Shown here: positions 1-64,000 of the stretch, in pieces
Layout of the letters: each line of letters opens with the position of its first letter
How positions within the stretch are numbered: position 1 is the first letter of the stretch
NCBI GenBank assembly: GCA_016867835.1
Contig: VGIQ01000001.1
Location: 10,094-74,093 of the forward strand
From: Calditrichota bacterium
GTDB lineage: Bacteria; Electryoneota; AABM5-125-24; Hatepunaeales; Hatepunaeaceae
Reading direction: 5' to 3'
Length of the DNA: 64,000 nt
Notes under the pieces: model-generated
What the model saw: only the letters and a program-made list of their open reading frames with translations
Databases searched by the model: none
Told to the model about the DNA's origin: nothing
Made by a program: the position numbers and the translations under genes

Positions 1-238
1 CTGATCGAAAGGCATATCTAACTCCTTGATAATTGGGAATAAACGGTGAAGGTTGAGGCGCCATTGCCGGCATATGGTCCGGCCGGGGTCAAGGCTGCAA
101 CTGCCGTGGAAGATGTCGCAAGGTAATGAACCGCACCTCGAAAATCAAGCCTCACTCTCACCTCTCGCAACGATGGGGCAACTCGGGGGATCGCGTCAGG
201 GACTTTGAAAGCAGCGACTCCTGTTCCTATCTTGAGAG

Positions 239-1150
239 GTGAACATCAAGCGCGGTTTGGGACAAGCCCTCCTATATGGAGCGGCGGCACTTGCCGGATG
301 GGCGTTGGCAGGTCTTTTTAGGCCTCCCGCTCCCGAACCGGATCCGCTCGCTCCAACCCCGGCGCTCGGTCGAGCCATCGCCACAGCACTGCATCAAGTC
401 CTGACCGATGCCTATTTTGCGCCGTTGGAACGGCTCTCGGCTTACATGCTCGAGCACCCCGATCGAGGCGAGGTCAACATCGACCAAATGGCCAAGTGGG
501 CACCCGATGACGACCTCCCGACCTGCTTCGTCTGGTGGACCGACGGCAGCCGTCTCGCCACCGACCATCCGGTCGATCCCGACGCGATGCAGATAGTGCT
601 CGACAATCTGCGGAGCACCTTAGGTGAAGGCCTCCGCCCGGGTCAACTCTTCATACGTACCTTTAAAGCGCACGGTGAGCGCCACTGGCTTGGATTCCTG
701 CCGGTGCCGATGACGAATCTGATGCCTTACCAGTTCGCCGGCTGCTTCTTTTCCATCGACCGTTATCTGGAGAAGGACGTCCCCCGCCTGATCGACGGGT
801 TCATCGACCGGCCGCGCTTCCCGCTGGCGGAGTTCGAGAGCGATCATCCGGGAGTCCGCCCGGACGGACATGTCGCGCTGCGAATCCTGAACGGCGACGA
901 TGAGGTCTTCCTGGAGCGGGGCCGGACATTTACGCCGGAACAGTTGCTCTATTCCGAGTCGAAGTCCAATCCCGGGCCGGTGATTGTGGCTTTGCAGCGC
1001 AACTGGGACCTCGAAATCTACAGTTCCCGTTACCGGCAGACCACCCCGGCGCCTTCACCTATTCCGGCATACGCGGCTCTTATGTTGGCTATGGTAATGG
1101 CCATTACCGGGTTTCTGCTGCTTCGCACTGTCTCGCGTGTCGGTACATGA
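239..1150 (+). CDS. hypothetical protein with a hydrophobic N-terminal (signal/TM) segment and a C-terminal TM helix
   Basis: 303-aa ORF with GTG start. N-terminus LLYGAAALAGWALAGLF and C-terminus AALMLAMVMAITGFLLL are hydrophobic. No catalytic motif recognised. Confidence 0.45.
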   Translation: MNIKRGLGQALLYGAAALAGWALAGLFRPPAPEPDPLAPTPALGRAIATALHQVLTDAYFAPLERLSAYMLEHPDRGEVNIDQMAKWAPDDDLPTCFVWWTDGSRLATDHPVDPDAMQIVLDNLRSTLGEGLRPGQLFIRTFKAHGERHWLGFLPVPMTNLMPYQFAGCFFSIDRYLEKDVPRLIDGFIDRPRFPLAEFESDHPGVRPDGHVALRILNGDDEVFLERGRTFTPEQLLYSESKSNPGPVIVALQRNWDLEIYSSRYRQTTPAPSPIPAYAALMLAMVMAITGFLLLRTVSRVGT

Positions 1151-2294
1151 CTTCCTACCCGCTGAAGTCCCAAACTTACAACACTGTTCCTTGACCGCTC
1201 ACTCACTTTACACCCGTGCCCGCCCCCGACTTGCCGAGATCGCTCCCTACGAACCGGGCAAGCCGATCGCCGAGGTTGAGCGCGAGTTAGGCCTCACCGG
1301 CGTGGTGAAACTGGCCTCCAATGAGAACCCTCTCGGACCATCACCGCGAGCGCTGGAGGCTGTCGGAGAGGCTCTTCGCGGCTTGCACCGCTACCCCGAC
1401 GGTGCGGCATTTGAACTGCGGTCGAAACTGGCTGTACGGCACGGCGTCTCCTTTGACTCGGTGGTTATGGGCAACGGCTCGACGGAACTGGTGGAACTGG
1501 TAGCCGAAGCCTTTATCGGCGACGGCGAGGAGGCGGTTATTGGGCGCTATGAGTTCTTCAAATACCGCATTGCAGTCCAGATCATGAACGGCGTCGTCTG
1601 CTGGGCCGAAATGCCGGGTCTAGGTTACGATCCTGATGCGCTTCTGAGGGCTTTGACTCCGCGGACTAAGGTGCTCTTCATCGCCAATCCTAACAACCCG
1701 ACCGGGACCTTGCTTGACCGGGATGGCACGGACTATCTGATAAACCGGGTGCCCGGCGACCTGATCGTCGTTTTCGATGAAGCCTACTACGACTATCGCG
1801 TTCCGGAGGTCTATCCCGACACCCTCACATATGTTCGTGAGGGCCGTCCGGTGATCGTCTTTCGCACTTTTTCCAAATCCTATGGACTGGCCGGCCTGCG
1901 CGTCGGCTATGCCATCGCCCCGTTGCCCCTGGCGAACGCCCTGCAGCGGGTTCGCGAGACCTTCAATGTCAACTCGTTAGGTCAGGCGGCGGCACTAGCG
2001 GCGCTTGACGACGACGACTTTCTGGCCCGCAGCATCGCCCTCAATCGCGAGCAGATGATGGTCTTCGAGTCGGAACTGCTCCGATTGGGGCTTAAGTTTG
2101 TCCCGAGTGCTGCGAATTTCCTGCTCGTCCGGACGCTGCTGCCGGGACGGGAGTTGTTCAACCGCTTGCTGCGACTTGGCGTTGTCGTCCGGCCCGTCGA
2201 TTCCTATGGCCTTAACAATTACGTCCGGGTCTCGATAGGACTTCCGGAAGAGAATCGACGCTTCTTCGACACCTTGGGCGAGGTCGTTGGATGA
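1137..2294 (+). CDS. hisC: histidinol-phosphate aminotransferase (class II PLP aminotransferase)
   Basis: N-terminal KLASNENPLGPSP motif typical of HisC. Length (385 aa) and PLP-lysine region (FSKSYGLAGLRVGY) are consistent. Overlaps the upstream ORF by 14 bp. Confidence 0.8.
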   Translation: MSVHDFLPAEVPNLQHCSLTAHSLYTRARPRLAEIAPYEPGKPIAEVERELGLTGVVKLASNENPLGPSPRALEAVGEALRGLHRYPDGAAFELRSKLAVRHGVSFDSVVMGNGSTELVELVAEAFIGDGEEAVIGRYEFFKYRIAVQIMNGVVCWAEMPGLGYDPDALLRALTPRTKVLFIANPNNPTGTLLDRDGTDYLINRVPGDLIVVFDEAYYDYRVPEVYPDTLTYVREGRPVIVFRTFSKSYGLAGLRVGYAIAPLPLANALQRVRETFNVNSLGQAAALAALDDDDFLARSIALNREQMMVFESELLRLGLKFVPSAANFLLVRTLLPGRELFNRLLRLGVVVRPVDSYGLNNYVRVSIGLPEENRRFFDTLGEVVG

Positions 2295-2405
2295 CGATAA
2301 CGGCGGTTTCTGCGGTTCGGGGTGAGATTGCCTAGGCAAGCGTGTCATGGGCGATCTTATTCGTCTTATGATGGATGCTGACCTTCGTCAGCATGATGCA
2401 GGTGA

Positions 2406-3326
2406 TTGATGCTGACCTTCATCAGCATGATGCAAGACCATACAGTGATGGACCTCTTCAACCGCATCCTGCTTTCCCTTCTCTATCTTCTGACTATCAC
2501 GGTCGTCGTTTTCGTCGCAATAGACGCATGGGACTATTGGGCGACGCCGGGCATCGAGCGACCTTATCACCCCCGTCATTCGGATTATAAGCCTTCAGGC
2601 CGGATCGCTCACGGATTAGGGATTGCCGGATCGTCCTTGATGGTGGCGCTGCTCACCTATTCCGCACGTAAGCGGCTGCGAATCTTCCACGGCCGAGGCA
2701 ACATTCGCTGGTGGCTCAACTACCATATCTGGATGGGAATCACCGGCCCTCTTTTAGTCGTCCTGCACACATCGTTCAAGATCGGGGGGATAGTCGCGGT
2801 TTCGTTCTGGTCGATGGTCGGGGTGGCGCTCTCGGGTATCCTCGGTCGCTACCTATACCTGCAAATCCCGCGCACCCGGACCGGCGTTGAATTCCCACTT
2901 AAAGACCTGCAGAACGAAGAGATCCGTATGACAGCCGATCTAATGGATCGGTTTAACCTATCCGGAGACTCACTGGCGGCGGTGCAGGACTTCGAAGCAG
3001 GTCGAGCCAGGAGTGGGCTGCCCGGCCTATTCGGTATGCTTCTCGACAGCATTACCCGACCTTACCGACTGCACTTGCTCAGGAGGCGTTTGCAATCCGG
3101 GGGGAATCTCGACCGCTCAACTTTTCAGCAAGTGCTGCGTCTCGTCCGACGTCGGGTACTGCTATCCCGTCGCATTCGGTTCCTTGACACGGCACATCAG
3201 TTGCTGCATCACTGGCACGTTATCCACCGCCCGTTCGCAGTGGTGATGTTGGTGATTATGGTGATTCACATTGTCGTGGCGCTCCTGTTCGGCTACGTCT
3301 GGCTGCTTGGGCCTGAGGGCTCATGA
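2406..3326 (+). CDS. hypothetical polytopic membrane protein
   Basis: 306-aa ORF with several hydrophobic helices (LLSLLYLLTITVVVFVAI, LGIAGSSLMVALL, ITGPLLVVL, VAVSFWSMVGVALSGILG, VVMLVIMVIHIVVALLF). No known catalytic motif. Confidence 0.5.
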   Translation: MMLTFISMMQDHTVMDLFNRILLSLLYLLTITVVVFVAIDAWDYWATPGIERPYHPRHSDYKPSGRIAHGLGIAGSSLMVALLTYSARKRLRIFHGRGNIRWWLNYHIWMGITGPLLVVLHTSFKIGGIVAVSFWSMVGVALSGILGRYLYLQIPRTRTGVEFPLKDLQNEEIRMTADLMDRFNLSGDSLAAVQDFEAGRARSGLPGLFGMLLDSITRPYRLHLLRRRLQSGGNLDRSTFQQVLRLVRRRVLLSRRIRFLDTAHQLLHHWHVIHRPFAVVMLVIMVIHIVVALLFGYVWLLGPEGS

Positions 3327-3476
3327 TGCCAGACGGGCACTTTTTTGAAGGATAGTTGCGAATGTTAACTTTTGCTATTGCAACTATCGGTCAAAGACGC
3401 TAAATTCAACTCGTGATGTCATCGGACCTGACTGGACATCACCTTCAGCCCGGCCTTTACCCTAAGGAGAGTTGGA

Positions 3477-3524
3477 TGCCTCGTAAGTCGTCTTTAGCGG
3501 GCGCTCGATGCCGAAGATAGCCGT
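3477..3524 (+). other. 15-codon upstream ORF (MPRKSSLAGARCRR) whose stop overlaps the leuB start; possible translational-coupling uORF
   Basis: Strong SD-like AAGGAGAG sits 6 nt upstream of this ATG, not of the leuB ATG at 3508. It is in a different frame from leuB. It is not leucine-rich, so it is not a classic leu leader peptide. Confidence 0.3.
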
Positions 3525-4551
3525 CATACCCGGGGACGGGATCGGTATCGACGTTACCCGTGAGGCTTTGAAGGTTCTCGCCGCTATTCGCGACCAGGGC
3601 GTCGATTTGACCTGGGATGAGTTCGATTACGGCGCCGAGAAGTATCTCGCCACCGGAATCACCCTCCCCGATGCCCAGATCGACGAGTTTCGCCGCCACT
3701 ACGACGCTGTCTATGTCGGCGCGGTCGGCGACCCTCGCGTCCCCGATATGAAGCATGCTGCCGACATTCTGCTCGGTCTCCGATTCAAACTCGACCTCTA
3801 CGTCAACTACCGTCCCTGCCGACTGCTCGACGAATCGCTCTGCCCTCTGAAGGGCAAGCGCCCTTCCGATGTCAACTTCGTCGTTTTTCGTGAGAACACC
3901 GAGGGAATGTATGCCGGCGTCGGCGGGCACCTGAAGAAGGGCACTGCCGACGAGGTGGCGCTTCAGACTTCGATCAACACCCGCAAGGGCGTCGAGCGGA
4001 TCATTCGCCACGCCTTCGAGTATGCCAGGACATTCGGCCTAACCCGGGTGACGATGTCCGACAAGTCGAACGCGATGCGCTTCGAGGGTGACCTTTGGCA
4101 GCGGACGTTCTACGAGGTGGCTGCCGAATATCCGGACATCGAAGCTAACCATTGGTACATAGACGCGCTCCTGATGCAGATGGTGAAGCGACCCGAGCAG
4201 TTTCAGGTGATCGTCACGTCCAATATGTTCGGCGACATTGTAACCGATATGGGCGCGCAGATTTGCGGCGGGCTCGGTCTGGCGGCATCGGGGAACATCC
4301 ATCCCGGGCGGGTGTCGCTCTTCGAGCCGGTGCACGGCTCGGCGCCGAAGTATGCCGGCAAGGATGTAGCCAATCCCCTGGCTGCGATCCTGACCGCGGG
4401 ACTGATGCTGGAGCACCTTGGCCATCCGCAATGGACCTGGCAGCTTGAAGATACTGTCAAGGAGATGATTGCTTCCGGCGAAGTGCCGGTCGATATGGGA
4501 GGGAAGTTGGGGACGGCGGCGACAGGGGATAGGGTGGTGAGGGGGCTATAG
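3508..4551 (+). CDS. leuB: 3-isopropylmalate dehydrogenase (isocitrate/isopropylmalate dehydrogenase family)
   Basis: N-terminus MPKIAVIPGDGIGIDV and the NMFGDIVTDMGA and GSAPKYAGKD motifs of beta-decarboxylating dehydrogenases. 347 aa. Sits adjacent to leuC/leuD. Confidence 0.8.
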   Translation: MPKIAVIPGDGIGIDVTREALKVLAAIRDQGVDLTWDEFDYGAEKYLATGITLPDAQIDEFRRHYDAVYVGAVGDPRVPDMKHAADILLGLRFKLDLYVNYRPCRLLDESLCPLKGKRPSDVNFVVFRENTEGMYAGVGGHLKKGTADEVALQTSINTRKGVERIIRHAFEYARTFGLTRVTMSDKSNAMRFEGDLWQRTFYEVAAEYPDIEANHWYIDALLMQMVKRPEQFQVIVTSNMFGDIVTDMGAQICGGLGLAASGNIHPGRVSLFEPVHGSAPKYAGKDVANPLAAILTAGLMLEHLGHPQWTWQLEDTVKEMIASGEVPVDMGGKLGTAATGDRVVRGL

Positions 4552-5323
4552 TAATCCTAGATCTCTAAGCCTTGCCCTTAATGAGGCATCTCTTCCTATG
4601 TATTTGAAACCATGAATTTTAACAGACCTATTGTCAGGCATGATTTCGGAATCAAAGTAAGGTGCAATAGGCTGGAGATGATCGATAATGCCATTTTCTG
4701 CAAATTGAAAGACAACGCCTGCCAGGTGATCTGCCAACTGTAAGATGCGAGTGTCGTGGGAGGGACGGCAAGGTGAATACGGTTTCAATGACATTATCCA
4801 ACGGTGCCCAGCGATGCCCCTGCTGCTGGAAAGTCCTTTGCAAGCTTTGCAATATTCGGTCTTGAGTAGTTGTCCGTCGGTCGAACACAATGATTCCCTT
4901 ATGCCAAAACCCTTCGGCCCATCTCCGCTTCAAAAAGAGATTGAACCTTGAACTGAGCTGTTCGAACACCTCGTGCTCGATGGTGCTTTTCAGCGGACCA
5001 CAGGTATGCTTATCAATGATGACGCAAAAAGAACTGAAATCCCTGTGATGAAGTTGCCAAACCGACTCAATACGAGTCCATAGTGCGTTGCGATCATCGT
5101 GTGTCAGGTGCGAATAAACACCCTTTCCATGCCGCAGGTGCTTGAAATGAAACTCGACCCGTACTCCTGCATCCGGAAAGAAATCTCGTTGGATGTTTTC
5201 GATGTATTCAGTGACTTTTCGCCAGGCGCCTTCAAAGAGTGCTATGCCAGCCAGAACGTAGTGTCTGGTCGATTCCGCCCCCAAACCGGTATCACCGGAT
5301 TCATCTACGTAGAGGATATACAT
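4546..5323 (-). pseudogene. DUF3800-family protein gene, apparently frameshifted (N-terminal part in ORF 4652..5323, C-terminal part in ORF 4546..4890)
   Basis: N-terminus MYILYVDESGDTG is the DUF3800 hallmark. The conserved C-terminal segment (RILQLADHLAGVVFQF...) continues in a different frame after a C/G-tract near 4755-4770. The region is visibly lower in GC than its flanks. Confidence 0.5.
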
Positions 5324-5462
5324 TGGTTATCTCGGATAGAGTAAACGCTGGGTGGTTTCCCAACGAGGCCCCCTACGAAGCCTCTCCCAGCGTTGATATA
5401 GGATACGAAACGACTTTGTCAAAGTCAAGCAAAATCGAATCCAATGAGGTTCGCTTAACAAA

Positions 5463-6737
5463 TTGACCCTCGCTGAGAAGATCCTCGCCCGCCATTCGGG
5501 TCGCGACCGCGTCAAGCCCGGCGACCTAATGATGGCGAAGGTCGATATGGTGCTCGGCACCGACGTCACCGTCCCGCTCTCGGTCGAGGTTTTTCGCTCG
5601 ATGGGCGCGACGCGCCTTTTCAATCCGGCGAAGGTCGTCCTCGTCAACGACCACTTCGTCCCGGCCAAGGACGTCCAGGCCGCGACGCTCTCGCAGACGA
5701 TGCGCAACTTTGCCCGCGAGCAGGGTGTCGTTCATTACTACGAGGTCGGAAGGTCGGGGATCTGCCATTCGCTTCTGCCCGACGAAGGCCTCGTCGCACC
5801 GGGGGACCTCGTTGTCGGCGCGGACAGCCATACCTGCACTTACGGCGCGTTAGGCGCCTTCTCAACCGGCATCGGCTCGACCGATATGGCTTGCGCCTGG
5901 GCATTGGGGGAACTCTGGTTCCGCGTTCCGGAGACGATCCGGATCGACCTCTATGGTGAACCGGCTCCCTATGTCGGGGCCAAGGACATCATCCTAAACG
6001 TTATCGGAACACTTGGCGTCGATGGCGCGATCTATCAAGCACTTGAATTCGGCGGTGAAGCAATCCGCCAAATGACCATGGACGGACGGATCACGCTCTG
6101 CAATATGGCTATCGAAGCCGGCGCCAAAGCCGGCCTGATCGAACCGGACTGGACCACCGCAGCCTATATTGATGAAATCCGTCGCCGCAAGGGGCGTCCG
6201 GCGATGCCCGAAGCAGCCCTCGACCTGACCAGCGATCCCGATGCGCGTTATACGCGGCGGCTTGCCTTCGACGTCGGCTCCATCCGGCCTACCGTGGCGG
6301 TTCCCTACCTGCCATCGAACATTGCACCGGCGGCTGCGTTGGGTGACATCAAAGTTGATCAGGTAGTGATTGGCTCCTGCACCAACGGACGGATCGAGGA
6401 CTTCCGTATCGCTGCCGAAGTGTTGGGCGAAAGGCCGGTTCATCGGGAAGTTCGGCTGCTCATCATCCCGGCTACGCCTGAAATCTATAAAGCGCTCATC
6501 AGCGAAGGTCTTGCCGCGCAATTTATGGAAGCCGGAGCGGTTATCACGCCACCTACCTGCGGGCCTTGCATCGGCGGGCATATGGGGGTTCTGGGTGCCG
6601 GTGAGACCGGCCTCTTCACCACCAACCGCAACTTTCACGGCCGCAACGGGCATCCCGATTCACGGGTCTATCTGGCTGGACCGGCAGTGGCCGCGGCGAG
6701 CGCGGCAGCCGGGAGGATCGTTGAGCCGGAGAGATGA
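5463..6737 (+). CDS. leuC: 3-isopropylmalate (or homo-)aconitase-type dehydratase large subunit, archaeal-type (~420 aa)
   Basis: TTG start. Aconitase-family motifs are present (MTLAEKIL..., DSHTCTYGALGAF, CTNGRIED, PPTCGPCIGGHMG). 424 aa matches the LeuC/HacA type. Confidence 0.8.
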   Translation: MTLAEKILARHSGRDRVKPGDLMMAKVDMVLGTDVTVPLSVEVFRSMGATRLFNPAKVVLVNDHFVPAKDVQAATLSQTMRNFAREQGVVHYYEVGRSGICHSLLPDEGLVAPGDLVVGADSHTCTYGALGAFSTGIGSTDMACAWALGELWFRVPETIRIDLYGEPAPYVGAKDIILNVIGTLGVDGAIYQALEFGGEAIRQMTMDGRITLCNMAIEAGAKAGLIEPDWTTAAYIDEIRRRKGRPAMPEAALDLTSDPDARYTRRLAFDVGSIRPTVAVPYLPSNIAPAAALGDIKVDQVVIGSCTNGRIEDFRIAAEVLGERPVHREVRLLIIPATPEIYKALISEGLAAQFMEAGAVITPPTCGPCIGGHMGVLGAGETGLFTTNRNFHGRNGHPDSRVYLAGPAVAAASAAAGRIVEPER

Positions 6738-7285
6738 TGCGCTCACTGACTCTCTCGCCTGCCAATAGAGCAAAGTTCACTATGACCAACGATAGAGAAG
6801 AGCGGATCACCTTCGAACGGCTCTCCGACAGCCTCGGTTTCCGGGTCAACTATCTGGCGCGGCTGATGCGCAGTGAACTGGAGTTTCGCATCAAGCCGTT
6901 TGGGTTGAACGGCACTACCTGGCCGGTGATGGTTGCGCTCTACGAACAGGACGGTCAGTCCCAAAGCGATATTGGCGACCGCACCGGAATGGACGCGCCG
7001 ACGATGACCCGGGCTCTCGACAACCTCGAAGCGAGACGCTACATCGACCGCTACCGCGACGACCACGACCGCCGGGTGCAATTGATCCTGTTGACCCGCG
7101 AAGGTCGCAGCGTCGCCATCCGCGCAGCGCAAATCGGTGAGGAAATCAACCGCGAAACAGTCCAGTTGCTGTCGGAAGAGGAGCGGGAGATTCTTTGGAG
7201 CAGCGTCTCGCGAATCGAGACTGCTCTGAAGAGCCTGATCGAAAAACGGGTGGATTATTATGCTGACGAGGCGAGTCGGGTATGA
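6734..7285 (+). CDS. MarR-family transcriptional regulator
   Basis: Winged-helix region (LTRALDNLEARRYIDRYRDDHDRRVQLILLTREG) typical of MarR. ATGA overlap with the leuC stop. Inserted between leuC and leuD. Confidence 0.7.
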   Translation: MMRSLTLSPANRAKFTMTNDREERITFERLSDSLGFRVNYLARLMRSELEFRIKPFGLNGTTWPVMVALYEQDGQSQSDIGDRTGMDAPTMTRALDNLEARRYIDRYRDDHDRRVQLILLTREGRSVAIRAAQIGEEINRETVQLLSEEEREILWSSVSRIETALKSLIEKRVDYYADEASRV

Positions 7286-7354
7286 CCATTGTGTGGGTTA
7301 GCGGGCAAGCGAGTAGACGGGTAAGCGAGTAGCGGGCTTCAGAATTAGGGAGGT

Positions 7355-7852
7355 TTGTTGGGAGTTGCTTTCAAATACGGCGATTCGGTCGATACCGACG
7401 TCATCATTCCGGCGCGTTATTGCACCCGGTTCGATGCGGTTTATCTGGCGCAGCACTGCCTCGAAGACCTCGACGCGACATTTGCCAGCCGGGTCCGCCC
7501 CGGAGACATCGTCGTGGCAGGCGAGAACTTTGGCTGTGGCTCGTCGCGCGAGAACGCGCCGATTGCCATCAAAGGCGCCGGTGTTGCGGCGGTTATCGCA
7601 AAATCGTTCGCCCGCATTTTTTACCGCAACTCGATCAACATCGGCCTGCCGATCCTGATCTGTCCCGACGCCGTTGAAGGCATTCAAGACGGTGATAAAG
7701 TCGAGGTCGCACCCGCCAACGGGACGATTCGCAACCATACCCGGGGCGGGGAGTGGCAGGCAGCGGCGTTTCCGGCCGAGATCCAGGGCATCATCGAAGC
7801 CGGGGGACTGGTTGGCTATGTACGAGCCAGACTCCAAAACGCAGCCTCTTGA
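7355..7852 (+). CDS. leuD: 3-isopropylmalate dehydratase small subunit (LeuD, short archaeal-type)
   Basis: [22 protein letters not shown] and [14 protein letters not shown] are LeuD swivel-domain motifs. 165 aa. Confidence 0.8.
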
Positions 7853-8053
7853 CGCTCGTGGAGGGCGGGTTTCAACCCCCCAATAACGGATAGGAATGTC
7901 TGCCCTTCTGCACGGGCGACGCTGTGCAAAATCACCCAATCAAACGTCGGATACTGTGCCAAACCACACCTATACTGCATCAGTCCGTCCGGTATAGGCC
8001 AATAGCCTTGTAGATAGCCCGTTAGAATCACGTAAGTATCTAATAATCAGTTA

Positions 8054-8069
8054 TGGAACGATATTTGCA
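8054..8069 (+). promoter_or_regulatory. candidate sigma-54 (-24/-12) promoter TGGAAC-N5-TTGCA upstream of the catabolic operon
   Basis: TGGAACgatatTTGCA matches the TGGCAC-N5-TTGC spacing (GG and GC 10 nt apart). It sits about 55 nt upstream of the 8125 start in an AT-richer intergenic region. A sigma-54 activator is encoded in the window. Confidence 0.4.
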
Positions 8070-8124
8070 AATGCGACCTTTACAGATACAAGTGTGTGCA
8101 AAAATTGCATAACAGGGCATTTTA

Positions 8125-9399
8125 ATGACTGGTATCGTGCCTGACCATAAGCCCGGATCAGGTCCTTATGGTGCGGCTTACATCCCTTATGGCGCCTGGG
8201 GCGGCAGTTGGTTTCCGGCCTGGCACACCAGCGCGTTGGCTGAGATCGATATCGGACGGTTCGCCGCTGAGGCTTTTGCCTTTGTCCTTGGGCAGCGCGG
8301 CATCCGCACTGTCGACCTCGACTACCTGATCAGTGGCTCGACGATTCCCTGGCTTTTCAAGTTCTGGGGTTCGCCCTATCTGTCGCATCTCTTCGGCAAA
8401 CGACTGCCCGGTTTTCACCTCGAGCAGGCCTGTGCGACGGGATTGCAGGTGATCGTCAAGGCGACCGCACAGGTTGCCTCGGGCAGCCACCGCGCGGTCG
8501 GGGTGCTCGCCTTCGACAAGACGAGCAACTCGCCGGCTTCGATCTTCCCAAACCAAGGCAGTTACCGCCGGACGGAAGTCCAAAGCGACGTGTGGGACAA
8601 TTTCGGCTTCGACCCGTCGGCGGGAGCCTCCGGACGGGCGCAAGCCTCCGGCGAGACTTCGATGATTGCTTGCGCCGGGCGAGCCTGCCGTCAGTTTAAA
8701 TTGGACTTCAGCGAGATTGCCGATCTCGCCTGGCATCGTTATCAGCAGTATTTCGACGCCAGGTCCTCGGGCTGGCTGGACCGGATTCTCTTCCCGATGT
8801 CGGTTCTCGACGTGCGTGGGCAGAAGATCGGAACCGTCGATGAAGACACCGGCGTCCGACGCTACGAATCGGCGGATCAGATCCGAGCCGAGCGGCAGAT
8901 CGACGCCGGGGTCAGCGCCGGAACCCAGACCCACGCCTCGGACGGAATGTTCGGGATGGTCGTAACCGACCGGGAGGGTTTGTCGCAATTCAGTTCCCGC
9001 CCTGAGATCGCGATTCAACTGCTTGGCGCAGCCGAATATCGCACCGCGCTTGGAATGATGCCCGAAGCCCCCGCGTTAGCCGCCGCGCAACTCCTGAACC
9101 GGCTCGGCCTGAAGATCGGCGATGTTACGACCTTCTACGACCACAATCCATTCGCTGTTAACGACTTGATCTTCGCGCGGCACTTCGGGATAGATTGGCA
9201 CCCGATGAACGAGACCGGCTGCCCGCTTGTCTATGGCCATCCGCAAGGTCCAACATTGGTGCGGGTCACCGTCGAAGCCCTTGAAAGAACCGTTGAAAAG
9301 GGCGGCGGACTCGCCCTGGTCTTCGGCTGTGCAGCCGGTGATGTCGGGATAGCCGCACTCTTTCGGGTCGATGATCATAAAGCGGGGGGATCAAAGTGA
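8125..9399 (+). CDS. divergent thiolase-family protein
   Basis: Active-site-like EQACATGLQV (thiolase N-terminal Cys region) and C-terminal GHPQGPT ... FGCAAGDVG resemble thiolase His/Cys signature regions. GTGA overlap with the next gene. Confidence 0.55.
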   Translation: MTGIVPDHKPGSGPYGAAYIPYGAWGGSWFPAWHTSALAEIDIGRFAAEAFAFVLGQRGIRTVDLDYLISGSTIPWLFKFWGSPYLSHLFGKRLPGFHLEQACATGLQVIVKATAQVASGSHRAVGVLAFDKTSNSPASIFPNQGSYRRTEVQSDVWDNFGFDPSAGASGRAQASGETSMIACAGRACRQFKLDFSEIADLAWHRYQQYFDARSSGWLDRILFPMSVLDVRGQKIGTVDEDTGVRRYESADQIRAERQIDAGVSAGTQTHASDGMFGMVVTDREGLSQFSSRPEIAIQLLGAAEYRTALGMMPEAPALAAAQLLNRLGLKIGDVTTFYDHNPFAVNDLIFARHFGIDWHPMNETGCPLVYGHPQGPTLVRVTVEALERTVEKGGGLALVFGCAAGDVGIAALFRVDDHKAGGSK

Positions 9400-11450
9400 A
9401 GACGATGCGACAGGCGACAACGGAGACGCTCGGACTGGGTCATCCGCTCGCCTTCTTCAAAAATGGCCGGCTGCCGGTTACCGCGGCTGAACTGGTTGAA
9501 CGAGTCTTTGGCGGCGCCACTGGCCGCGGCGCGCTCGTCATCAGCGGCGGAAACGGGATCGTCGGGTCGGGCAAGGCGATGCAGTTGGGAGCGCGGCTGC
9601 TCGATTACGGTGTGCCGGTAGTGACCCTCGACCTGCCTGATGCTCCACCCGGGCTGAAAGGGCAAATGGACGGCCTCATCCGGTCGTTCGGGCCAGCCGG
9701 GGCTGCTGCCATTGCAGCCAATATCGTCCAAATGACTTACGACGGCAGGCGCCTACCCGCGACCTTGACCCGGTTCAACCCACGATTCGTCCTCGAGGCG
9801 ATTCCCGAAGTGCTCGCCATCAAGCGGGCGCACTATGCGCTCTGGCGCGAGGTCTATCCAGAGATCACCATCCGGTCGGTTACGTCCGGCTTCCCGAGCC
9901 GGGAACTCGGGGTGGGGGTCTTCCATCCCTCGTTTCCGCATCCGATCAACAAGGTCTGGGAGGTGGTAGAGGATTCCCCATCCGATGCGGCACGCTTGCT
10001 CTGGGCGCTCGGGCTGGTGCCGGTGCCGGTGGGGGATTACTGGTCGTTCATTCTCGATGTGCTCTTCTGCGGTGTAACGCTTGCGGCACTCCGGTTTCAG
10101 GAAGCGGCAAATATGCCGGCCTGGAAGGTAGATAAACTGGTACGGCTATTGGTGGGACCGAATCCCCTCCGGGCGCATGATGCCATTGGCGCGGGGGCGT
10201 CGTTCCTCACCTGGTCGTGCCTCTATCATCTGGCCGGGGAGTATGGCGACCTCTTTCAACCGGCGGCGGAACTCGAACGCCGCAAGGCTTCGGGCGAGAC
10301 GTGGTATTCCTCGTTTAGGCCGGTAGTGGACCGGCCGTTCACGGACGGCGATCGCCTCGAAGCCTGGATTCTGGGGCCGTTGCTGCAGATGACGAGCCTC
10401 ATCCTGCGCGAGTCGCGAGCCCACCTGGCACACATCAACGCCATCGGGGAAATGTGTGCACAGTTCACCAGAGGAGTTCCGGTGCTGGCACGGTCGTTAG
10501 GAACGACAAGGGTAATCGAAATAGTAGAGCGATATCACCGTCTCCATCCCGAGGCTGCCACGAGGGCGTGGCATCCCGAGGCTTTTTTGGCGCTTGAAAG
10601 CCCCGAAGGCGCGATGCTCTATGTCAACGCCGGGCACGACGGGACGGTCGGAGTGGTGACGATCAGCCGGGAGGCGCTGAACGGCGATGTCATCGCCGAA
10701 TTGAACCGCGCTTTCGACTGGTTGATCGCAGAGGGTATCGAACGGGTGATCCTGTCCGGCGACTTCCACCTTTCGACGCAGATGATCGGCGCCGATACCG
10801 GCGAATTCTATCCAGCCCTTACGGACGAGCAAGCCGGCTTCAACCTCTCCAGCGAGTGGACCCGCACCGCGCGGCGGCTCTTCGATGGATTCAAGGTCAG
10901 TGTCGGTTTCATCGGCGGCAAGCGATGCCTCGGCGGGATGCTCGAACTGATGGAACATTGCCACTTCGTAGTCGCGGAGCGGGATACTCAGTTGGGACTG
11001 CCCGAAGTGACTCTGCCGGTCGTGCCGGGAATGGACGGGACGCATATTCTCTTTCGCCGCGCAAAAGAAGCCGATTGGAGCCGTGTGGCGCAACTCTTGA
11101 TGACCGGCAAGGCGGTGAAAGCGGCTGATGCCGTCGGATGGCTCTGCGACCGGGTCGGGACGACGGACGAAGCGCTAGCCCAAACGTGGGGGTTGGCTAT
11201 GAATGGATCAGCGCCGGAACGATCCTTGCGCCGGGAGAGCCTCAAACTGTCGGCCGGACTGTTCGAAGCGGTGGAGGCATCAACTGGTGCTGCAGGACGA
11301 CAGGCGATTGCCGAGTCGGCACGGGACTGCGTGGGAATCGATTATGAAACTGCACTCGAACGACAAGCGCGACATTCTGCCGGTTTTATGATCGGTGAGG
11401 CATGTCGGAAAGGGGCGGTGGGATCCGCCGCCAGGCGGGTGCTGGGATAA
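9396..11450 (+). CDS. fused 3-hydroxyacyl-CoA dehydrogenase (N-terminal) / enoyl-CoA hydratase (C-terminal) protein
   Basis: N-terminal Rossmann region (ISGGNGIVGSGKAMQLGARLL). C-terminal crotonase-like region (GVVTISREALNGDV ... GGKRCLGGMLELMEHCHFVVAE). 684 aa. Confidence 0.65.
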   Translation: MKTMRQATTETLGLGHPLAFFKNGRLPVTAAELVERVFGGATGRGALVISGGNGIVGSGKAMQLGARLLDYGVPVVTLDLPDAPPGLKGQMDGLIRSFGPAGAAAIAANIVQMTYDGRRLPATLTRFNPRFVLEAIPEVLAIKRAHYALWREVYPEITIRSVTSGFPSRELGVGVFHPSFPHPINKVWEVVEDSPSDAARLLWALGLVPVPVGDYWSFILDVLFCGVTLAALRFQEAANMPAWKVDKLVRLLVGPNPLRAHDAIGAGASFLTWSCLYHLAGEYGDLFQPAAELERRKASGETWYSSFRPVVDRPFTDGDRLEAWILGPLLQMTSLILRESRAHLAHINAIGEMCAQFTRGVPVLARSLGTTRVIEIVERYHRLHPEAATRAWHPEAFLALESPEGAMLYVNAGHDGTVGVVTISREALNGDVIAELNRAFDWLIAEGIERVILSGDFHLSTQMIGADTGEFYPALTDEQAGFNLSSEWTRTARRLFDGFKVSVGFIGGKRCLGGMLELMEHCHFVVAERDTQLGLPEVTLPVVPGMDGTHILFRRAKEADWSRVAQLLMTGKAVKAADAVGWLCDRVGTTDEALAQTWGLAMNGSAPERSLRRESLKLSAGLFEAVEASTGAAGRQAIAESARDCVGIDYETALERQARHSAGFMIGEACRKGAVGSAARRVLG

Positions 11451-11533
11451 GGGAAGGAAGCACCTGGCGGGCTGACTCCTCCAGGTGTTAAAGTGGGCGG
11501 GAATGATCCCACCCTCCAAGAGCCATCGGCAAG

Positions 11534-12979
11534 TTGGAAATCGGGAGCATCGTGGAGTTTCGCGAACCGATCGACCAGTTGGTGAACAGCCCGCAAAGGT
11601 TCACCTCACAACTCAAGTTCCCTGTGCCGGAGCGAATCAAAATCTACGATTCGACCCTGCGCGACGGCGAACAGATGCCGGGCGTCGCCTTTTCGCCGGG
11701 GCAGAAGTATCAGGTCGCCAAGGCGCTCTCGGAGATCGGCTGCGACATCCTCGACCTCGGTTTCCCCTATGCTGCGCTCTCCGATCGCTATGCACTACAG
11801 ATGATCGTCCAAGCCAAGCGGCTCGGCGAAATCCGCAAGGAGGTCGATCTGCTGGTGATGTGCCGTTCGACCCAGCAGGACATCGACGCGACCATTCAAT
11901 CGCTGCGCGACATCGACGTCGATATCAACGAGGTGACTTTCTTCATTTTCACCTCAGGCTCCGACCTGCACCTGAAGTATAAGATTGGCAAGACGCTCCT
12001 GAAGCGGGATGGGATCGATCCGGCGAAGTGGCTCGATCAGCCGGTCTCCTACTATCGCGATGCCAATATCCGGATGCAGTGCGACGCGATCCGGTATGCT
12101 CGCGAAAGAGGCGTCGAGCGGATTGAATTCGGCGGCGAAGACGGCTCCCGCGCCGACCTCGACTATACCATCGAACTTGCAAAGGCCGGCTACGATGCCG
12201 GCGGGACGCGCTACAGTTTTCCCGATACGGTCGGCTGCTTCACTCCGGAAGGCGTCGATTATTACATTCCGCGCATCGTCGCCGAGTTCCCGAATCGCGA
12301 TCTGGTCTGCCACTTTCATAATGACTTCGGTCTCGCGACGATCAACACCTTGCGCGCGATGTCGCATGGCCTCAACGTCCCGACCTGCACCGCCAACGGA
12401 ATGGGCGAACGGGCTGGAAACGCGCCGCTGCATCAGGTTACGGTTGCGTTGAAACTGCTCTACGGCGTTCACCTGCCACGTTTTCGTTACGAGAAGTTGC
12501 GTGAACTGAGGCAACTGGTCGAGGAGTTTTCGGGAATCCCGGTCTCGGCGCACGAGCCGGTCATAGGTGAGGGGGTCTTTACCCACGAGTCGGGCATTCA
12601 CACCGCGGGACTCTTAATCGACGCCTCGATCTATCAGGTGATTCCACCGGAATTAGTCGGTGCGCGCATCCGGTATGTCTTCGGCAAGCACTCCGGGCTG
12701 GCTGCGGTTAAGGCAGTGCTTGAGAAGCCCGAGTACCGGTCTGGCCTTGAGCGGGACGGAGTCGAAGTGAACGACGACCTGATCGAAGCGGTTACGCTCT
12801 TCGTCAAGGATGCCCGCCAGAAGCGGACCCGGAGCGACCAGTTCACCTCGATCACCGAGGCCTACTACCGCGAATACGACCGACTCGGCATATCGGAATT
12901 GCGGCTGGTGGAACTCGCTTCGACTATCGGGCGGCTGCTGAAAGAAGGCCACTTCAACCATGTGGAGAGGAAGAAGTAG
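11534..12979 (+). CDS. 2-isopropylmalate / citramalate / homocitrate synthase-family (DRE-TIM metallolyase) enzyme
   Basis: IYDSTLRDGEQMPGVAFS is the LeuA/CimA/NifV hallmark. HFHNDFGLATINTL is the metal-binding HxH region. 481 aa. The true start may lie upstream of 11534. Confidence 0.7.
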   Translation: MEIGSIVEFREPIDQLVNSPQRFTSQLKFPVPERIKIYDSTLRDGEQMPGVAFSPGQKYQVAKALSEIGCDILDLGFPYAALSDRYALQMIVQAKRLGEIRKEVDLLVMCRSTQQDIDATIQSLRDIDVDINEVTFFIFTSGSDLHLKYKIGKTLLKRDGIDPAKWLDQPVSYYRDANIRMQCDAIRYARERGVERIEFGGEDGSRADLDYTIELAKAGYDAGGTRYSFPDTVGCFTPEGVDYYIPRIVAEFPNRDLVCHFHNDFGLATINTLRAMSHGLNVPTCTANGMGERAGNAPLHQVTVALKLLYGVHLPRFRYEKLRELRQLVEEFSGIPVSAHEPVIGEGVFTHESGIHTAGLLIDASIYQVIPPELVGARIRYVFGKHSGLAAVKAVLEKPEYRSGLERDGVEVNDDLIEAVTLFVKDARQKRTRSDQFTSITEAYYREYDRLGISELRLVELASTIGRLLKEGHFNHVERKK

Positions 12980-12981
12980 TA

Positions 12982-13050
12982 GGACAGGCATTCCTGCCTG
13001 TCCGGAATTTGGCATGGGGATGGGACGGGACAGACAAGAATGTCTGTCCT
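12982..13050. repeat. composite REP-like element: paired hairpins GGACAGGCATTCCTGCCTGTCC and GGGACAGACAAGAATGTCTGTCC nested in an outer palindrome
   Basis: Perfect 9-bp stems with 4-nt loops. The same family recurs at 32420-32476, 32556-32640 and 40383-40455. Confidence 0.7.
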
Positions 13051-13077
13051 ACTGTACAGATTAGATAGGAGTTCACA

Positions 13078-14232
13078 ATGTCGCTTGACTGGCTGCCTCG
13101 CGAAGGGGGATTGAAGGACCATGACCTCTGGGGGGATGAGTTCTTTGGCGGTGAAGCCCCCACCGTCCGTTATGAACTGAAACCGGTTACAGCCCCTGAC
13201 GGCAACGTTGCCGAAGGCTTGTTCACGGCCTGGATCACGCTCGATAACCCGGCGCAGTTCAATTCCTACACCACGCACATGGTGAAGGGCGTCATCGCCG
13301 GGTTTCACAAAGCCTCGATGGATCGGCGGGTGGTGGCGATCGTCTTTACCGCGGTCGGCGAACGCGCCTTCTGCACCGGCGGGAATACCCGGGAGTATGC
13401 CGAATACTACTCCGGCCGGCCGCAGGAATACGGCCTCTATATGGACCTCTTCAACGCGATGGTCGATGCCATTCTGAACGCCAAGAAGCCGGTCATCTGC
13501 CGGGTCAACGGGATGCGCGTGGCGGGCGGTCAGGAGATCGGAATGGCCTGCGACCTCACCATCGCAGCCGATACGGCCGTCTTCGGCCAGGCCGGTCCGC
13601 GACACGGTTCGGCGCCGGATGGCGGATCGACCGACTTCCTCCCCTGGATGCTGCCACTCGAGCAGGCGATGTGGAGCTGCATCAGTTGCGAACTCTGGAG
13701 CGCTTACAAGATGGCGCGCTACGGCCTGGTGTCGAAGGTTGCGCCGGTGCTGGTTCGCGCGTCGGGATCGGAATCCCAACCTGCGCGCGAAAAGTTCATC
13801 CGCAACCCTTTGGTCATCACCGACCGCTATGTCGAAGAGGGCGAGATCGTCTATGGCGAACCGGTCACCGGCGCTGCTGCAGCGTTGGCTAAAGAGCAGT
13901 TTAAGGCAGCGACCTACGACTTCAGCCGGCTCGACGCCGAGGTCAACAGACTGGTCTGGACCTTCACTAACCTTTTCCCGGGCTGCCTCATCAAGTCGAT
14001 CGACGGCATCCGGCAGAAGAAGAAGTTCTGGTGGGATCAGACCAAACTTGCCAACCGGCACTGGCTGGCGACGAATATGATGGGCGAAGCGTTCCTCGGC
14101 TTCCACGCCTTCAATACCAAGAAACAGACCGGGAAGGACACTATCGATTTCATCAAGTTCCGGCAGTTGCAAGCGGAGGGGCATCCGTTCGACGCGGAAC
14201 TGATGGAAGCCGTGTTGGGAAAGAAAATCTAA
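13078..14232 (+). CDS. crotonase-superfamily enzyme of ring-hydrolase length (candidate 6-oxocyclohex-1-ene-1-carbonyl-CoA hydrolase-like; specific function unproven)
   Basis: Crotonase core (AFCTGGN ... KPVICRVNGMRVAGGQEIGMACDLTIAAD). 384 aa is much longer than canonical 260-aa hydratases and matches the long ring-cleaving members. The 460-aa minus-strand ORF 12865..14247 is its shadow. Confidence 0.55.
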   Translation: MSLDWLPREGGLKDHDLWGDEFFGGEAPTVRYELKPVTAPDGNVAEGLFTAWITLDNPAQFNSYTTHMVKGVIAGFHKASMDRRVVAIVFTAVGERAFCTGGNTREYAEYYSGRPQEYGLYMDLFNAMVDAILNAKKPVICRVNGMRVAGGQEIGMACDLTIAADTAVFGQAGPRHGSAPDGGSTDFLPWMLPLEQAMWSCISCELWSAYKMARYGLVSKVAPVLVRASGSESQPAREKFIRNPLVITDRYVEEGEIVYGEPVTGAAAALAKEQFKAATYDFSRLDAEVNRLVWTFTNLFPGCLIKSIDGIRQKKKFWWDQTKLANRHWLATNMMGEAFLGFHAFNTKKQTGKDTIDFIKFRQLQAEGHPFDAELMEAVLGKKI

Positions 14233-14299
14233 CCACAAAGAACACAAAGATCACAAAGATCATAGGGAATACTTGGTGTTCTTTGTGCTCTTCGTGGTG
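14230..14299. repeat. palindromic gene-junction repeat (AACTAACCACAAAGAACACAAAGA ... TGTTCTTTGTGCTCTTCGTGGTG), copy 1
   Basis: Imperfect 25-bp inverted repeat with an 18-bp loop. It begins within the stop codon of the upstream gene. The same family occurs at 16884, 17825, 18661 and 24202. Confidence 0.7.
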
Positions 14300-14310
14300 A
14301 AAAGGAAAAA

Positions 14311-15057
14311 ATGGGCATTCTGAAAGGGAAAACCGCCATTGTCACCGGCGGGTCGTTAGGGATCGGCGCCTCAGTCGCCCTCAAACTCGCCTCCGACGGC
14401 GCCGATGTGGCGCTCAACTACCGCAAGCATGCGGACGAAGCCGAAGCTGTCGCCGAACAGATCCGCACCATGGGCCGCCGGGCGCTGGTGATCCAGGCCG
14501 ACACATCGTCCTTTGCCGATGCCGAAGCGATGGTCGCTCGCGTCAAGGCGGAATGGGGCCGGGTGGACATCCTCGTCTGTAACGCGGGGATCACCAGAGA
14601 CGCGGTGCTCTGGAAGATGACCGAAGAGCAGTGGGACGCGGTGATCGGGACGAACCTGAAGGGCTATTTCAATTACGTCCGCGCGGCTGCGCCGGTGATG
14701 CGCGAGCAGAAGTACGGGCGGATCGTCTGCGTCACCTCGATCAATGGGCTGCGCGGCAAGTTCGGCCAGTCGAACTACGCGGCCTCCAAAGCCGGCATCC
14801 ACGGGCTGGTGAAGAGCGCCGCCAAGGAATTAGGGCGGTCGGGCGTCACCGTCAACGCCGTCGCGCCGGGGATGATCCTGACCGATATGATGGCTGCGCT
14901 GCCGGAGGAGGTCAAGCAGAAGGCGGTGGACGAGACGGCGGTGGGCAGATTGGGGGAGCCGGACGACATCGCGCATGTGGTCAGTTTCTTCTGCAGTGAC
15001 TTCGCAAAGCATGTGACGGGGGAGATTATCAAGGTGGATGGGGGGCAGTATATCTGA
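14311..15057 (+). CDS. short-chain dehydrogenase/reductase (3-oxoacyl-ACP reductase-like; candidate hydroxyacyl-CoA dehydrogenase)
   Basis: TGGSLGIGASVA (TGxxxGIG), NAG, and Y..K catalytic motif (SNYAASKAG). 248 aa. Confidence 0.85.
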   Translation: MGILKGKTAIVTGGSLGIGASVALKLASDGADVALNYRKHADEAEAVAEQIRTMGRRALVIQADTSSFADAEAMVARVKAEWGRVDILVCNAGITRDAVLWKMTEEQWDAVIGTNLKGYFNYVRAAAPVMREQKYGRIVCVTSINGLRGKFGQSNYAASKAGIHGLVKSAAKELGRSGVTVNAVAPGMILTDMMAALPEEVKQKAVDETAVGRLGEPDDIAHVVSFFCSDFAKHVTGEIIKVDGGQYI

Positions 15058-15069
15058 CTTGATCTCCAT

Positions 15070-15250
15070 TCGCCCCCCCTTTGATTCCCCCCCGCAGAGC
15101 GGGGGGGAGAGAAGGCAGAAGCGCGCCTGCGACTATTACTCCCCCGCGCAAAGCGGGGGGGAGTGAAGATGGAACGTTGTAGTGTATTCGCAACCGCCTG
15201 ACAAGGGGGCAAGACGCTCTACTCCCCCGCGCAAAGCGGGGGGGAATTAA
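15070..15250. repeat. three GC-rich hairpin repeats (CCCCCGC-N4/5-GCGGGGG), two of them near-identical 27-mers (TACTCCCCCGCGCAAAGCGGGGGGGAG)
   Basis: Hairpins at about 15083-15103, 15138-15162 and 15220-15244. The same hairpin core occurs 4x in tandem inside the CDS at 19552-19712. Confidence 0.7.
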
Positions 15251-15264
15251 AGGGGGGGCTGGAT

Positions 15265-15702
15265 GTGCATTGGAGTGGAATTAGGGATGGAAAATCCCCA
15301 ATGAGAGCAATCCCAAAGCGCTTGCCTAAAACTAAGCCTCATTCCGTCAATTTCGCCCGCAGCCTACGCCGTAAGATGACTGACGCCGAGCGGCGGCTGT
15401 GGGCAAGGCTGCGGTCAGGGCGAATAAGCGCCAAATTCCGGCGTCAGGAGCCTATCGGATCTTACATCGTGGACTTTGCTTGCATAGAAAGAGGATTGGT
15501 CATAGAACTTGACGGCTCGCTGCATTACACCGATGAAGGCAAGAAGAGGGATGAAGTTCGGGACGCCTACCTGCGGTCGTTGGGATTCATGGTGTTGAGG
15601 TTCTCAGATCGGGATGTGATGAACAATATCGAGGGGGTATGTCAGGCGATCCTTGAGCAAGTTCAATGGAAAAACGAAGAAAAGGAAGAGTCAGGAAAAT
15701 GA
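15265..15702 (+). CDS. DUF559 / Vsr-like endonuclease-domain protein
   Basis: MTDAERRLWARLR ... KFRRQEPIGSYIVDFACIERGLVIELDGSLH is the DUF559 signature. Lower GC than neighbours. The start could be M at 15301. Confidence 0.7.
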   Translation: MHWSGIRDGKSPMRAIPKRLPKTKPHSVNFARSLRRKMTDAERRLWARLRSGRISAKFRRQEPIGSYIVDFACIERGLVIELDGSLHYTDEGKKRDEVRDAYLRSLGFMVLRFSDRDVMNNIEGVCQAILEQVQWKNEEKEESGK

Positions 15703-16886
15703 GTAACATCCTCGCCCTATCCGCTTGCCGGACTCCGATGGGGTCGTTCGGCGGGACGCTGAAGGATATGGCATCCTACGACATCGGAGCCGTGGCTGTG
15801 AAGGCCGCCGTCGAGCGCGCCGGACTGACGCCGGAGCAGATCGACGACGTGATCCTTGGCTCGTGCCGTCAAGCCGGCAATGGGCCTAATCCGGCTCGCA
15901 CGGCATCCGTCCGGGGCGGCATCCCGACCTCGGTGCCGGTCATCACCCTCAATATGGCATGCCCGTCGGGGATGCGAGCCATCCAGTTCGCGGCTAATGA
16001 AATCGCCTCCGGGATGGCTTCCACGGTGCTGGTCGGCGGCTTCGACTCGATGAGCACCATCCCCTATCTCCTTAAGGGAGCGCGCTGGGCTGGGTTCAAG
16101 ATGGGCGACCGCAAACTGGAAGACGGCTGGTCCGACGCCACCGACCCGCTCATCGGGCAGGGCATGGGCGCCACCGCTGAAAACCTCTTCGACAAGTGGC
16201 AGATCCCCCGCCGCGACCAGGATGAGTACGCGGCAGCCTCGCACATCAAGGCGCATACCGCGTGGGAGAACGGCTGGTTCGACGAGGAGGTTGTCCCCAT
16301 CACCTTCCCGCCCGACAAGAAGACCGGTGAGTCGGTGGTCTTCGCCAAAGACGAGACGATCCGCTTCCCTGTGGATGCCGAGAAGATGGGGAAACTGCCG
16401 CCGGTTTTCCGTAAGGACGGGACGGTAACAGCGGGCAATGCCTGCGGGATGTCGGACGGGGCTTGCGGGTTGGTGCTGACGTCATCAGAACGCGCTTCGG
16501 AACTGGGCGCCAAACCGCTCTTTTCGGTGGTCGAGATGGCATTCACCGCCACCGAACCGGCAACTATGGGCGAAGGTCCCGGCATCGCTATCCCTGCGGT
16601 GCTGAAGAAAGCCGGGATGACCCTTTCCGACATCGACCTGATCGAAGTCAACGAAGCCTTCGCCATTCAGGTGCTGGTGAACGAAAAGATGGTCGGCTGG
16701 GACCGGGATAAACTGAACATCCACGGCGGAGCCATCGCGTTAGGGCATCCGACCGGCATCTCGGGCGCGCGGATCGCGGTGACGCTCTATCATGCGCTGA
16801 AGCGGCTGAATAAGGAGATCGGGCTGGCTTCAATCTGCGGCGGAGGAGGTGTGACCGGGGCAATGATCATCAAGAGGGAAAACTAA
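15699..16886 (+). CDS. acetyl-CoA C-acyltransferase (thiolase II)
   Basis: MSNILALSACRTPMGSFGG at the N-terminus. Cys region NMACPSGMRAI. C-terminal GHPTGISGARI and ICGGGGVTGAM. Preferred start is ATG at 15699 (GGAAGAG/AGGAAA upstream) rather than 15666. Confidence 0.85.
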   Translation: MSNILALSACRTPMGSFGGTLKDMASYDIGAVAVKAAVERAGLTPEQIDDVILGSCRQAGNGPNPARTASVRGGIPTSVPVITLNMACPSGMRAIQFAANEIASGMASTVLVGGFDSMSTIPYLLKGARWAGFKMGDRKLEDGWSDATDPLIGQGMGATAENLFDKWQIPRRDQDEYAAASHIKAHTAWENGWFDEEVVPITFPPDKKTGESVVFAKDETIRFPVDAEKMGKLPPVFRKDGTVTAGNACGMSDGACGLVLTSSERASELGAKPLFSVVEMAFTATEPATMGEGPGIAIPAVLKKAGMTLSDIDLIEVNEAFAIQVLVNEKMVGWDRDKLNIHGGAIALGHPTGISGARIAVTLYHALKRLNKEIGLASICGGGGVTGAMIIKREN

Positions 16887-17366
16887 CCACAAAGGCACAA
16901 AGAACACAAAGACTTTCTTGTCATAAATGATAGAGATCATTCCTGAGGATATAGACCTGACCGGCAAGAATTTGTTGATGCGGCCTTTCAGGTTCACAAA
17001 GCGCTTGGGTCGGGGCTTCTTGAATCAGCCTACGAATCCTGCATCGCGCATGAGATTGTGTCGCGAGGGCTCGATGACAAGACGCAGGTGATTCTTCCCG
17101 TCATCTACAAAGGAGTCAGGATCGATGCGGGATTTCGATTGGATTTGGTCGGCGAAGACAAGGTCATGTCGAACTGAAGGCGGTAGAAGAACTCCACCTG
17201 ATTCGTGAAGCACAATTGATCACATATCTTCGACTCTCGGGCATTCGGCTTGGTTTCCTAATGAATTTCAACGCTAAACTTATTAAGAACGGAATTAGGC
17301 GAATTGTAGTATGATAAGTTTCCTCGAAACATATTCTTAGTGTTCTTCGTGCTCTTTGTGGTAACA
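16884..17366. repeat. palindromic gene-junction repeat, copy 2, with halves split by a ~420-bp insertion (GxxExxY pseudogene)
   Basis: Left half ACCACAAAGGCACAAAGAACACAAAGA at 16887-16913. Right half TTAGTGTTCTTCGTGCTCTTTGTGGTAAC at 17338-17366. The two halves are reverse complements. Confidence 0.65.
16927..17330 (+). pseudogene. GxxExxY-family (PD-(D/E)xK nuclease-like) gene disrupted by at least two frameshifts
   Basis: Frame 1 gives AAFQVHKALGSGLLESAYESCIAHEIVSRGL ... RIDAGFRLDLVGEDKV, then a stop. The conserved continuation VELKAVEELHLIREAQLITYLRLSGIRLGFLMNFNAKLIKNGIRRIVV is in another frame. The N-terminal DLTGK... is also out of frame. Confidence 0.6.
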
Positions 17367-17371
17367 TCCCG

Positions 17372-17827
17372 ATGGAAATCTACGAACGCAATATAAACGC
17401 TGCGGTCCGGCGCGACGGAGACGATCATATCGTCACCAAAGCCTCGCTGCTTGACCTGAACCACAACATGCGAGTCGAAATCCGCGTCTGCATCGCCAAC
17501 CGGACGGTCGTCGCAGCCGAGGCGCAAATGGTGAAAGCCCCCTTTGGCATCTGCGACCAGACCGCCGCCTTTGCCCGCAATTTGACCGGACTCAGGATCG
17601 AGCGGGGCGTAACGCGCAAAGTCGCCGAAGTGATGGGTCGGTCGTCGGGCTGCACCCACCTTTACGAACTGGCCATCGAAGCCGTGCGCCTATCATCGAA
17701 TGTGCTGTTAGGCTTCGAAACCGGCGACCGCGAATGGCGTGAACGGCGCTTGACAGACGAGGAGTTCATCGAGCGGGCGAAGGGATTCCTGGCCAACTCT
17801 TGCCTGCCGTTTAGAATTGAAAACTAA
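17372..17827 (+). CDS. hypothetical protein (possible DUF2889-like; SGCTHLYEL motif)
   Basis: 151-aa ORF between two palindromic junction repeats. Family assignment is from memory of a Cys/His motif only. Confidence 0.4.
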   Translation: MEIYERNINAAVRRDGDDHIVTKASLLDLNHNMRVEIRVCIANRTVVAAEAQMVKAPFGICDQTAAFARNLTGLRIERGVTRKVAEVMGRSSGCTHLYELAIEAVRLSSNVLLGFETGDREWRERRLTDEEFIERAKGFLANSCLPFRIEN

Positions 17828-17875
17828 CCACAAAGAGCACAAATAGCACAAAGAAATGTGATTTTGTGATCTTTA
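17825..17875. repeat. palindromic gene-junction repeat, copy 3 (degenerate right half)
   Basis: AACTAACCACAAAGAGCACAAATAGCACAAAGAAATGTGATTTTGTGATCTTT. Confidence 0.5.
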
Positions 17876-17899
17876 AGCGCCTTGTAATGGAAGAAAAGA

Positions 17900-18667
17900 A
17901 TGGATTCCCATTATATCAAGATCGATCCGGACGACCACCGCCTCGACATCATTCTCTCCCATCCACCCGTCAACATTCTGACTGGCGCGGTGATGAAGGA
18001 GATGATCCGAGTTTTGCAGGACGCCTCCTCCGATCCCCACCTGCGAGCCGTCGTCATTCGGTCTGAGGGGAAAGCCTGGTCGGCCGGGGCGGACGTGAGT
18101 GAACACCTGCCCGGGCAGTTTGAACCCATGCTCGACACCTTCGGCGAATTGTGCGAACTGGTGCGCACCTATCCGGTGCCAACCGTTGCTGCGGTGGACG
18201 GGCTCTGCCTTGGCGGCGGCTGTGAACTGGCGCTAATGTGCGATTTTGTACTGGCGTCGGAGCGCGCCAAGTTCGGTCAGCCGGAGATCAAAGTCGGTGT
18301 CTTCCCTCCCGCGGCTTGTGCCCATTTCGCGATGAAGATGGGCTGGCAGAACGCGATGGAGGTGATCCTGACCGGGGATGTCTTCAGTGCAGAAGACGCA
18401 GCAAAAATGAAATTGGCAACGAAGGTGTTTCCGGTGGATCGTTTTTCGGACGAAGTGGACCGATTCGTTGACCGGATCATTTGCAACAGTGGAGTTGTCC
18501 TTCGAGTGGCAAAGAGAGCGGCGCTCGAAGGGATGCGCCTTTCGCCCGAAATGGCGGCACAGGAATCGGATCGCATCTATCGGCAGGAACTGATGACGAT
18601 GGCGGACGCGGTCGAGGGGCTAAACGCCTTTATGGAAAAGCGCGAACCAAACTGGAAAGACAACTAA
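17900..18667 (+). CDS. enoyl-CoA hydratase/isomerase (crotonase family; candidate dienoyl-CoA hydratase)
   Basis: RAVVIRSEGKAWSAGADV and GLCLGGGCELALMCDFVLASE are crotonase oxyanion-hole motifs. 255 aa. Confidence 0.8.
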   Translation: MDSHYIKIDPDDHRLDIILSHPPVNILTGAVMKEMIRVLQDASSDPHLRAVVIRSEGKAWSAGADVSEHLPGQFEPMLDTFGELCELVRTYPVPTVAAVDGLCLGGGCELALMCDFVLASERAKFGQPEIKVGVFPPAACAHFAMKMGWQNAMEVILTGDVFSAEDAAKMKLATKVFPVDRFSDEVDRFVDRIICNSGVVLRVAKRAALEGMRLSPEMAAQESDRIYRQELMTMADAVEGLNAFMEKREPNWKDN

Positions 18668-18725
18668 CCACTAGGCACGCAAAGAGCGCCAAGAATTCTT
18701 TGTGGTCTTTGTGTTCTTGGTGGTA
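18661..18725. repeat. palindromic gene-junction repeat, copy 4
   Basis: AACTAACCACTAGGCACGCAAAGAGCGCCAAGAA ... TTCTTTGTGGTCTTTGTGTTCTTGGTGGT. Confidence 0.6.
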
Positions 18726-18738
18726 AAAAGAGGCCGAA

Positions 18739-20025
18739 GTGTTTTCTCAATTCAAATCCTGGTATGAAGAACGGCACGCTTACGCTAAAGGGTGGAAGGC
18801 GCGCACCGGCGGCAAAGTGATGGGCTGCTTTTGCAGTTATGCCCCCGAGGAAATCCTCGTCGCGGCGAACTGGCTCCCGGCGCGCGTGTTAGGCGGTCAC
18901 CAGCCCCAGGACGTCGCCGAAAAATATATGTTCGGGATGTATTGTCCCTTTTCCCGCGACGTCCTGGCGCAAGGGCTTAAAGGGCGCTACGACTATCTCG
19001 ACGGCATCCTGCTGACGCAAAGTTGCATTCACCTGCGGCAGTCGTTCAACTCATGGCAGATGCACGTTCCGGTGCCGTTCAATTACTACATCTATATGCC
19101 GCAGAAGGTTCAGACGCCTCATGCAGTGCCCTATCACCGGAGCGAACTGGCGAAGTTTCGCGCGGCTCTGGAGGCCTACGACGGGACAACGCTAAGTGAA
19201 GACGACCTGAACCGCGGCATCGCCGTCGTCAACGAGAACCGCCGCTTGATGCGCGAAGTCTATGAGTTTCGCAAAGGCGACAGCCCCAAGGTGACCGGCA
19301 CCGAAGCGATGTGGATGACCACCTCGAGCATGTGGGTTGATAAGGAGGAACATTCCGCCGAACTGCGGCGGGTGCTGAAGGAACTGCCCAACCGAAGCCT
19401 TACCCGCCAGACCGGGGCGAAATTGATGATCATCGGCTCGGAGAACGACGACATCCCGTTCATCGAGATGGTCGAAAAGGTCGGCGCGACGGTGGTGATG
19501 GACGAACACTGCACCGGGACGCGGTATTTTTGGAATCAATGTGAGGTTCCCCCCCTTCAATCCCCCCCGCTCAGCGGGGGGGAAGTGCGCGAGGATAAAT
19601 CCCCCCCGCTTAGCGGGAGGGAAGTGCGCGAGGATAAATCCCCTCCGCTTAGCGGGAGGGAAGTGCGCGAGGATAAATCCCCCCCGCTTAGCGGGGGGGA
19701 CGAGAAGGGGGGGCGCGACCTGATGACCGCGATCGCCCAGCGCTACATCGACCGCCCGACCTGCCCGGTGAAAGACTGGGAGGATCGCACCCGCTTCGAG
19801 CATATCCTGCGTCTGGCGCGGGAGTGGGAGGTGCAAGGCGCCATCATCATCCAGCAGAAGTTCTGCGACCCGCACGAGTGCGACATGGTGCCGCTAAGAG
19901 CCTTCCTGAACGAGCACGACATCCCGAACCTGATGCTCGAGTTCGACGCTACCACGCCGCTGGGGCCGTTTAGGATCAGGGTAGAAGCGTTCTTGGAGAT
20001 GATCGGGCAGGAGGAGTTGTTTTGA
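18739..20025 (+). CDS. 2-hydroxyacyl-CoA dehydratase / benzoyl-CoA reductase subunit family protein (HgdB/BcrB-like), carrying an in-frame 4x13-aa repeat insertion
   Basis: GTG start. Family-typical Cys-containing N-terminal region (GCFCSYAPEEIL ... LTQSCIHLRQS) and C-terminal FCDPHECD. 428 aa. Confidence 0.65.
   Translation: MFSQFKSWYEERHAYAKGWKARTGGKVMGCFCSYAPEEILVAANWLPARVLGGHQPQDVAEKYMFGMYCPFSRDVLAQGLKGRYDYLDGILLTQSCIHLRQSFNSWQMHVPVPFNYYIYMPQKVQTPHAVPYHRSELAKFRAALEAYDGTTLSEDDLNRGIAVVNENRRLMREVYEFRKGDSPKVTGTEAMWMTTSSMWVDKEEHSAELRRVLKELPNRSLTRQTGAKLMIIGSENDDIPFIEMVEKVGATVVMDEHCTGTRYFWNQCEVPPLQSPPLSGGEVREDKSPPLSGREVREDKSPPLSGREVREDKSPPLSGGDEKGGRDLMTAIAQRYIDRPTCPVKDWEDRTRFEHILRLAREWEVQGAIIIQQKFCDPHECDMVPLRAFLNEHDIPNLMLEFDATTPLGPFRIRVEAFLEMIGQEELF
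19552..19712 (+). repeat. 4 tandem copies of a 39-bp unit (AAGTGCGCGAGGATAAATCCCCCCCGCTTAGCGGGAGGG) inside the CDS, each containing a CCCCCGC-TTAG-GCGGG hairpin
   Basis: Translates in frame as SPPLSGGEVREDK / SPPLSGREVREDK x4. Copies differ at 1-2 positions. The hairpin core is identical to the intergenic repeats at 15070-15250. Confidence 0.8.
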
Positions 20026-20026
20026 A

Positions 20027-20068
20027 TGTAGAATGCAGAATGTAGAATGTAGAATGAGGAACGAGGGT
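20027..20068. repeat. short tandem repeat (GAATGTAGAAT)n
   Basis: gaatgtagaatgcagaatgtagaatgtagaatgaggaacgagg lies directly after the stop of the preceding gene. Confidence 0.6.
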
Positions 20069-20137
20069 TATTGCTTTGGAGGGGTATAGGTGTTATCTTT
20101 CAGAAAATCAGAATTTCTGAACGGTAGAGGGATTACA

Positions 20138-20407
20138 ATGAAAGTTCAACTACGTTCGAGACGCCAGATCACGCTTCCGGAAGAGGCGGTCAGCGAGTTG
20201 GGAATCAATGAGGGGGATGAGTTCATCGTGAAAGTCGAGGGCGATTCGCTGCGCCTGCTGCCGGTCGTTACCATTCCTCGGGATGAAGCCTATCTCTTCA
20301 CACCGGAATGGCAGAGGGCGCTTCAAACCGCCGAGAAGGAACTGCGCGAGGGCGAATACGAGACCTTCGCGAGCGTCGATGACCTGCTGAAGGACCTGAA
20401 CGACTGA
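20138..20407 (+). CDS. AbrB/MazE/SpoVT-family antitoxin
   Basis: MKVQLRSRRQITLPEEAVSELGINEGDEFIVKVEGDSLRLLPV is a swapped-hairpin AbrB-type motif. The ORF could start at 20090. Its stop overlaps the next start (ATGA). Confidence 0.6.
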   Translation: MKVQLRSRRQITLPEEAVSELGINEGDEFIVKVEGDSLRLLPVVTIPRDEAYLFTPEWQRALQTAEKELREGEYETFASVDDLLKDLND

Positions 20408-20673
20408 TGCAGATCATCCGGCTGAGTCAATTCAAGCGGATGTGGAAGAAACTGCCTGCGGACGTTCAGGCGAGGGCAGCGAAAGCGATCCGCCTGCTTG
20501 CCGCCGACCGGTCGCATCCGTCGCTTGGCTTGAAGCGGCTGCAACGGCTGCCTCAATACTTGGAGGTGCGCATCGACCGCGACCACCGGTTGATATGCCA
20601 GATGGGGAGCGAGGTTATCGTGCTGGTGGCGGTAGGGAGGCATGAGGTGTTGGGGAGGGTGAGGCAAAAGTGA
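20407..20673 (+). CDS. RelE/ParE-superfamily toxin (type II TA)
   Basis: 88-aa basic protein translationally coupled to the antitoxin. The pattern LPADVQARAAKAIRLLAAD ... YLEVRIDRDHRLI ... VLVAVGRHE resembles the RelE/ParE fold. Confidence 0.5.
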   Translation: MQIIRLSQFKRMWKKLPADVQARAAKAIRLLAADRSHPSLGLKRLQRLPQYLEVRIDRDHRLICQMGSEVIVLVAVGRHEVLGRVRQK

Positions 20674-20737
20674 AGCTAAACATCATCATTCCTTCGGAAG
20701 ATGGAATTCAGATCTACATTTCTTTGTAAAAACAGGA

Positions 20738-21742
20738 ATGAAGGCACTTTATTCAAATTGCATTTTCTGCGGCTGCGACTTAGACGAGACCAATAGATCT
20801 CGCGAGCATATCGTTCCACAGATCATAATGGGATCATTCATCAGTCAAGATGTCTGCAGATGCTGTAACAGCAAATTGAGCGAGGCGGATAAGCTTATAC
20901 TGAATGATCCACGGATTATTCAAGCTATAAACTGTCTTGAACTTTCTGATATTCAAAATAACATCCTGAGAATAGGTGAAACCATAGGAACAGATACACA
21001 GGATGGCGCCGAAAGAAGGTTTCATATGAAGGATGGGCACCCTATACTTATTCCCAAGCCATCTTTTACGGGTGAAAGAGTCGCGGATATAGATAACACC
21101 TTGCCTCTACTGCGCACATTGTTATCCAGAGACAAGGAGCTGAATTGGCCAAACGAAAAGGCAGGCCGATACATCGGTGAAATCGTAACGCCAGAATTTC
21201 TCAAACTCAAGCCGCATGAGAGTATCGATCTTCGAGAAGCGGGATACTCAATCGAAATGAGGCAGATTGGAAACATAGAGACACATTTTCCTGCCATTTC
21301 GTTTCAAGATCATAGATTGATCGCTAAAATAATATACGAGATCAGTTTCTATCTGCTTTCGCCCGAGATCGCTGAGTCAGCGATGAAAGATCTTGACTAT
21401 TATAGAGATGTAGCTTACGGAAGTATTGAAAGAGAAGAAGGCAGATTGTTTACAAGATCGGTGGAGCTTCTTAACGAACCCAACTATCTTCATAGGATTC
21501 AGATCTCATTCTCTGCCTCAAGCTTTCTTACGGTTGACATCGACCTCTTTGCAAGTGTAAACTATCACGCTATCATCAGAACTGATAGAACCTATCCGCT
21601 GCCAATTCTAAATTCCCGGCAGGTTACCGCTGTCGGGTTGGGGATGACCTTTAACGATACATCGAATAGACACTTTGCGATAAGGTACTTCAATGATGCA
21701 GATTGGGCGGTCGAAAGATTCGATGACGGAGAAGAACAGTGA
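20738..21742 (+). CDS. HNH-endonuclease-domain protein with ~270-aa uncharacterised C-terminal region
   Basis: CIFCGCDLDETNRSREHIVPQ ... CRCCNSKLSE is the HNH motif (CxxC, catalytic His in EHIVP, second CxxC). 334 aa. The region is markedly AT-richer than the window. Confidence 0.65.
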   Translation: MKALYSNCIFCGCDLDETNRSREHIVPQIIMGSFISQDVCRCCNSKLSEADKLILNDPRIIQAINCLELSDIQNNILRIGETIGTDTQDGAERRFHMKDGHPILIPKPSFTGERVADIDNTLPLLRTLLSRDKELNWPNEKAGRYIGEIVTPEFLKLKPHESIDLREAGYSIEMRQIGNIETHFPAISFQDHRLIAKIIYEISFYLLSPEIAESAMKDLDYYRDVAYGSIEREEGRLFTRSVELLNEPNYLHRIQISFSASSFLTVDIDLFASVNYHAIIRTDRTYPLPILNSRQVTAVGLGMTFNDTSNRHFAIRYFNDADWAVERFDDGEEQ

Positions 21743-22890
21743 CAATATCAACCCAAATGATCAATACTTGGACAGCTTCTTGGAAGCAACTGAGATACCT
21801 CGAGCGAGTGGGAGCATTACTTGCCATAGCAACTCTGACCGCCTCCTTATTTTATTGGGCGGGGAATGGATTCGCCGAGATACAAAATACACTTGGCTAC
21901 TATCCATCTGGAGTTGAAGAAGCGCTAGAGCAAAACCGCGAACTGGACCTAAAATATCCAACACGCCCGGGTCTAAGCAAGGATCTGGGAGAGGTTGCGG
22001 GAGTCTTGCTTTTCTTCATCGGAATTTGTCTAATCTTGTCATTGATTGATGCAGCCGTGAAATTGCCAATCTTGGCGGGATTGTTGGTCGCCCCAATATC
22101 TTTCCTATCGGGCAAGGGAACCACACATGAATACCTCATTCTATCCTTGCTCAACAATAACGCTATTGGTGGCAGAGGCGTGCTTTCACTTATCATGATA
22201 ACGCTTTCCGGAGTATTTGCGATGAGGGCTTTTCGGAAATCTTGGAGATTAAATTTCTCATTGCTAACTGCACTTGGAGTATTCGCGTCTTGGATAGGTA
22301 ATTTCATGGGTCAAGAATACAGCTATCGCGCCGGTATTTTGACGGCAGCTGCTGGAATTCTCCTTATCATAGCGCCAAAATCACTTAGGGATTCTTGTCT
22401 GACTTCCATCGAAGTGACTGGCGAAATATCTAAAGGTAGGCTTGACAGCTTGATTCAAAAAGCCACATTGTCTACCAGAATATTTGGCATTGCCTATTCT
22501 ATTCTTGGGCTTATTCTTGTTCTGGGAGTTGCAGGAACTATGGGAGATGAGTTTCTACAAGGAATCAAGAGAGGGGCACCTGTTAGTGATTCAAGCGGAA
22601 TCTTAGTGCTGGCCGTCATTCAGATATTGATAGGGATAGCTTTGCTTATGCTCTCTTTGATATCATCTAATCCAGCAATGCGGCGTCGATATCAGTTTTC
22701 CATCATCATAGGGATCATCTGGATCTTATTGCCTTATGAGGCACTTGACTTGTTAGCCCGATTGACCGATCCCGGCTTAAATGCTTTTGTAAAACTGTTG
22801 ACGTCTATTGGAATGATTATTGTACTCAAGACCGCAATTAGAGCTCGGGACGCCATTTATATGAATGTCAGCAATTCCAAGGAAACATAA
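21739..22890 (+). CDS. polytopic membrane protein (about 8-10 predicted TM helices), unknown function
   Basis: GTG start overlapping the upstream stop (GTGA). Repeated hydrophobic helices (VGALLAIATLTASLFYW, VLLFFIGICLILSLI, LPILAGLLVAPISFL, ILLIIAP, IFGIAYSILGLILVLGVAG, ILVLAVIQILIGIALLMLSLI, IIIGIIWILLPY, IGMIIVL). Low GC. Confidence 0.6.
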   Translation: MTISTQMINTWTASWKQLRYLERVGALLAIATLTASLFYWAGNGFAEIQNTLGYYPSGVEEALEQNRELDLKYPTRPGLSKDLGEVAGVLLFFIGICLILSLIDAAVKLPILAGLLVAPISFLSGKGTTHEYLILSLLNNNAIGGRGVLSLIMITLSGVFAMRAFRKSWRLNFSLLTALGVFASWIGNFMGQEYSYRAGILTAAAGILLIIAPKSLRDSCLTSIEVTGEISKGRLDSLIQKATLSTRIFGIAYSILGLILVLGVAGTMGDEFLQGIKRGAPVSDSSGILVLAVIQILIGIALLMLSLISSNPAMRRRYQFSIIIGIIWILLPYEALDLLARLTDPGLNAFVKLLTSIGMIIVLKTAIRARDAIYMNVSNSKET

Positions 22891-22911
22891 TCCGCATCAT
22901 TCGGAATACTA

Positions 22912-24204
22912 ATGTCCACCTACCCCACCGAACCCCTGAAGTGCTGGGCTAAAGCCAAGGAACTTCGGGATAACTACTATCGCGACTACGCCACCGCCCA
23001 CGAGTGCGGCGGGTTGCGCTGGACCGGCGGCGCTTGGTCGTTCGACGCCATCCCCGCCGGGCTAGGGCGCGACGTCTGGCCCATCACCGGCGAGCCTTAC
23101 GGCGCGTCGATGGCCTTCAACAAGCCATTCAGCCAGCGCGCCCTCGAAGCCGCCGAAGCCAAGGGCTGGGCGCGCGATCTCTGCAGTTATATGCGCAACT
23201 ACTGGGGGTCGATGTATCTCGACGAGTTCAACTTCGGCGGGAAGTATCCGAAGCCCGACTTCGCCTTTCAGGATCATATCTGCTGCTCCCACGCCAAGTG
23301 GTATCAGCATGTCGCGGAATACAAGCAGATCCCCTACTTTTGTATCGACGTTTCGGTCGGTCCCTATCACCTGATCGACGACCACAAACTGAACTTCGTC
23401 GTCGGGCAGATGCACGAGTCGATTGACTTCCTCGAGCGCATCACCGGCCGCCGCTACGACGACGAACTGCTGATCGAAGCGGTGCAGAACGAGACGCGAG
23501 CCACCTCCGCCTGGGCCGAGGTCTGTGCCCTCAACAAGGCGATCCCGGCACCGCTCGACGAAAAGACGATGTATTCGCTCTACGTCCTCGGGACGCTCAA
23601 CAAGTCGAAGAAGGAGTTCGCCGACTTCTACGAGGAATTGCGGGACGAGGTTGCCGACCGCGTGGCGCGCGGCATCGCTGCCGTTCCGAGCGAGCGTTGC
23701 CGGCTGATGTCCGATACCCAGCCGCCGTGGGGCTTCTTGAAGATATTCCGCTACCTCGAAGGCTTCGGCGCGGTCTCGGTCGGGAGCCTTTACACCTTCG
23801 CCCTAATCGGCATCTGGGAAGAGAAGCCGGACGGCAGTTGGGGCGCGCGGACAACTCCGATGGCCCTCGGCTTGCCGATGGATACCCGCGATCAGGCGCT
23901 CCGGATACTGGCGGACTGGAACCTCTCCAAACCCGAATGGCAGCATTTCTATGACGCAAGTTTGAAGTCGAAGATGATGCTGCGGATCGTCAAGGAATGG
24001 AAACTCGACGGCGTCATGCTGCACCTGAATCGCGGCTGCGAAGGCCTCTCCTGCGGCATAATGGAAAACCGCCTCGCCATCGCCGAAGCCGGCGTGCCGG
24101 TGATGACCTTCGAAGGCAATATGGGCGACGAGCGGGAGTTCGACGAAGCGAAGACCAAAGACCGCATGGATGCGTTCATGGAGACGCTGGGACTTAGGAA
24201 TTAA
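22912..24204 (+). CDS. 2-hydroxyacyl-CoA dehydratase / benzoyl-CoA reductase subunit family protein (HgdA/BcrC-like)
   Basis: [23 protein letters not shown] and [10 protein letters not shown] are Cys-motif regions typical of the HGD-D family. 430 aa. Confidence 0.65.
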
Positions 24205-24270
24205 CCACAAAGAACACAAAGATCACAAAGATATCCTGGTGCTCTTGGTGTGCTTTGTGGTGAGAATAAT
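24202..24270. repeat. palindromic gene-junction repeat, copy 5
   Basis: AATTAACCACAAAGAACACAAAGATCACAAAGA tatcc TGGTGCTCTTGGTGTGCTTTGTGGTGAG. Confidence 0.65.
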
Positions 24271-24286
24271 CATTAGGGATAGATAA

Positions 24287-25084
24287 TTGATTACAGCCGG
24301 ACTTGACCTGGGGTCGAAGACCACCAAGGTCGTCATCCTGCGCGACGGCGAAGTGCTGGCTCGCGTGAAGCGGTTTTCGGGGTTCGAACAAGAGGTCGTC
24401 GCGGCTGAAGCCTTGCGGGAAGCCTGCGCCCTCGCTGGCATCGCCGAGAGCGAACTGTCCCGTATCGCGGCAACCGGAGCCGGCCGCCGGGTAGCGCCAT
24501 TCGCGCAGGATCTCCTGACCGAGGTAGGCGCCGCGGCGCGGGGCGCCATCGCTCGCAACGACGCAGTGCGCACTGTGCTCGACGTTGGAGCCGAGGAAGG
24601 ACGCGCCATTCTGGTCAATCCCGACGGCCGGGTGAAGGACTTTGCGGTCAATGAGAAGTGCGCCGCCGGAGCGGGCACGTTTATCGAGTCGATGTCGCGC
24701 GCCCTCGAAGTGAAACTCGAGGAGTTCGGCCCGCTCGCGCTGACTTCGCAGCAGGCGGTGCCGATGAATGCCCAATGCGCAGTATTCGCCGAGAGCGAGG
24801 TGGTATCGCTGCTCCACGCCCGGACGCCGAAGCAGGACATCGCTCGCGCAGTGCTCGACGCCATCGCCAGCCGCATCGTCTCGATGGCCCGGCGAGTCAG
24901 CATCACACCGGCGGTCGTGCTAATGGGAGGGATGGCTCACAATACCGGCTTCATTGTATCGCTGAAGCGGACGCTCGAGATGGAGATCGAAATCCTATCC
25001 GATCCTGAGTTTGTCCCGGCCGAGGGAGCCGCGTTCCACGCCGCCGAGCGCTTTGCCGAAGCCGAAGTGCCGGCGGTGGCGTAG
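24287..25084 (+). CDS. BadF/BadG/BcrA/BcrD-type ATPase (dehydratase activator / reductase ATP-binding subunit), copy 1
   Basis: MITAGLDLGSKTTKVVIL is the acetate/sugar-kinase-fold N-terminus. NEKCAAGAGTFIE is the [4Fe-4S]-bridging Cys region. 265 aa. Non-ATG (TTG) start. Confidence 0.75.
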   Translation: MITAGLDLGSKTTKVVILRDGEVLARVKRFSGFEQEVVAAEALREACALAGIAESELSRIAATGAGRRVAPFAQDLLTEVGAAARGAIARNDAVRTVLDVGAEEGRAILVNPDGRVKDFAVNEKCAAGAGTFIESMSRALEVKLEEFGPLALTSQQAVPMNAQCAVFAESEVVSLLHARTPKQDIARAVLDAIASRIVSMARRVSITPAVVLMGGMAHNTGFIVSLKRTLEMEIEILSDPEFVPAEGAAFHAAERFAEAEVPAVA

Positions 25085-25085
25085 G

Positions 25086-25135
25086 AAGTAAGCGGGTAGG
25101 CGAGTAAGCGGGTAAGCGGGTAAGTGAACAGGCGG
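25086..25135. repeat. short tandem repeat (GTAAGCGG / GTAAGCGAG)n
   Basis: gtaagcgggtaggcgagtaagcgggtaagcgggtaagtgaac. An inverted copy of the motif lies at 25530-25550 (cttactcgcttactc). Confidence 0.6.
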
Positions 25136-25144
25136 GAGTAGAAA

Positions 25145-25521
25145 ATGGGGACGGTCTTCAGGAAGGTGGAGGATATAGAGGTCTGGAAGCGGGCATGCAG
25201 GCTTGCGGTCGATCTCTATTCCCTCTGCGATCAGGAGCCGCTCGCCAAGGATTGGGGGCTTCGAGATCAGTTGCGGCGTGCGGCAGTTTCCATTGCATCG
25301 AACATCGCGGAGGGATATGAGCGAAACTCGCAAGCGGAATTCAGGAGATATCTCTTGATCGCCAAAGGTTCCTGCGTGAATTGAAGACGCAACACTACAT
25401 CCTGCAGGCATCCGGTAAGATTAGCGAGGCAGATTTGACAACCCTGATCGAACGCTGCATAGAACTATCTCAGATGATCGGCAGCCTCGCCTCCGCCATT
25501 CGCAAACAACATCTTGCATAA
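25145..25521 (+). pseudogene. four-helix-bundle (23S rRNA intervening-sequence-type) protein gene with a -1 frameshift
   Basis: The ORF ends ...[16 protein letters not shown]. The conserved continuation [43 protein letters not shown] is in the next frame (shift at about 25375-25381). Confidence 0.5.
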
Positions 25522-25568
25522 TAACTAACGCTTACTCGCTTACTCATTCAAATCAACAACAGTCCGCA

Positions 25569-26459
25569 TTGGAGGAGTCAGCAATGTCAGTCGAATACTG
25601 GCGGTGGAAGGAATACAACTGGCGCAACGAAGCGGTCGATCCGCGCGGCGGAGGCATCCTCTCCGGAGGCGTCGATGTCGGATCGGTCTCATCGCAGGCG
25701 GTGGTGCTCTACGAAGGCAATCTCTACGCCTACAGCAATATGCGCACCGGCTCCGACTCGCCTGACAGCGCCCGCAAGGCGTTCGAGTGGGCGCTCGAAG
25801 GCACGGGACTGCAGGTTGGCGATATCCCCTTCATTGTCGGCACCGGTTACGGGCGGGTCAATGTGCCGTTTGCTCATAAAGCCATCACCGAGATTGCCTG
25901 TCATGCCCGCGGTGCCAATTATATGTATGGCCCGGCTGTCCGGACGCTGCTCGATATGGGCGGGCAGGACTGCAAGGCGATCCGCTGCGACGAACGGGGC
26001 AAGGTGACGAACTTCCTGATGAACGACAAGTGCGCTGCCGGGACCGGACGCGGGATGGAAGTCTTTGCCGATTTACTCGCAATCCCCATTGAGCAGGTCG
26101 GCGAAATGTCGTTCCAGGTCGAGAGCGAGCCGACGCCGGTCTCTTCGACCTGTGTCGTCTTCGCCAAGACCGAAGCCGCCGGGCTGCTCCGGTCCGGCTG
26201 GCCGAAGAACCTTGTCCTCGCGGCCTACTGCTCGGCGATGGCGCATCGCGTCGTTTCGCTGATCGAGCGGCTCGGTATGGAAGGCGGGTTCGCGATCACC
26301 GGCGGCATTGCCAAGAACAGCGGCGTCGTCCGGCGCCTCGAAAAGGAACTCGGCGTTACCTCGATGACCAGTTCCTACGACACTCAGATCGCGGGTGCGC
26401 TCGGCGCGGCACTATTTGCGAAGGCGCTGCTTGAGAAGGGCTTGGGGCTCAAGGCTTAG
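25569..26459 (+). CDS. BadF/BadG/BcrA/BcrD-type ATPase, copy 2 (distinct paralogue)
   Basis: GVDVGSVSSQAVVL and NDKCAAGTGRGME. 296 aa. The likely start is ATG at 25584 (MSVEYW). Confidence 0.75.
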   Translation: MEESAMSVEYWRWKEYNWRNEAVDPRGGGILSGGVDVGSVSSQAVVLYEGNLYAYSNMRTGSDSPDSARKAFEWALEGTGLQVGDIPFIVGTGYGRVNVPFAHKAITEIACHARGANYMYGPAVRTLLDMGGQDCKAIRCDERGKVTNFLMNDKCAAGTGRGMEVFADLLAIPIEQVGEMSFQVESEPTPVSSTCVVFAKTEAAGLLRSGWPKNLVLAAYCSAMAHRVVSLIERLGMEGGFAITGGIAKNSGVVRRLEKELGVTSMTSSYDTQIAGALGAALFAKALLEKGLGLKA

Positions 26460-26484
26460 GGCTCAAGATCACTCAAGGGGTGAG

Positions 26485-26870
26485 ATGATGTCAAGGGACT
26501 ACCGGAAACTTCGGGTATTTCGATCGGCGCAAAGTCTTGCCCTTATGGTCTATGAATCGACCAGACTATTTCCAAATGAAGAGTTGTTCGGAGCAACGAA
26601 CCAATTGCGCCGGGCAGCGCTATCAGTTCCAACTAACTCCGTTGAGGGCTCTCATCGCACCAGTCGCGGAGATTGCTTGAGATTCCTCGACGTTGCGATG
26701 GGGTCGCTTGCAGAAACTGGATACCTGATCGACTTCGCTGCCAGTCTCGGCCATTTGCCGCAAGACAAACGGGACAATCTGCTTGCCCAATAGACTGAAT
26801 GCGCCCAACTCCTCGGCGCGCTTATCAATTCACACCGCAGGGCGAATGATTCCAAAATTCTTAAGCCCTG
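26485..26870 (+). pseudogene. second four-helix-bundle (IVS-type) protein gene, interrupted by an in-frame TAG at 26791-26793
   Basis: MMSRDYRKLRVFRSAQSLALMVYE ... NSVEGSHRTSRGDCLRFLDVAMGSLAETGYLIDFA is the family core. The reading frame continues after the TAG (TECAQLLGALIN...) as the expected C-terminal helix. Confidence 0.45.
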
Positions 26871-26905
26871 AACCTTAAGCCTTAAGCCCTAAGCCATGAG
26901 CCTAA
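26860..26905. repeat. short tandem repeat (CTTAAGCC)n
   Basis: cttaagccctgaaccttaagccttaagccctaagccatgagcc. Confidence 0.6.
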
Positions 26906-26906
26906 T

Positions 26907-27188
26907 ATGATCGCCAACTACGGCTACACCGATGGATCGGGCAGTTACTACATCACTATCGACACCGACCGATGTGCCACCTGCGCCGAACACTCCTGCA
27001 CCCAAGCCTGTCCGGTTGGGATGTTCGTCGTCGAGCCGGACGACTATGACGATGACGTCGCCTCGATAGGCACCACCTTCCGGCACAACATCAAGTATGC
27101 CTGCGCACCCTGCAAGCCGGTAGCAAATCGGCCGCCGCTGCCTTGCGCAGCGGCTTGCAAAGCCGGCGCAATAAGCCACTCGTGGTAG
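26907..27188 (+). CDS. ferredoxin-like Cys-rich protein (8 Cys; probable 2x[4Fe-4S])
   Basis: CATCAEHSCTQACP plus CAPC ... CAAAC. 93 aa. Sits directly upstream of a ferredoxin-oxidoreductase-like gene. Confidence 0.55.
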   Translation: MIANYGYTDGSGSYYITIDTDRCATCAEHSCTQACPVGMFVVEPDDYDDDVASIGTTFRHNIKYACAPCKPVANRPPLPCAAACKAGAISHSW

Positions 27189-27189
27189 T

Positions 27190-27252
27190 GGCAAGTATTA
27201 AGTATCAAGTGCCAAGTATCAAGTATCAAGTGCCAAGTATCAAGTATCAAGT
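27190..27252. repeat. short tandem repeat (CAAGTATCAAGTG)n
   Basis: gtatcaagtgccaagtatcaagtatcaagtgccaagtatcaagtatcaagtgtcaagtg. The same motif occurs at 29735-29770 and 61823-61852. Confidence 0.7.
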
Positions 27253-27257
27253 GTCAA

Positions 27258-29732
27258 GTGGGCCGGATAACCATTGTTGTTGATGGGCGGGAGGTCGAGG
27301 TTCAGACGGGCGGCCGCCTGAGACTCGAACTGATCGCGTCCGGCATCTACTTGCCCGGACTGTGCGATCATCCCGACCTTGATCCATTTCGGCCCTTCCA
27401 ATGGTCTGAATCGGTCTGGCGGGGAAATGCAGAATACGGAATGAGGAATGAGGAAGGCGGACTTGATGATGGAACACTGCATTCCAGCCACCTCAATCCG
27501 CACTGCGACCTCTGTCTGGTCTCCATTGAGGGCGTCGGGCTGGTGCGGTCGTGCGATGCGATCGTCCGCGAGGGAATACGCGTCCGGACTAATGGCGACG
27601 ATATCACCCGGGCGCGTCGAGACGCTTTGAAGGCGATCCTCGCCCGTCATCCCCACGCCTGCCTTACCTGCGCCCAACGGCACGGCTGCGACCGACTCAG
27701 TTGCAGCATGAACGTTCCGGTCCTCGAACGCTGCTGTGAATTGCTGGGCCGCTGCGAGATCGGCCGGGTCTCGGAGTGGGTAGGCATCCCTCCTGATACG
27801 CCTCCCTATCGCAATGAAGGTCGTCCTGCCGTAATCGATGAACCGCTCTACCTGCGCGACTACGAACTTTGCATTAGTTGCACCCGCTGCGTCCGCATAT
27901 GCCGCGACGTCCGCGGCGTCGATGCGCTCGGCGCGTCGATCGTCAAATCGGGTGTTGTCGTCGGGACGAACGAACCGACACTTGCCGACTCGGACTGCCG
28001 CTTCTGCGGCGCCTGTGTCGAAGTTTGCCCCACCGGCGCCTTGCGCGACAAGCCCGGGATAGCGCCTCTGATAGAAGGGCAGGCGCCTTGCGTGGAATCG
28101 TGCCCGCTCGGTATCGACATCCCCGGCTACCTCGCTGAAATCGCGGCTGGTCGTCCTTTGAATGCGTTAGAGATCATTCGCGACCGCGCTGCGCTGCCGG
28201 GCGTGCTCGGCTACGCCTGCTTTCATCCCTGTGAAGCGAACTGCCGCCGGACGGCGCTCGGCGAGCCAGCCTCGATCTGCCTCCTGAAGCGGTTCGCCAG
28301 CGACGTTGCAAGCGAATGTGAAGTCCACGCGCCTAAAGTGCCTCCGTCCGGTCGCCGGGTGGCCATCGTCGGCTCCGGGCCGGCCGGTCTGGCCGCTGCC
28401 TATGACCTCTTGCGGATGGGCCATGCGGTCACGGTCTTCGACCGCAATGCCCGCCCCGGAGGGATGCTCCGTGAAGCGATTCCCAACTTCCGTCTGCCCG
28501 ATGCGGTCATCGACCGCGATCTGAAATATCTCAAAGACCTGGGAATGGGTTACCACCCCGGCGGGGAGTTGGGACGCGATTTCACTCCTGAAGACCTGCA
28601 CGATTTGAATTTCGACGCTCTGTTAGTGGCAATAGGGCTGAGTCAGACTGCCCGGCTCGGTGTGCCCGGCGAAGAGCATCCTGCAGTAATTAGAGGGCTT
28701 GACTTTCTAAGGTCCATTTCAAGCGGGAATCCCCCCGAACTGGAGGGTGATGTCATTGTGGTGGGCGGAGGCGCGGTGGCGGTCGACTGTGCGATGAGCG
28801 CGCTCCGGGTTGGCGCGTCGAATGTCCGCATGGTCTGCCTTGAAAGCCGTGAAGAGATTCCGGCGCATCCCGACGAACTCCGTCTGGCGCAGGACGAGGG
28901 GATCGCCATCGATTACGGCTGGGGCGTCGAGTCATTCAACGTCCGGGACGACGAATTGACCGGTATCCGACTGAAGAAGTGCACCCGCGTCTTCGACCCC
29001 GCCGGTCGGTTCAGCCCGCTCTATGATACTACGACCACGAAAGACCTCCCCGTCCGGAGTGTGATCGTCGCCATCGGGCAACGGCTTGGGATAGACCGCC
29101 GGTTTCTGACCGGTAAGGGATTGTTCACTTGCGGGGATATGGTTACCGGACCGACGACCATCGTCGAAGCGATGGCGGATGGACGTCGCGCCGCACGAGA
29201 GGTTGACCGGTTTCTGGGCGGCAAGGGCGAAGTGTCGAAGAGTATTGCCAGGTCAGCCGGGGGCAGCCTTGGTCGCATCGGCGGCTTTGCAAGCCTTGAC
29301 CGCTCACACCCTCTGGAACAGCCTGTTTCGGAGCGCACCACCAACTTCGACCCGATCCAGGTCGGCTTCGACGATAGTGCAGCCCGCCTGGAAGCAAGCC
29401 GCTGCCTGCAGTGCCATTTGCGCGCCAGGATCAGTCCCTCACCTTTGCCTCCGGATGAATGGCGCCGGTTCAAACCCGAAATGGTTGACGACGTGCCGGC
29501 ACTCGAGGGCGTCCTGATTCTTGCCGATGCCGACCGCAAGACGATTCGTATTAGCGGCGCCTCGGACCTGAGAACCCTCTTCCGTGAAGCCCACCACGAA
29601 AATCCCGATGCCGTATGGTGCCGGTGGGAGATAGATCCGCTCTATACCAAACGGGAGTCGGAACTCCTCGCGGCGCATCTGGCTGCGCACGGCGCGATGC
29701 CGGTGTCGGGGGAATTGGATGATCTCTTCTGA
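27258..29732 (+). CDS. multidomain iron-sulfur flavoprotein: NuoG/HoxU-like 2Fe-2S N-terminus + 2x[4Fe-4S] ferredoxin + GltD/NfnB-like FAD/NAD(P)H oxidoreductase (candidate ferredoxin:NAD(P)H oxidoreductase)
   Basis: GTG start. N-terminal GRITIVVDGREVEV ... CDHPDL. 4Fe-4S motifs CISCTRCVRICRD and CRFCGACVEVCPTG. Dinucleotide folds RVAIVGSGPAGLAAAYDL and VIVVGGGAVAVDCAMSA. 824 aa. Confidence 0.65.
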   Translation: MGRITIVVDGREVEVQTGGRLRLELIASGIYLPGLCDHPDLDPFRPFQWSESVWRGNAEYGMRNEEGGLDDGTLHSSHLNPHCDLCLVSIEGVGLVRSCDAIVREGIRVRTNGDDITRARRDALKAILARHPHACLTCAQRHGCDRLSCSMNVPVLERCCELLGRCEIGRVSEWVGIPPDTPPYRNEGRPAVIDEPLYLRDYELCISCTRCVRICRDVRGVDALGASIVKSGVVVGTNEPTLADSDCRFCGACVEVCPTGALRDKPGIAPLIEGQAPCVESCPLGIDIPGYLAEIAAGRPLNALEIIRDRAALPGVLGYACFHPCEANCRRTALGEPASICLLKRFASDVASECEVHAPKVPPSGRRVAIVGSGPAGLAAAYDLLRMGHAVTVFDRNARPGGMLREAIPNFRLPDAVIDRDLKYLKDLGMGYHPGGELGRDFTPEDLHDLNFDALLVAIGLSQTARLGVPGEEHPAVIRGLDFLRSISSGNPPELEGDVIVVGGGAVAVDCAMSALRVGASNVRMVCLESREEIPAHPDELRLAQDEGIAIDYGWGVESFNVRDDELTGIRLKKCTRVFDPAGRFSPLYDTTTTKDLPVRSVIVAIGQRLGIDRRFLTGKGLFTCGDMVTGPTTIVEAMADGRRAAREVDRFLGGKGEVSKSIARSAGGSLGRIGGFASLDRSHPLEQPVSERTTNFDPIQVGFDDSAARLEASRCLQCHLRARISPSPLPPDEWRRFKPEMVDDVPALEGVLILADADRKTIRISGASDLRTLFREAHHENPDAVWCRWEIDPLYTKRESELLAAHLAAHGAMPVSGELDDLF

Positions 29733-29780
29733 GACTCCAAGTATCAAGTATCAAGTGTCAAGTATCAAGAGCAGAGAGCA

Positions 29781-30272
29781 ATGAAACGTAAAGCGCCGCT
29801 TCCGCCCGGCCTCATTATTCGCAATCTGCGTCGGGAAGACAAGGTTCGCCTGATAGAACTCGACGCCCAATTGACCGGCCTCCGGCGCGACCTCTATTAC
29901 GACCGTAAGTTTCGCCGCTTCTTCGGGGAAGACGCGCCTATCCTGCTCGGCCTTGTGGCTGAAGCCGCAGGCCGGCTTGTCGGGTATATTCTGGGCGAAG
30001 TCAATACCGGCGAATATGGCATAATGCAGCCGGTCGCGTCGGTCGATACGATCGGCGTCGATCCGCAATATAAGCGGACCGGCGTCGGGCGGACGCTGCT
30101 CGAAGAATACTGCGCCGTCGCGGCCAAAGCCGGCGTCGAGACGATGACGACGCTCGTCTCTGAAGACTGGCCCGAAGTGATCTCCTTCTTTAAGGAGCGC
30201 GGCTTCCATCCGGCGAAACTGGTTGCGTTCGAGCGGGAACTCCCGCGTGAGGGGCTCTTTGGCCGCGGATAA
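29781..30272 (+). CDS. GNAT-family N-acetyltransferase
   Basis: IGVDPQYKRTGVGRTLLEEY is the acetyl-CoA-binding motif A. 163 aa. Confidence 0.75.
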   Translation: MKRKAPLPPGLIIRNLRREDKVRLIELDAQLTGLRRDLYYDRKFRRFFGEDAPILLGLVAEAAGRLVGYILGEVNTGEYGIMQPVASVDTIGVDPQYKRTGVGRTLLEEYCAVAAKAGVETMTTLVSEDWPEVISFFKERGFHPAKLVAFERELPREGLFGRG

Positions 30273-30354
30273 CCTGCAACCGCCCCGGGCAGCGCTGCTC
30301 GACGGCTGGGAGCCGAGGTTCATCGGCAGCGAACCGCGACTCAGCGAGGTCGCC

Positions 30355-30483
30355 GGAATGTATCGCGAAATCGGCTTCGAGGTGATGATCGTCCCTTTCG
30401 ACCCGGTAGAGTGCGAAGGCTGCTGCAAGGAGTGCTTCAGCGAAGGCGAGTCGGGGGCGATGGTAGTCTATACGAAGAAGTGA
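30355..30483 (+). CDS. small Cys-rich ORF (42 aa; CEGCCKEC) of unknown function
   Basis: MYREIGFEVMIVPFDPVECEGCCKECFSEGESGAMVVYTKK. A longer ORF from 30223 overlaps the GNAT gene in another frame. Weak call. Confidence 0.2.
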   Translation, partial: GMYREIGFEVMIVPFDPVECEGCCKECFSEGESGAMVVYTKK

Positions 30484-30590
30484 GCGAGTAAGTGAGTAAG
30501 CGAGTAAGCGAGACATTTTCGCCTATGCTCCCACAAACTCGGCTGCCCGCACACTCGTTCACTCGTCTACTCGCTCACTCGCACACTTTC
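30481..30590. repeat. inverted pair of (GAGTAAGC)n short tandem repeats flanking a 36-bp spacer
   Basis: gagtaagtgagtaagcgagtaagcgag ... cactcgttcactcgtctactcgctcactcgc. Confidence 0.6.
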
Positions 30591-30613
30591 CATATTATTA
30601 AGAGTAAGGACTT

Positions 30614-31648
30614 ATGAAGGCAGCAATTTTTTATGGGCCGCATCAACCTCTGCGCATCGAAGACGTCCCGATGCCGGTCGCCGGCCCGGGTGAGTTGTTG
30701 GTCAAAGTTGCCGCTTGCGGGCTTTGCCACACCGACCTACACTACCTCGACCACGGCGTCCCGACGTTCAAGACGCCGCCTCTGATCCTGGGTCACGAAG
30801 CATCCGGGACCGTCGCCGCATTGGGCACTGGCGTCAAGGGTTGGAACGAAGGCGACCGGCTCCTCCTGCCCGCCGTGTTAACCTGCGGCGTATGCCGGAA
30901 CTGCCGGGAGGGGCGCGAAAACATCTGCGACGATATGCGGATGTTCGGCAACCACCTCGACGGCGCCTTTGCTGAGTACGTGGTTGCGCCAGCTAAGGAC
31001 GCGCTCCATCTGCCCGACGCGGTGCCGCTGATCGAGGGGTCGATTATCGCCGACGCAGTTTCGACGCCATTCCACGCGGTGGTGAATCGTGGCGCCGTGA
31101 AACCAGGCGACCGGGTAGCGGTCTTCGGCTGTGGCGGGGTAGGAATCAACTGCGTGCAAATCGCTGCCGCGCAAGGAGCGGTCGTGGTAGCGGTCGATAT
31201 CGCGCCGGAGAAACTGGAACTGGCGCGGCAGTTCGGCGCGGCGCACACCATTGATGCTTCGACAGTCGAGGGCGGGCGCTTCGACAAAGCCATGCGGAAA
31301 CTTCTCGGCGACGGCGTCGATGTGGCGTTCGAGGCCATCGGCAAGCCGGAGACGATCCAGGCGGCGTTCTCGACCCTGCGCAAGGGCGGACGCTGCATCC
31401 TGATCGGTTACACCAATCAAACGGTCGAACTGCCTGCAGCGAAGATCATGTTCTTCGAGCAGGGCATCACCGGATCGCTCGGCTGCCGGCCGGTCGATTA
31501 TCCCCGCATCATCGACATGGCAGCAACGGGGCGAATCAAGGTGAAGGAACTGGTAACCGGTCGCTATCCGCTAGAACAGATCAATGAGGCGTTCGAAGAA
31601 CTGCGCCGCGGCGCGCCGCAGGTGATCCGGCTGGTGGCGGTTCCTTAG
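30614..31648 (+). CDS. Zn-dependent alcohol dehydrogenase (MDR family; candidate hydroxyacyl-CoA dehydrogenase)
   Basis: CGLCHTDLH is the catalytic Zn motif. The structural Zn Cys cluster (CGVCRNCREGRENIC) and GCGGVGIN cofactor fold are present. 344 aa. Confidence 0.85.
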   Translation: MKAAIFYGPHQPLRIEDVPMPVAGPGELLVKVAACGLCHTDLHYLDHGVPTFKTPPLILGHEASGTVAALGTGVKGWNEGDRLLLPAVLTCGVCRNCREGRENICDDMRMFGNHLDGAFAEYVVAPAKDALHLPDAVPLIEGSIIADAVSTPFHAVVNRGAVKPGDRVAVFGCGGVGINCVQIAAAQGAVVVAVDIAPEKLELARQFGAAHTIDASTVEGGRFDKAMRKLLGDGVDVAFEAIGKPETIQAAFSTLRKGGRCILIGYTNQTVELPAAKIMFFEQGITGSLGCRPVDYPRIIDMAATGRIKVKELVTGRYPLEQINEAFEELRRGAPQVIRLVAVP

Positions 31649-31664
31649 CGAGCGGAATAGAACC

Positions 31665-32165
31665 GTGTCCGACCAGCGACTCTCCGCCATTATGTTCACC
31701 GACATCGTCGACTACACAAGCAAGATTCGCATCGATGAAGCAAAAATGCTGCGCCTGCTGGAGGTGCACAACCGGATGCTGCGCGAGATTTTCGACCGGC
31801 ACGAAGGCGAGGTCGTCAAGGGCACCGGGGACGGCTTTCTGGCGCGCTTCAACAGCGCGACCAGCGCGGTTCTGGCGGCATTGGAGATCCAGAAGGACCT
31901 GACTGAATACAATCGGGGGAAGCCGGACCACGACCAGATTGAGGTGCGCATCGGCGTTCATCTGGGGGACATCGTCATTCGGGAGGGCGATGTTTTCGGC
32001 GACGGCGTCAACGTGGCGGCGCGGGTGCGGCCCCTCGCGGTGCCGGGCGGCATCTGCATCACTCGCGCCATCTACGATGTGGTGCACAAGAATATGGGGC
32101 AGGAAGTTTATCCGTTTGGTAAGAAACGTCTAAAAGGACTTGATATTACTGGGGGCAGTTTATAG
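31665..32165 (+). CDS. stand-alone class III adenylate/guanylate cyclase catalytic domain protein
   Basis: AIMFTDIVDYTS ... KGTGDGFLARF ... RIGVHLGDIV matches the cyclase homology domain. 166 aa, GTG start, no sensor domain. Confidence 0.7.
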   Translation: MSDQRLSAIMFTDIVDYTSKIRIDEAKMLRLLEVHNRMLREIFDRHEGEVVKGTGDGFLARFNSATSAVLAALEIQKDLTEYNRGKPDHDQIEVRIGVHLGDIVIREGDVFGDGVNVAARVRPLAVPGGICITRAIYDVVHKNMGQEVYPFGKKRLKGLDITGGSL

Positions 32166-32285
32166 TTGCCCTTTCCGAGAGTGGGTGTTCGCGTAGGGTC
32201 GGATTCCAATCCGACCATCTCTTGGGCGATTTGGAAATCGCCGCCGTTAATATTACCTGGTGCAATATATTGTGTCAAGAAGGGC

Positions 32286-32392
32286 GCTTGTCATGCTGAA
32301 CGCAGTGAAGCATCACGACCTAAGATGGACATTCCAGACGAGATCCTTCACTTCGTTCAGGATGACACTAATCGATGCACCCCTTAATGTTA
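32286..32392 (+). repeat. ~105-bp MITE-like dispersed repeat with internal ~25-bp terminal inverted repeats, copy A
   Basis: gtcatgctgaacgcagtgaagcatc ... gatccttcacttcgttcaggatgac. It is the near-exact reverse complement of 51722-51828. Confidence 0.75.
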
Positions 32393-32419
32393 ATGGGTGC
32401 AGATAATTGTGGTATTCTC

Positions 32420-32476
32420 CAGTAGGGCAGGCATTCCTGCCTGCCCTTTGGACGGACAAGAATGTCCGTCCTACTG
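32420..32476. repeat. composite REP-like element (GGGCAGGCATTCCTGCCTGCCC + GGACGGACAAGAATGTCCGTCC)
   Basis: Same hairpin family as 12982-13050. Confidence 0.7.
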
Positions 32477-32555
32477 ATGCTACTATTTGATGCCCCGATT
32501 AATAATAGGATTTTCCTCTCACCCAATCCTTATTAATAACTGCAGAAAAGCGTTG

Positions 32556-32640
32556 CCTTGGCAGGGGGCGGACATTCTTATCCGCCCCCTGCCAAGACGA
32601 GCTTCCAATTCAGGGCGGACAGGAATGTCTGCCCTCCAAG
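32556..32640. repeat. composite REP-like element (long hairpin CTTGGCAGGGGGCGGACATTCTTATCCGCCCCCTGCCAAG + GGGCGGACAGGAATGTCTGCCC)
   Basis: 16-bp perfect stem. Same family. Confidence 0.7.
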
Positions 32641-32750
32641 AACAACAATATGCACTCATTAATAAAGAGCGGATTCGGACCACACAGTGCTTTCCATTAG
32701 CCTTGTATTGAGCCAAGTGAGTAGTTTCGCTCGAACAGCCTTAATATCCC

Positions 32751-33926
32751 TTGCATAAAGTCCTCACCGGCAATTCCGCCGTCAGTCATGCCGTTCGGCT
32801 GGCGCGAGCCGAGGTGATCGCCGCCTATCCGATAACGCCGCAAACGTCCATCGTCGAAGAACTCGCCGAGATGTGTGCCGACGGCCGGTGCAGCGCGCGA
32901 TTCATCCACAGCGAATCGGAGCACTCCTCGATGTCGGCTTGCATCGGAGCGTCGGCGGCCGGTGCGCGGGCCTTTACAGCGACCTCGAGCCAGGGGCTTG
33001 CCTATATGCACGAGATGCTCCACTGGGCAGCCGGCGGCCGGCATCCGGTAGTGATGGCAGAAGTGAACCGCAGTCTTGCGCCGCCCTGGACGATCTATAC
33101 CGACCAGCAGGACAGTCTCTCGCAGCGCGACACCGGCTGGCTGCAGTTCTATTGCCGGGACAATCAGGAGGTGCTCGACAGCACTCTGCTCGCGTTCAAG
33201 GTCGCCGAGCGCGTCTCATTGCCGGCGATGGTGGTACTCGATGCGTTCGTCCTGTCGCACACCGTCGAACCGGTCGATATTCCCGATCAATCTCTGGTCG
33301 ATCGGTTCCTGCCCCGGCGGGAGGCGGCTTACCGGATCGATCCCGACCACCCGGCAGCCTTCGGTGGGATGAAGGGTGTTCAAGCCTGGATGGAGACGCG
33401 GGTAGAACTCGAACAGGTGATGGAAGCGACTCCAGATCTCATCGCCGAGGAAGCGGCGCTCTGGAAGTCCCTCACCGGACGATGCCTGAATGCCCTTCAA
33501 GCCTACCGGATGGAGGACGCCGAGGTGGCACTGCTGGCCGCTGGAACAGCCGCCATCACTATGACCCTCGCCGTCGATCACCTGCGGGAGGCAGGCATAA
33601 GGGCTGGAGCCCTCGGACTATGGCTCTTTAGACCCTTTCCCGTCGCCGATCTACGTCGGCGGTGCGAACGTCTCGAGCATCTCGTCGTCTTCGACCGGTC
33701 GTGCTCGTATGGGCATGGCGGCATCTTCGCAGCCGAATGCCGGTCAGCGCTTTATGACCTCCCGCAACGGCCCCGGGTGATCGGTCTGGCCGGTGGACTG
33801 GGCGGCCGGGAGATAGATCCGAAGACGCTTGCAGAGGAAACGGCGCGCAGGGTAGAAAGCAGAGGGCAGAAGTCAGGAAATGCGCTATTGGAGTGGTTCG
33901 GAGTGAGGGGAAGGGGGGGGCAGTGA
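32751..33926 (+). CDS. 2-oxoacid:ferredoxin oxidoreductase alpha subunit (PorA/VorA/KorA-like)
   Basis: AVSHAVRLARAEVIAAYPITPQTSIVEEL is the N-terminal domain signature of OFOR alpha subunits. TTG start, 391 aa. Confidence 0.65.
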   Translation: MHKVLTGNSAVSHAVRLARAEVIAAYPITPQTSIVEELAEMCADGRCSARFIHSESEHSSMSACIGASAAGARAFTATSSQGLAYMHEMLHWAAGGRHPVVMAEVNRSLAPPWTIYTDQQDSLSQRDTGWLQFYCRDNQEVLDSTLLAFKVAERVSLPAMVVLDAFVLSHTVEPVDIPDQSLVDRFLPRREAAYRIDPDHPAAFGGMKGVQAWMETRVELEQVMEATPDLIAEEAALWKSLTGRCLNALQAYRMEDAEVALLAAGTAAITMTLAVDHLREAGIRAGALGLWLFRPFPVADLRRRCERLEHLVVFDRSCSYGHGGIFAAECRSALYDLPQRPRVIGLAGGLGGREIDPKTLAEETARRVESRGQKSGNALLEWFGVRGRGGQ

Positions 33927-33931
33927 AGGTG

Positions 33932-34819
33932 ATGCCACAGTCGGCGGCGGGTTTTGCCAATACGGATGTCCTCTGCAGCGGGCATTTGGCCTGCCCCGGC
34001 TGTGGTGGAATACTCGCACTCCGGATGGCAGTCCGGGTGCTTGCGCCGGACTGCGTCTTTGTGATTCCCGCCTGCTGTATGGCAGTAGTTGACGGGCCCT
34101 GGCCGATTTCGGCGCTCGGCGCGGCGCTCTACCATACCGCCTTTGCGGCAACGGCCTCGACCGCAGCCGGGCTTTTGAACGGCCTGCGCTCCCAGGGACG
34201 GAGTGAGACCGTCGTTGTCGGCTGGGCCGGTGATGGGGGGACGTTTGACATCGGCCTGGCGGCAGTCTCAGCTTCGGCGTCGCGCAACGACGATATGCTC
34301 TATGTCTGCTATGACAACGAAGCCTATATGAACACCGGCATCCAACAATCGTCGGCGACGCCCTACGGCGCCTGGACGACAACGACGCCCGCCGGTTCGC
34401 CCAAGAACCGGCCCAAGAAGGACGCCCTGACTCTGATGTTGGCGCACGACATACCCTACATTGCCTCCGCGAATCCGGCCTATCCCGAAGACTTCGAGCG
34501 GAAGTTCCGGACTGCCAAAGGAATGCACGGCTTTCGGTTTATCCATGTCTTTTCCGCCTGTCCGCCGGGGCATAAGTCGGTCGAAGCCGATTCGATCGTC
34601 ATCAGCCGCCTTGCGACCGAAACCGGCATCTTCCCTCTATACGAGGTAGCAAACGGGCAGGGACGATTGACCCTCGACCCTCCGCGCCGGCCGGTTGGAG
34701 ACTACCTCGCTCTCCAGCGCCGGTTCGCCCATTTCAAAGAGGAAGACATCGTCCGCGCACAGGAGGACGTCGAACGGGGACATCAGCGGCTGCTGAAACT
34801 GCTCGCGCTGCAGGAGTGA
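33932..34819 (+). CDS. 2-oxoacid:ferredoxin oxidoreductase beta subunit (TPP-binding)
   Basis: GHLACPGCGG and the TPP region GDGGTFDIG. Start chosen at ATG 33932 (MPQSAAG) after a GA-rich SD. The ORF frame opens at 33893. Confidence 0.75.
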   Translation: MPQSAAGFANTDVLCSGHLACPGCGGILALRMAVRVLAPDCVFVIPACCMAVVDGPWPISALGAALYHTAFAATASTAAGLLNGLRSQGRSETVVVGWAGDGGTFDIGLAAVSASASRNDDMLYVCYDNEAYMNTGIQQSSATPYGAWTTTTPAGSPKNRPKKDALTLMLAHDIPYIASANPAYPEDFERKFRTAKGMHGFRFIHVFSACPPGHKSVEADSIVISRLATETGIFPLYEVANGQGRLTLDPPRRPVGDYLALQRRFAHFKEEDIVRAQEDVERGHQRLLKLLALQE

Positions 34820-34853
34820 CGACAATCGCCCGCCGAACTGAAAGCGTCGCGAG

Positions 34854-35447
34854 ATGACGCAACATCCAGCCTCTATCATGGCCGGTGGGAACTCGTTACG
34901 TATGGGCTTCCCGAAGGCAATGCTCACCAAAGAGCGCGAGCCGGTGCTCCGGCTGATGGCGGAGGCTCTGAAACGGTGCGGCTGGACGTTGTCGTCGGTT
35001 GTGGTCGCCACCGAAGACCTTGCCGAATGGGTGCACTGGACGCTCGACCGGCCTCTGGTCATCGTCAACGACCGGCCCGAGCGCGGCCCGATCAGTTCCT
35101 TACGGCTGGCTCTGAACTCCCTGCCGGCGGGAGCGCCCGGTTTGCTTATCTGGCCGGTCGATCACCCCGTCATCAAGGACGGGACATTGCTGAGCATTCA
35201 GCGCGCCGCCAATGCCGTCAACGCCGTCGTGCCGCTCTTCGCAGGTCGTCGCGGTCATCCGGTCTGGTGGGGACGGCAGACCTTTCGGCATCTGAAGAGC
35301 CGGATTGCCAATGGCGGCGCCCGCAAGGTGCTCTATCTGCCGGCAGTCAACGTCTGCGAGGTCGAGGTTGACGATCCGGGAGTTCTGGTCAACATCGACA
35401 CTTCGGAGGATGCGGAAAGGTATGGTCTTCAAGGGGCGAGCGAGTGA
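34854..35447 (+). CDS. MobA/MocA-like molybdenum cofactor nucleotidyltransferase
   Basis: IMAGGNSLRMGFPKAML matches the LAGGxSxRMG signature. 197 aa. Confidence 0.6.
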   Translation: MTQHPASIMAGGNSLRMGFPKAMLTKEREPVLRLMAEALKRCGWTLSSVVVATEDLAEWVHWTLDRPLVIVNDRPERGPISSLRLALNSLPAGAPGLLIWPVDHPVIKDGTLLSIQRAANAVNAVVPLFAGRRGHPVWWGRQTFRHLKSRIANGGARKVLYLPAVNVCEVEVDDPGVLVNIDTSEDAERYGLQGASE

Positions 35448-36235
35448 GCGAGTATTTGGTAGAAGTAGCGAGACGAATTGAGGCTGGGGAGCGGTTTGCG
35501 TTGGTAACCATCGTCAAAGCGACCGGCTCAACGCCGCGCAAGGAAGGCAGCCGGATGCTCGTCGATCCCGCCGGGGACGTCGTCGGGTCGGTCGGTGGAG
35601 CTGCGGTTGAACGGCTCGCCATCCTGAAGGCTCTCGAAGCCATGGCATCGGGGCAGATATCCCGGCTCGAACTAAGCCTGAATGACCTCGAAGCGGTTGA
35701 GACCGGCATGATCTGCGGTGGGCGGGTCGAATTGCTGATCGAGCCGTTCGGCACCGGTCCGGCTCTGCACCTCTTCGGAGCCGGACACGTCGCTCAGCCG
35801 ACGGCGCGGCTCGCCGTTGACCTCGGCTTATCGGTAACGATCTATGACGAGCGTCCCGAGTGGGCTTCCGCCGGGAGATTTCCCCGCTGCCGAATCGTAA
35901 CCGGCCGGTATGAAGACCTGGCCGATGCGCTAATGTCAGCACCCGATGACTTGATCGCCATAATGACCCATTGCCACGCCGACGACTACCGGGTCCTGAC
36001 GCGAGTGGCGCGAAAGCCCTGCCGATACCTCGGAGTCATAGGCAGCCCCCGGAAATCTCTGGAAATTAAGAAACGGCTTTCCGATGACGGCTTCTCAAAG
36101 GATGAAATTGCCCGCATCGAATGCCCCATTGGGCTCGACATAGGATCGCACACACCGGTCGAGATTGCCATTGCCGTCGCCGGGCGGCTGGTGCAAGTGA
36201 GGGCTTCAGGCTCTCAGCCGGTGGCTCTGGAATGA
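35444..36235 (+). CDS. XdhC/CoxI-family molybdenum hydroxylase accessory protein
   Basis: RFALVTIVKATGSTPRKEGSRMLV N-terminal domain. Rossmann-like LHLFGAGHVAQ. Confidence 0.75.
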   Translation: MSEYLVEVARRIEAGERFALVTIVKATGSTPRKEGSRMLVDPAGDVVGSVGGAAVERLAILKALEAMASGQISRLELSLNDLEAVETGMICGGRVELLIEPFGTGPALHLFGAGHVAQPTARLAVDLGLSVTIYDERPEWASAGRFPRCRIVTGRYEDLADALMSAPDDLIAIMTHCHADDYRVLTRVARKPCRYLGVIGSPRKSLEIKKRLSDDGFSKDEIARIECPIGLDIGSHTPVEIAIAVAGRLVQVRASGSQPVALE

Positions 36236-36441
36236 TTGAAATCTGCATATCAGTGTTAACGGCCTATTCGTTGTATACTTCTGTAATCAAAGGGTCGATA
36301 CCGTTCATTGGGATCAACCCTATGAATAAAAACTGTCACCCATCTCCCCGCACGTTTGTTACCCATCAGTCCGGTCTATACACCCCCCTCGAAGCAAGGG
36401 GGAGAATACAATAATAATCTGCACCCGGAAGTATATGACTA

Positions 36442-37386
36442 ATGCTGCCCAAGTTTGACATCCATAGACCGGCGACGCTCCCGGAGGCGCTCCGGTATCT
36501 CGCCGACCATCAGGATCGTCGCGTCAAGGTGCTTGCCGGAGGCACTGACCTGCTCGTCGATATGCGCCTGCCGGTCATTCCGAACGGCACCCGGCCGCCG
36601 CTTGGCCGTCCGCCGGAGGGCATCTGGGAAGCGCGTAGTTCCTCTGCCGGGCGCCCTGAGGTCCTTTGCGCGCTCTGGAGGTTGAATGAACTGCGCGGCA
36701 TTCGCATAGGGACGGGAGTTATTCGTATCGGAGCGCTTACGACGATCGCCGAACTCGAGCGTTCGCCAGTCGTCCGGGAGCATCTCCCGGCGCTTGGCGA
36801 TGGCGCACGGCAACTCGGCTCGGCACCGGTGCGCAACCGGGGAACTTACGGCGGCAACCTTTGCAACGGTCGGCCAGCCGCCGATACTGCCATCCCAACT
36901 ATCGCGCATCGGGGCCAGGTTCAGGCTGTCTCGCTACGAGGTGAAAGGAATATCCCGGCGGAAGATTTCATCATCGCGCCAGGAAGGACCGCCCTCGAAC
37001 CAGACGAGATCGTCTCCAACGTCATCTTCGATCTGCCGTCCGACTGCCGGATGCAGAGCCGTGGCGCATATCTCAAACTAGCCCAGCGCAAGAGCCTCGA
37101 GATTGCGGTCGTCGGAGTTGCAGGAGCGGTTTGGGTGGACCGAGTCGGGCAGGTGTCAGATGCTGTCATCGCCCTCGGAGCGGTCGGTCCCCGGCCATTG
37201 GTAGCAAGGCAAGCATCGGAAGCGCTTATCGGGTCGGAGATGGATGAGTCGCAGATGCTGAAAGCCGCAGTGTTGGCGTCGGAAGCCGCGACTCCGATTA
37301 CCGATTACCGGGGCGGAAAGGACTACCGGAGCAAAATGGTCGCCGTGCTGACGCGACGGGTTTTGGAGCAGATCTATGGCGCTTGA
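36442..37386 (+). CDS. molybdenum hydroxylase FAD-binding (medium) subunit (CoxM/XdhB/HcrB-like)
   Basis: FDIHRPATLPEALRYLADHQDRRVKVLAGGTDLLVDMRL is the FAD-binding domain. C-terminal CO-dehydrogenase flavoprotein domain. Confidence 0.8.
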   Translation: MLPKFDIHRPATLPEALRYLADHQDRRVKVLAGGTDLLVDMRLPVIPNGTRPPLGRPPEGIWEARSSSAGRPEVLCALWRLNELRGIRIGTGVIRIGALTTIAELERSPVVREHLPALGDGARQLGSAPVRNRGTYGGNLCNGRPAADTAIPTIAHRGQVQAVSLRGERNIPAEDFIIAPGRTALEPDEIVSNVIFDLPSDCRMQSRGAYLKLAQRKSLEIAVVGVAGAVWVDRVGQVSDAVIALGAVGPRPLVARQASEALIGSEMDESQMLKAAVLASEAATPITDYRGGKDYRSKMVAVLTRRVLEQIYGA

Positions 37387-37894
37387 GTCTCTTCCAGAGT
37401 CGCAGGGCGCCCTAAGAGCGCCAGGCAAAGTCCTGATGAGCCTCCGTGTCAACGGCATTGCCTATGACGTCGCCGTCGAACCGCGCCATATGCTGGTCGA
37501 ACTCCTGCGCGACGACCTCGGCTTGACCGGCACCAAGGTCGGCTGCAACATGGGCGATTGCGGTGCCTGCACGGTGTTGCTCGACGGCCTGCCGGTCTTC
37601 TCGTGCCTGGTGCCGGCGCTTGAGGTTGACGGACGCGATGTGACCACCATCGAAGGTCTGGCCGAAAACGGGCACTTGCACCCGCTGCAAGAGGCTTTCG
37701 TCGAGGTCGGCGCCATCCAGTGCGGCTTCTGCACCCCCGGCATGGTGCTCTCGTCGCTGGCGCTCCTGCGGGAGACGCCCGATCCAACGGACGAAGACAT
37801 ACGAAGAGCCTTGTCCGGCAATCTCTGCCGATGCACGGGGTATCAAAAGATATTCGAGGCGATACGGGAAGCGAGTAAGCGAGCGAGCGTTTAG
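37376..37894 (+). CDS. molybdenum hydroxylase [2Fe-2S] small subunit (CoxS/XdhA/HcrC-like)
   Basis: CNMGDCGACTV and CGFCTPGMV are Cys motifs. Confidence 0.8.
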   Translation: MALESLPESQGALRAPGKVLMSLRVNGIAYDVAVEPRHMLVELLRDDLGLTGTKVGCNMGDCGACTVLLDGLPVFSCLVPALEVDGRDVTTIEGLAENGHLHPLQEAFVEVGAIQCGFCTPGMVLSSLALLRETPDPTDEDIRRALSGNLCRCTGYQKIFEAIREASKRASV

Positions 37895-37898
37895 CCCG

Positions 37899-40289
37899 AT
37901 GAGCAAGTATCAGATTCTCAACAGCCGCGCGCCGCGGATCGATGCCCTTGACAAGGTAACCGGACGGGCGCTCTACACGGACGACATCGCCCGCCCGGGT
38001 GCGCTCCACTGCGCCATCCTGCATAGCCCCATTGCGCATGGCCGCATCCTTCGGATCGACACCTCGCGAGCCGAGCGGCTGCCCGGCGTCAAGGCGGTCA
38101 TCACCGGCAAGGATATCGGCAGCATAGTCTATGGCGTTTCTCCAGCCCGTTACGACGAGTCGATACTGGCTCGCGAACAGGTGCGCTATGTGGGTGACGA
38201 GGTGGCCGCCGTTGCCGCGATAGACCTCGACCGGGCTCGCGAAGCCGTCTCATTGATTGAAGTCGATTATGAGGAACTACCCCCGGTTCTGGATGGCCAG
38301 ATCGCAATGGACGACGGTCAGCCGCAATTGCACGACAAGTACCCGCGCAACATCTGCGCCGAGGTGCACTGGAACTTCGGAGATTGCGATGCCGCCGAAC
38401 GTGAGGCAGATTTCATTCGCACCGATCGGATCATTTCGAAAATGCAGGATGCCGCATTCCTCGAGCCGCAAGCGGTTCTGGCTGAAGTCGATGCCTCGGG
38501 GCGGCTCACGATGTGGTCATCGACGCAGGCTCCTCACTATGTCCAGCGGACGCTCGCAATGGCTTTGGGACTGCGTCCGGAGAAAGTCCGGGTGATCAAA
38601 CCGGCGGTTGGCGGCGGTTTCGGGCCAAAAGCCTCCTGCTCTACAGCCGAACTGGTCGTCTGTGCACTCGCGCTAAGAACCGGCAAGCCGGTGCGGATGA
38701 CCTTCGACCGCGAGCAGGTTTTTCTCCACTCCCGCGCCCGGCATCAGTTCTTCCACACGATGACGACCGGCGTCAAGCGCGACGGGACGCTCCTCTTCCT
38801 GCGCCATAAGTGCATTCTCGACGGTGGAGCCTTCGCCAGTTTCGGCATCGCGACGGTCTATTATGCCGGGTCGTTGTTAGGCGGCCCCTACCGGCTGAAG
38901 AATATGACCTACGACGGTTATCGGGTGGTAACGAACAAGCCCGCCTGCGGCGCTCAGCGCGGCCATGGCGCGGTCATCGCGCGGGCGCTCTTTGAGACGC
39001 AACTTGACCGGATCGCGGGAGAACTGCATATCGATCCCCTCGAACTGCGACTTCGCAATGTCATGGGGCGAGGCGAAACGACCTGCAACGAACTCTACAT
39101 GTCGAGCCTGGGGATGCGGGAGTGTCTTGAGGCAGTAAGGGATGTTGCCGGATGGGACTCGCAGCAAAACTTGGAGGGTGGGATTCTTCCCGCCCGCGAT
39201 GACAGCCGAGTTCGTCGCGGGCGCGGCGTCGCGTGCGGCTTCTTCGTATCGGGAGCCGGCTACCCGATTTACCGGTCGGAGACCTTCCACGCGACGGTCG
39301 TTACCCGCGTCAGCGAGACTGGCGGTCAGGTAATCGTCGAGTCTGGCGCCGCCGACATCGGGCAGGGTTCGGATACGATGCTGGCGATGATCACCGCCGA
39401 AGTGCTCGCCGTGCCCCTCGCCGATGTCAAAGTGGTCAGCGGCGACAGCGACCTCTCGGTCGATTTGGGGGCATACTCAAGCCGGACGACGCTGATGGCC
39501 GGAGCCGCCGCCCGGGAAGCCGCCGAAGCATGCCGGGACCAGATACTAACCGAAGTTGCCCGCCGCTGCGGCGTCGAGGCGGCTCATCTGCGCATCGAGC
39601 AAGGCTATGTCAAGTCGTCGAACGGGTCGCTCGACTTTGCAGCCATCCGCAAGGAGTTCGCCGCCGAGCATTTCAACTTCGGGGACATCCCCGATACGCC
39701 CGACCTCACCTTCCGCGAAGCTGCACGGATCGCCTACCTTGGGCGGGGGACGATCGTCGGAACGGGCAAATACAAACCGCCGAAATTGGGAGGTTCGTTC
39801 AAAGGCGCTACGGTCGGGACTTCACCAGCCTTCGGTTGCTCGGCGCAGATCGCCGAGGTCGCGGTCGATATGGAGACCGGCGAAGTGACTGTTGAGCGGG
39901 TGGTTGGAGCTCACGACTGCGGCTTTGCGATCAACCGTACGCAAGTCGAAGGGCAGATGCAGGGGTCGGTTTCGATGGGGATGGGCGAGGCTCTTTTCGA
40001 GCAGATACACTACGACCGACGGGGCAACATCCTGAATGCCAACCTCGCCGAATACAAGATTCCGACGGCGATGGACATTCCCAGGATCGAAGCCGTCGTC
40101 ATCGAGACCGACGAACCGAACGGCCCGTTCGGCGCCAAGGAGGTCGGCGAAGGCGCCATTATGCCGACGATCCCGGCTATTCTCAATGCTATCTACGACG
40201 CCGCCGGCGTCCGGATCGAAGAACTGCCCGCGACGCCGGAACGGATAGTCACCGGGTTGAAGGCAGAGGACTTAGGCGGTTGTAAGTAG
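37899..40289 (+). CDS. molybdopterin-binding large subunit of a xanthine-dehydrogenase-family hydroxylase (candidate 4-hydroxybenzoyl-CoA reductase-like alpha subunit)
   Basis: 796 aa. Ald_Xan_dh-type regions (VAAVAAIDLDRAREA, GGGFGPK, GQGSDTM, AVDMETGEV). Confidence 0.75.
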   Translation: MSKYQILNSRAPRIDALDKVTGRALYTDDIARPGALHCAILHSPIAHGRILRIDTSRAERLPGVKAVITGKDIGSIVYGVSPARYDESILAREQVRYVGDEVAAVAAIDLDRAREAVSLIEVDYEELPPVLDGQIAMDDGQPQLHDKYPRNICAEVHWNFGDCDAAEREADFIRTDRIISKMQDAAFLEPQAVLAEVDASGRLTMWSSTQAPHYVQRTLAMALGLRPEKVRVIKPAVGGGFGPKASCSTAELVVCALALRTGKPVRMTFDREQVFLHSRARHQFFHTMTTGVKRDGTLLFLRHKCILDGGAFASFGIATVYYAGSLLGGPYRLKNMTYDGYRVVTNKPACGAQRGHGAVIARALFETQLDRIAGELHIDPLELRLRNVMGRGETTCNELYMSSLGMRECLEAVRDVAGWDSQQNLEGGILPARDDSRVRRGRGVACGFFVSGAGYPIYRSETFHATVVTRVSETGGQVIVESGAADIGQGSDTMLAMITAEVLAVPLADVKVVSGDSDLSVDLGAYSSRTTLMAGAAAREAAEACRDQILTEVARRCGVEAAHLRIEQGYVKSSNGSLDFAAIRKEFAAEHFNFGDIPDTPDLTFREAARIAYLGRGTIVGTGKYKPPKLGGSFKGATVGTSPAFGCSAQIAEVAVDMETGEVTVERVVGAHDCGFAINRTQVEGQMQGSVSMGMGEALFEQIHYDRRGNILNANLAEYKIPTAMDIPRIEAVVIETDEPNGPFGAKEVGEGAIMPTIPAILNAIYDAAGVRIEELPATPERIVTGLKAEDLGGCK

Positions 40290-40382
40290 AGTTCCTTAAG
40301 ATAATGGTGGATCTATTCGCTCCATTATCTTCCCCCCACCGCTCGCCTCTTATACTACTGGCAGATTGTAGTTGCCATTCCT

Positions 40383-40455
40383 GGAGGGCGGACATTCCTA
40401 TCCGCCCTGATTCAGTATTCCTTTCCAGAAGGGCGGACAGGAATGTCCGCCCTCC
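40383..40455. repeat. composite REP-like element (GGAGGGCGGACATTCCTATCCGCCCT + GGGCGGACAGGAATGTCCGCCCTCC)
   Basis: Same family, with outer palindrome GTTGCC...GGCAAC. Confidence 0.7.
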
Positions 40456-40486
40456 AAGGCAACTGTTTGTTAAACAGAATAATAGT

Positions 40487-40822
40487 TCACTCCTCCCCGG
40501 TCTGAAACCCGATGTTGCGCGATTCGTGCTTGTCGGACCCCATCTTGATCTCACCGTAACGTTCTTCATATCGGCGGATGTTCTCGTCGAGGGCCTTGAG
40601 CAGCGATTTGGTGTGAATCGGCGTCAGCACGATCCGCGCCTGCACGACCGCTTTCGGCATTCCGGGCAGCATTCGGGTGAAGTCGATGACGAACTCGGCT
40701 GATGAATGACTGATGAGCGCCAGGTTGGCATAGATGCCCTGACCGGTCTTCTCGTCGATCTGGACTTGAATCTGCTGGGAAGGTTGACTTTGGTTCATGG
40801 GATGGACTTTAGTTATAGACAA
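40487..40822 (-). CDS. small conserved hypothetical protein (DUF3467-like)
   Basis: GIYANLALISHSSAEFVIDF resembles the DUF3467 core. 111 aa. The start may be the internal Met. Confidence 0.45.
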   Translation of the reverse strand: MSITKVHPMNQSQPSQQIQVQIDEKTGQGIYANLALISHSSAEFVIDFTRMLPGMPKAVVQARIVLTPIHTKSLLKALDENIRRYEERYGEIKMGSDKHESRNIGFQTGEE

Positions 40823-40980
40823 AGAATTAATGCCAATGCCGAATAGGAATGCACAATGGAGATTCGGCTAAAATAACGTGACTTGAACACGCCGGACGAG
40901 GGCGTCCGGTATGCACAAGTTGAGGTTTTCAACAGATCATCAGAGCAATATCATCATCATCATTAGCATCATCATCGGCA

Positions 40981-41883
40981 TCACTTAACGATATTCTCTT
41001 TACGGTTCAAGTCGTCGAGAAAGAGCAGGTTGAGGCAGGGCGTTCCGGCTTCGAGAAAGTAGTCCATCACGCCGGGGGGATCACCCTTGACCGGTAGCGG
41101 CTCGTAGAACCAGCCGCCATGGGTGAAGCGGAGTTTGGCTCCGGCGCCGAGCGAGGCTTGGCTTCCGCCGACGTTGATATAGCAGAAATAGTCCTTGGGA
41201 TCGCCGTAGAGAGCCATTCGCTTGCGGATGGCATCGCGCAAGTGCGCCGGACGGATCAGGTCGAGGCCGCTCCGTTCGACGCAGCCGAGCGCCTGGCGTT
41301 GCGCATACTCATCCCACTCCGCGCCGCGGTCGCCGGTTCCGCCAAAGGTCACGGCCGTGGAGCCAATCTTCAAAACCCCCTCCTCGAACAGATAACGTTC
41401 CAGTTCCGGCCAGGTGAAGCCCGGCTCATTAGCGCCGAAACTGGAGGCCCCCACCGAGCAGATCCCCACCATCTTTACCTTAAGTTCCTGCAGTGCTGCC
41501 AATAGAGCCAGATTGAGCGCTGGGAATGAGCCGGTGAGCGAGACGGCGACTTTGCTCCCGGGCCCGATGTTGCGCGCCTTTAGTTCCTTCACCAGCCACG
41601 CAGCCCAGCCCGGTTTGGTCGCCAGTTCCTTCGCTTCTTCGTAGCCGACGGTGGTGGTAATGGACGTCCAGGGCAGCCCTATCAGACCGGTCTTGAACGT
41701 GTCGCGCATCGTGTCGGCGGTCTCCATCAACAGCCGGTAGTGCCAGACGCGCTCGTATCCACGCTTGACAGTAGCCTCAGCGCGCCCGGCTACTATTTCG
41801 ACCGCAGCAGCGCTGTCCGACTTCGATGCCAATGTCAATGAAAATGCCAATGCCAATGTCAAAATCACAGGATGGCGATCCAA
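40981..41883 (-). CDS. hypothetical secreted protein
   Basis: Signal-peptide-like N-terminus (ILTLALAFSLTLAS, encoded by a GCCAATG tandem repeat). 300 aa. No motif recognised. Confidence 0.45.
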   Translation of the reverse strand: MDRHPVILTLALAFSLTLASKSDSAAAVEIVAGRAEATVKRGYERVWHYRLLMETADTMRDTFKTGLIGLPWTSITTTVGYEEAKELATKPGWAAWLVKELKARNIGPGSKVAVSLTGSFPALNLALLAALQELKVKMVGICSVGASSFGANEPGFTWPELERYLFEEGVLKIGSTAVTFGGTGDRGAEWDEYAQRQALGCVERSGLDLIRPAHLRDAIRKRMALYGDPKDYFCYINVGGSQASLGAGAKLRFTHGGWFYEPLPVKGDPPGVMDYFLEAGTPCLNLLFLDDLNRKENIVK

Positions 41884-41960
41884 CTGGTTAGCTCAAAGGC
41901 TTGGAAACGATCTGTCTAACTTCACCATCAGCATCAGCATTAGCATCGGCATTCCTCACC

Positions 41961-43373
41961 TCAGTAGCCAAAACTGATCGTGAACGTCAGAGCCACCGCG
42001 CTTCCCGCTGGAACCGGCACCGGAAAGAGGACCCGGTCGGAGGCCTCCCGAATTGGCTCGACGGAATGGCCGCCCGCCTCGGCAGACTCCACAGTCGCAT
42101 AGCCATAAATACGCTGTTCGACATGCACTACGGCTTCGCGGGCTCCGCCGTTGCGCAGGTCGACGCGCCAGGTCTCAGAGTGGCGGTCGCGCGTAGGGCG
42201 GGATTGCGTAAGTCGCGTCCGCCGGGCGGTAAGATCGAAAGCGCCTCCGAGGTCGAGTTCGATCGTTCCCCCGGCCGGTGTGCCAGGGAGAAAATCCTGC
42301 CCGGCGAAGATGAGCGCTCCCGAATTGTCCCGGCGATAGAATCCGACATCACCCTCGGGCAAGGGGCGCGCAGACTTGCCTGTGCCGGCGCCGCTCTGAA
42401 ACGAGACCTTCACCCGCACTTCCCGGCTGTCGAGCAGATGCGGGAAGAGGTAGCGACGCTCATACTTGAATACAACAGGTTCGAATGCTGGCACCTGAAG
42501 CGTCTGCCCGGCCGATAGGCTGACCGGGCGGGGCAGAGTGTAGCGGTAGTATTCGTCGAATCGCTCCCCCGAAACTTGAGCTGCTGCCTCCGGTCGGCCA
42601 AATTTCTCCCGCCCTTCCGACGCTTCGTCGCCGCTTCCGCCTTCCGGGTCGTCGGACCGGTGCACTTTCCCGGCGACCAGCGTCACCGTCGCATCCTCCA
42701 AATCAAGTTCGAGGTCGTTGGCGATGGTGAAATTCGCACTCAGCGACAGCGTCTCGTCGCTTAGGTCTGCCCGGTAGTCGCACATCCAGGTGATGCCGGT
42801 GGTCAGGTAACTGATCTCGACAAGACGACCTTTGACGCCTTGAGCCGCATTGACTTCCCAGCGCAGCGTAGGTCGGGTGTAGAGGCCGTCGGGCAAGCGC
42901 GGGTAGAACATCTCCTTCAATTTACCTCGCTCAACGACCTGAACAATGACATCGCCGGTGTCGGGCTGCAGAAAAAGGTGCGTCGCGTCGAAGCGAAGCA
43001 ACCGGCCGGCATAGGTAGCATCGTCGGCGCTGAACGAGAACCACTGCCCGCGGTAGCGATCCATCAGTTTCTCCTGGCTAACCAGGTCGTAGTGGTAAGC
43101 GAGCGAGAGCGTGCGAATGTTTTCGCCGCCCCGTCCCGACGGCACCACGTTGGCGGTATGGCCGAAGATGCCGGGAGCGATGCCGGTGAAGTCGATCGTC
43201 TGACTGCCCCGCACCAGATCGACCTGCCTGGTGTCGCGAACCTGTGCCAAATCGCGATTATAGATGTCGATCGCAACGGTCGATTCGGGTGCACCTTTTA
43301 GGGAAGCCGGATCGACTGCAGCAATAAGAATGGCAAGGATTGCGGTCAGACGCATCGTGTCATCCTTTATCAT
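41961..43373 (-). CDS. hypothetical secreted protein (possibly DUF4139-like)
   Basis: N-terminal signal peptide (LTAILAILIAAV). 470 aa. Family guess is low confidence. Confidence 0.4.
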   Translation of the reverse strand: MIKDDTMRLTAILAILIAAVDPASLKGAPESTVAIDIYNRDLAQVRDTRQVDLVRGSQTIDFTGIAPGIFGHTANVVPSGRGGENIRTLSLAYHYDLVSQEKLMDRYRGQWFSFSADDATYAGRLLRFDATHLFLQPDTGDVIVQVVERGKLKEMFYPRLPDGLYTRPTLRWEVNAAQGVKGRLVEISYLTTGITWMCDYRADLSDETLSLSANFTIANDLELDLEDATVTLVAGKVHRSDDPEGGSGDEASEGREKFGRPEAAAQVSGERFDEYYRYTLPRPVSLSAGQTLQVPAFEPVVFKYERRYLFPHLLDSREVRVKVSFQSGAGTGKSARPLPEGDVGFYRRDNSGALIFAGQDFLPGTPAGGTIELDLGGAFDLTARRTRLTQSRPTRDRHSETWRVDLRNGGAREAVVHVEQRIYGYATVESAEAGGHSVEPIREASDRVLFPVPVPAGSAVALTFTISFGY

Positions 43374-44728
43374 AATGCCTCGTCCGGGCCGGCCGGATCG
43401 TAGTATTGTTCATCCAATTCGTTAGATTCATTTGCAAGGTGGTATTTGCTGCCGCGTCGGTCGCCGATCCGGACGAGGATGCCGGATTCGATAAGGCTTT
43501 GCAGCCGTCGCCGGGCGGTCGCTTCACTGCACTTAAACCGGCGTGCCCAGAGGCTGCTTGTCAGGCCGGCGGGATGTTCAAACAGGAACTGCTCCCATTC
43601 GGTCGGGATGTCGGGATAGCGCCTTGCCGGTTCGTCCGCAGAGGCGTCTCCCGCGATGCCGCCGTCGAAAATGATCGCCTTGGCCGGGATCGAGGTGCCG
43701 GCCGTAAGAATGAGCGCCCGGGCGATGACGTTCTCCAGTTCGCGGACATTGCCGGGCCAGACGTAAATATCGAGTCGGGCGAGGGCTTCGCGGAAGAGTG
43801 TCGCCCGGGGTCTTGCGGGATTGGCGGCGTTGAGCCGTTCAAGGATATGATTTGCGAGCAACGTTATATCACCGTTGCGACGACGCAGCGGCGGCAGATG
43901 TATCGGCAGGACAGCTATCCGGTAATAAAGGTCGCGGCGAAACCGGCCCGCGGCGACGGCTTCATCGAGTGGAGCATTGGCGATCGCTATGAGCCGAAAA
44001 CTGACCGCCTTGATCCCACCACCGACGCGCTGCAGTTCCCCCGTCTGGAGGACTCGCAGGAGCGCGGCTTGAGCCCGGGGCGAAAGTTCTCCAACTTCGT
44101 CCAGAATAACCGTTCCTCCGGCGGCAGACTCGAGCCGCCCCGAATATCCACCTTTGGCCGCACCGGTGAAGGCGCCGGCTTCGAATCCGAAAAGATCCGA
44201 CTCGATCAAGCCCTCCGGTATGGCGCCACAGTTGACGAACGTGCAGGGATTATTCGACCTACTGCTATGCCGGTGAATCAAGCGCGCAACCAATTCCTTA
44301 CCGGTGCCGGTTTCGCCCGCAATCAGAACCGGGAGATCGCTGGCGGCGGCGCGTCCTGTTAGTGCCAATGCCTGCCGCAAGAGCGGTGCACGACCTATCG
44401 CAATGCTGCTCCACTCGTCGATCTCAAAATGGCCGTCCCGCTGAAGAGCGCCGCTGTCGTAAAGCCCCATGCGCAGTGACTCGCGCACTTCACCGTCTGT
44501 CGGCTGATGGTCGGAGTGCACCGCGATAAGAATGTCGTCTGAAGGCGGTGTCAGCCGGGCTTCATTCAGATCGACACAGGTGAGCAGGTTATCGCAGACC
44601 CGGTGAACGGGATGACGAGCCGCCTTCGGACGGCGGGTTGATGGTATCCAGGAGTCGATCAGCGTCGGAAGTTCCCGTGCCAGATCCGGCGAGGTGCGCA
44701 AAAGAAACTCATAAGCATGAAGCCGCAC
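43370..44728 (-). CDS. sigma-54-dependent transcriptional activator (bacterial enhancer-binding protein)
   Basis: AAA+ Walker A GETGTGKELVAR. ESDLFGFEAGAFTGA is GAFTGA-like. Arg finger and C-terminal HTH present. ~130-aa N-terminal domain of unknown type. Confidence 0.8.
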   Translation of the reverse strand: MRLHAYEFLLRTSPDLARELPTLIDSWIPSTRRPKAARHPVHRVCDNLLTCVDLNEARLTPPSDDILIAVHSDHQPTDGEVRESLRMGLYDSGALQRDGHFEIDEWSSIAIGRAPLLRQALALTGRAAASDLPVLIAGETGTGKELVARLIHRHSSRSNNPCTFVNCGAIPEGLIESDLFGFEAGAFTGAAKGGYSGRLESAAGGTVILDEVGELSPRAQAALLRVLQTGELQRVGGGIKAVSFRLIAIANAPLDEAVAAGRFRRDLYYRIAVLPIHLPPLRRRNGDITLLANHILERLNAANPARPRATLFREALARLDIYVWPGNVRELENVIARALILTAGTSIPAKAIIFDGGIAGDASADEPARRYPDIPTEWEQFLFEHPAGLTSSLWARRFKCSEATARRRLQSLIESGILVRIGDRRGSKYHLANESNELDEQYYDPAGPDEAL

Positions 44729-44805
44729 GAGGTTGCGGGCTATCTCTTATTGCCCGGAATGGTCGGGACCGCCCCCCTGCATCACTCCGGCATCAGTTGT
44801 TGCCA

Positions 44806-45741
44806 TCAGCAGATTTCCACTCGGTTGCGACCGTTTTGCTTGGCTGCGTAAAGGCTTCGGTCGGCGGTTTCGAGAAGTTCTTCGCCGGTGCGCACCAACT
44901 GGTCGGGATAGACCGCACCGCCGATGCTGACTGTCACATGAGACGGCAGCGGCAGGTCGGACTCAAGCGCCGACAGGTCGCACTCCTCGATGCTGCGCCG
45001 GAGCCGCTCGGCGACGAAGGCGACGCCCTCGCATGCTGTCTCGGGCAGAAGGACGACGAATTCTTCCCCCCCGTATCTCCCGGCGGTATCGATCGAGCGC
45101 AAGGACTCCTTGATGAGGCGGGAGACCTCGACCAGTACCCGATCCCCGGCGAGGTGGCCGAAGCGGTCATTCACCTTCTTGAAGTGATCGATGTCGATGA
45201 TGAGCAACCCGAACCGGCCGCTGAACCGGATCGCGCGCGAAAACTCGGCGGTGAGCCGCTCCGACAGGTGCCGCCGGTTGACCAGTTTGGTCAGGCCGTC
45301 GGTTACCGACATCTCGTAGAGTTTCTTGTTCTCGCGGTTCAGGTGATCGCATTGCTGCTCGAGCGACCGATGGTGCAAACTGCGCTGAACACGGCCCAGG
45401 AGTTCCGTCGGCCCGGCCGGGCGAGGCAGGCAGTCGCTTACGCCCAGCCCCCAGAGCCGCTCGCTCTCGCGACCGGAATCGTCGGTTACAGCGATGATCG
45501 AGAGCCCGGCATCGTAGCCCCGGGCGCGAATGACCAATTCGACCGGGATGGCGGTGTCGCCCTGCCAGTCAAAGAGGATCAAATCGAGCGGCTTGCGGCC
45601 GATGACCTCAATCGCTTCAGCAGGATCTGTGGCTTCGACGACGTCGAGCCCCGGCGCATGCCGCAAGGCTTCCACTAAGCCGTCGTTCTTCAACGACGGC
45701 GATGCGATTAGTACGCTGCGTCTTCCCTCTTGTTCTGCCAT
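44806..45741 (-). CDS. response regulator receiver + GGDEF diguanylate cyclase
   Basis: Receiver (LIASPSL..., DLILFD). RYGGEEFVVLLPE is the GGEEF active site. Confidence 0.8.
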   Translation of the reverse strand: MAEQEGRRSVLIASPSLKNDGLVEALRHAPGLDVVEATDPAEAIEVIGRKPLDLILFDWQGDTAIPVELVIRARGYDAGLSIIAVTDDSGRESERLWGLGVSDCLPRPAGPTELLGRVQRSLHHRSLEQQCDHLNRENKKLYEMSVTDGLTKLVNRRHLSERLTAEFSRAIRFSGRFGLLIIDIDHFKKVNDRFGHLAGDRVLVEVSRLIKESLRSIDTAGRYGGEEFVVLLPETACEGVAFVAERLRRSIEECDLSALESDLPLPSHVTVSIGGAVYPDQLVRTGEELLETADRSLYAAKQNGRNRVEIC

Positions 45742-45825
45742 AAGTTGTATCGTTGCGAAGTGAATTCTTGACGGCTCTATTCGAACTAACTGAAGATGAA
45801 TTGGACTCCAAATCGAGAGGCATCT

Positions 45826-46497
45826 CTACTCTTCAAGTGCGCGTTTAGCATCTTCGAACACCTTGACCTGCGGCTGCGAAGCGTCGATCACCCGAATCCG
45901 ATGAGGTTCTTCACGTGCAATGGCAAGGTAGCCTTCGCGGACGCGGGCGAGGAACTCGAAGCCTTCACGTTCCATCCGGTCGACCGGACGGGGGATACGC
46001 TTTAGTGCAGAATCCGGCGTCAGGTCGAAGAGGAGCGTCCGCTCGGGGACCAGACCGCCCGCAGAATGCCGGTTGACGTTCCGGACAAACTCCCGGTCAA
46101 GCCCCCGCCCGAAGGCTTGGTAAGCGTCGGACGAATCGTAGAACCGATCGAGCAGGACGGTCCTGCCCTGGTCGAGCGCCGGTGCGATTACCTGCCGAAC
46201 CAGTGCCGCACGGGCCGCGCTGAAGAGGAGAAACTCCGTCATTGCGCCCGGAATATCATCTCTCGCGCCGGAAGTCTGCGCTGAGACTACATCGCCGAGC
46301 AGAATCTGCCGGATCGCTTCCCCGACCGGGGTGCCGCCCGGCTCGCGCAGAAGGACCACCTCATTGCCCTGCACCCTTAGATATTCTGCCAACGACGCGG
46401 CCTGGGTTGACTTGCCCGAGCCGTCGATTCCTTCGAGGGTGATCAGTTTACCCGGCACGGCGACCCGCCTTGCCGCCCTGCAAGAGATTGTAAACAC
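45826..46497 (-). CDS. tmk: thymidylate kinase
   Basis: LITLEGIDGSGKSTQ P-loop. DRF/DRY lid region. Confidence 0.85.
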   Translation of the reverse strand: MFTISCRAARRVAVPGKLITLEGIDGSGKSTQAASLAEYLRVQGNEVVLLREPGGTPVGEAIRQILLGDVVSAQTSGARDDIPGAMTEFLLFSAARAALVRQVIAPALDQGRTVLLDRFYDSSDAYQAFGRGLDREFVRNVNRHSAGGLVPERTLLFDLTPDSALKRIPRPVDRMEREGFEFLARVREGYLAIAREEPHRIRVIDASQPQVKVFEDAKRALEE

Positions 46498-47203
46498 CGA
46501 CGCCGATCATCAGAAGCGACCCCGCCATGCTGCCGGTGAAATGGACGCCCCCGACCTCGAAGAGGTTCAGCCGCGCATCATAGTGCCGGACGATCTCATT
46601 GAAGAACCTGAAGATACCGTAGAGAACCAGAAACAGGTGAAAGAGTTCTCCTTCGAAGCGGCGGTACGGTGTCCTTAGAATGAGTGCGATGCCGATCCCG
46701 GCGGCGTAAAGCGATTCGTAAAGTTGCGTAGGGTGGAGCGCTTTCCCCGGATAGACCGCCCCGGCGAGGCAAGTCTCAGGGAAGCGCAGACCCCAGGGCA
46801 GATCGGTCGGTGTGCCGAAGCAGCAGCCGTTGAGATGGCAGCCGATCCGTCCCAATGCCAGGCCAAAGGCGAGCGACGGCATCATCACATCGGCGACTTG
46901 CAGGAAACGGAGACCGCGCTTGCGTGTCTGCCAGATCACTATCGGAATCGCGGCGGCAACGCCTCCCAGGACGACCAGCCCGGCAATGCCGATGGTGCCG
47001 TCGCTCTGTATCGGGCTGATCGCGTCGAGCCACCGGCCTTCGAACTCCCGCCAATGCGCAATCACATAGGTAAGTCGAGCACCTGCCAGCGAGCCGACCA
47101 TAATCCAGAGCGTCAGATCGGATATCGCCTCGGTCGAAACGCCCATTGCCTTCCCCCGCCGAGCAGCCAGATAGAAACCGAAGACGAAGGCGAGCATCAC
47201 CAT
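46448..47203 (-). CDS. lgt: prolipoprotein diacylglyceryl transferase
   Basis: GRIGCHLNGCCFGTPTDLPWGL is the Lgt signature. Confidence 0.8.
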   Translation of the reverse strand: MVMLAFVFGFYLAARRGKAMGVSTEAISDLTLWIMVGSLAGARLTYVIAHWREFEGRWLDAISPIQSDGTIGIAGLVVLGGVAAAIPIVIWQTRKRGLRFLQVADVMMPSLAFGLALGRIGCHLNGCCFGTPTDLPWGLRFPETCLAGAVYPGKALHPTQLYESLYAAGIGIALILRTPYRRFEGELFHLFLVLYGIFRFFNEIVRHYDARLNLFEVGGVHFTGSMAGSLLMIGVGVYNLLQGGKAGRRAG

Positions 47204-47275
47204 GAGGCCGTAACTGTGAAGTTTGAAGGCGCCTATCTGAAAGATGACCGGATGCAGTTGAGTCCTTTCGTAAGA

Positions 47276-48046
47276 TCAGGCCGCCGGACGGCCGTAATGA
47301 ACATCGGTGTTGTAATCGATCCGCACCTTGCCCGAGCGCTCGAACCTTGCGAACGCGGTATCGACGGCTTTTAGCAGGTCGTGATAGTCCGGGTCATATG
47401 GAAGCGGCATATAGGAAGCCGAGAGTATCCGTGCCATAAGCCCTTCCCGGTTCAGGTCCTGGTGGTTTTGGAGCGACCGGGTCTCGAACCGCCCACTGAA
47501 GAACGCGTTCAAGCGGCCCTGATAGCGGAAGAAATCGTCGAGTGCTTCCATTCCGCGGCGAAAGCGAACGATTATTTCCTCATACGCTTCGTTGAAGCCG
47601 CCTTCCCGAATGCGCCGGTTCCAGAAGATGACCGTGCTCCCGGATGGCTTCAGAATGCGCGCGAACTCGATCCGGGCGCGATCGGCATCGAACCAGTGAA
47701 AGGCCTGACCGGCGGCGGCGCAGTCGAACTGCCCGCTCGCGAGCGTCGTCGCTTCGGCCGAACCGTCAACCGATGTCCAACTCAAGACACGGTAGTGACG
47801 TTCGGCTTCACGCCGCATTTCAGGATTCGGCTCGACAGCCCAGACCCGGCAGCCTAAGGCGAGGAACGGTTCGCAAGATAGCCCCGATCCCGACCCGACA
47901 TCGGCCACCATTGAGCCGGGTCCAAGTCCCAACTCGGCCTTTAGGAAGTCCTGCATCGCGAGCGGATAGCGCGGTCTCGCCGCGTGATAGAAGGGCGTCC
48001 GGGAACTGAACCGGCCTTTGGGATCAACTTCGGCGTTCAGGGACAT
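47276..48046 (-). CDS. class I SAM-dependent methyltransferase
   Basis: VADVGSGSG is motif I. Confidence 0.7.
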   Translation of the reverse strand: MSLNAEVDPKGRFSSRTPFYHAARPRYPLAMQDFLKAELGLGPGSMVADVGSGSGLSCEPFLALGCRVWAVEPNPEMRREAERHYRVLSWTSVDGSAEATTLASGQFDCAAAGQAFHWFDADRARIEFARILKPSGSTVIFWNRRIREGGFNEAYEEIIVRFRRGMEALDDFFRYQGRLNAFFSGRFETRSLQNHQDLNREGLMARILSASYMPLPYDPDYHDLLKAVDTAFARFERSGKVRIDYNTDVHYGRPAA

Positions 48047-48693
48047 CCGCCTACCACCAGGACGATCTCACCCTTCAAAGTCCGCTTGGAACAGATATCT
48101 CGCAGTTCACCGAGTGTCCCGCGGAAGACTTCCTCATGCAATTTGGTCAATTCACGGCAGAGGGCAGCGGGCCGATCCGATCCGAAAGCAGTTTCCATTT
48201 CCGAAAGCGTCCGTCCGATACGGTGCGGGGCTTCGAAGAAGACCATCGTCCGTTCTTCAGCCGCGAGTGCAGTCAGGCGCCCGGAACGTCCTTTAATCGG
48301 AAGAAAGCCCTCAAAGGCAAAGCGATGAAACGGCAATCCCGCGTGAAGCAAGGCCGTCGTGACTGCCGTAGGACCGGGGAGGACTTCGAGTGGGAGTCCG
48401 GCGTCGATTATGGAACGGATCACCCGATAACCGGGATCGGATAGCCCCGGCGTTCCGGCATCCGATACAAGGGCAATCTGCTCGCCCCTTGCAATGCGCT
48501 CGACGACGGTGGCCGCTACCTTGCTTTCGTTCTGGTCATTGCATGACTGAAGGCGTTTATGCAGGCTGAGGTGTTTGAGAAGCAAGCCCGTGCGTCGAGT
48601 GTCTTCGGCGAGCACCAGGTCGGCGTTCGCGAGGGCTTCGACGGCGCGCCGGGTGATGTCACCGAGATTGCCGATGGGAGTTGCCACCAGCAT
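48037..48693 (-). CDS. rsmI: 16S rRNA (cytidine1402-2'-O)-methyltransferase RsmI-like
   Basis: MLVATPIGNLGDITRRAVEALANADLVLAEDTRRTG is the tetrapyrrole-methylase-fold N-terminus typical of RsmI. Short at 218 aa. Confidence 0.65.
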   Translation of the reverse strand: MLVATPIGNLGDITRRAVEALANADLVLAEDTRRTGLLLKHLSLHKRLQSCNDQNESKVAATVVERIARGEQIALVSDAGTPGLSDPGYRVIRSIIDAGLPLEVLPGPTAVTTALLHAGLPFHRFAFEGFLPIKGRSGRLTALAAEERTMVFFEAPHRIGRTLSEMETAFGSDRPAALCRELTKLHEEVFRGTLGELRDICSKRTLKGEIVLVVGGCP

Positions 48694-48733
48694 CAGCGAA
48701 CCGGAACGTGAAGTGGAAGGTAGACCCAGAGTA

Positions 48734-49237
48734 TTATTGAAGACGTTTGATCATCTGAACGCAGGGACTATCAGCACCCCACAAGGTCGGAAACTCCTCC
48801 AATCTTCGAAAGCCCAAATCACAATAGAATGCACGGGTTTGTTTGTAGAACAAATCCGGATGGGTATCGGATAGGGTCTTTACCTGCAGGAACTCAACTC
48901 CGTGTTTTCGCAGATGGTTTTCGATAACCTCCATTAGTCTTCGACCTATCCCCTGACGATGATATGCCGATAGTACTCCCATCACCAACACTTCAGCCGC
49001 ATATTCGCCGGTCAGCTCTACGGTTAGAAATCCAATCGGGGTTTTATCCCTCCATGCCACCAGAGTCGGAAGTCGATCGATCTTGATCACAAAATCGCGT
49101 ATTGAGGATTCGATGCCGAACCACTCCGGAAGCGACCGCAGGATAGGCTCGCAGATTGCGGCCTGCCCGGTCACCGGGCCCTGGATGGTAATGTTCTGTT
49201 TCGACGACATCAGTTTGATCATGCCGTTGTTGGTCAA
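48734..49237 (-). CDS. GNAT-family N-acetyltransferase
   Basis: HRQGIGRRLMEVIENHL. Confidence 0.7.
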   Translation of the reverse strand: MTNNGMIKLMSSKQNITIQGPVTGQAAICEPILRSLPEWFGIESSIRDFVIKIDRLPTLVAWRDKTPIGFLTVELTGEYAAEVLVMGVLSAYHRQGIGRRLMEVIENHLRKHGVEFLQVKTLSDTHPDLFYKQTRAFYCDLGFRRLEEFPTLWGADSPCVQMIKRLQ

Positions 49238-49252
49238 CTCAAGATTGATGCT

Positions 49253-50146
49253 TCATCGGATAGGCCATATAACGAAAATGGCGACGTCCCAGACCGCATG
49301 CGAAATGAGCCCGGGCCATAGCGTGCCATAGTAGCGGAACATCGCCCCCCAGAATAGACCGCAGATCAGCGCTGCGCCGAGGAGCATCAGGTTGAAAGCC
49401 CAGACATGCACCAGTGCGTAGATCAGACTCCCTGCCAGCCAACCGGCGGTGTTTCCATATCGCTGCGCCATCCGGAGTTGCACGTAGCCGCGCCAGAATA
49501 TCTCCTCCGCCGGGCCGATCCACAAGCCGAGCAAGAGGCCTATCGCCACCGGCGAGGCTTGCGCCTTGGTGGCGTAAATGCCGGCGATCTCGGGTTTGGC
49601 GAAGTCGAAGAGCAGTGTTGCGATCCTGTCTCCGGCGAGGAACACGCCATAGAGCACTCCCGCCGAAACCAACCCGATTATCAGATGAACCGGCCGAAAA
49701 CGAAAGAGGGCGTTACGAGACGACCGGCTTAAGTAGAGACCGATAGCAGTCAGGGTTCCTGCTGCAACTGCCATCGCCAGCCAGAAGTTGACCGCCGTCT
49801 TGGTCCAGGGGCTGAAGAGGACGAACCAGAAGAGCGCCGCAACCGCGACGCTACCCCACAGCGCCCAGTTCCGGTTAGTGCCTTCAGTCGGCCGTCTATC
49901 TATGCTGACAATCTCCTCTCTTCCCCCCCCGATAAATCGGGGAACTACCGGCGGGATGGTTTTCGTCTTTAGAAGAACCTGCCAAGCACAATGGAGATCA
50001 TCAACAGGACGCCGAACATCAAATGATGCTGTGCAGTCAGGACATCGAGCATCGCGATCTCCTCTACCTGGTTCGGGCGGCTGGCCAGCATCTTGCCGAT
50101 ATTCTTCAATGCCGGCGGGAGCGAAAGCAAAACGAGGAGCGACCAA
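49253..50146 (-). CDS. CPBP-family (CAAX) intramembrane metalloprotease
   Basis: EEIFWRGYV and HAVWDV are CPBP motifs. The N-terminal ~60 codons overlap the next gene, so the true start is probably an internal Met. Confidence 0.6.
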   Translation of the reverse strand: MVAPRFAFAPAGIEEYRQDAGQPPEPGRGDRDARCPDCTASFDVRRPVDDLHCAWQVLLKTKTIPPVVPRFIGGGREEIVSIDRRPTEGTNRNWALWGSVAVAALFWFVLFSPWTKTAVNFWLAMAVAAGTLTAIGLYLSRSSRNALFRFRPVHLIIGLVSAGVLYGVFLAGDRIATLLFDFAKPEIAGIYATKAQASPVAIGLLLGLWIGPAEEIFWRGYVQLRMAQRYGNTAGWLAGSLIYALVHVWAFNLMLLGAALICGLFWGAMFRYYGTLWPGLISHAVWDVAIFVIWPIR

Positions 50147-50907
50147 AGCGGCAGGATACCGCCCATTGCCATCCAGACGACAGCGACAAATGCGCCGCCG
50201 ACGAGTAGTAAATACTCGATCTTGGCTCCGGAGTGCCCGATCAGACCGGCAAAAGTGCGGATGCGGGCTTCGCCGTCGTGACGGATGTCGCGAGTGTTAT
50301 TGGCGTGCAGGATCGCGGCGGTCAAAAGACCGATGGGGATCGAAACCAGGAGCGGGGTAGTCAGCGCCGGACGGGCGAACTCGCCGGTCAGCGCAGCGTA
50401 GGATCCGATCACCATCAGCGGCCCCATCAGGAGGAATACGCCGACGTCTCCGAGGGCTATATATTTGTATCCGACCGGCCGGCCCGTGTAGAGGTAGCCG
50501 CCCAGCAGGCCGATCACGCCAAGCGTCAGCATCGGAACTCCGCGCACCGCTACCAGCACCAGTCCAAGCGCGATGCCGATCCCGAAGGCGATCCAGCCGC
50601 CGCGGAGCACCTGGCCCGGTGTCAGGAGGCCATCGGCGATGACCCGGCTCGAGCCGAAGGTGTAATCCTTATCGACGCCGCGCTTCCAGTCGAAGTAGTC
50701 GCTGATCAGGTTGGTCGCAGTATGGTAGAGGATCGAGCAGATCACCACCAGCGGGAAGAGTTCCCAGGCGACCGGCCCTTCATAGGAGAAGGTGAGGAGA
50801 GCTCCGGTCAACACCGGGACGATGGAAGCCGGAAAGGCAAAGGCGCGGATCGCCTGCAGCCAGATGCTGAAACGGCTCCGCTCGAGGGGAACTGTATTGG
50901 CAGTCAT
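49969..50907 (-). CDS. UbiA-family prenyltransferase (MenA-like)
   Basis: NLISDYFDWKRGVDKD Asp-rich motif. 8-9 TM helices. 312 aa. Confidence 0.7.
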   Translation of the reverse strand: MTANTVPLERSRFSIWLQAIRAFAFPASIVPVLTGALLTFSYEGPVAWELFPLVVICSILYHTATNLISDYFDWKRGVDKDYTFGSSRVIADGLLTPGQVLRGGWIAFGIGIALGLVLVAVRGVPMLTLGVIGLLGGYLYTGRPVGYKYIALGDVGVFLLMGPLMVIGSYAALTGEFARPALTTPLLVSIPIGLLTAAILHANNTRDIRHDGEARIRTFAGLIGHSGAKIEYLLLVGGAFVAVVWMAMGGILPLWSLLVLLSLPPALKNIGKMLASRPNQVEEIAMLDVLTAQHHLMFGVLLMISIVLGRFF

Positions 50908-51040
50908 TTTAGGTCCTGAATTGAGGGATGGGTGGAAGAATTGGCGATGAAGAATCGAAGATCAGGCCCAATCCTTTAATATAGGATTTGAGCCGCGAGA
51001 GCACAAGTTGGGAATGGAATGCAAGGCAGACCGGTTCTTA

Positions 51041-51655
51041 CTACCTCCTGGTGATGCGGTGGCTGCCTTCGACAACATTTCCGTCCGGGGTCATTGTCGG
51101 GCGAGGCATATCGAAGGTGCTGGTGAGTCGTCCATAAGCCGGCCCTCCCAGCCGCGATATAGGCCGGTAGCGGTCGAGTTCTACGACCTTGCCGTCGGGC
51201 GTGAGGAGATCCTCGCGGATGTGAAACCGGACGACTTCGCCGATCACTACCGACCCGCCGAGGGGGGCGTCGGAGAGTTCAATCACCTGCCTAACCTTGC
51301 ACTCCATCGCCACCGGCGATTCGGCAACCCGGAAGGGATTCACCAGGTCCGACTTAAGCGGTGTGAAGCCGGCTTCGGCAAATTCACTCACCCCGTCGGG
51401 AAACTCGCCGGAGGCGTAGTTCATCGCTTCAGCCATATTCTCAAGCACCGTGCAGGCGACGAACTCGCGGGTCGATTTCGCGTTCAATAGCGAATGCTTG
51501 GCTTTCCCAAACCGGTTCCGATTGGGGCAGAAAAGAATCGTCGGCGGCACTGCGGAAACGGCTTGAAAGTAACTGAACGGCGCAAGATTTGGGACGCCTT
51601 CGAACGAGAGCGTCGAAATGAACCCGATCGGACGCGGAATGATGATCGATAGCAT
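51041..51655 (-). CDS. flavin reductase-like (FMN-binding split-barrel) protein
   Basis: PRPIGFISTLSFEGVPNLAPFSYF. Start chosen at the internal Met (MLSIIIP). The ORF extends to 51841 only by reading into the MITE-like repeat. Confidence 0.6.
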   Translation of the reverse strand: MLSIIIPRPIGFISTLSFEGVPNLAPFSYFQAVSAVPPTILFCPNRNRFGKAKHSLLNAKSTREFVACTVLENMAEAMNYASGEFPDGVSEFAEAGFTPLKSDLVNPFRVAESPVAMECKVRQVIELSDAPLGGSVVIGEVVRFHIREDLLTPDGKVVELDRYRPISRLGGPAYGRLTSTFDMPRPTMTPDGNVVEGSHRITRR

Positions 51656-51721
51656 CAAGCCGTGCCGGTCCGGCGGAGAAAGATCGGATGGATCGATGGT
51701 GCGGAACAAGTTCAACGATGT

Positions 51722-51828
51722 ACTAAGGGGTGCATTCGATGGTGTCATCCTGAACGAAGTGAAGGATCTCGTCTGAAATGCCCATCTTCGCGGGTCGAGA
51801 TGCTTCACTGCGTTCAGCATGACAAGTG
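51722..51828 (-). repeat. MITE-like dispersed repeat, copy B (reverse complement of 32286-32392)
   Basis: gtcatcctgaacgaagtgaaggatc ... gatgcttcactgcgttcagcatgac. Flanks also match (cttgtcatgc / gcaccccttaat). Confidence 0.75.
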
Positions 51829-51971
51829 CCCTGGTTGACACTCTTCACTCTACACTCTTCACACCAAGGCCTATAGATTCATGTGCCGGGTGGACGAGGA
51901 CGTCCACCCGCACCACATCTCCCCGTTACATGCCGGACGAGGACGTCCGGTTTACACGAGCATTCTACGCA

Positions 51972-52325
51972 CTAAGGCTTATAGGTTCCCAGCCGCTCCT
52001 TCTCCTTTTCCATTTCAGCCCGGCGGACTTTGGTCAACAGGAGTGCTTCCTCAGCCCAGTCTTTCGCTTCGGCGGCCTTGTCCCGCGCCTCGTTGACGTA
52101 GTTCACTTTTTCCAGATCCATCGCTTCGACGAACGCCTTCTGTGCCTTGCGATATTCCTTCTCGGCCCAGAACTCGGCGTTTAGTCGGTCGGCTTCCTTC
52201 AGATACTGCTCGGCTTTACGCAGGTCGGACTTGGCCGAGAAGTCACAACCGGCTGCGAAAGCAAAGAGGGCCGCGAGAGTTAGGCCGACCCAGCCGGAAG
52301 GGCGGCTACTTATGATTGCGCCAGG
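51972..52325 (-). CDS. hypothetical lipoprotein with coiled-coil region
   Basis: LAALFAFAAGC is a lipobox. Ala/Glu/Lys-rich helical repeat region. Start chosen at an internal Met to avoid overlap with tag. Confidence 0.45.
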   Translation of the reverse strand, partial: PGAIISSRPSGWVGLTLAALFAFAAGCDFSAKSDLRKAEQYLKEADRLNAEFWAEKEYRKAQKAFVEAMDLEKVNYVNEARDKAAEAKDWAEEALLLTKVRRAEMEKEKERLGTYKP

Positions 52326-52908
52326 CATCGCGCTGAAGTCGTTCGATCTCCTCATAGCGGTGGCAGGTGGTGATGTGATCGTTGACGAGGCCGACGGCTT
52401 GCATATGAGCATAGGCAATAGTCGGACCGAAGAACTTGAATCCCTGTCTTTTCATATCCTTCGCAAGAGCCTCCGCTTCCGGCATTACGGATGGGATGGC
52501 TGCGTCGCTGGCGCAGGGGACTTTCACTTTGGGACGATACGGGACAACAAATCGCGCAAACGAGCCATATTCGCGGCTCACCTGAAGGAGCGCCCGGGCA
52601 TTGCCAATGACCGCGGCGATTTTGGCCCGGTTGCGAATGATCCCGGAATCGCCGAGGAGCCGTTCGATATCCTTCTCGCCCCAGGTGGCAACAACCGCCG
52701 GATCGAACCCGGCGAATGCGTTCCGGAAGGCATCGCGCTTTTTCAAGATGGTCAGCCACGATAGGCCGGCTTGAAAGACCTCGAAGACGAGGTGCTCAAA
52801 CTGTTCACGGTCCGCGGTGCGCGGGACGCCCCATTCAGCGTCGTGATAATCGGTCAGGAGCGGATGCGCGAGGCACCACTGGCAGCGGGGCGGATATGAT
52901 TCGTTCAA
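52306..52908 (-). CDS. tag: DNA-3-methyladenine glycosylase I
   Basis: CQWCLAHPLLTDYHDAEWGVP and EHLVFEVFQAGLSWLTILKKR are Tag signatures. Confidence 0.8.
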   Translation of the reverse strand: MNESYPPRCQWCLAHPLLTDYHDAEWGVPRTADREQFEHLVFEVFQAGLSWLTILKKRDAFRNAFAGFDPAVVATWGEKDIERLLGDSGIIRNRAKIAAVIGNARALLQVSREYGSFARFVVPYRPKVKVPCASDAAIPSVMPEAEALAKDMKRQGFKFFGPTIAYAHMQAVGLVNDHITTCHRYEEIERLQRDAWRNHK

Positions 52909-52926
52909 TCTCGTAGGCGGTTGGAC

Positions 52927-53532
52927 TTACTTGCTGCCCATCATCCCGGCTTCGACAAGGTCGCAGATGGCGTGCCAGGCGCAGATGTGCAGTTCCTGAA
53001 TGCGCGCCGTGTTGTCGGCCGGAGCGATAAAGACGAGGTCGCAGAGGGTGGTCATTTTCCCACCGCTGCCACCGGTGAAACCGAGTGTTCGGGCGCCGCA
53101 TGACTTCGCCGCTTCGAGTGCGGCGAGGATATTGGGCGAATTGCCCGATGTCGAAATGCCGCAGACGAGGTCGCCCCGCCTGGCGAGCGCTTCCACCTGC
53201 CGCGCGAAGATACGGTCAAAGCCGTAGTCATTGCCGACTGCGGTCAGGATGCTCGTGTCGGTCGTCAGCGCTATCGCCGGCCAACCCTCCCGCTCGCGCG
53301 CAAAACGACCGACCAATTCGGCGGCAACGTGCTGGGCGTCGGCGGCGGACCCGCCGTTTCCGCAAAGCAACAACTTGCCGCTCGAACGAAGACACTCGAC
53401 GATTGCCGTCGCGATCTCGAGCAAGACCGGCTCCGATTCGGCAGCGAAGCGCTGGTGAGCCTCGCTCTGCGCGGTCAGGATCGCCCTAAGCGCTGTATGT
53501 TCAGAATGACTTTGCGTTCTTGCGCTCAACAA
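52927..53532 (-). CDS. gmhA: SIS-domain phosphoheptose isomerase (GmhA/DiaA family)
   Basis: [23 protein letters not shown]. Confidence 0.8.
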
Positions 53533-53661
53533 TAATGTAACGCCAGCATCTTGCTGGCACCATCTTGCCGCCAGGATGGCGGCGCTACGGCTGCACCTGT
53601 GGGGTGAGTGCTTTCATCAACTATATTGAAGGGAAGTTCTCATCCTAATACCTGGTCTTAC

Positions 53662-54273
53662 CTACAACCCACGAATACGATCCATGATCTGGTCGGCGAT
53701 AGCTTGATAGGCTTCCTTTTCGGAGCGTCCCGGTGGAAGATCGGGCCGGAAGGGTTCGCCGACGTCGATCCGCAGTTCACCGCGATGTCTTGTCAGGTAG
53801 AGCAAGCCGCTCAAGCCCTCCCGCAGATGATGTGTGCCGCTGACTCTAACCGGTAGAACCGGGCTACCTGTCCGCATGACCAGAAGCCCGATTCCAGGCT
53901 TGGCGCGCAGTTCGGAGCCGATGACCGAGCGGCGTCCTTCGGGCAGGATCACCAGAGCCTTGTCGCGATCAAGCAATTCGAGCATCGTCGCAAGCGACTC
54001 TCTATCGGCACCCCGCCGTCGCACCGGCAGGCAGTTCCAATAGCGCAGGAGCCACTTCAGCGGCCCAACGAAAGCCTCGATCTCGACTGCGAAGTGAACT
54101 TCCCGCGGCAGAAAAGCGCCGACCAATGGCCCGTCGGCACGGGAATAATGGTTGACGGCGATGATGAGTCGCCCGGTCCGGGGGACGCGCTCAAAGCCGG
54201 TTGCCCGGAGACCCCAGAGGACTTTTGCCAGCACTCGCGCGAACGCCTGTGAAAACGCATAGCCCCGCCTCAC
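53662..54273 (-). CDS. plsC: 1-acyl-sn-glycerol-3-phosphate acyltransferase
   Basis: NHYSRADGP (HX4D motif) and PEGRRS (PEGTR-like motif). Confidence 0.75.
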   Translation of the reverse strand: MRRGYAFSQAFARVLAKVLWGLRATGFERVPRTGRLIIAVNHYSRADGPLVGAFLPREVHFAVEIEAFVGPLKWLLRYWNCLPVRRRGADRESLATMLELLDRDKALVILPEGRRSVIGSELRAKPGIGLLVMRTGSPVLPVRVSGTHHLREGLSGLLYLTRHRGELRIDVGEPFRPDLPPGRSEKEAYQAIADQIMDRIRGL

Positions 54274-54301
54274 GCGAACCGGCTCCCGAGCGAGTAATTT
54301 C

Positions 54302-55948
54302 TCAGCCGCGACTCACATCCGCGACCGCATCGACCAACGCCGGCACAACCGGCATCACGAGATCGCCCGACTGCTCGCCCATCAGACAGATCTGCAGCCA
54401 GTTGCGGGCGACCAGGTAATAACTGCGGTAACTGAGCAAATAGCCCTTCTCCATCATCCGGTCGCCGACCTTGACGGAGTCGATCCCGGGCGGAAAGACA
54501 ATCGTAATAACCGCAGGGGAGTAGATCTGGTCCTCGCCGACGAGATTGAATCCCGCCGCCCGAAGTTCTGCACGAAGGCGGGTCGATAGTGCGCTTTTCG
54601 CGGTGGACGATTCGACATTACCGGCGGTCTCAAGAGCCCTCTTCAAGGCATAGACGAGGTTCGTCGAGATGGTGTAGGGAAGCCCCTGATGCTCCGCATA
54701 GTAGCCTATGTCGAGGTATCTCGGGAGGCGCTGCGGCTGGGGACGCACCCGGTGATTGTAAAAGATCAGGGCGAGACCGGGAAACCCGGCGAGGGCTTTA
54801 CCCGATACCGATGCCGCCATATAGACGCCGCGCAGATCAAGCGGCACCGCGCCGAGGCTGCTCATGCAGTCGAGGCAGAGTTTGATCCCGCGTTGACGAC
54901 AAATGCGTTTGACGCCGGGAAGATCGTTGACGATCCCTGACGAGGTCTCACAGTGCACCATCCAGAGCCACTTCACTGACCCCATCCGGTCGAGTTTGCG
55001 GGCGATCCGGTCGAGCGGCAGCGGCTCGCCCCATTCCGATTTAAGGACCTTATAATCGAGTTGCCAGCGACGGGCGTGATCGACCAACCGGCCTCCAAAT
55101 TCACCGTTGGTGACGACCAGTCCTCGTCCTTTCAAGCCTGCAATCTGACCGGCAACGGTGTCATTGCCAAGCGTTCCCGAGCCCATTAGAATCTCGACGA
55201 ACTTCGCCCCCGAAAGACGCCTTAGGGACTCCTTGATCAACTGGACATCGGCGACGAACTGAGCCCCGCGATGCGACACCGGCAGATCGGCAAAGACCCT
55301 CCGGACGTCCTGTGAGATCGCTACCGGGCCGGGCATGAGGTTGACTTTAGGCAGGAGCGCCACGTCGGCGGCGCCGTTGGGGGAGAATTCCGGCAGCCGC
55401 GTAGCAAAGTCCTCCAGGGTCAGCATCATCGGCTGGAACTGCGCTTCACCAGTCCCGACCAGATGCGCAAAGGGCTTGAACCCCAGATGGCGGTAAAGTT
55501 TGATCTGTCTGGTGGTGCCGGAAATGAGTGCGAGGTTGTAGCCTTTGGTGCGGGAGTACTCGATCAATTTCAGAATGAGCCCTTGCAGCAGCGTCGCGCC
55601 GCGGTGCGCCGGGTCGATGGTCAAAAGGCGGATTTCGCAAGCCGTCCGGCCGGGCGGGATGAAGGTATTCAGGTTGGATAACTTGGCATCGAGCGAAAAG
55701 GGGCGCTTGTCCCGCATCGCCAGCATTCCGATGACCTGCTGCTCTTTCACGGCGATGACGTAGGTGTTCTCGGTGTGAAACTTATCGACCAGAACGCCTT
55801 CGCCGTTAGGATTGTGCTGGGGTATCTCCTCTACAAACGCCCGGTAGTTGAGCCGGTGAATCTGCTCAAACTCCCACGGCTCGGTGGCGATCCTAAAGGT
55901 GAATCCGGTTGGCGTGGACATAGATGGAATCTTTTTGCTCAAGTGCAA
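54302..55948 (-). CDS. fusion of an N-terminal GNAT-like domain and a C-terminal class V (AGXT-like) PLP-dependent aminotransferase
   Basis: N-terminal ~170 aa is acetyltransferase-like. The C-terminal ~370 aa shows a class-V fold pattern (GSGTLGNDTVAG ... SSGIVNDL ... SGKALAGFPG). Confidence 0.55.
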   Translation of the reverse strand: MHLSKKIPSMSTPTGFTFRIATEPWEFEQIHRLNYRAFVEEIPQHNPNGEGVLVDKFHTENTYVIAVKEQQVIGMLAMRDKRPFSLDAKLSNLNTFIPPGRTACEIRLLTIDPAHRGATLLQGLILKLIEYSRTKGYNLALISGTTRQIKLYRHLGFKPFAHLVGTGEAQFQPMMLTLEDFATRLPEFSPNGAADVALLPKVNLMPGPVAISQDVRRVFADLPVSHRGAQFVADVQLIKESLRRLSGAKFVEILMGSGTLGNDTVAGQIAGLKGRGLVVTNGEFGGRLVDHARRWQLDYKVLKSEWGEPLPLDRIARKLDRMGSVKWLWMVHCETSSGIVNDLPGVKRICRQRGIKLCLDCMSSLGAVPLDLRGVYMAASVSGKALAGFPGLALIFYNHRVRPQPQRLPRYLDIGYYAEHQGLPYTISTNLVYALKRALETAGNVESSTAKSALSTRLRAELRAAGFNLVGEDQIYSPAVITIVFPPGIDSVKVGDRMMEKGYLLSYRSYYLVARNWLQICLMGEQSGDLVMPVVPALVDAVADVSRG

Positions 55949-56019
55949 AATGCTGAGTGCTCGAGTGTTGGTGCAAGGTGCTCAAGTGCTCCTTTGTTGA
56001 ATGCACGAGTGCCGGGCAC

Positions 56020-57159
56020 TCAGTCCTGCTGGCTGCCGCTCAGGAACCCGGCTGAGAACATCCGCTCCATCTCGGGATCGGTGAACCTGCCGTCTTTACG
56101 AATCAACTTGCCGTCGAACCAAACCTCGCCGCCGCCGTATTCGGGACGCTGAATAAGGACCAGATCCCAATGCACTGCCGACCGGTTGCCGTTGTCGGTT
56201 TCCTCATAAGCCTGTCCGGGGGTGAAGTGGAGCGAGCCGGCGATCTTCTCGTCGAATAGAGTATCCTTCATCGGGTGCAGGATGAAGGGATTCAGTCCGA
56301 GCGAGAATTCGCCGATGTAACGGGCGCCTTCGTCGGTGTCCAGGATGCGGTTCAATTTCTCGGTCTGCGGCCCGGCGGTCGCTTCGACGATCTTGCCGTC
56401 CTTAAAGACGAACCGGATATTCTCGTAGATATGCCCCTGGTAGAGCGACGGGGTGTTATACTGGATGGTGCCGTTCACCGACGTCCGCACCGGCGCGGTG
56501 AAAACTTCGCCGTCCGGGACGTTGCGGTGGCCGTCGCATTTGCGCGGGGGGACGCCCTGGATAGAGAACGACAGGTCGGTGCCGGGAGCGGTGATGCGCA
56601 CCTGATCGGTCGCGTCCATCAGGGCAAAGAGGCGGTCCTGCGCCGCCGACATCCGGTCGTAGTCGAGGATGCAGACCCGATAGTAGTAATCGGCGAAGGT
56701 CTCTTGAGGCTGCTGCGCAAGTTGCGCCATGGCGTTGTTGGGATACCTTAGGACGACCCAGCGGGTCTTTTTGACACGCTGTTCGAGGTGCACCGGGTGA
56801 TAGAAGAGGCGGTTGAACCGCTCGAGTTGCGCCGGCAGAATGTCAGCCAGATCGAATGGGTTGTCCGATCCACGCAGACCGATGTAGCAATCGGCGCGGG
56901 TCATCAGTTCGAGGTGCAGTTCCGCCTGCCGCTTCATCTGATCGTCCGTAGCCCCGGCGATGAATTGGCGCAGGAGCGACTCGTCGCTGTAGAACCAAAA
57001 GGGCGTCGCTCCGCGCTCGGTCGTCAGACGCAGAACGGACTTGGCGAGGTCGAGCGTCTCCCTACCCTTGACTTCGAGATAGAGCGTCTCGCCAGGCTTC
57101 AGGGCGAGTGAATAGTCGAGCAGGATGCTTGCGAGGCGGTCGTTGCGGGGATCAGGCAT
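56020..57159 (-). CDS. M29-family aminopeptidase (aminopeptidase T/S-like)
   Basis: MPDPRNDRLASILLDYSLALKPGETLYL N-terminus is typical of AmpS/PepS. Start chosen at the internal Met 57159; the ORF opens at 57282. Confidence 0.7.
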   Translation of the reverse strand: MPDPRNDRLASILLDYSLALKPGETLYLEVKGRETLDLAKSVLRLTTERGATPFWFYSDESLLRQFIAGATDDQMKRQAELHLELMTRADCYIGLRGSDNPFDLADILPAQLERFNRLFYHPVHLEQRVKKTRWVVLRYPNNAMAQLAQQPQETFADYYYRVCILDYDRMSAAQDRLFALMDATDQVRITAPGTDLSFSIQGVPPRKCDGHRNVPDGEVFTAPVRTSVNGTIQYNTPSLYQGHIYENIRFVFKDGKIVEATAGPQTEKLNRILDTDEGARYIGEFSLGLNPFILHPMKDTLFDEKIAGSLHFTPGQAYEETDNGNRSAVHWDLVLIQRPEYGGGEVWFDGKLIRKDGRFTDPEMERMFSAGFLSGSQQD

Positions 57160-57346
57160 AGGATATGAGTATCGAAGGACGATTAACGAATAACGAACCA
57201 CAACTCTCTTCAGCAAGTCAATATAAGCGCTCAAGCCCGGTTGGACAAGAGGACTTGAAGCCCAAGCCTGGGTATCTGTCATCCCGGCGTATCGTCATAA
57301 GAGGTGGCTTTGAATGGCGGGCGCTTGAAATTATATTAAAGGACTT

Positions 57347-57670
57347 ATGAAACTAACCGAGTGGAATCTGGAACAACTCGATCAAGCCCTTGCCGCCGAT
57401 TTAGGGCCGTTGCTCGCGGCCTTTATGGCACCGTGGTGCGAGCCGTGCCGCACCGTCGCTCCGCTGCTCGAAGGCGTTGATGAAGACTTTAACGGCCGGG
57501 TCCAACTGGTGCGAATCGACATCGAAGAGCATTCCTCCCTCGCGAGTCGTTATCGCATCCGCGCCATACCGACCTTGATCCTCTTCGTCAAGGGCGCCGA
57601 ACGAGGCCGCATTGTCGGAGCCGCCGCCCGGACGGAAATCGTCAAACGGGTGCGGAACCTGATGCTCTAA
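57347..57670 (+). CDS. trxA: thioredoxin
   Basis: FMAPWCEPCR (WCxPC). Confidence 0.85.
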   Translation: MKLTEWNLEQLDQALAADLGPLLAAFMAPWCEPCRTVAPLLEGVDEDFNGRVQLVRIDIEEHSSLASRYRIRAIPTLILFVKGAERGRIVGAAARTEIVKRVRNLML

Positions 57671-57795
57671 TGTTAGTGTTAATGCTAATGTCAACGATGA
57701 CAAGCCGGGGCTGCGGGGGGATTCCGGCGATCCCTGCCGATCTTATGTTTGGTGCTTGCCAATGAACCACTCGCCCCGATTCGGAACCGCCTGAA

Positions 57796-58755
57796 ATGCC
57801 GCGCGTTCGTCGGGTCGAACCGCGTCCTTCCCGACCCCCCCGGTCTCGCAAAGGCCGGTTCACCTACTTCCTCTTTCTTATCCTGATTGCCCTTCTGGCG
57901 CTCGATTGGCAGTTTCGCCTGACCGAACGTATCATTGGGCGGCATCTGGTGCGGCACAACGACGAGCGCGAGCCGTGGGGAACGCTCTGGACGATGGAGG
58001 AGAAAGCGCGCACTGCATCGCGTCGAATGGAGGAAGAGTCGGCTCAACTCGGCCTCTTGCGCGAACGGGCTGACCGTGCCGGGTCGTTCGGCGAGATTGC
58101 AGAACTGCTCGGCGACGGTGAAACCGTCGTCCTGTCGCCTTCCCGCTTCGTAAGCCTCTATTTGGCGCTGCCGGAGATGCTCCGGCCGGATTTGATCCCG
58201 CCCAAAGACCTCCTGGCGCATTACTATACCAGTGACTGGCGGCGCACGCTCCTGACCCGCCCGGGCGGGCTGGTAGCGGGCTGCCGCGCAGTGCTGCTCG
58301 ACGCTCACGACCAGCCGCTCCTGACACTTCACCTTGAGCCGCGATTTCTCTTCACTTCAGCAAAAGCCCGCACTTTGGCGACCGGCGGACTGGCGGCCGA
58401 TCCGGCATTCGCCGGTCGCATCTACCCCGGCGAGAAATTCATCCAGTATCTCTTCATTCTGCCCGAAGCCGACCGCAACAACCTTTTCCCGGACCCCGAG
58501 ATGCTCCTGTCGCTTCCCAAGCCGCTGCGCTATGTCGGATTGGCGCCCGAGCGAGGAGATGGGTTTGCGGTCATCGGATTCGAAGCCGCTGGCGAGGCGG
58601 GTCCGGTCGTCGCAACGCACCCGATCTCACCCCGCACCTTCGAACGGCTCGCATTTGCATTGACCTGGGAGGGCAGCGATACGCTCTTTGCGCCCTCGTC
58701 CGACGGCGGTGAAGCCTACCCTGTCGAGCCTGACGAATCCGAGGTCGGGGAGTAG
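57796..58755 (+). CDS. hypothetical membrane-anchored protein
   Basis: N-terminal TM (FTYFLFLILIALLALDW). 319 aa. No motif recognised. Confidence 0.45.
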   Translation: MPRVRRVEPRPSRPPRSRKGRFTYFLFLILIALLALDWQFRLTERIIGRHLVRHNDEREPWGTLWTMEEKARTASRRMEEESAQLGLLRERADRAGSFGEIAELLGDGETVVLSPSRFVSLYLALPEMLRPDLIPPKDLLAHYYTSDWRRTLLTRPGGLVAGCRAVLLDAHDQPLLTLHLEPRFLFTSAKARTLATGGLAADPAFAGRIYPGEKFIQYLFILPEADRNNLFPDPEMLLSLPKPLRYVGLAPERGDGFAVIGFEAAGEAGPVVATHPISPRTFERLAFALTWEGSDTLFAPSSDGGEAYPVEPDESEVGE

Positions 58756-58757
58756 CG

Positions 58758-60728
58758 ATGCGGCGGCTGCTCATAGTGGTCAACCTGCTGATACTGATCG
58801 TCATAGCGGGCGGTGTCGCAGCCTACTATCGACTGGCGCCCGGCATTCCGCGGTTGCCGGACGACCTGCGGCTTTTGGCTTCCACCCCTGCGACGGAAGT
58901 CTATAGCCGGGGCGGAGAACTGCTGGGCCGACTGGGTGGACGCCATTATATCGCCCTCGACCGAATATCGCCGCACTTCCTGAACGCTGTCGTTGCCGCC
59001 GAAGACCGGCGGTTCTTCGAGCATCGGGGCATCGACCGAATTGCGACGGTGCGGGCGCTGTGGCAGAATCTGCGGCAGCGCGGCGACGCCCCGGGCGGTT
59101 CGTCTATCACCCAGCAACTTGCCAAGAACCTCTTCTTCTCCTTCAAGCGGTCCTGGGAGCGCAAGGCGCTCGAAGCGCTCACCGCCTTCGCCATTGAGGC
59201 GCGATTCTCTAAGGAGGAGATCCTTGAAGCCTACTGCAATCTGGTCTATTTCGGGCGGTTTGCTTACGGCGTCGAACGGGCATCGCGCACCTATTTCAAC
59301 AAGCATGCCCGGCAGTTGGAACTGCACGAAGCGGCGCTGTTGGCCGGTCTCCCAAATGCCCCGGCGCGGCTCGATCCGTTCAGCAACCCGGATCAGGCGC
59401 GCGAGCGGCAGCGGCTCATCCTTGAGCGAATGGCCCGTGCCGGCTATATTGAGTGGCGACAGATCGACAGTCTGACTGCCCGGCCGGTGACGCTCTCAAA
59501 TGCCGCTCCGCCGCCGGAGAGGGGTTCGTTTGCCGTAGATGCCGCACTCGAAGGGGCTCGCGGCAGGTTGAGTGGCGACCTCGTCAATTACGGCGGGGTG
59601 AAGATTTACACCACCATTGACCCACGTCTGCAGCGGATTGCCGAGCGCAAGGTCGCAGCCGGCGTCGATCTCCTCGAGCGCAGCATTCGTCCTCCTAAGG
59701 TGGGTGAAGACCCCTCCGGCCGGCTCGAAGGCGGTCTCGTCGCCGTTGAAGTGAAGAGCGGCCAAATCGTCGCTCTGGTCGGCGGCCGCAACTACCTCGA
59801 CAGCCCCTATAACCGCGCCACCCGGTCGCGCCGCCAGCCCGGTTCAGCCTTCAAGCCGGTGATCTACCTAACCGCTCTTGAGCAGGGCAACATTACGCCG
59901 GCATCAGTCTATCGCGATGAACCGGTTGCGCTCAAGATCGACTCGCGACGCACCTGGAGGCCGACCAATTTCGATAAGCGCTTCACCGGCCCGGTGGTGC
60001 TGAAACTTGCGCTGATGAAGTCGATCAACACCGTTGCCGCGCAGTTGATAAGTGAGACCGGCCCCGATAAGGTGATCGCCACCGCCCGCCGACTCGGCAT
60101 TGAGTCGCCGCTCGAGCCGCATCTGTCGCTGGCACTCGGCTCGACCGGGCTCACCATGGTCGAAATGGCGACCGCGATTGCGACCATCGCTCGGGAGGGC
60201 TACTTCATCGAGTCGCGCCTCCTGTCGCGAATAGAGGGCCCCGGCGGCGAGACCCTGGCGTCGCTTGCATCTGCCGGTGAGCAGCGTTTCGACCCGGAGA
60301 CGACTTATATGCTTATCGATATGCTGTCCGGCGTCCTCGATAGCGGCACCGGGACAATTGTGAGGCGGCGCGGATTCAGCGGGACGGCGTTCGGCAAAAC
60401 CGGAACCTCGAGCGACTACCGGGATAGTTGGTTCGTCGGAGCCAGTCCGCATCTGGCTGTGGTCGCCTGGGTAGGCTACGACGACAACCGCAAGATGTAT
60501 CTGAAGAACGGCGTCGGCGTTACCGGCGCTTCGGGGGCAGCGCCAATCTGGGCCGACTTTATGATCGCCGCGACGGAAGGCGATCCGCCGCGCGAGTTTC
60601 AGGTGCCCGACGGTGTCGAACGTTCTTTCGTAGAACCTGTTACCGGGCGCGTCAGTCGCAACTATCTGGACGGGTATCTGCCGGTAATGCTCAAATCGGA
60701 GTCTAAATCGGGGTGGTTTGGGTTTTGA
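58758..60728 (+). CDS. class A penicillin-binding protein (GT51 transglycosylase + transpeptidase)
   Basis: VVAAEDRRFFEHRGID is the GT51 motif. SAFKP (SxxK), SIN, KTGTS. Confidence 0.85.
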   Translation: MRRLLIVVNLLILIVIAGGVAAYYRLAPGIPRLPDDLRLLASTPATEVYSRGGELLGRLGGRHYIALDRISPHFLNAVVAAEDRRFFEHRGIDRIATVRALWQNLRQRGDAPGGSSITQQLAKNLFFSFKRSWERKALEALTAFAIEARFSKEEILEAYCNLVYFGRFAYGVERASRTYFNKHARQLELHEAALLAGLPNAPARLDPFSNPDQARERQRLILERMARAGYIEWRQIDSLTARPVTLSNAAPPPERGSFAVDAALEGARGRLSGDLVNYGGVKIYTTIDPRLQRIAERKVAAGVDLLERSIRPPKVGEDPSGRLEGGLVAVEVKSGQIVALVGGRNYLDSPYNRATRSRRQPGSAFKPVIYLTALEQGNITPASVYRDEPVALKIDSRRTWRPTNFDKRFTGPVVLKLALMKSINTVAAQLISETGPDKVIATARRLGIESPLEPHLSLALGSTGLTMVEMATAIATIAREGYFIESRLLSRIEGPGGETLASLASAGEQRFDPETTYMLIDMLSGVLDSGTGTIVRRRGFSGTAFGKTGTSSDYRDSWFVGASPHLAVVAWVGYDDNRKMYLKNGVGVTGASGAAPIWADFMIAATEGDPPREFQVPDGVERSFVEPVTGRVSRNYLDGYLPVMLKSESKSGWFGF

Positions 60729-61822
60729 AGGGAAGGCGATTAAGTGCCGTGGGTCGGGCGATGATTCTGATCCTGCTGACCGCGAGCGTTTCGCTTGCTG
60801 CCGGACCTCCCTATATCTGCGCAGTCTGCGGCAAAGAGATCACCCGTCAAGCCGGCGTCGTCGATGGCAAACTCTACCATCCCGAGTGCTTCCGCTGCAC
60901 CACCTGCGGCGAAGCCATCCAGGGCGACTACTTCCGCGACAATGACGGGAAGTATCACCACAAGGGCTGTTTTGAAGCCCGCAACCGGCCGGTATGCGCC
61001 TGGTGCGGGCGCGTAATACTCGACCGCAAATACACCGGCTACCGGGGAAAGTCCTACCACAACGACTGCTTCAAGCGACGGGTGGCGCCGATTTGCGACA
61101 TCTGCGGCGAAGCCCTCACCGACTCCTCCATCACCGACTTCTGGGGCACCCAGTTTCATTCCCGACACGCCGGGGAATTCCCTATTTGCACGGTCTGCGG
61201 ACGGCTTATCGCTCGCGACGGACGGATTATCGCCAGGGGGCGGCATCTCTGCCCGATCTGCCTCGAAACGGCGGTCACCGATCCGGCCGCTGCCCGGGCG
61301 CTGCTTGAGGAAGTGCGCGAACAACTTGCCTCAATAGGGATCGTAGTGACGACGCTCGGTCTCCGGATCGAACTGGTAACCGGCGAATGGCTTGCCGCAA
61401 GCCGCAGCAGCGACGTCGTCGGGCCGCATCCTTACGCCGCGACGCGCTGGCAGGCCGGCAATCCCCGCGACGGCGACGAAACAGCAGTCATCTATGTCCA
61501 AACCAGCCTGCCCGAAGATCTAACGCGCGGCATCATTGCCCACGAGATGATGCATGTCTGGCAGCATGAACACCGTGCCGACAACCTCCCGTCAGACTTG
61601 CGCGAAGGCAGCGCCAACTGGGCTTCATCGCTGATCTACAATCGCTCCGGCACCGGTCGCGGGCGATTCTTTATCAACAACTTCGAGAAGTCGCCTGACC
61701 CGGTCTATGGCGAAGGCTATCGCAAGATCGGCAGGTATGCCGACAGCCGCGGCGTCGAAGGGGTGCTCGATCTGCTGCGCATCGAGAGCGCACTGGCAGG
61801 ATCGGGGCGAGGACGGAGATAG
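60713..61822 (+). CDS. LIM-like tandem zinc-finger protein with C-terminal DA1-like HEMMH zinc-peptidase motif
   Basis: Repeated CxxCG...H..CFxCxxCG units followed by AHEMMHVWQHEH. A signal-like MILILLTASVSLAAG suggests a start near 60761. Confidence 0.5.
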   Translation: MVWVLKGRRLSAVGRAMILILLTASVSLAAGPPYICAVCGKEITRQAGVVDGKLYHPECFRCTTCGEAIQGDYFRDNDGKYHHKGCFEARNRPVCAWCGRVILDRKYTGYRGKSYHNDCFKRRVAPICDICGEALTDSSITDFWGTQFHSRHAGEFPICTVCGRLIARDGRIIARGRHLCPICLETAVTDPAAARALLEEVREQLASIGIVVTTLGLRIELVTGEWLAASRSSDVVGPHPYAATRWQAGNPRDGDETAVIYVQTSLPEDLTRGIIAHEMMHVWQHEHRADNLPSDLREGSANWASSLIYNRSGTGRGRFFINNFEKSPDPVYGEGYRKIGRYADSRGVEGVLDLLRIESALAGSGRGRR

Positions 61823-61962
61823 CAATCAAGTATCAAGTGTCAAGTGTCAAGTGATCGAGAGTCCTGTTGTCAGTGATCGGGGTTGGAGGTTAAAAGACCT
61901 ACCGGCAAAAAAGTCCTCCCTCGGCTCCTTCCTTAATCCAGTAATTTCCACTACTTAAGCCT

Positions 61963-61977
61963 TACGTCCCGCTGGCA
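61963..61977 (+). promoter_or_regulatory. sigma-54 promoter TGGCAC-N5-TTGC upstream of flgB
   Basis: cTGGCACggcggTTGCTt, 47 nt upstream of the flgB start. Followed by a hairpin (ttgctttg...caaagcaa). Confidence 0.55.
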
Positions 61978-62023
61978 CGGCGGTTGCTTTGTTTCGCTGC
62001 GAAGGAAAAGCAAAGCCTGACCG

Positions 62024-62428
62024 ATGCTGAAAGAACTTCTTTTCGACGCGACGCACATCCCGATCCTGGGACGGGGCCTCGATGCCTACGCCCTCAGGCA
62101 GCGCGCTATTGCGTCAAACATCACCAATGCCGAAACACCCGGTTACGAGCGGCGCATCGTCAAGTTCGAGGACCAACTTCGGGAAGCGCTCGGCCAGAAG
62201 GCTCTCGCCGGTTCGGGCGACCGCCGCGGCTCGTCCGGGATGCGTCCCGATGCCGTCGAGCCGAAGATCGACTACGATCCCAAGCCGAGCGACATCAACG
62301 ACCTCAACAATGTCGATATCGACGCCGAGATGGCCGCACTCGCCGAAAACCACATGCAGTTCAACATGGCGGTGCGGCTACTGAAGCATAACTTCGAGAT
62401 GCTGAACCTCAGCATCCGCGGGCAGTAA
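62024..62428 (+). CDS. flgB: flagellar basal-body rod protein FlgB
   Basis: IASNITNAETPGYERR. Confidence 0.85.
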   Translation: MLKELLFDATHIPILGRGLDAYALRQRAIASNITNAETPGYERRIVKFEDQLREALGQKALAGSGDRRGSSGMRPDAVEPKIDYDPKPSDINDLNNVDIDAEMAALAENHMQFNMAVRLLKHNFEMLNLSIRGQ

Positions 62429-62429
62429 T

Positions 62430-62933
62430 ATGGAAAAAATTTCCGGCCTCTTCGCTTCGCTGAGGATAAGTTCATCCGGTCTGGCCGCTCAACGCCGGCG
62501 AATGAACATCATCGCCGAGAACCTCGCCAACGCCAACACCACCAAGACCGACGAAGGCGGGCCTTACAAGCGCAAGATCGTCCGCTTCTTTGAGCAATTG
62601 AAGAGCGCTGAAGTGCGGCGCGGTGCGGCAGAGCAGCGCGACGAGGGCTTAGAATCGACGAGCAGCGGGCATATCAGCGGCGGTTCCGGCAGCCAGGTGC
62701 TCCGGCGCACCTATTCCGGGGTTCGGATCGAAGTGGTGCAGGACAAGGCTGAGCCCGAGCGGGTCTATGATCCGACTCATCCCGACGCCGATGAAGCCGG
62801 ATACGTCGCTATGCCCAAGGTTGACACCATCGTCGAAATGGTCGATATGATCACCGCTGCGCGAGCCTACGAAGCCGGGGTCACGGCTATAAACACGGCC
62901 AAGGATATGGCACGCAAGGCTCTGGAAATATAG
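62430..62933 (+). CDS. flgC: flagellar basal-body rod protein FlgC
   Basis: RMNIIAENLANANTTKTDEGGPYKRK. C-terminal ITAARAYEAG. Confidence 0.85.
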   Translation: MEKISGLFASLRISSSGLAAQRRRMNIIAENLANANTTKTDEGGPYKRKIVRFFEQLKSAEVRRGAAEQRDEGLESTSSGHISGGSGSQVLRRTYSGVRIEVVQDKAEPERVYDPTHPDADEAGYVAMPKVDTIVEMVDMITAARAYEAGVTAINTAKDMARKALEI

Positions 62934-62936
62934 TCC

Positions 62937-63134
62937 ATGAATTCGACCGAACCGGTTCGTCCCGACTCCTCTGCAGTGCTTGCCTTACGCCGCGCAGCGC
63001 TTGAGGAGCAGACCGCCAGGGCTATCCAGCGGGCGCAGAAACAGTATCTGGCTAACAACTTGAACGGGAATTCGCCCCGCCTGCCGGCGCCTGGCCCGGC
63101 GCACCTCGGCTCGCGCATCGACGTGGAGGCATAG
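62937..63134 (+). CDS. small hypothetical ORF between flgC and fliE
   Basis: 65 aa, no motif. Tight spacing with neighbours suggests it is real but unproven. Confidence 0.3.
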   Translation: MNSTEPVRPDSSAVLALRRAALEEQTARAIQRAQKQYLANNLNGNSPRLPAPGPAHLGSRIDVEA

Positions 63135-63137
63135 CCC

Positions 63138-63452
63138 ATGGCTGACAACATCATCCGCCTCGACCAACTCCACCCCCCCCGGCTTCAACCCTCGGAGGTT
63201 AGGCCGCTCGCGACTCCGTCGCCTGCCGATCAACCCGGTTTTGGCGATGTCATCAAGAAACTGGTGAGCGACGTCAATTCTGCCCAGCAGTCGGCCGAGA
63301 CCGCGACCAACCAAATGATGACCGGCGAACTGGAAGACGTCCATCAGGTCGTAGTGGCTATGGAAGAGGCGCAGGTCAGTTTCCGGCTCTTGATGGAAGT
63401 GCGCAACCGGATGGTCGAAGCCTACAAAGAAGTGATGCGAATGCAAGTTTGA
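63138..63452 (+). CDS. fliE: flagellar hook-basal body complex protein FliE
   Basis: FGDVIKKLVSDVNSAQQSAETATNQMMTGE ... RNRMVEAYKEVMRMQV. Confidence 0.8.
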   Translation: MADNIIRLDQLHPPRLQPSEVRPLATPSPADQPGFGDVIKKLVSDVNSAQQSAETATNQMMTGELEDVHQVVVAMEEAQVSFRLLMEVRNRMVEAYKEVMRMQV

Positions 63453-63561
63453 TATATATGGCTTCAATCTTCTGGTCTTAGGCTTGAATGTCATGGCTTT
63501 AGGCTGATCCGACAACCGATCATTTGCTACGGCTCCAACTTCGTTTTTCAATTACGTTTCC

Positions 63562-64000
63562 ATGCCTTCATTTATCGCCCAAATCGTCACCCTCGTCCGA
63601 ACGCTCTTCCGCCGACTCCCGGCAGAGAAGCGAACCGGGATGATCGTCTCGTTCCTGCTCATTGCGGGCGCGACAGTGGCGCTCCTGATATGGGCCATCA
63701 GGCCGCAGTATAAGGTCCTCTACAGCGATCTATCGCTGGAGGATTCGGGGCAGATCGTCGAAGTCCTGCAGAAGGAAGCGATCCCGTTCAAGTTGGAACA
63801 GGAGGGCCGTCGCATCCTGGTGCCGTCGAGCGTCGTATATCAGACGCGTCTGAAGTTGGCGGCGTCCGAACTACCTCGCGAGCATGGCTCGGGTTGGGAA
63901 CTCTTCGACCGGTCGAATCTCGGCGTTACCGACTTCGTCCAGAAATTGAACTACCGTCGGGCGCTGGAGGGCGAACTGGCGCGTACGATATTGCAACTTG
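63562..64000 (+). CDS. fliF: flagellar M-ring protein FliF (N-terminal part; continues beyond window)
   Basis: TM helix then YKVLYSDLSLEDSGQIVEVLQKEAIPFKLE ... RRALEGELARTI. Confidence 0.8.
   Translation, partial: MPSFIAQIVTLVRTLFRRLPAEKRTGMIVSFLLIAGATVALLIWAIRPQYKVLYSDLSLEDSGQIVEVLQKEAIPFKLEQEGRRILVPSSVVYQTRLKLAASELPREHGSGWELFDRSNLGVTDFVQKLNYRRALEGELARTILQL

What the first reader, a model, noticed from the sequence alone, without database searches (positions are those of the whole stretch)
8040..8125. Sigma-54-type promoter in front of the catabolic supercluster
TGGAACgatatTTGCA at 8054-8069 has the exact -24/-12 spacing, in the only sizeable AT-rich gap before the 8125 gene. A sigma-54 activator with an uncharacterised N-terminal sensor domain is encoded at 43370-44728. 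Aromatic catabolic operons are frequently sigma-54 controlled.
Basis: partly seen in the sequence, partly recalled or inferred. Interest (0 to 1): 0.5.

Follow-up and report, generated by a model that had tools for sequence, protein, structure and literature searches.

The report
Likely sigma-54 promoter before benzoyl-CoA genes

Summary
The motif TGGAACgatatTTGCA is at 8054-8069 (+), with canonical GG-N10-GC spacing. It lies in a 272-nt, locally AT-rich gap, 55 nt before the ATG at 8125.

Evidence for a real sigma-54 promoter:
- A matrix built from 175 published sigma-54 sites scores it 17.6 bits, the 76th percentile of real sites.
- Only 0.064 such hits are expected in the whole window and 2e-4 in this gap.
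- The only better hit (19.7 bits) lies 36 nt before flgB, a classic sigma-54 target.
- One diverged syntenic relative (L102) keeps the element inside a 55-nt conserved block (40/55 identical; shuffles reach at most 31). The rest of the gap does not align.

Evidence against or limiting:
- About 14 other syntenic relatives lack the site.
- It lies inside a conserved leu-like/benzoyl-CoA cluster, not at its head.
- It can be assigned only to 8125-15057: divergent thiolase, 684-aa enoyl-CoA-hydratase fusion, isopropylmalate-synthase-like gene, Oah ring hydrolase and a short-chain dehydrogenase.
- The activator at 43370-44728 is a genuine sigma-54 activator (GAFTGA intact). It is 35 kb away, convergent, co-operonic with unrelated genes, and its three orthologs sit in non-catabolic contexts.

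Verdict: probably a real sigma-54 promoter (about 0.72), a new member of a known kind, of modest interest.

The parts
8054..8069 (+). Core sigma-54 promoter element TGGAAC-gatat-TTGCA (GG 8055-8056 = -24; GC 8067-8068 = -12)
   Evidence: Sequence read. One mismatch to TGGCACGNNNNTTGCW. The 19-mer 8052-8070 scores 17.6 bits, the 76th percentile of curated sites. Expected chance hits in this gap: 1.8e-4.
8051..8105 (+). 55-nt block conserved with the ortholog L102 (2433-2487). It covers about -29 to +26 relative to the predicted start and contains the -24/-12 element plus the downstream motif CAGA..AAGnGTGTGnAAnAAT.
   Evidence: 40 of 55 positions identical without gaps; 200 shuffles give a mean of 27 and a maximum of 31. 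The 23-nt core is 19/23 identical. The rest of the gap does not align.
8078..8082 (+). Predicted transcription start, about 11-13 nt downstream of the GC. This gives a 5' UTR of about 45 nt before the ATG at 8125.
   Evidence: Inference from the standard geometry of sigma-54 promoters; not measured.
7922..7936 (+). Candidate upstream activator site 1, cTGTGCAAAATCACc (TGTG-N6-CAC dyad), centred near -151
   Evidence: Direct-repeat family D2. Evidence is weak: by my estimate, a 12/14 repeat pair in a 200-nt region arises by chance with P of about 0.06.
7954..7968 (+). Candidate upstream activator site 2, cTGTGCCAAACCACA (perfect TGTG-N6-CACA dyad), centred near -119 and 32 bp from site 1
   Evidence: It is the only exact TGTGNNNNNNCACA in the window, against 0.42 expected. 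It is not recognisably conserved in L102.
8125..15057 (+). Genes most plausibly driven by the promoter: divergent thiolase (8125-9399), 684-aa protein with a C-terminal enoyl-CoA hydratase domain (9396-11450), isopropylmalate-synthase-like gene (11534-12979), 6-oxocyclohex-1-ene-1-carbonyl-CoA hydrolase Oah (13078-14232) and a short-chain dehydrogenase (14311-15057)
   Evidence: Pfam and NCBIfam scans: TIGR03200 scores 560.7 bits against a cutoff of 464. PDB sequence searches. Gaps within the block are at most 98 nt, and a 608-nt gap follows. No convincing + strand terminator lies within it. The operon extent is an inference.
6734..7285 (+). MarR-family regulator encoded between the aconitase-like subunit genes; the nearest local regulator and a possible co-regulator
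   Evidence: Pfam MarR_2 at E = 1.4e-15. Present at the same position in L016, L018, L027, L028, L102 and L106.
8060..8068 (+). GATATTTGC, which overlaps the -12 element. It belongs to a GATAKTTGC motif that also forms the inverted repeat 3351-3388 upstream of the leuB-like gene.
   Evidence: 4 hits in the window against 0.69 expected; 0 of 100 shuffles reach 4. L102 has GATAGTTGC in its -12 region. L012 has AGTTGC-N19-GCAACT upstream of its leuB-like gene.
43370..44728 (-). Sigma-54 enhancer-binding protein. It shows that the organism uses sigma-54 but is not demonstrably the cognate activator.
   Evidence: Sigma54_activat at E = 1.4e-56, with GETGTGKE and GAFTGA present. There is no HTH_8 domain, only a weak winged-helix-like C-terminus, and residues 1-105 have no family match. 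Ortholog contexts are unrelated to catabolism.
61973..61988 (+). Internal positive control: perfect sigma-54 consensus TGGCACGGCGGTTGCT, 36 nt before the flgB ATG at 62024 (flgB-flgC-fliE)
   Evidence: It scores 19.7 bits, the 95th percentile of curated sites.

Best explanation
The element at 8054-8069 is a functional sigma-54 (RpoN) promoter internal to a conserved leu-like/benzoyl-CoA gene cluster of an uncultured Calditrichota bacterium.

Proposed mechanism: sigma-54 RNA polymerase binds the GG (-24) and GC (-12) elements as a closed complex. An ATP-hydrolysing enhancer-binding protein, not identified here, binds upstream. The two TGTG-N6-CAC(A) dyads at about -119 and -151 are possible binding sites. 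The activator remodels the complex so that transcription starts near 8080.

The transcript would encode the divergent thiolase, the 684-aa enoyl-CoA-hydratase fusion, the isopropylmalate-synthase-like enzyme, the ring-opening hydrolase Oah and a short-chain dehydrogenase (8125-15057). Together these are a ring-cleavage and beta-oxidation block of the anaerobic benzoyl-CoA pathway.

Shown: the motif, its statistical rarity, its position, its conservation in one ortholog, and the use of sigma-54 by this organism (an activator gene plus a perfect flgB promoter).

Inferred: sigma-54 binding, the start site, the activator and its sites, and the extent of the operon.
For: - Exact -24/-12 geometry with one mismatch to the 12-base consensus.
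- 17.6 bits on a matrix from 175 curated sites, the 76th percentile of real sites.
- Expected hits at that score: 0.064 per window and 1.8e-4 in this gap. The next best non-flagellar hit scores 13.3 bits. The empirical false-positive ceiling is about 2e-6 per position.
- The site is intergenic, co-oriented with the gene, and 55 nt from the ATG.
- The only stronger hit is the perfect site before flgB-flgC-fliE.
- A sigma-54 activator with an intact GAFTGA motif is encoded in the window. RpoN is present in Caldithrix abyssi, of the same phylum (supplementary table of PMC12316311).
- L102 shares the synteny at 70-77% protein identity for the aconitase subunits and 47% for MarR. It carries TGGCGCGATAGTTGCA 81 nt before its ATG, inside a 40/55 conserved block (0 of 200 shuffles reach it), while the rest of the gap does not align.
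- No sigma-70-like + strand promoter lies in 7200-8400.
- No RNA family or stable RNA structure accounts for the conservation.
Against: - About 14 other syntenic or orthologous loci at 62-74% thiolase identity have no site above about 10 bits upstream of the thiolase gene. These include the closest thiolase relative, L109. Some have gaps of only 55-80 nt, which implies co-transcription with the upstream genes.
- The L102 score alone (14.8 bits) is not significant across the roughly 113 upstream regions searched, where about 0.16 chance hits are expected.
- No activator gene lies next to the promoter.
- The candidate upstream sites are statistically weak and not conserved in L102.
- rpoN itself was not seen, because it lies outside the window.
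- No terminator was found between the upstream gene and the site, so read-through could also supply transcription.
- The -12 region overlaps a GATAKTTGC motif that recurs in a non-sigma-54 context.
Confidence: 0.72

Rival explanations
1. The match is a chance occurrence in an AT-rich spacer. The thiolase block would then be transcribed by read-through from the upstream leu-like genes, or from a housekeeping-sigma promoter of a type the simple scan cannot recognise in this phylum.
For: Most syntenic relatives lack any sigma-54-like site, and some have gaps of only 55-80 nt. No terminator lies after 7852. At the 1-mismatch level, 10 of 100 whole-window shuffles give at least 2 hits. Promoter consensus sequences in Calditrichota have not been characterised (my own knowledge).
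Against: Expected hits at this score in this gap are 1.8e-4, and at most about 5e-4 using the empirical ceiling. The two top hits in the window both lie in gaps, co-oriented with and close to start codons. The element is retained in L102 within otherwise unalignable DNA.
Confidence: 0.15
2. The conserved 55-nt block is chiefly an operator for a conventional transcription factor, for example the MarR-family protein at 6734-7285. Such a factor would recognise GATAKTTGC-type half-sites, and the resemblance to a sigma-54 promoter would be incidental. This factor could also act together with sigma-54.
For: GATAKTTGC is over-represented: 4 hits against 0.69 expected. It forms a perfect 9-bp inverted repeat upstream of the leuB-like gene at 3351-3388, with a counterpart in L012. 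ATATTTGCA (8061-8069) has an imperfect inverted partner TGCAAAAAT at 8097-8105. The MarR gene is conserved in the cluster. Conservation extends well beyond the -24/-12 element, to about +26.
Against: A factor site would not explain the conserved TTATGG with exact GG-N10-GC spacing. By my estimate (per-position rate), the chance that a 55-nt block contains a 17.6-bit sigma-54 match is about 1e-4 or less. The L102 partner half-site is degenerate (TGGAATAAT). Loci that have MarR but no sigma-54 site show no shared motif in this gap.
Confidence: 0.1
3. The conservation reflects a cis-acting RNA element (leader, riboswitch or attenuator) or a small upstream ORF in the 5' region of the thiolase mRNA.
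For: A 19-codon ORF (8053-8112) and an imperfect hairpin (8050-8069 pairing with 8097-8113) can be drawn.
Against: Folding energy is no better than in shuffles: z = -0.14 in the window and +0.39 in L102, and the two structures differ. Rfam gives no hit even at E = 1. In L102 the ORF stops after three codons.
Confidence: 0.02

Closest known systems
Sigma-54 promoters of anaerobic aromatic-degradation operons in Geobacteraceae (Geotalea daltonii bss and hbs; Geobacter metallireducens bam genes with the BamVW system)
   Same: A -24/-12 promoter in front of genes for anaerobic aromatic catabolism. The GG/GC elements have the same spacing. The sites confirmed by 5'-RACE are TGGCATGTCTTCTGCT and TGGCATGGCTCCTGCT (PMC11497800).
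   Different: In those systems the activator genes lie directly upstream and divergent, and sigma-54 dependence was tested experimentally. Here no adjacent activator exists, nothing has been tested, the phylum is Calditrichota, and the genes driven belong to the lower (ring-cleavage and beta-oxidation) part of the pathway rather than to an activation step.
Sigma-54-dependent one-component activators of peripheral anaerobic aromatic pathways in Aromatoleum (EtpR, PheR/PdeR, RedR1/RedR2)
   Same: Enhancer-binding proteins that switch on catabolic operons from sigma-54 promoters in response to aromatic substrates (PMC4630880, PMC10715001, PMC10084136).
   Different: Those regulators are encoded next to their target operons. 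According to my own knowledge of the family they carry recognisable sensor domains and a Fis-type HTH. The window's activator has a 105-residue N-terminus with no family match, no HTH_8 domain, and lies 35 kb away.
BzdR/PN control of the bzd-type benzoyl-CoA operon in Azoarcus/Aromatoleum
   Same: The enzyme families are the same: bzdN and bzdO score above the TIGR03190 and TIGR03191 cutoffs, and Oah and Dch-like genes are present.
   Different: PN is controlled by the dedicated repressor BzdR, encoded next to the operon (PMC6678401), and is sigma-70-type as far as I recall. No BzdR-type regulator was noted among the window proteins I scanned, and the only recognisable promoter in the cluster is sigma-54-type and sits in front of the oah-containing block.
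Sigma-54-dependent flagellar rod promoters (flgB in Desulfovibrionales, Vibrio, Campylobacter and others)
   Same: The window's own flgB promoter (61973-61988) matches this class perfectly. RegPrecise lists flgB sigma-54 sites such as CATGGAACACACCTTGCTT, which has the same TGGAAC variant as the 8054 site.
   Different: This comparison serves only as a positive control for sigma-54 use in this organism. It does not bear on the function of the 8054 site.

Membership tests
Sigma-54 (RpoN)-dependent -24/-12 promoter | GG and GC dinucleotides separated by exactly 10 nt, within TGGCAC-N5-TTGCW | tested here: met
   TGGAACgatatTTGCA, with GG at 8055-8056 and GC at 8067-8068; one mismatch at -23.
Sigma-54 (RpoN)-dependent -24/-12 promoter | Score within the range of curated or validated sigma-54 promoters and rare under a background model | tested here: met
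   17.6 bits, the 76th percentile of 175 curated sites. Expected 0.064 per window and 1.8e-4 in the gap.
Sigma-54 (RpoN)-dependent -24/-12 promoter | Located upstream of and co-oriented with a gene, at a workable distance | tested here: met
   The site lies in the gap 7853-8124, with 55 nt between the element and the ATG at 8125. L102 has 81 nt.
Sigma-54 (RpoN)-dependent -24/-12 promoter | rpoN encoded in the genome | not testable with these tools
Indirect support: an activator with GAFTGA, a perfect flgB site, and RpoN in Caldithrix abyssi.
Sigma-54 (RpoN)-dependent -24/-12 promoter | A cognate enhancer-binding protein with binding sites about 80-150 bp upstream | tested here: inconclusive
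   Two TGTG-N6-CAC(A) dyads lie at about -119 and -151, but they are statistically weak and not conserved in L102. No activator gene is adjacent. The only one in the window has unrelated ortholog contexts.
Sigma-54 (RpoN)-dependent -24/-12 promoter | Conservation of the element in orthologous upstream regions | tested here: inconclusive
   Conserved in L102 within a 40/55 block. Absent in about 14 other syntenic loci. Closer relatives' contigs end before the relevant position.
Sigma-54 (RpoN)-dependent -24/-12 promoter | Transcription start about 12 nt downstream of the GC, dependent on sigma-54 and ATP hydrolysis by an activator | not testable with these tools
   This requires 5'-RACE, dRNA-seq or in vitro transcription.
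Bacterial enhancer-binding protein (gene 43370-44728) as the cognate activator of this promoter | AAA+ sigma-54 interaction domain with Walker A and GAFTGA | tested here: met
   PF00158 at E = 1.4e-56, with GETGTGKE and GAFTGA in the translation.
Bacterial enhancer-binding protein (gene 43370-44728) as the cognate activator of this promoter | Genomic linkage or conserved co-occurrence with the target operon | tested here: not met
   35 kb away, convergent, and translationally coupled to a DUF4139 gene. The three orthologs (41-43% identity) lie in non-catabolic contexts.
Bacterial enhancer-binding protein (gene 43370-44728) as the cognate activator of this promoter | C-terminal Fis-type HTH (HTH_8) typical of DNA-binding activators of this class | tested here: not met
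   No PF02954 hit. There is only a weak winged-helix-like match (EutK_C, 23 bits, below its cutoff). Ortholog P0242 carries MarR_2.
MarR-type operator (rival) | A palindromic site recurring at regulated promoters of the cluster | tested here: inconclusive
   GATAKTTGC is enriched and forms an inverted repeat at 3351-3388 and in L012. At 8060 only an imperfect partner exists. No binding data are available.

The most novel reading that the evidence does not exclude
The sigma-54 promoter is gated by a second regulator whose GATAKTTGC half-site overlaps the -12 element. The same motif forms the inverted repeat upstream of the leuB-like gene. Under this reading a MarR-type factor and a distant, atypical activator (the rare protein at 43370 with a winged-helix C-terminus, or an unseen one) jointly couple a leu-like 2-oxoacid module to the lower benzoyl-CoA pathway in Calditrichota. 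That would be a regulatory and metabolic linkage not described for any anaerobic aromatic degrader.
Probability: 0.1. Interest if true: 0.5.

Novelty: new member of a known kind. Interest (0 to 1): 0.27.

Why it matters
If real, this would be among the first specific sigma-54 promoter predictions outside flagellar genes in the uncultured phylum Calditrichota. It would indicate that the ring-cleavage and beta-oxidation block of a bzd-type benzoyl-CoA pathway is under tight, activator-dependent control, as in Geobacteraceae and in the peripheral pathways of Aromatoleum. That gives a handle for asking when sediment and lake Calditrichota switch on aromatic degradation, for example by looking for read starts near 8080 in metatranscriptomes. 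It does not change what is known about how sigma-54 promoters work.

Tried and rejected
1. RNA element: Rfam gave nothing at gathering thresholds over the whole window or at E up to 1 over 7800-8200. There are no tRNA genes. RNA folding of the window and L102 regions was no better than shuffles and gave different structures.

2. Upstream ORF 8053-8112 (19 codons): not conserved, because L102 has a stop after 3 codons.

3. Sigma-70-type promoter or terminator in 7200-8400: none on the + strand.

4. Phylogenetic footprinting across 80 genome loci, 25 metagenome loci and 20 contigs fetched by protein identity: the site was found only in L102.

The L117 tail was aligned and is inconclusive.

6. 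The 2-mismatch site at 52962-52977 (-): it lies inside the end of a SIS-domain gene among housekeeping genes and is probably chance.

7. Additional sigma-54 sites in the other 20 gaps of the cluster: none of 11 bits or more on the + strand. A weak 11.4-bit hit lies at 5445-5427 (-).

8. The activator's neighbourhood (40200-46000) and its orthologs' contigs: no strong sigma-54 site that would reveal its real target.

9. The heptamer repeats upstream of the flgB promoter were first considered as an activator site. They were rejected because the same kind of repeat follows many stop codons in this genome.

10. My first, memory-based matrix was replaced by one built from published sites. The conclusions did not change.
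Full report
**Source and context.** The thiolase-like protein encoded at 8125-9399 is 100% identical to a protein of a metagenome-assembled "Calditrichaeota bacterium". Domain and family scans give the following gene map.

| Coordinates | Strand | Assignment |
|---|---|---|
| 3508 | + | isopropylmalate/isocitrate-dehydrogenase-like |
| 4652-5323 | - | DUF3800 |
| 5463 | + | aconitase-family large subunit |
| 6734 | + | MarR regulator |
| 7355-7852 | + | aconitase small subunit |
| 7853-8124 | | 272-nt gap |
| 8125 | + | divergent thiolase |
| 9396 | + | 684-aa protein; only the C-terminal part matches enoyl-CoA hydratases |
| 11534 | + | isopropylmalate-synthase-like |
| 13078 | + | Oah, the ring-opening hydrolase (TIGR03200, 560.7 bits, cutoff 464) |
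| 14311 | + | short-chain dehydrogenase |
| 15666 | + | classical thiolase |
| 17372 | + | DUF2889 |
| 17900 | + | dienoyl-CoA-hydratase-like |
| 18739, 22912, 24287, 25569 | + | bzdN, bzdO and the two BcrAD-type ATPase subunits |
| 27258 | + | ferredoxin/NAD(P)H oxidoreductase-like |
| 30614 | + | Zn-dependent alcohol dehydrogenase family |
| 32751, 33893 | + | 2-oxoacid:ferredoxin oxidoreductase |
| 34854, 35444 | + | MobA, XdhC |
| 36442-40289 | + | 4-hydroxybenzoyl-CoA-reductase-like enzyme |

It is a bzd-type anaerobic benzoyl-CoA pathway.

**The observation.** TGGAACGATATTTGCA is at 8054-8069 (+). GG and GC are separated by 10 nt, as in TGGCAC-N5-TTGCW. The surrounding 200 nt have 38-44% GC against about 60% in the flanks. 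With at most one mismatch to TGGCACGNNNNTTGCW the window has two hits, this one and a perfect one at 61973-61988.

**Statistics.** A memory-based matrix gave 16.2 and 19.0 bits for these two sites. I replaced it with an empirical one. From the S2 Table of PMC12316311 I took 152 RegPrecise 19-mers and 23 well-known E. coli promoters, which I put in register by hand, giving 175 unique sites. The authors describe that table as a compilation of validated sigma-54 promoters.

| Site | Score | Percentile of training sites (leave-one-out) |
|---|---|---|
| Window 8052-8070 | 17.6 bits | 76th |
| flgB site | 19.7 bits | 95th |
| Next best hit in the window | 13.3 bits | not computed |

Under a first-order Markov model, 0.064 hits of at least 17.5 bits are expected in the window (both strands) and 1.8e-4 in this gap on the + strand. 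Scanning 1.01 Mb of related loci gave four hits of at least 17.5 bits. This caps the empirical false-positive rate at about 2e-6 per position, and some of those four are probably real. One example is L003 11290-11308, which lies 34 nt before a small gene whose product has a hydrophobic, signal-peptide-like N-terminus. TGGAAC variants occur among curated sites, for example CTTGGAACGCTCTTTGCTC and CATGGAACGCTGTTTGCTT.

**Does this organism use sigma-54?** The perfect site at 61973-61988 lies 36 nt before the ATG of flgB (62024), which is followed by flgC and fliE. This is a classic sigma-54 target. The window encodes an enhancer-binding protein with Walker A and GAFTGA motifs. A supplementary table of PMC12316311 lists a full-length RpoN in Caldithrix abyssi, of the same phylum. 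rpoN of this MAG could not be examined.

**Conservation.** The thiolase/684-aa pair is widespread in Calditrichota, LCP-89, Zixibacteria and many other MAGs. In a dozen Calditrichota loci the whole order IPMDH-like, aconitase large, (MarR), aconitase small, thiolase, 684-aa, IPMS-like, Oah, SDR is kept. The promoter is therefore internal to a conserved cluster. The gap before the thiolase gene ranges from 55 to more than 400 nt and is filled with lineage-specific repeats. None of these loci has a site above about 10 bits.

The exception is L102, a 2.7-kb metagenome contig with the same synteny. It has TGGCGCGATAGTTGCA (14.8 bits) 81 nt before its ATG. L102 is as diverged as the others: 70% and 77% protein identity for the aconitase subunits, 47% for MarR, and 70-77% identity in coding DNA. 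Its gap does not align with the window's gap except for one ungapped 55-nt block, window 8051-8105 against L102 2433-2487. That block is 40/55 identical, while 200 shuffles give a mean of 27 and a maximum of 31. Its 23-nt core, TTATGGnnCGATAnTTGCAAnTG, is 19/23 identical. The block runs from about -29 to +26, so it contains more than the polymerase contact region.

**What else could the block be?**
- Not an RNA element. Folding z-scores are -0.14 and +0.39, the structures differ, and Rfam gives no hit.
- Not a conserved small ORF.
- No sigma-70-like + strand promoter or terminator is present.
- One complication is real. GATAKTTGC, which overlaps the -12 element, occurs four times in the window against 0.69 expected. 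Two copies form a perfect inverted repeat, GATAGTTGC-N20-GCAACTATC, upstream of the leuB-like gene. L012 has AGTTGC-N19-GCAACT at the equivalent place. A conventional regulator, plausibly the MarR in the cluster, may therefore bind over the -12 region. That would not explain the conserved TTATGG at the exact spacing, so I treat it as a possible co-regulator rather than a replacement.

**Activator.** Two 14-bp dyads lie 32 bp apart at about -151 and -119: TGTGCAAAATCACC (7923-7936) and TGTGCCAAACCACA (7955-7968). The second is the only exact TGTG-N6-CACA in the window. These are the right positions for activator sites. However, the pair is only marginally unlikely by chance (about 0.06 by my estimate), and L102 shows no counterpart.

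The activator at 43370-44728 is 35 kb away on the other strand. It is translationally coupled to a DUF4139 gene and preceded by a GGDEF response regulator. Beyond them lie housekeeping genes such as tmk and lgt. It lacks the usual Fis-type HTH, and residues 1-105 match no family. Only three full-length orthologs were found, at 41-43% identity. The two that could be read sit beside endonuclease V, a secreted FG-GAP protein and unknown genes. I put the chance that it is the cognate activator at about 0.1.

**Extent of the transcription unit.** Gaps within 8125-15057 are at most 98 nt. They are followed by gaps of 608, 485, 712, 484 and 798 nt, and no sigma-54 site of 11 bits or more lies in any of them. 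The short spacers from 14230 to 24260 share a palindromic element that begins right after the stop codon. This is compatible with long processed transcripts, so read-through beyond 15057 cannot be excluded. Only the five genes to 15057 can be assigned with any confidence.

The thiolase keeps the Cys/His/Cys catalytic positions in an alignment of 26 orthologs and matches solved thiolases only distantly (63 bits). The first 400 residues of the 684-aa protein have no match in the PDB.

**Comparison with known systems.** Sigma-54 control of anaerobic aromatic catabolism is established in two groups. In Geotalea and Geobacter, 5'-RACE-mapped TGGCATG-N4-CTGCT promoters precede bss and hbs (PMC11497800). 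Several peripheral pathways of Aromatoleum are also controlled this way (PMC4630880, PMC10084136, PMC10715001). The best studied bzd-type central operon is instead controlled by the repressor BzdR at the PN promoter (PMC6678401). The present case is a further member of the known class, in a new phylum and in front of the ring-cleavage and beta-oxidation block, without an adjacent activator.

**Verdict.**
- The probability that this is a functional sigma-54 promoter is about 0.72.
- The main rivals are a chance match with read-through transcription (0.15) and an operator for a conventional regulator (0.10).
- Novelty: a new member of a known kind.
- Interest: about 0.27.

Noticed in passing
window 61973-61988 (+), flgB 62024-62428, flgC 62430-62933, fliE 63138-63452: A perfect sigma-54 consensus, TGGCACGGCGGTTGCT, lies 36 nt before flgB-flgC-fliE (19.7 bits, 95th percentile of curated sites). 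Flagellar rod genes in this Calditrichota MAG are very likely sigma-54 dependent.
   Followed up: partly
window 14230-14300, 16884-16915 with 17335-17372, 17825-17885, 18665-18730, 24202-24262: Five copies of a palindromic intercistronic element start exactly at the stop codon: TAACCACAAAGAaCACAAAGAtCACAAAGA ... TCTTTGTGcTCTTcGTGGTG. They lie between genes of the oah/bzd cluster and look like REP-type mRNA hairpins or processing sites. L123 shows TAACCACGAAGACACGAAGA after its stop codon.
   Followed up: partly
window 7299-7337, 20024-20056, 25088-25136, 27187-27259, 29738-29769, 61826-61855; also the gaps of L013, L016, L018 and L022: Short tandem repeats of 7-9 nt (for example CAAGTAT x9.7, GAATGTA x4.7, GTAAGCGG x4.6, TCAAGTG x3-4) lie immediately downstream of stop codons in many intergenic spacers of this genome and of related Calditrichota MAGs. 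This is a lineage-wide spacer feature of unknown function.
   Followed up: no
window 19559-19700, inside bzdN (18739-20025): A 39-nt tandem repeat (3.6 copies, 95% matches) is inserted in frame in bzdN and encodes SPPLSG(G/R)EVREDK repeats. The repeat unit also forms GC-rich hairpins on the minus strand. BzdN is 428 aa, and its first matched stretch covers only positions 3-271 of the 377-position TIGR03190 profile.
   Followed up: partly
window 20738-22890: An HNH-endonuclease-domain gene (334 aa) and an overlapping 383-aa gene with no family match lie between bzdN and bzdO. They appear to be an insertion in the reductase operon. L106 and L107 also carry a large HNH-domain gene after the 684-aa gene.
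   Followed up: no
window 3351-3388; L012 2413-2443: A perfect 9-bp inverted repeat, GATAGTTGC-N20-GCAACTATC, lies about 120 nt upstream of the leuB-like gene. A diverged relative has AGTTGC-N19-GCAACT at the equivalent place. It is a likely operator, or a leader hairpin, for the leu-like genes.
   Followed up: partly
window 7862-7906, 11495-11520, 12980-13050, 32620-32640, 40390-40450; L110/L111 and L123 gaps: REP-like GC-rich palindromes of the type CTTGGAGGGCGGG...CCCGCCCTCCAAG, and GGACAG..AGGAATGTCTGTCC hairpins, recur in intergenic regions of this and related MAGs. Several relatives' contigs break inside them.
   Followed up: no
window 43370-44728 (-): An atypical sigma-54 activator: a 105-residue N-terminus with no family match, no Fis-type HTH, and a weak winged-helix-like C-terminus. 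Only three full-length orthologs (41-43% identity) were found in 5.8 billion proteins.
   Followed up: partly
window 8125-11450; loci L001-L080: The divergent thiolase and the 684-aa protein (400-residue N-terminus with no Pfam or PDB sequence match, C-terminal crotonase domain) form a translationally coupled pair. The pair is conserved across Calditrichota, LCP-89, Zixibacteria, Ignavibacteria, and MAGs labelled Bacteroidota, Gemmatimonadota and Planctomycetota. Its function is uncharacterised. It is absent from the otherwise similar leu-like cluster in L113 and L114.
   Followed up: partly
window 3508-7852 and 11534-12979: Leucine-biosynthesis-like genes (IPMDH, LeuC/D-like, IPMS-like) are interleaved with benzoyl-CoA pathway genes (thiolase pair, oah, SDR) in a gene order conserved across many Calditrichota MAGs. 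This hints at a functional link between a 2-oxoacid module and the lower benzoyl-CoA pathway.
   Followed up: no
window 60713-61822 (+): A bacterial protein with a eukaryote-type LIM zinc-finger domain (E = 2.4e-18) and a DA1-like peptidase region, preceded by a signal-like N-terminus.
   Followed up: no
L003 11290-11308 (+): A strong sigma-54-like site, TATGGCACCGATGTTGCAA (18.4 bits), lies 34 nt before a 159-aa gene whose product has a signal-peptide-like N-terminus, in an LCP-89 MAG. It suggests sigma-54 use in that candidate phylum as well.
   Followed up: no

Follow-up and report, generated by a model that had tools for sequence, protein, structure and literature searches.

A probable benzoyl-CoA pathway in a Calditrichota bacterium

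[quoted passage not shown] Every gene that an earlier sequence-only reading had listed as a co-directional plus-strand set at 8125-40289 was found in Pfam and NCBIfam scans. Its proposal of a dearomatizing reduction is supported by BzdN, BzdO, BzdQ and the ring hydrolase Oah, which all score above their NCBIfam equivalog cut-offs and so indicate a dearomatizing class I reductase with a ring hydrolase rather than a dehydratase of amino-acid fermentation. The signs against it that had been named in advance, HgdAB/HadBC/FldBC-like subunits and a MenB-like crotonase, did not appear in the profile and structure scores. Genes given below lie on the plus strand unless stated otherwise.

Gene context was compared across 80 related loci from other genomes (Calditrichota, Zixibacteria, Ignavibacteria, Planctomycetota, Gemmatimonadota, Acidobacteriota and Anaerolineae MAGs). 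The order bzdN-O-P-Q-ferredoxin-824-aa gene was found again in most of them. Oah, SDR, thiolase, Dch-like and Had-like genes, the pair formed by a thiolase and a dehydrogenase-hydratase fusion, and a Moco enzyme trio were recurrent neighbors of the bzd genes.

The reductase and its electron supply

By its profile scores, the reductase belongs to the ATP-dependent class I benzoyl-CoA reductases of the bzd type. BzdN and BzdO make up one heterodimer. Both are HGD-D proteins: BzdN, the [8Fe-9S] subunit (18739-20025), reaches 497.1 bits on TIGR03190 (cut-off 453.8) and BzdO, the catalytic [4Fe-4S]-OH2 subunit (22912-24204), 737.7 bits on TIGR03191 (cut-off 448.6). Two BcrAD_BadFG ATPases follow. 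The BzdP-like protein (24287-25084), half of the electron-activating dimer, matches that family at 161 bits and TIGR00241 at 202.6 (cut-off 125.4), with MbdQ as its top PDB match (159 bits). BzdQ (25569-26459) scores 435.6 bits on TIGR03192 (cut-off 380.2) and, among solved structures, 213 bits against MbdQ 9gai_D. An HgdB/HgdA-like pair with two different BadF/BadG/BcrA/BcrD ATPases had been taken as the four-subunit composition of class I enzymes, and the scores of BzdN, BzdO and BzdQ uphold this.

Comparison with solved structures pointed the same way. BzdO matched Aromatoleum BzdO (8S02_A) at 697 bits and 67% identity, against 103 bits for HadB and 60 bits for MbdO; on NCBIfam rivals it reached 137.5 bits for HadB and 68 for the Thauera-type BcrB. 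BzdN matched Aromatoleum BzdN (8S02_B) at 482 bits and 56% identity, with residues 1-268 and 326-428 aligned, against 133.5 bits for HadC. Scores to the 3-methylbenzoyl-CoA reductase were 86 bits (BzdN) and 60 bits (BzdO), and those to BzdNO 8S02 were 4-7 times those to 2-hydroxyisocaproyl-CoA dehydratase. When the ligand and catalytic residues listed in PMC11971306 were compared with 8S02, all were retained: in BzdN the six [8Fe-9S] Cys ligands and R53, R267, R290 and H330 around the cluster, and in BzdO the [4Fe-4S] cysteines C95, C128 and C380 together with E65, H131 and W46.

A ferredoxin, a large oxidoreductase that could regenerate it in reduced form and a 2-oxoacid:ferredoxin oxidoreductase had been named by the sequence-only reading, and the genes for all of them are present. 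The ferredoxin (26907-27188; 93 aa, eight Cys as CX2CX4CX3CP ... CX2CX10CX3C, weak Fer4 matches) is BzdM-like and a candidate electron donor to BzdPQ; its gene follows bzdQ in most related loci. Behind it, across phyla and in most of the 80 loci, lies the gene for the large NuoG-like and GltD-like oxidoreductase (27258-29732), an 824-aa BzdV-like protein in which Pfam and NCBIfam detect a NuoG N-terminal part (2Fe-2S, 4Fe-4S) and a GltD-like flavoprotein. It is a candidate NAD(P)H:ferredoxin oxidoreductase, the BzdV role being applied from PMC5658619. The 2-oxoacid:ferredoxin oxidoreductase (OFOR; 32751-34819) needs qualifying: it comprises alpha (391 aa) and beta (308 aa) subunits only, the 64-kb window yielded no homologue of the gamma domain, and its top NCBIfam matches are PorA/VorB and not Kor, making it Por/Vor-like. 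The OFOR-alpha gene follows Had in several related loci.

Ring opening and beta-oxidation

The 384-aa crotonase (13078-14232), noted earlier for its ring-hydrolase length, is Oah: it scores 560.7 bits on TIGR03200 (cut-off 464.45), against 110 bits for its next-best NCBIfam match and 90-94 for MenB. Two further, candidate assignments fall below their cut-offs and rest on gene context. The 255-aa crotonase (17900-18667) has Dch model TIGR03189 as best NCBIfam match (163.7 bits, cut-off 292.5), and its gene is kept immediately 5' of bzdN in related loci; the Zn-ADH (30614-31648), a conserved neighbor, has Had model TIGR03201 as its best (257 bits, cut-off 338.65). A FabG-like SDR (14311-15057; Pfam/NCBIfam) is a candidate 3-hydroxyacyl-CoA (3-hydroxypimeloyl-CoA) dehydrogenase, and the order Oah-SDR-thiolase is kept in many related loci. 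The thiolase itself, an acetyl-CoA C-acyltransferase (15666-16886, true start likely near 15699), matches Thiolase_N at 261 bits, Thiolase_C at 155 bits and TIGR01930 at 432 (cut-off 240). Both thiolases, the SDR, the Zn-ADH and the 255-aa crotonase are thus present on the plus strand, as had been described.

The second thiolase-like protein (8125-9399, 424 aa) is divergent, with weak Pfam matches (Thiolase_C 50 bits, Thiolase_N 32 bits). It is paired with a protein of ~690 aa in Calditrichota, Gemmatimonadota and LCP-89, and its gene adjoins bzd genes in Zixibacteria/Ignavibacteria-type loci. Its partner here (9396-11450, 684 aa) had been called a dehydrogenase/hydratase fusion. Pfam detects only the C-terminal crotonase domain (ECH_1, residues 416-587), and the AlphaFold (AF2) model (pLDDT 84) combines a 3-hydroxyacyl-CoA dehydrogenase fold with a crotonase fold. 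Foldseek aligned this model with alpha subunits of trifunctional enzymes and with PaaH (3mog) and Hbd (6acq), which shows that the label was right: an N-terminal 3-hydroxyacyl-CoA dehydrogenase joined to a C-terminal enoyl-CoA hydratase, in reversed domain order relative to FadB. The residues where catalytic ones are expected, G51-x2-G54-x2-G57, H177, E189, E517 and E537, show no variation across 20 homologues.

The Moco enzyme and the extent of the block

Downstream lie a MocA/MobA-like nucleotidyltransferase with an XdhC maturation factor (34854-36235) and a xanthine-oxidase-family Moco enzyme of three subunits: FAD, of the ordinary type (36442-37386), 2Fe-2S (37376-37894) and an HcrA-like Moco large subunit (37899-40289). 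These genes are as first described, and the suggested likeness to HcrABC holds for the large subunit only. The closest solved relative of that subunit is 4-hydroxybenzoyl-CoA reductase (527 vs 320 bits). Against the 4-hydroxybenzoyl-CoA reductase models all three fall short (large 830 < 995, FAD 87 < 405, 2Fe-2S 187 < 258); XdhB and glyceraldehyde-dehydrogenase models are the top matches of the FAD and 2Fe-2S subunits, and the FAD subunit, with three Cys, has too few for the extra [4Fe-4S] cluster. Homologous trios adjoin bzdN in six Zixibacteria/Ignavibacteria-type loci (L021, L029, L031, L033, L037 and L040) and follow Had in two others; in L007 the Moco operon stands at the opposite side of the cluster, on the other strand.

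Sequence comparison places the start of the conserved block upstream of 8125, at MarR or leuB. This part holds leuB-like (3508-4551; LeuB NF002898, 411 > 393), leuC-like (5463-6737; LeuC family, 595 > 385), MarR regulator (6734-7285) and leuD-like (7355-7852; LEUD_arch, 196 > 109) genes, and L007 shares the order leuB-leuC-marR-leuD-thiolase-like-689aa-HMGL-Oah. The HMGL-like gene with an HCS_D2 domain (11534-12979) resembles isopropylmalate (IPMS), homocitrate and citramalate synthases (best NCBIfam 322 < 517) and lies immediately 5' of oah in L007, L024, L047, L053, L058 and L083. A DUF2889 protein (17372-17827; Pfam) is another conserved member, whose gene separates thiolase from Dch in Calditrichota-type loci and adjoins bzdN-linked thiolase genes in Planctomycetota loci. 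Also inside the block is a GNAT acetyltransferase gene (29781-30272), which members of the Calditrichota-type clade likewise have after the 824-aa gene and before the Zn-ADH.

Intruding genes and repeats

The genes do not form a clean operon. Over ~36 kb the block is interrupted or flanked by at least eight intrusions, either unrelated or selfish. Upstream is a DUF3800 gene (4652-5323, minus strand). Between SDR and thiolase, whose genes overlap by 4 bp in L002, an intrusion at 15072-15702 contains three REP-like palindromes (15072-15259) and a DUF559 endonuclease-like gene (15265-15702; Pfam). A hairpin with CACAAAGA-repeat arms (16886-17365) carries in its loop a frameshifted GxxExxY-like pseudogene, named by eye from the translation; the single ORF scanned (16927-17091) had no Pfam match. 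Two genes for 23S-rRNA-IVP four-helix-bundle proteins flank bzdQ: one is frameshifted, between GTAAGCGG-repeat arms (25145-25521), and the other lies between GGCTTAG/CTTAAGC arms (inverted repeat I22; 26395-26793), probably with its true start 3' of the bzdQ stop. L002 has an equivalent of the latter with the same arms. A cyclase-domain fragment (31665-32165) and a REP-rich non-coding stretch, together 31665-32750, occupy the position of an acyl-CoA dehydrogenase in L002. Spacers across the block are filled with repeat-armed hairpins.

The remaining two intrusions touch the reductase. In BzdN, about 54-57 extra residues are inserted in frame, encoded by a palindromic/REP array of a 39-bp tandem repeat (19549-19712) and beginning ~10 residues past ligand Cys258 (Cys263 in 8S02 numbering); BzdN is 373-376 aa long in 70 of 70 relatives measured. 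The insertion could impair the subunit. The two HGD-D genes, bzdN and bzdO, are 2.9 kb apart, separated by low-GC toxin-antitoxin/HNH cargo (20138-22890) made up of MazE-like (20138-20407), ParE-like (20407-20673) and HNH_5 (20738-21742) genes and one for a 383-aa protein without an assigned family (21739-22890); PADLOC found no match in this cargo. In eight distinct loci of close relatives this junction spans 1.1-7.3 kb; in the other loci it is mostly 19-85 bp long. The presence of inserts there in close relatives suggests that the split is old and tolerated.

Proposed pathway and alternative explanations

With gene identities as given above, we infer the flow between their products from the characterized Aromatoleum/Thauera pathway. 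The substrate would be an aryl-CoA produced elsewhere, as the window holds no CoA ligase; the search of the 64 kb found no aryl-CoA or benzoate-CoA ligase, glutaryl-CoA dehydrogenase or ETF. The xanthine-oxidase-family enzyme may first trim a substituent from it. The BzdP/BzdQ dimer would accept an electron from the 2x[4Fe-4S] ferredoxin and, by ATP hydrolysis, drive it into BzdN and then BzdO, which would reduce the ring to cyclohexa-1,5-diene-1-carbonyl-CoA. The 255-aa crotonase would hydrate the diene, the Zn-ADH oxidize the alcohol, and Oah open the ring to 3-hydroxypimeloyl-CoA, leaving the SDR, the fusion protein and the two thiolases to carry out beta-oxidation to glutaryl-CoA and acetyl-CoA. 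Ferredoxin could be re-reduced by the NuoG/GltD-type oxidoreductase, the 2-oxoacid:ferredoxin oxidoreductase, or both. MarR is the likely local regulator.

Part of the 32-kb "supercluster" might be mere juxtaposition, with the Moco enzyme, OFOR and IPMS-like gene serving purine or aldehyde oxidation, pyruvate or branched-chain 2-oxoacid metabolism and leucine synthesis. This is possible if rather doubtful. The upstream leuB, leuC and leuD resemble true leucine genes, and the PorA/VorB matches, the XdhB/glyceraldehyde-dehydrogenase matches of the FAD and 2Fe-2S subunits and the displaced operon of L007 fit it as well; the trios beside bzdN or after Had, the OFOR-alpha gene after Had and the wide margin of the large subunit toward 4-hydroxybenzoyl-CoA reductase speak against it. 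The main substrate could also be another aryl-CoA (methyl-, halo- or hydroxy-benzoyl-CoA, or another aromatic thioester). Substrate range is not readable from sequence, and the nearby Moco enzyme, together with the lack of a benzoate-CoA ligase in the window, would leave room for other entry substrates. We nevertheless regard this as unlikely, given the far greater closeness to the BZD type than to 3-methylbenzoyl-CoA reductase, the same catalytic Glu/His/Trp and cluster ligands as in the benzoyl-CoA-bound structure, and an Oah that is, by HMM, specific to the product of the unsubstituted pathway.

Repeated invasion could instead have left the cluster decaying and non-functional, or partly so, in the present strain: besides the number of intrusions, bzdN is uncoupled from bzdO and holds a REP array beside a cluster ligand, and the acyl-CoA dehydrogenase at the Had-OFOR position of an 89% relative is absent. 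Yet all pathway ORFs are intact and full length, the bzdN insertion is in frame, no catalytic or ligand residue is lost, the pseudogenes are intruders (IVP, GxxExxY-like), and the old bzdN-bzdO split is shared with close relatives, which makes decay quite unlikely. It is very improbable that the two HGD-D proteins and the ATPases are instead an amino-acid-fermentation enzyme, a 2-hydroxyacyl-CoA dehydratase plus activator. The Pfam families (HGD-D, BcrAD_BadFG) are common to dehydratases, and one database homologue (P0085) is named phenyllactyl-CoA dehydratase, but the HadB/HadC models score 137.5/160 bits against cut-offs of 750/700, which refutes that identity; the two different ATPase genes, the six-Cys ligand set of BzdN and the adjoining Oah, Dch-like and Had-like genes also speak against it.

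Comparison with known bzd clusters

The benzoyl-CoA pathway reading agrees with what is already deposited. The source is a Calditrichota MAG, in keeping with the uncultivated lineage first supposed, and an NCBI protein annotated as "bzd-type subunit O [Calditrichaeota bacterium]" is 100% identical to the BzdO described here, placing the cluster in a known kind. Papers of 2017 (PMC5736913) and 2025 (PMC11704145) had already described bzd-type reductases from uncultured anaerobes of sediments. The cluster is of the known Aromatoleum "bzd" type and is unusual only in its load of selfish genes and repeats.

A predicted BZD-type benzoyl-CoA reductase

Two HGD-D family proteins, encoded on the plus strand at 18739-20025 and 22912-24204, exceeded the cut-offs of the equivalog models for BzdN (TIGR03190, 497.1 bits with a cut-off of 453.8) and BzdO (TIGR03191, 737.7 bits with a cut-off of 448.6), respectively. 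They are followed on the same strand by two different BcrAD_BadFG ATPases, the second of which (25569-26459) passed as BzdQ (TIGR03192, 435.6 bits, cut-off 380.2). The first (24287-25084) passed the generic activase model TIGR00241 alone (202.6 bits, cut-off 125.4), scored 126 bits on the BzdQ model and was matched by no BzdP-specific model. Its position in the bzdO-bzdQ interval is kept across related loci, and it is consistent with a predicted BzdP.

Comparison with solved structures gave the same picture. BzdO scored 697 bits against its counterpart in the solved BzdNO of Aromatoleum sp. CIB (8S02_A), 103 against HadB and 60 against MbdO; BzdN scored 482 bits against 8S02_B, 133.5 against HadC and 86 against MbdN. 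From the printed alignments, identity to the Aromatoleum sp. CIB proteins is 67% for BzdO and 56% for BzdN. The [8Fe-9S] cluster of BzdN is liganded by Cys36/73/100/263/293/327 and surrounded by Arg53/267/290 and His330, and the aqua-[4Fe-4S] site of BzdO involves Cys95/128/380, Glu65, His131 and Trp46 (Fuchs et al. 2025, PMC11971306). Every one of these residues is kept in the window, as C32/69/96/258/342/376, R49/262/339 and H379 in BzdN and as C91/C124/C376, E61, H127 and W42 in BzdO.

The sequence-only reading had proposed a four-subunit class I reductase and had named grouping with the dehydratases of amino-acid fermentation as the result that would overturn it. A 2-hydroxyacyl-CoA dehydratase would share the domains of the pair, but the competing models were far weaker: HadB reached 137.5 bits with a cut-off of 750 and HadC 160.2 with a cut-off of 700, and the BcrB and BcrC models of the Thauera enzyme reached 68 and 118 bits. 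With HadB and HadC scores so far below those of BzdN and BzdO, and with all ligands kept, neither the HMM nor the structure scores place the subunits with the dehydratases, and that assignment was ruled out. The HGD-D pair and the two ATPases thus support the prediction of a BZD-type class I benzoyl-CoA reductase, an enzyme that would use ATP to convert benzoyl-CoA into the 1,5-dienoyl-CoA.

Ring opening and beta-oxidation

The 384-aa crotonase at 13078-14232 had been read as a ring hydrolase, and this stands, the protein lying in the length range of this long crotonase (~375-385 aa), passing the Oah equivalog (TIGR03200, 560.7 bits, cut-off 464.45) and reaching only about 90 bits on MenB models. 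The 255-aa crotonase at 17900-18667 matched the dienoyl-CoA hydratase model TIGR03189 best (163.7 bits, cut-off 292.5), generic hydratases being close behind at 150 bits, and the Zn-ADH at 30614-31648 matched the Had model TIGR03201 best (257 bits, cut-off 338.65). Because both fall below the equivalog cut-offs, their probable roles were assigned from conserved position, Dch-like for the crotonase kept upstream of bzdN and Had-like for the Zn-ADH in its kept neighborhood.

The 684-aa protein at 9396-11450, previously described as a dehydrogenase/hydratase fusion, showed a C-terminal crotonase domain alone (residues 416-587) in sequence searches, its N-terminal half giving nothing in Pfam or the PDB. 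An AlphaFold model built from 20 homologues (pLDDT 84) matched alpha subunits of trifunctional enzymes as well as PaaH (3mog) and Hbd (6acq), from which the N-terminal half is modeled as a Rossmann-type 3-hydroxyacyl-CoA dehydrogenase fold, the domain order being reversed relative to FadB. Across the 20 homologues, the residues where nucleotide binding and catalysis would be expected do not vary. Membership in the FadB/FadJ family was rejected on the reversed order and on model scores of about 40 bits, where the cut-offs lie near 870-970. The fusion confirmed by this model is a putative functional analog of the trifunctional alpha subunit outside that family, and a divergent thiolase-like gene always accompanies it upstream (8125-9399 in the window).

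Two further proteins keep company with these genes. In bzd clusters of the Calditrichota type, a DUF2889 protein (17372-17827) keeps its place between the thiolase and Dch; it also adjoins bzdN-linked thiolase genes in three Planctomycetota loci (L067, L077 and L079) and is an uncharacterized yet persistent partner of the pathway. A 163-aa GNAT acetyltransferase (29781-30272) stays between the genes for the 824-aa oxidoreductase and the Zn-ADH throughout the Calditrichota-type clade; it may acylate other proteins or metabolites in a regulatory role.

Electron supply and the molybdenum enzyme

Directly 3' of bzdQ lies a gene for a 93-aa ferredoxin with eight Cys in two cluster motifs. An 824-aa protein combines N-terminal NuoG-type Fe-S domains with a GltD-type flavoprotein. 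BzdV of Aromatoleum is described as a 'putative NADPH:ferredoxin oxidoreductase' (PMC5658619), and the 824-aa protein fits, by analogy, a candidate NAD(P)H:ferredoxin oxidoreductase with a BzdV-like role. The 2-oxoacid:ferredoxin oxidoreductase (OFOR) noted earlier is present at 32751-34819. A KorAB identity was ruled out by its top matches, PorA_Arch for the alpha subunit (415 bits) and VorB-beta for the beta subunit (346 bits), the Kor models reaching 85 and 48 bits. When the window was searched by tblastn with a POR-gamma protein, nothing matched significantly (best E 0.5).

The molybdenum cofactor (Moco) trio at 36442-40289 had been placed in the 4-hydroxybenzoyl-CoA reductase/xanthine dehydrogenase family. 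Its three subunits and the HcrA-like character of the large one were recovered, but all Hcr equivalogs were missed (alpha 829.7 bits, cut-off 994.55; beta 87, cut-off 404.55; gamma 186.9, cut-off 257.8). The top solved relative of the large subunit is the alpha subunit of 4-hydroxybenzoyl-CoA reductase (1RM6_A) with 527 bits, the next reaching 320. The FAD subunit matched the medium subunits of nicotinate and CO dehydrogenases best, and no match to 1RM6_B was found at E<=1e-10. The extra [4Fe-4S] cluster that sets 4-hydroxybenzoyl-CoA reductase apart sits in its FAD (beta) subunit, and the title of the structure paper on this enzyme (Unciuleac et al. 2004) names an additional [4Fe-4S] cluster. 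The FAD subunit in the window has three Cys in total, widely spaced, and so cannot hold that cluster. Membership in HcrABC was therefore rejected, and the enzyme, judged from its sequence, is HcrA-like in the large subunit and outside the Hcr family. Homologous trios adjoin bzdN in six Zixibacteria/Ignavibacteria-type loci (tblastn), which argues for a functional link of the Moco enzyme to the pathway.

Gene order, distribution, and missing genes

In ORF listing and Pfam/NCBIfam scans, every gene of the sequence-only reading from 8125 to 40289 was confirmed, each on the plus strand. The plus-strand block is real; however, it is no clean operon, as unrelated or selfish genes are scattered among those of the pathway, and conservation already begins upstream of 8125. 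GC content is ~0.60 throughout and falls to 0.475 at 20-22 kb.

The distribution of the cluster was explored with one genome per species, giving 340 matches, each a stretch coding for a relative, of which 80 loci were kept and compared with 27 window proteins by tblastn. The core bzdN-O-P-Q-ferredoxin-824-aa is found in most of the 80 loci, which come from Calditrichota, Zixibacteria, Ignavibacteria, LCP-89, Planctomycetota, Gemmatimonadota, Acidobacteriota and Anaerolineae MAGs. In the Calditrichota-type clade, a longer order is shared, (leuB-leuC-marR-leuD)-thiolase-like-fusion-IPMS-like-Oah-SDR-thiolase-DUF2889-Dch-BzdN-BzdO-BzdP-BzdQ-Fdx-824aa-GNAT-Had-(ACAD)-OFOR. On the complete Zixibacteria chromosome CP070796.1 (loci L006/L044), bzdO-P-Q-fdx-845aa is preceded by two large opposite-strand peptidase genes, with no full-length bzdN upstream and a short C-terminal BzdN-like match just 5' of bzdO.

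At 3508-7852 a MarR gene is wedged between leuC- and leuD-like genes, and the thiolase/fusion pair stands between them and the IPMS-like gene (11534-12979). The leuB/C/D-MarR and IPMS-like order is also kept in L007, a relative whose BzdO is 74% identical. Together with the OFOR, these genes could be read as an oxidative TCA branch in which Re-citrate synthase, aconitase and isocitrate dehydrogenase supply a ferredoxin-reducing KGOR with 2-oxoglutarate. Against this, LeuB exceeds the cut-off for 3-isopropylmalate dehydrogenase at the equivalog level (411 bits, cut-off 393), LeuC and LeuD fit an IPM isomerase of archaeal type and the OFOR resembles Por/Vor, leaving the branch unsupported. Since the upstream leu genes reach the cut-offs of leucine-pathway models or come close to them, we read them as leucine genes sharing inherited synteny.

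No aryl-CoA ligase, glutaryl-CoA dehydrogenase or ETF was found within the 64-kb window. L002, the 89% relative, has an acyl-CoA dehydrogenase between Had and OFOR where the window has a cyclase-domain fragment and REP-rich non-coding DNA, and tblastn with the L002 protein found no homologue or remnant anywhere in the window. The fragment (31665-32165) encodes an adenylate/guanylate cyclase catalytic domain as a stand-alone protein of 166 aa, for which PADLOC gave a weak match to PycC. Outside the cluster, the gene at 60713-61822 encodes a protein of 369 aa in which a LIM domain (66 bits) is joined by a DA1-like/peptidase segment, a combination typical of eukaryotes and unusual for a bacterial genome.

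Insertions and repeats within the cluster

The bzdNOPQ genes are not contiguous in the window, which is a point of layout and does not bear on what defines the enzyme. Between bzdN and bzdO, 2886 bp (20026-22911) carry four foreign genes, MazE-like, ParE-like, HNH and an unknown 383-aa gene, and an IVP pseudogene (of the 23S-rRNA-IVP type) lies between bzdP and bzdQ. The bzdN-bzdO gap is 19-85 bp in most relatives and 115-490 bp in about ten, and it reaches 1.1-7.3 kb, where visible, in eight distinct close-relative loci with BzdO 78-89% identical (L002, 6710-7844; L004, 6884-10000; L012, L014 and L017-L020). In the two of these with genes listed, L002 and L004, the contents differ from those of the window and from each other, and the 302-aa insert protein of L002 has no homologue in the window by tblastn. 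A contig from SRR16108672 agrees gene for gene with the window from the 3' end of bzdN through bzdO. The junction looks like an integration hotspot inside the operon. A defense role of the intruding genes was rejected: PADLOC matched neither the MazE/ParE/HNH/383-aa block nor the DUF559, IVP, DUF3800 and L002 302-aa insert proteins, and the cyclase fragment gave its sole signal.

BzdN itself carries an insertion, having 428 aa in the window versus 373-376 aa in 70/70 relatives measured. The extra residues 269-325, made of PPLSGxEVREDKS repeats, are encoded by an in-frame tandem array of a 39-bp unit x3.6 (19549-19712) starting about ten residues past the [8Fe-9S] ligand Cys258, with the reading frame preserved. 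The unit contains a REP-like palindrome, TCCCCCCCGC-NNN-GCGGGGGGGA, which is also found three times in the SDR|DUF559 spacer (15072-15259).

Many spacers open directly after a stop codon with tandem 7-9-nt repeats, several of which pair with a downstream inverted array to form long hairpins. These spacers lie at 7299-7337, 14234-14298, 16886-17365, 17827-17855, 18667-18724, 24204-24261, 25088-25136/25527-25545, 26439-26465/26860-26903, 27187-27259, 29738-29769 and 30479-30587, with the units CACAAAGAN, GTAAGCGG, GGCTTAG/CTTAAGC, CAAGTAT and GAATGTA. Two frameshifted genes, one GxxExxY-like and one IVP, and a further IVP gene that is intact sit between repeat arms; the DUF559 gene is preceded by REP palindromes and has no repeat arms. 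At the bzdN|bzdO cargo the left GAATGTA array is clear and no convincing right arm was found. One word, CACAAAGA, occurs 15 times with 1.2 expected, 14 of the 15 in spacers between 14234 and 24231. It was rejected as a conserved regulatory site, being absent from all fetched loci but L001, a gene-for-gene match to the window, and in close relatives other repeat units replace it at the same spacers. L002 has analogous arrays at the same spacers with other units, and no arrays were found in the insert-free relative L007. A second palindromic repeat family (about GGGCGGACAGGAATGTCCGCCC) occurs at gene ends and spacers (7888-7902, 12978-13053, 32400-32650 and 40382-40456), with 7 matches where 2.0 are expected, a count that 1/100 shuffles reached.

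A tentative reading, which we hold to be rather doubtful, is that in one Calditrichota clade the bzd spacers were colonized by hairpins resembling 23S rRNA intervening sequences, which would act as landing pads for cargo and maybe as RNase-III-type processing sites. If so, the landing pads would explain why the bzdN|bzdO inserts differ among close relatives, and the processing would divide the transcript of the operon into pieces that differ in stability from one another or persist independently. On this view a related palindromic repeat would also have expanded within bzdN, beside the double-cubane cluster, with its frame left intact.

Significance and comparison with known systems

The interpretation as an anaerobic aroyl-CoA degradation cluster is supported, with corrections to the Hcr label, the Kor label and the boundaries. 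Calditrichota is abundant in sediments and known mainly as a phylum that degrades proteins and polysaccharides, and our literature search on Calditrichota and benzoyl-CoA reductase found no paper describing the pathway in the phylum, which would now join the lineages whose ring-reducing pathway depends on ATP. The core (bzdNOPQ, ferredoxin and 824-aa oxidoreductase) recurs in relatives from 340 species-level genomes, nearly all uncultivated, which supports a broad role of class I reductases in the turnover of aromatic carbon under anoxic conditions. The annotation list becomes cleaner, its uncharacterized kept partners being DUF2889, the GNAT, the reversed fusion with its thiolase and the Moco enzyme, whose large subunit is HcrA-like and whose FAD subunit is ordinary. 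The window also documents an integration hotspot within a catabolic operon and offers a natural test of insertion tolerance in BzdN and in the bzdN-bzdO gene pair. There is no new mechanism. The exact BzdO is already annotated, being 100% identical to the NCBI entry 'MAG: benzoyl-CoA reductase, bzd-type, subunit O [Calditrichaeota bacterium]', and bzd-type reductases of uncultured sediment anaerobes are published (PMC5736913; PMC11704145). Only the selfish-element load and the conserved uncharacterized partners go beyond routine annotation.

The closest known system is the bzd cluster of Aromatoleum (Azoarcus) sp. CIB (bzdNOPQMSTUVWXYZA), which shares with the window the four-subunit BZD-type reductase with identical ligands and catalytic residues, the ferredoxin gene directly 3' of bzdQ, a candidate NAD(P)H:ferredoxin oxidoreductase and the Dch/Had/Oah-type enzymes. 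CIB, however, is a denitrifying betaproteobacterium whereas the window comes from an uncultivated Calditrichota bacterium, and the regulator described for it is BzdR, that of the window being of the MarR type. Unlike CIB, the window holds no benzoate-CoA ligase, has 2.9 kb of cargo between bzdN and bzdO and a repeat insertion in BzdN, and differs in its neighbors (the fusion-thiolase pair, DUF2889, GNAT, OFOR and the Moco enzyme). The bcr system of Thauera aromatica (BcrCBAD, Fdx, KorAB, Dch, Had, Oah) is alike in the logic of the pathway, with an ATP-dependent reductase, ferredoxin, OFOR as ferredoxin reductant and Dch/Had/Oah, and Thauera HcrABC (1RM6) provides, in HcrA, the top solved relative of the large Moco subunit (527 bits). 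In contrast, the BcrB and BcrC scores of 68 and 118 are far under the cut-offs, the OFOR is Por/Vor-like and not Kor-like, and the FAD subunit differs from HcrB with its 3 Cys and 87 bits versus a cut-off of 405.

The 2-hydroxyacyl-CoA dehydratases (HadBC/HadI, HgdAB/HgdC) belong to the same BCR/HAD radical enzyme superfamily and have the same Pfam domains, but their scores are 4-7 times lower, and the window differs from them in its two distinct ATPases, the six-Cys double-cubane site in BzdN and the ring-hydrolysis neighbors. Among sediment anaerobes, single-cell genomes of deep-sea Chloroflexi were reported to carry a bzd-type benzoate pathway (PMC5736913), and Zixibacteria/Acidobacteriota MAGs from mangrove sediment a class I BCR (PMC11704145); these systems have Azoarcus-type bzdNOPQ with bzdM, bzdV, korAB and dch-had-oah, and the window resembles them in a different phylum.

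Follow-up and report, generated by a model that had tools for sequence, protein, structure and literature searches.

Each species of Proteobacteria has its own REP sequence, and its RAYTs are thought to be vertically inherited. Nearly all work on REP/RAYT systems has, to our knowledge, been done in this group. The closest described systems are the GTAG-tagged REPs of Stenotrophomonas maltophilia (REP-Sm, or SMAG) and Marinomonas (REP-Mb), in which a GTAG foot lies 5' of a perfect, GC-rich stem of 8-9 bp with a loop of 3-4 nt, head-to-head dimers dominate, and the RAYT genes are flanked by REPs (Di Nocera 2013, PMC3733652; Corneloup 2021, PMC8266576). Experiments on these elements assign binding to a loop base, cleavage to the foot and activity to a perfect stem (PMC3733652; PMC8266576). 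The REPs and BIMEs of E. coli, which are associated with TnpA-REP (PDB 4ER8; Messing 2012, PMC3479197), have the same GTAG foot, alternate in orientation within clusters and are intergenic, but their palindromes are imperfect and bulged, their stems are longer, and the BIMEs have defined linker motifs. In Pseudomonas fluorescens SBW25, inverted REPs separated by a short spacer form REPINs, which are presumed to be mobilised by a single-copy RAYT (Bertels and Rainey 2011, PMC3116915). A single-strand hairpin with a 5' guide tetranucleotide is also what the Y1 HUH transposase reads at the subterminal hairpins of IS200/IS605 elements (IS608, ISDra2).

The window analysed here, a 64-kb stretch from the MAG of an uncultured Calditrichota bacterium, contains eight hairpins of the form GGRCRGRYA-RGAA-TGYCYGYCC, which are arranged as four pairs. 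They are situated at 12982-13003 and 13028-13049 (site 1), 32425-32446 and 32450-32471 (site 2), 32566-32587 and 32613-32634 (site 3), and 40386-40407 and 40431-40452 (site 4). When up to two mismatches are allowed, the pattern matches nine times in the window, against 0.11 matches expected from 100 shuffles. The ninth match, at 42364, forms no hairpin. The four full pairs lie exactly at the positions given in an earlier note on this DNA, and all four of its loops (TTCC, TTCT, AGAA and GGAA) are seen. Sites 2 and 3 are in a single spacer of 585 bp, so the pairs occupy three intergenic regions and not four. The density is one copy per 7-8 kb, and all nine copies are intergenic when the decayed one described below is included. 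All lie closely 3' of coding regions, and the surrounding genes form a benzoyl-CoA degradation cluster. The family is distinct, as the note had held, from the C7GC hairpins at 15086-15242 and 19545-19715.

The elements are very likely REPs of the GTAG-tagged superfamily, assembled into head-to-head dimers with their feet outside. The family itself is new; the kind of element, a REP, is well known. The unit is about 25 nt long and consists of a 5' foot followed by a GC-rich 9-bp stem and a 4-nt loop. The two loop-proximal pairs (C-G and A-T) and the TTCY loop are constant, and the outer stem positions change solely as compensated pairs. The hairpins thus have the basal stem of 7-20 bp, the loop of 2-5 nt and the GC-richness of a REP, and the anatomy of the copies at sites 1 and 2 (subfamily A) fits the operational definition of Quentin et al. 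2018 (PMC6006769).

In subfamily A, the GTAG foot abuts all four hairpins. The left copy of dimer 1 (12979..13003, plus strand) is composed of this foot and GGACAGGCA-TTCC-TGCCTGTCC, and the dimer begins at a stop codon, as the foot (12979-12982) overlaps the final base of the TAG stop of an HMGL-like gene. The right copy (13028..13052, minus strand) reads GGACAGACA-AGAA-TGTCTGTCC and ends in CTAC, the minus-strand GTAG. One stem position has changed between the two copies, and the change is compensated inside the hairpin. In dimer 2, GTAG and GGGCAGGCA-TTCC-TGCCTGCCC (32422..32446, plus strand) are followed, after a 3-nt spacer, by GGACGGACA-AGAA-TGTCCGTCC and CTAC (32450..32474, minus strand). 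Here three stem positions have changed, all of them compensated inside the hairpin.

Subfamily B (sites 3 and 4) has the foot GGAG or CTTGGAG in place of GT[AG]G, unlike REP-Sm and REP-Mb, and its core hairpin is otherwise that of the same family. The left copy of dimer 3 (32557..32596, plus strand) has the core GGGCGGACA-TTCT-TATCCGCCC and folds into a 16-bp stem (CTTGGCAGGGGGCGGA...TCCGCCCCCTGCCAAG) with an 8-nt loop. Its partner (32613..32640, minus strand) reads GGGCGGACA-GGAA-TGTCTGCCC and carries the tail TCCAAG, which corresponds to the minus-strand foot CTTGGA. Dimer 4 is formed by the foot CCTGGAG with GGGCGGACA-TTCC-TATCCGCCC, containing one C.A mismatch (40380..40407, plus strand), and by GGGCGGACA-GGAA-TGTCCGCCC with TCCAAG (40431..40458, minus strand). 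The perfect stems of 9-16 bp claimed previously are found as stems of 9-10 bp and one of 16 bp, with the exception of one hairpin that has 8 bp plus a C.A mismatch. Another member of the family, at 7887..7905 on the minus strand, is a decayed single copy (CGGATA-GGAA-TGTCTG(CCC)) without a recognisable foot, 35 nt downstream of the aconitase small-subunit gene. Three half-sites had been proposed in addition to the pairs: the one at 7885-7905 does belong to the family, as this decayed whole copy, whereas the other two sites are complete hairpins of a different family.

All four dimers in the window are head-to-head with the feet outermost, which is the commonest dimer type in Di Nocera et al. 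2013 (PMC3733652). A random strand distribution, suggested earlier as grounds for refutation, is not an applicable test because head-to-head dimers are symmetric; the identical arrangement of all four is itself non-random. The outer palindrome reported around the pairs is real: it is made up of the inverted feet of both copies, which read GTAG...CTAC in the first two sites and CTTGG/TGGAG...CTCCAAG in sites 3 and 4. Folding of the window copies as single strands of DNA gives z scores of -5.5 to -11; an outer helix forms at site 2, and site 4 folds into one long hairpin, in which dimer 4 resembles a REPIN. The spacers of the four dimers measure 24, 3, 25 and 23 nt and have no common sequence or conserved linker. 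The dimers are therefore not BIMEs, despite their alternating orientation. They also depart from REPINs, since their spacers of 3-25 nt have no shared sequence and compensation occurs within each hairpin and not between the arms. As the spacers vary in both length and sequence, the conserved unit here is the single REP and not the whole doublet, which is the replicative unit of Pseudomonas REPINs. Unlike the ends of an IS200/IS605 element of 1-2 kb, the hairpins are dispersed 25-nt units with no transposase or TnpB between them in the window.

The same hairpin occurs in other genomes. In 142 matches collected with a pattern that leaves pairing free, complementary bases occupy the three variable pairs in 136, 126 and 136 cases, compared with 79.8, 102.8 and 73.0 under independence. 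Taken with the compensation inside the hairpins of the window dimers, this covariation shows that the hairpin structure is under selection. Conservation of the loop and of pairing, with co-varying outer stem pairs, agrees with the experiments on GTAG-tagged REPs, although the stem and loop sequences of REP-Sm and REP-Mb are different. Read in the RGAA orientation, 118 of the 142 copies have TAC or CAC as their 3' tail and the opposite side is unconserved, so that the foot is one-sided; the TCC tail of subfamily B is found in nine of these copies. Dimers elsewhere are head-to-head in 36 cases, head-to-tail in 13 and tail-to-tail in six, and single and tandem copies are also present. In these genomes, open frames of 150 codons or more contain 88% of the background bases but only 101 of 201 hairpins (50%).

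No RAYT gene was found in the 64-kb window by regex or phmmer, and among the best 120 relatives of the cognate RAYT subclade there were no Calditrichota-labelled members. The REP/RAYT reading of the earlier note is supported in most respects, by the multi-copy, intergenic, inverted palindromes with GTAG feet and by RAYT adjacency elsewhere; the absence of any RAYT, which the note named as a refutation, was checked within the 64 kb of the window. At two of 120 motif-selected loci (L039 and L065), these hairpins lie on both sides of a Y1_Tnp gene (PF01797, E 3e-9 and 4e-9), within 25-40 bp. The mutual identity of the two RAYTs found directly beside this hairpin is only 31%. A RAYT is flanked by the same hairpin at L039, L065, L122, L123, L130, L132, L138, L139, L179, L184 and L205. 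As the exact apex is present at only about 12 of about 85 RAYT loci examined, it is linked to a subclade and not to the family at large. Within 300 nt of a RAYT gene the apex octamer CARGAATG has 5.3 times the density found farther out, and GC hairpins with RGA(A)/TCY loops flank nearly all of 80 metagenomic RAYT loci.

The protein family comprises more than 7600 homologues, many of them titled 'REP element-mobilizing transposase RayT'. Among solved structures the best relative is E. coli TnpA-REP (4ER8, E 1.8e-7), with the motifs aligned, followed among PDB matches by the Y1 HUH transposases of IS200/IS605 (IS608, ISDra2). MPNHVH, LWQ and YIxxNP show little or no variation in the associated proteins, as is proper to RAYT / TnpA-REP. 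The cognate RAYTs of the present hairpin, with NHVH / WQ / YIxxNP motifs and about 200-240 aa, are by motifs only closest to subclasses 2.4 or 2.7 (Quentin 2018), and not to subclass 2.5 (DH[LF]H), which is that of S. maltophilia. Their hosts are soil and sediment phyla, whereas those of REP-Sm and REP-Mb are Proteobacteria. In a UPGMA of pairwise protein identities most RGAA-flanked RAYTs cluster adjacent to one another, as do most of those flanked by AGGR loops. The excess of mean identity within over between loop types is modest (0.48 vs 0.44 and 0.52 vs 0.45). To that extent, RAYT subclades track the loop type of the flanking hairpins.

The spacer between the HMGL and hydratase genes can be compared in the window and in three relatives with the same gene order. 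In the window it holds a dimer of the GTAG family. The orthologous spacer of one relative (L210) holds a different palindrome dimer, which also flanks that relative's own Y1_Tnp gene; that of another (L212) holds a different single REP, and that of the third (L211) has no element. Because the orthologous spacers hold other REPs or nothing, the window dimer is an insertion and not a conserved regulatory site.

By homology with the systems described above, it is possible to propose how these elements spread. The foot-bearing strand would fold into the hairpin wherever single-stranded DNA is exposed, such as on the lagging-strand template. An HUH-tyrosine nuclease of the RAYT/TnpA-REP type, encoded by one gene elsewhere in the genome, would then bind the loop and upper stem, and the foot tetranucleotide would position cleavage and rejoining. 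Copies would thereby spread to intergenic DNA, often right after stop codons. We infer that a cognate RAYT exists in the MAG and acts in this manner.

The location of the copies closely downstream of coding regions, from the stop codon itself in dimer 1, is also what would be expected if the hairpins acted primarily at the RNA level, as 3'-end stabilisers, attenuators, terminators or stop-codon-proximal translation brakes selected gene by gene and with no tie to a transposase. The stems are very stable, their mismatches in the window are G.U-compatible on one strand, and secondary roles of this sort are known for E. coli REPs (cited as background in PMC6006769). As an origin for the family this is nevertheless improbable. 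None of the copies is followed by a T/U tract: the sequences after the hairpins (TACTG, TCCAAG, GGAATT, TTTGGA, TGATTC) are not those of intrinsic (Rho-independent) terminators, and a terminator scan of 32100-32800 gave one site only, at chance level and not among the family stems. Rfam 15 has no match in the window at gathering score, and in 32150-32760 solely sub-threshold miRNA-precursor matches of 17-23 bits, against cut-offs of 61-100. On any single transcript the head-to-head copies have opposite orientations, and the orientation of G.T pairs in the 142 copies has no consistent strand bias (9 vs 19). The one-sided conserved foot corresponds to a RAYT guide tetranucleotide, and the relatives have unrelated hairpins or none at the orthologous site. 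An RNA-level function fits as a secondary, exapted role; possible effects on mRNA are protection of the 3' end, or stalling of ribosomes at the stop codon next to dimer 1.

An inverted dimer with a variable centre, whose presence varies among relatives, also resembles a MITE of a classical DDE insertion sequence, whose terminal inverted repeats would be the two hairpins and which would be mobilised double-stranded. This is very unlikely, as none of the four dimers shows a direct target-site duplication, single and tandem copies occur in other genomes, and the sole recurrent neighbour gene is a Y1/HUH transposase. Moreover, each arm is a perfect, internally compensated palindrome, which terminal inverted repeats need not be. 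Perfect palindromes within a benzoyl-CoA degradation cluster might also be taken for operators of a dimeric DNA-binding regulator of aromatic-degradation genes, but the stem covariation keeps pairing and not a fixed half-site, the orthologous spacers of relatives with the same gene order lack the element, and the same sequence stands beside unrelated genes in at least 15 phyla. With the cross-genome distribution so strongly contrary, an operator function is hardly credible.

A second, separate REP-like family accounts for the two remaining sites. Its hairpins (40892-40909, 51887-51910 and 51933-51950) have an AGGR loop, a stem in ...GGACG and a GTG-type foot, and all are on the minus strand. 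The element at 40892..40916 is CCGGACG-AGGG-CGTCCGG, with a minus-strand GTGC 3 nt from the stem. That at 51887..51916 is CGGGTGGACG-AGGA-CGTCCACCCG with a minus-strand GTGGTG foot, and it is in tandem (head-to-tail) with CCGGACG-AGGA-CGTCCGG at 51933..51957. The same loop type flanks the RAYTs of L164, L169, L170, L182, L183 and L186. A second RAYT from the same protein family is predicted to act on the AGGR hairpins, and the MAG is accordingly predicted to carry two RAYT genes of the NHVH/YIxxNP clade, one for each hairpin family.

With REPs of the GTAG-tagged superfamily as the preferred reading, their distribution is of wider interest. The 22-25 nt sequence recurs almost unchanged, with compensatory stem changes, beside unrelated genes, in MAGs whose labels cover at least 15 phyla, among them Acidobacteriota, Planctomycetota, Verrucomicrobiota, Kiritimatiellota, Lentisphaerota, Latescibacterota, Gemmatimonadota, Chloroflexota, Bacteroidota, Ignavibacteriota, Zixibacteria, Hydrogenedentota, Calditrichota and Pseudomonadota. 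It is plausible, if slightly doubtful, that one REP type (GT[AG]G + GGRCAGRCA-TTCC-TGYCTGYCC) and its RAYT subclade are common, nearly letter for letter, to at least 15 labelled phyla. If true, this contradicts the working rule of species-specific REPs: either the code by which the RAYT recognises its hairpin has stayed fixed from a time before the divergence of these lineages, or REP/RAYT systems cross phyla far more often than the vertical-inheritance model permits. An apex and foot conserved beside RAYTs as divergent as 31% identity would amount to a natural experiment on what a RAYT reads, and would also test whether REP/RAYT pairs have long resided in their lineages or travel between phyla.

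For annotation of the MAG the consequence is minor: these are ordinary dispersed REP dimers and should not be called small ORFs or sRNAs. The contig of the Logan assembly from the same strain terminates at 40458, exactly at the end of dimer 4, an assembly break attributable to the REP dimer.

Eight 22-nt hairpins can be read directly from the window sequence, arranged as four pairs (12982/13028, 32425/32450, 32566/32613 and 40386/40431). In the orientation with the purine-rich loop, their consensus is GGRCRGRYA-RGAA-TGYCYGYCC. A degenerate search allowing up to two mismatches returns the 8 hairpins and 1 non-hairpin match, compared to 0.11 matches expected from shuffled sequences. In the list of all perfect hairpins of the window, the stems are 9-10 bp long and the loops have 4 nt, except for one 16-bp stem and one stem of 8 bp plus a C.A mismatch. 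Searching the window for the apex adds a single copy, which is decayed (7887-7905). The earlier note had described pairs and half-sites of one family. Its pairs are exact and its half-sites mis-assigned: two of the latter are complete hairpins of a different family, ...GGACG-AGGR-CGTCC... (40892, 51887 and 51933), so that the observation is confirmed only in part.

By exact protein look-ups, the window belongs to a 77,895-bp contig of a Calditrichota MAG (locus tags FJY67_); the contigs matched for the same strain in Logan assemblies are all shorter. All copies of this GTAG-REP family in the window lie between genes, in an anaerobic benzoyl-CoA degradation cluster. The 98-bp spacer that contains dimer 1 separates an HMGL-like gene from the 6-oxocyclohex-1-ene-1-carbonyl-CoA hydratase gene, and the dimer directly adjoins a stop codon. 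Dimers 2 and 3 share one spacer of 585 bp, with a cyclase-domain gene on one side and a gene for a 2-oxoacid:ferredoxin oxidoreductase subunit on the other, and dimer 4 lies between the convergent genes for 4-hydroxybenzoyl-CoA reductase and DUF3467. The end of one Logan assembly contig of this strain coincides exactly with that of dimer 4, as is typical of an assembly break at a repeat.

In every pair, the plus strand shows a TTCY loop in the left copy and an RGAA loop in the right one, so that the two are mutually inverted. At sites 1 and 2 (subfamily A), GTAG precedes each copy on its own strand (aGTAGGACAGG...CCTGTCCTACt). A second subfamily (B), at sites 3 and 4, has the foot CTTGGAG/GGAG. 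As the feet are on the outside, the dimers of the window correspond to the 'HH' dimers of Di Nocera et al. 2013 (PMC3733652). Within a dimer, the two copies differ at 1-3 stem positions, and each difference is compensated in its own hairpin, for example GGGCAGGCA/TGCCTGCCC beside GGACGGACA/TGTCCGTCC. What is maintained is the pairing inside the single hairpin. The dimer spacers (24, 3, 25 and 23 nt) have no sequence in common. Folded as single-stranded DNA, the sites have z-scores of -5.5 to -11 relative to shuffles; sites 1 to 3 form twin hairpins, and site 4 forms one long hairpin.

The standout feature of the family is that an element of 22-25 nt is near-identical across many phyla. An exact scan with GGRCRGRYARGAATGYCYGYCC, a pattern that does not require the arms to pair, matched at least 120 stretches (one genome per species), compared to about 17 expected by chance (596 Gb, both strands; our own arithmetic). 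The matches listed come from MAGs and several complete chromosomes, among them OZ220733.1, OY969111.1, OZ243981.1 and CP070742.1, and their phylum labels include Acidobacteriota (many of them Pyrinomonadaceae), Planctomycetota, Latescibacterota, Lentisphaerota, Verrucomicrobiota, Kiritimatiellota, Gemmatimonadota, Chloroflexota, Bacteroidota, Ignavibacteria, Zixibacteria, Hydrogenedentes, Pseudomonadota and others. Among the 142 hairpin matches listed, the arms are perfectly complementary in 115, and the three variable stem pairs are complementary in 136, 126 and 136, compared to 79.8, 102.8 and 73.0 if the positions were independent. The 3' tail is TAC in 74 and CAC in 44 of these 142, corresponding to GTAG or GTGG on the other strand, and the flank opposite the foot side is not conserved. 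The hairpins are rarer in long open frames than expected (50%, vs 88% of bases). A relaxed search in other genomes gave 36 head-to-head, 13 head-to-tail and 6 tail-to-tail dimers. It was noted by Di Nocera et al. (PMC3733652) that some GTAG families are common to distant organisms.

Two of the 120 motif-selected loci listed, L039 and L065, contain a gene with the HUH and Y-x-x-x-NP motifs of a RAYT, the Y1/HUH transposase linked to REPs; the genes match Pfam Y1_Tnp with E values of 3e-9 and 4e-9. Hairpins of the GTAG-REP family are found within 25-40 bp of both RAYT genes, on both sides: tandem GGCGGACA-TTCC-TGTCCGCC units in L039 (a Chromatiales MAG) and exact GTAGGACAGACATTCCTGCCTGTCC in L065 (a Prolixibacteraceae MAG). 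The two proteins are 31% identical and belong to a family of more than 7600 homologues, many of which are named 'REP element-mobilizing transposase RayT' by JGI. The best relative with a solved structure is E. coli TnpA-REP (4ER8), with which the catalytic motifs align. Judged by motifs alone (NHVH, WQ, YIxxNP; about 200-240 aa), it is similar to subclasses 2.4 or 2.7 in the scheme of Quentin et al. (PMC6006769).

A metagenome scan with a 24-sequence profile yielded 80 RAYT loci. Nearly all of them have flanking GC-rich hairpins with TCY/RGA or TTCC/RGAA loops, usually inverted across the gene, and the CA-RGAA-TG apex occurs on varied outer stems at about a dozen RAYT loci. The density of the apex octamer is 5.3 times higher within 300 nt of the RAYT gene than farther off. 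In average-linkage clustering, most RAYTs with RGAA-loop flanks group together, as do most of those with AGGR-loop flanks, the gain in mean identity within compared to between loop types being small (0.48 vs 0.44 for RGAA; 0.52 vs 0.45 for AGGR). This clustering by loop type fits the reported co-evolution of RAYTs and REPs (PMC6006769, PMC8266576). The RAYTs P0290, P0073 and P0096 have flanking hairpins of other types, or none whose stem reaches 7 bp; the exact apex is therefore confined to a RAYT subclade.

Long head-to-tail arrays of the REP were observed upstream of some RAYT genes. In L139 (1341-1921), 12 units of GGGGGACA-TTCC-TGTCCCCC are arranged head-to-tail with a period of about 45-48 nt, and L039 (4948-5050) has at least three tandem REP copies beside a masked run of N. 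Four RAYTs of the RGAA subclade (P0057, P0083, P0254 and P0256) have an N-terminal HSDR_N (PF04313) or PF17761 domain, fused or called together with them, which accounts for the JGI name 'type I restriction enzyme R subunit'. This joining may reflect a genuine fusion or systematic errors of annotation.

By homology, it is possible to describe how the copies might have arisen. A RAYT encoded elsewhere in the genome would bind the folded single strand, and would cut and rejoin DNA beside the hairpin, thus seeding copies in intergenic DNA. The perfect-palindrome REPs of S. maltophilia are bound in vitro only on the foot-bearing strand; binding requires a loop base and cleavage requires the GTAG foot, and mismatches in the stem lower the activity (PMC8266576). 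The conservation observed here mirrors these needs: the foot, the loop and the two pairs that close it do not vary, and the outer stem is free to change as long as it remains paired. No RAYT was found in the window, either with the pattern H.H...Y...NP or with phmmer (two RAYT queries against every open frame of 70 codons or more), and none labelled Calditrichota is among the best 120 of the subclade-profile search. A cognate RAYT gene is predicted in the Calditrichota MAG.

Three metagenomic relatives (L210, L211 and L212) have the same gene order, with a hydratase 79-81% identical. Where the window has REP dimer 1, the HMGL-to-hydratase spacer of L210 has a dimer of GTCACGTGAC palindromes (4163-4237), that of L212 has a single TGTCAGGCG-TCCT-CGCCTGACA hairpin, and that of L211 has none. 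L210 also carries a 163-aa Y1_Tnp gene (10330-11000; SHLH ... YIHYNP), 6 kb from this junction, which is inserted between two benzoyl-CoA reductase subunit genes and has GTCACGTGAC palindromes on both sides. Of the three relatives, only L211 has the GTAG-REP family, as one decayed dimer in 50 kb. The presence of different REP families at one gene junction is the behavior of dispersed mobile repeats, and the sequence comparison indicates that the dimer is an insertion and not a conserved site. For a strain-level empty-site comparison, the sole close contig (L209) begins only within the gene. Small selfish or accessory genes are scattered at gene junctions of the benzoyl-CoA cluster: an HNH endonuclease gene (20738-21742) lies in a low-GC patch of the window (20001-22000; 0.475 vs about 0.60), and genes for 23S_rRNA_IVP (PF05635), PDDEXK_3, DUF559, PIN and Y1_Tnp are found at differing junctions in the three relatives.

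The analysis also bears on other explanations of the hairpins. A role as operators is argued against by the unrelated gene contexts, by the absence from the syntenic relatives and by the covariation of the stems. Classical MITEs are unlikely, as target duplications are absent and either arm is by itself a compensated palindrome. Transcription termination is excluded as their primary nature, since no T-tract terminators coincide with the hairpins in a terminator scan (32100-32800). For known structured RNAs, Rfam gives no credible match, either in a gathering scan of the whole window or in an E-value scan of 32150-32760. RNA-level side effects, as described for E. coli REPs, are possible. Selection on one RNA strand was considered because the stem mismatches of the window are all G.U on the RGAA strand. 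It was dropped because the 142 copies have a split of 9 vs 19 in the opposite sense, a split dominated by one inherited variant and obtained with a search pattern that is not neutral.

The REP/BIME-like reading proposed in the earlier note is supported, and this kind of element is already known. Subfamily A falls within the operational definition of GTAG-tagged REPs; subfamily B has the same hairpin and falls outside it by its foot. Strictly speaking, the dimers are neither REPINs, as their spacers are not conserved, nor E. coli-type BIMEs, as the linker motifs are absent. Six exact 22-mers had no match in the full-text literature, and the supplements of Di Nocera 2013 (PMC3733652) contain no matching sequence string. 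As far as full-text search tells, with consensus sequences inside figures lying outside such matching, the GTAG-REP family has no prior description. The locus itself is of modest interest and the cross-phylum conservation of moderate interest.

Several other repeats are present in the window. The CCGGACG-AGGR-CGTCCGG family (40892-40916 and 51887-51957) carries, on the TCCT strand, a foot of the GTG type at a distance of 2-3 nt from the stem, and its 51887/51933 pair is arranged in tandem, head-to-tail. Hairpins that share this loop type (AGGR) flank a distinct RAYT cluster (L164, L170, L182, L183 and L186), which predicts a second RAYT in the Calditrichota genome. An element of ~80 nt with imperfect inverted arms of 25-27 nt, GTCATGCTGAACGCAGTGAAGCATC ... 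GAGATCCTTCACTTCGTTCAGGATGAC, occurs in opposite orientations at 32290-32370 and 51744-51823 and has no Rfam match. Its 25-mer is found with up to 5 mismatches in loci of other phyla, namely in L037 (Terriglobales), in L058, L082 and L119 (Latescibacterota), in L088 (four times) and in L210; the element is another widely shared intergenic repeat.

The C7GC hairpins, TCCCCCCCGC-NNN-GCGGGGGGGA (15086-15242 and 19545-19715), comprise three dispersed copies and a 39-nt tandem array of four, which is bracketed by C7 and G7 runs. This hairpin (TCCCCCCCG-CAAG-CGGGGGGGA) is also present in the syntenic relatives L211 (10633) and L212 (13008 and 13429) and, unlike the REPs, is thus common to them. At least four repeat types are piled up in the 585-bp spacer (32166-32750), including a third hairpin doublet (32197-32242), GGTCGGAT-TCCA-ATCCGACC followed by GGCGATT-TGGA-AATCGCC; hairpins with such TCCA/TGGA loops flank the RAYT in L143. 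Another hairpin is duplicated 34 nt apart at 2375-2394 and 2409-2428, as ATGCTGAC-CTTC-GTCAGCAT and then ATGCTGA-CCTTCA-TCAGCAT, the latter overlapping the start codon of a gene that begins at 2409. At 62398 there is a similar stem, GATGCTGA-ACC-TCAGCATC.
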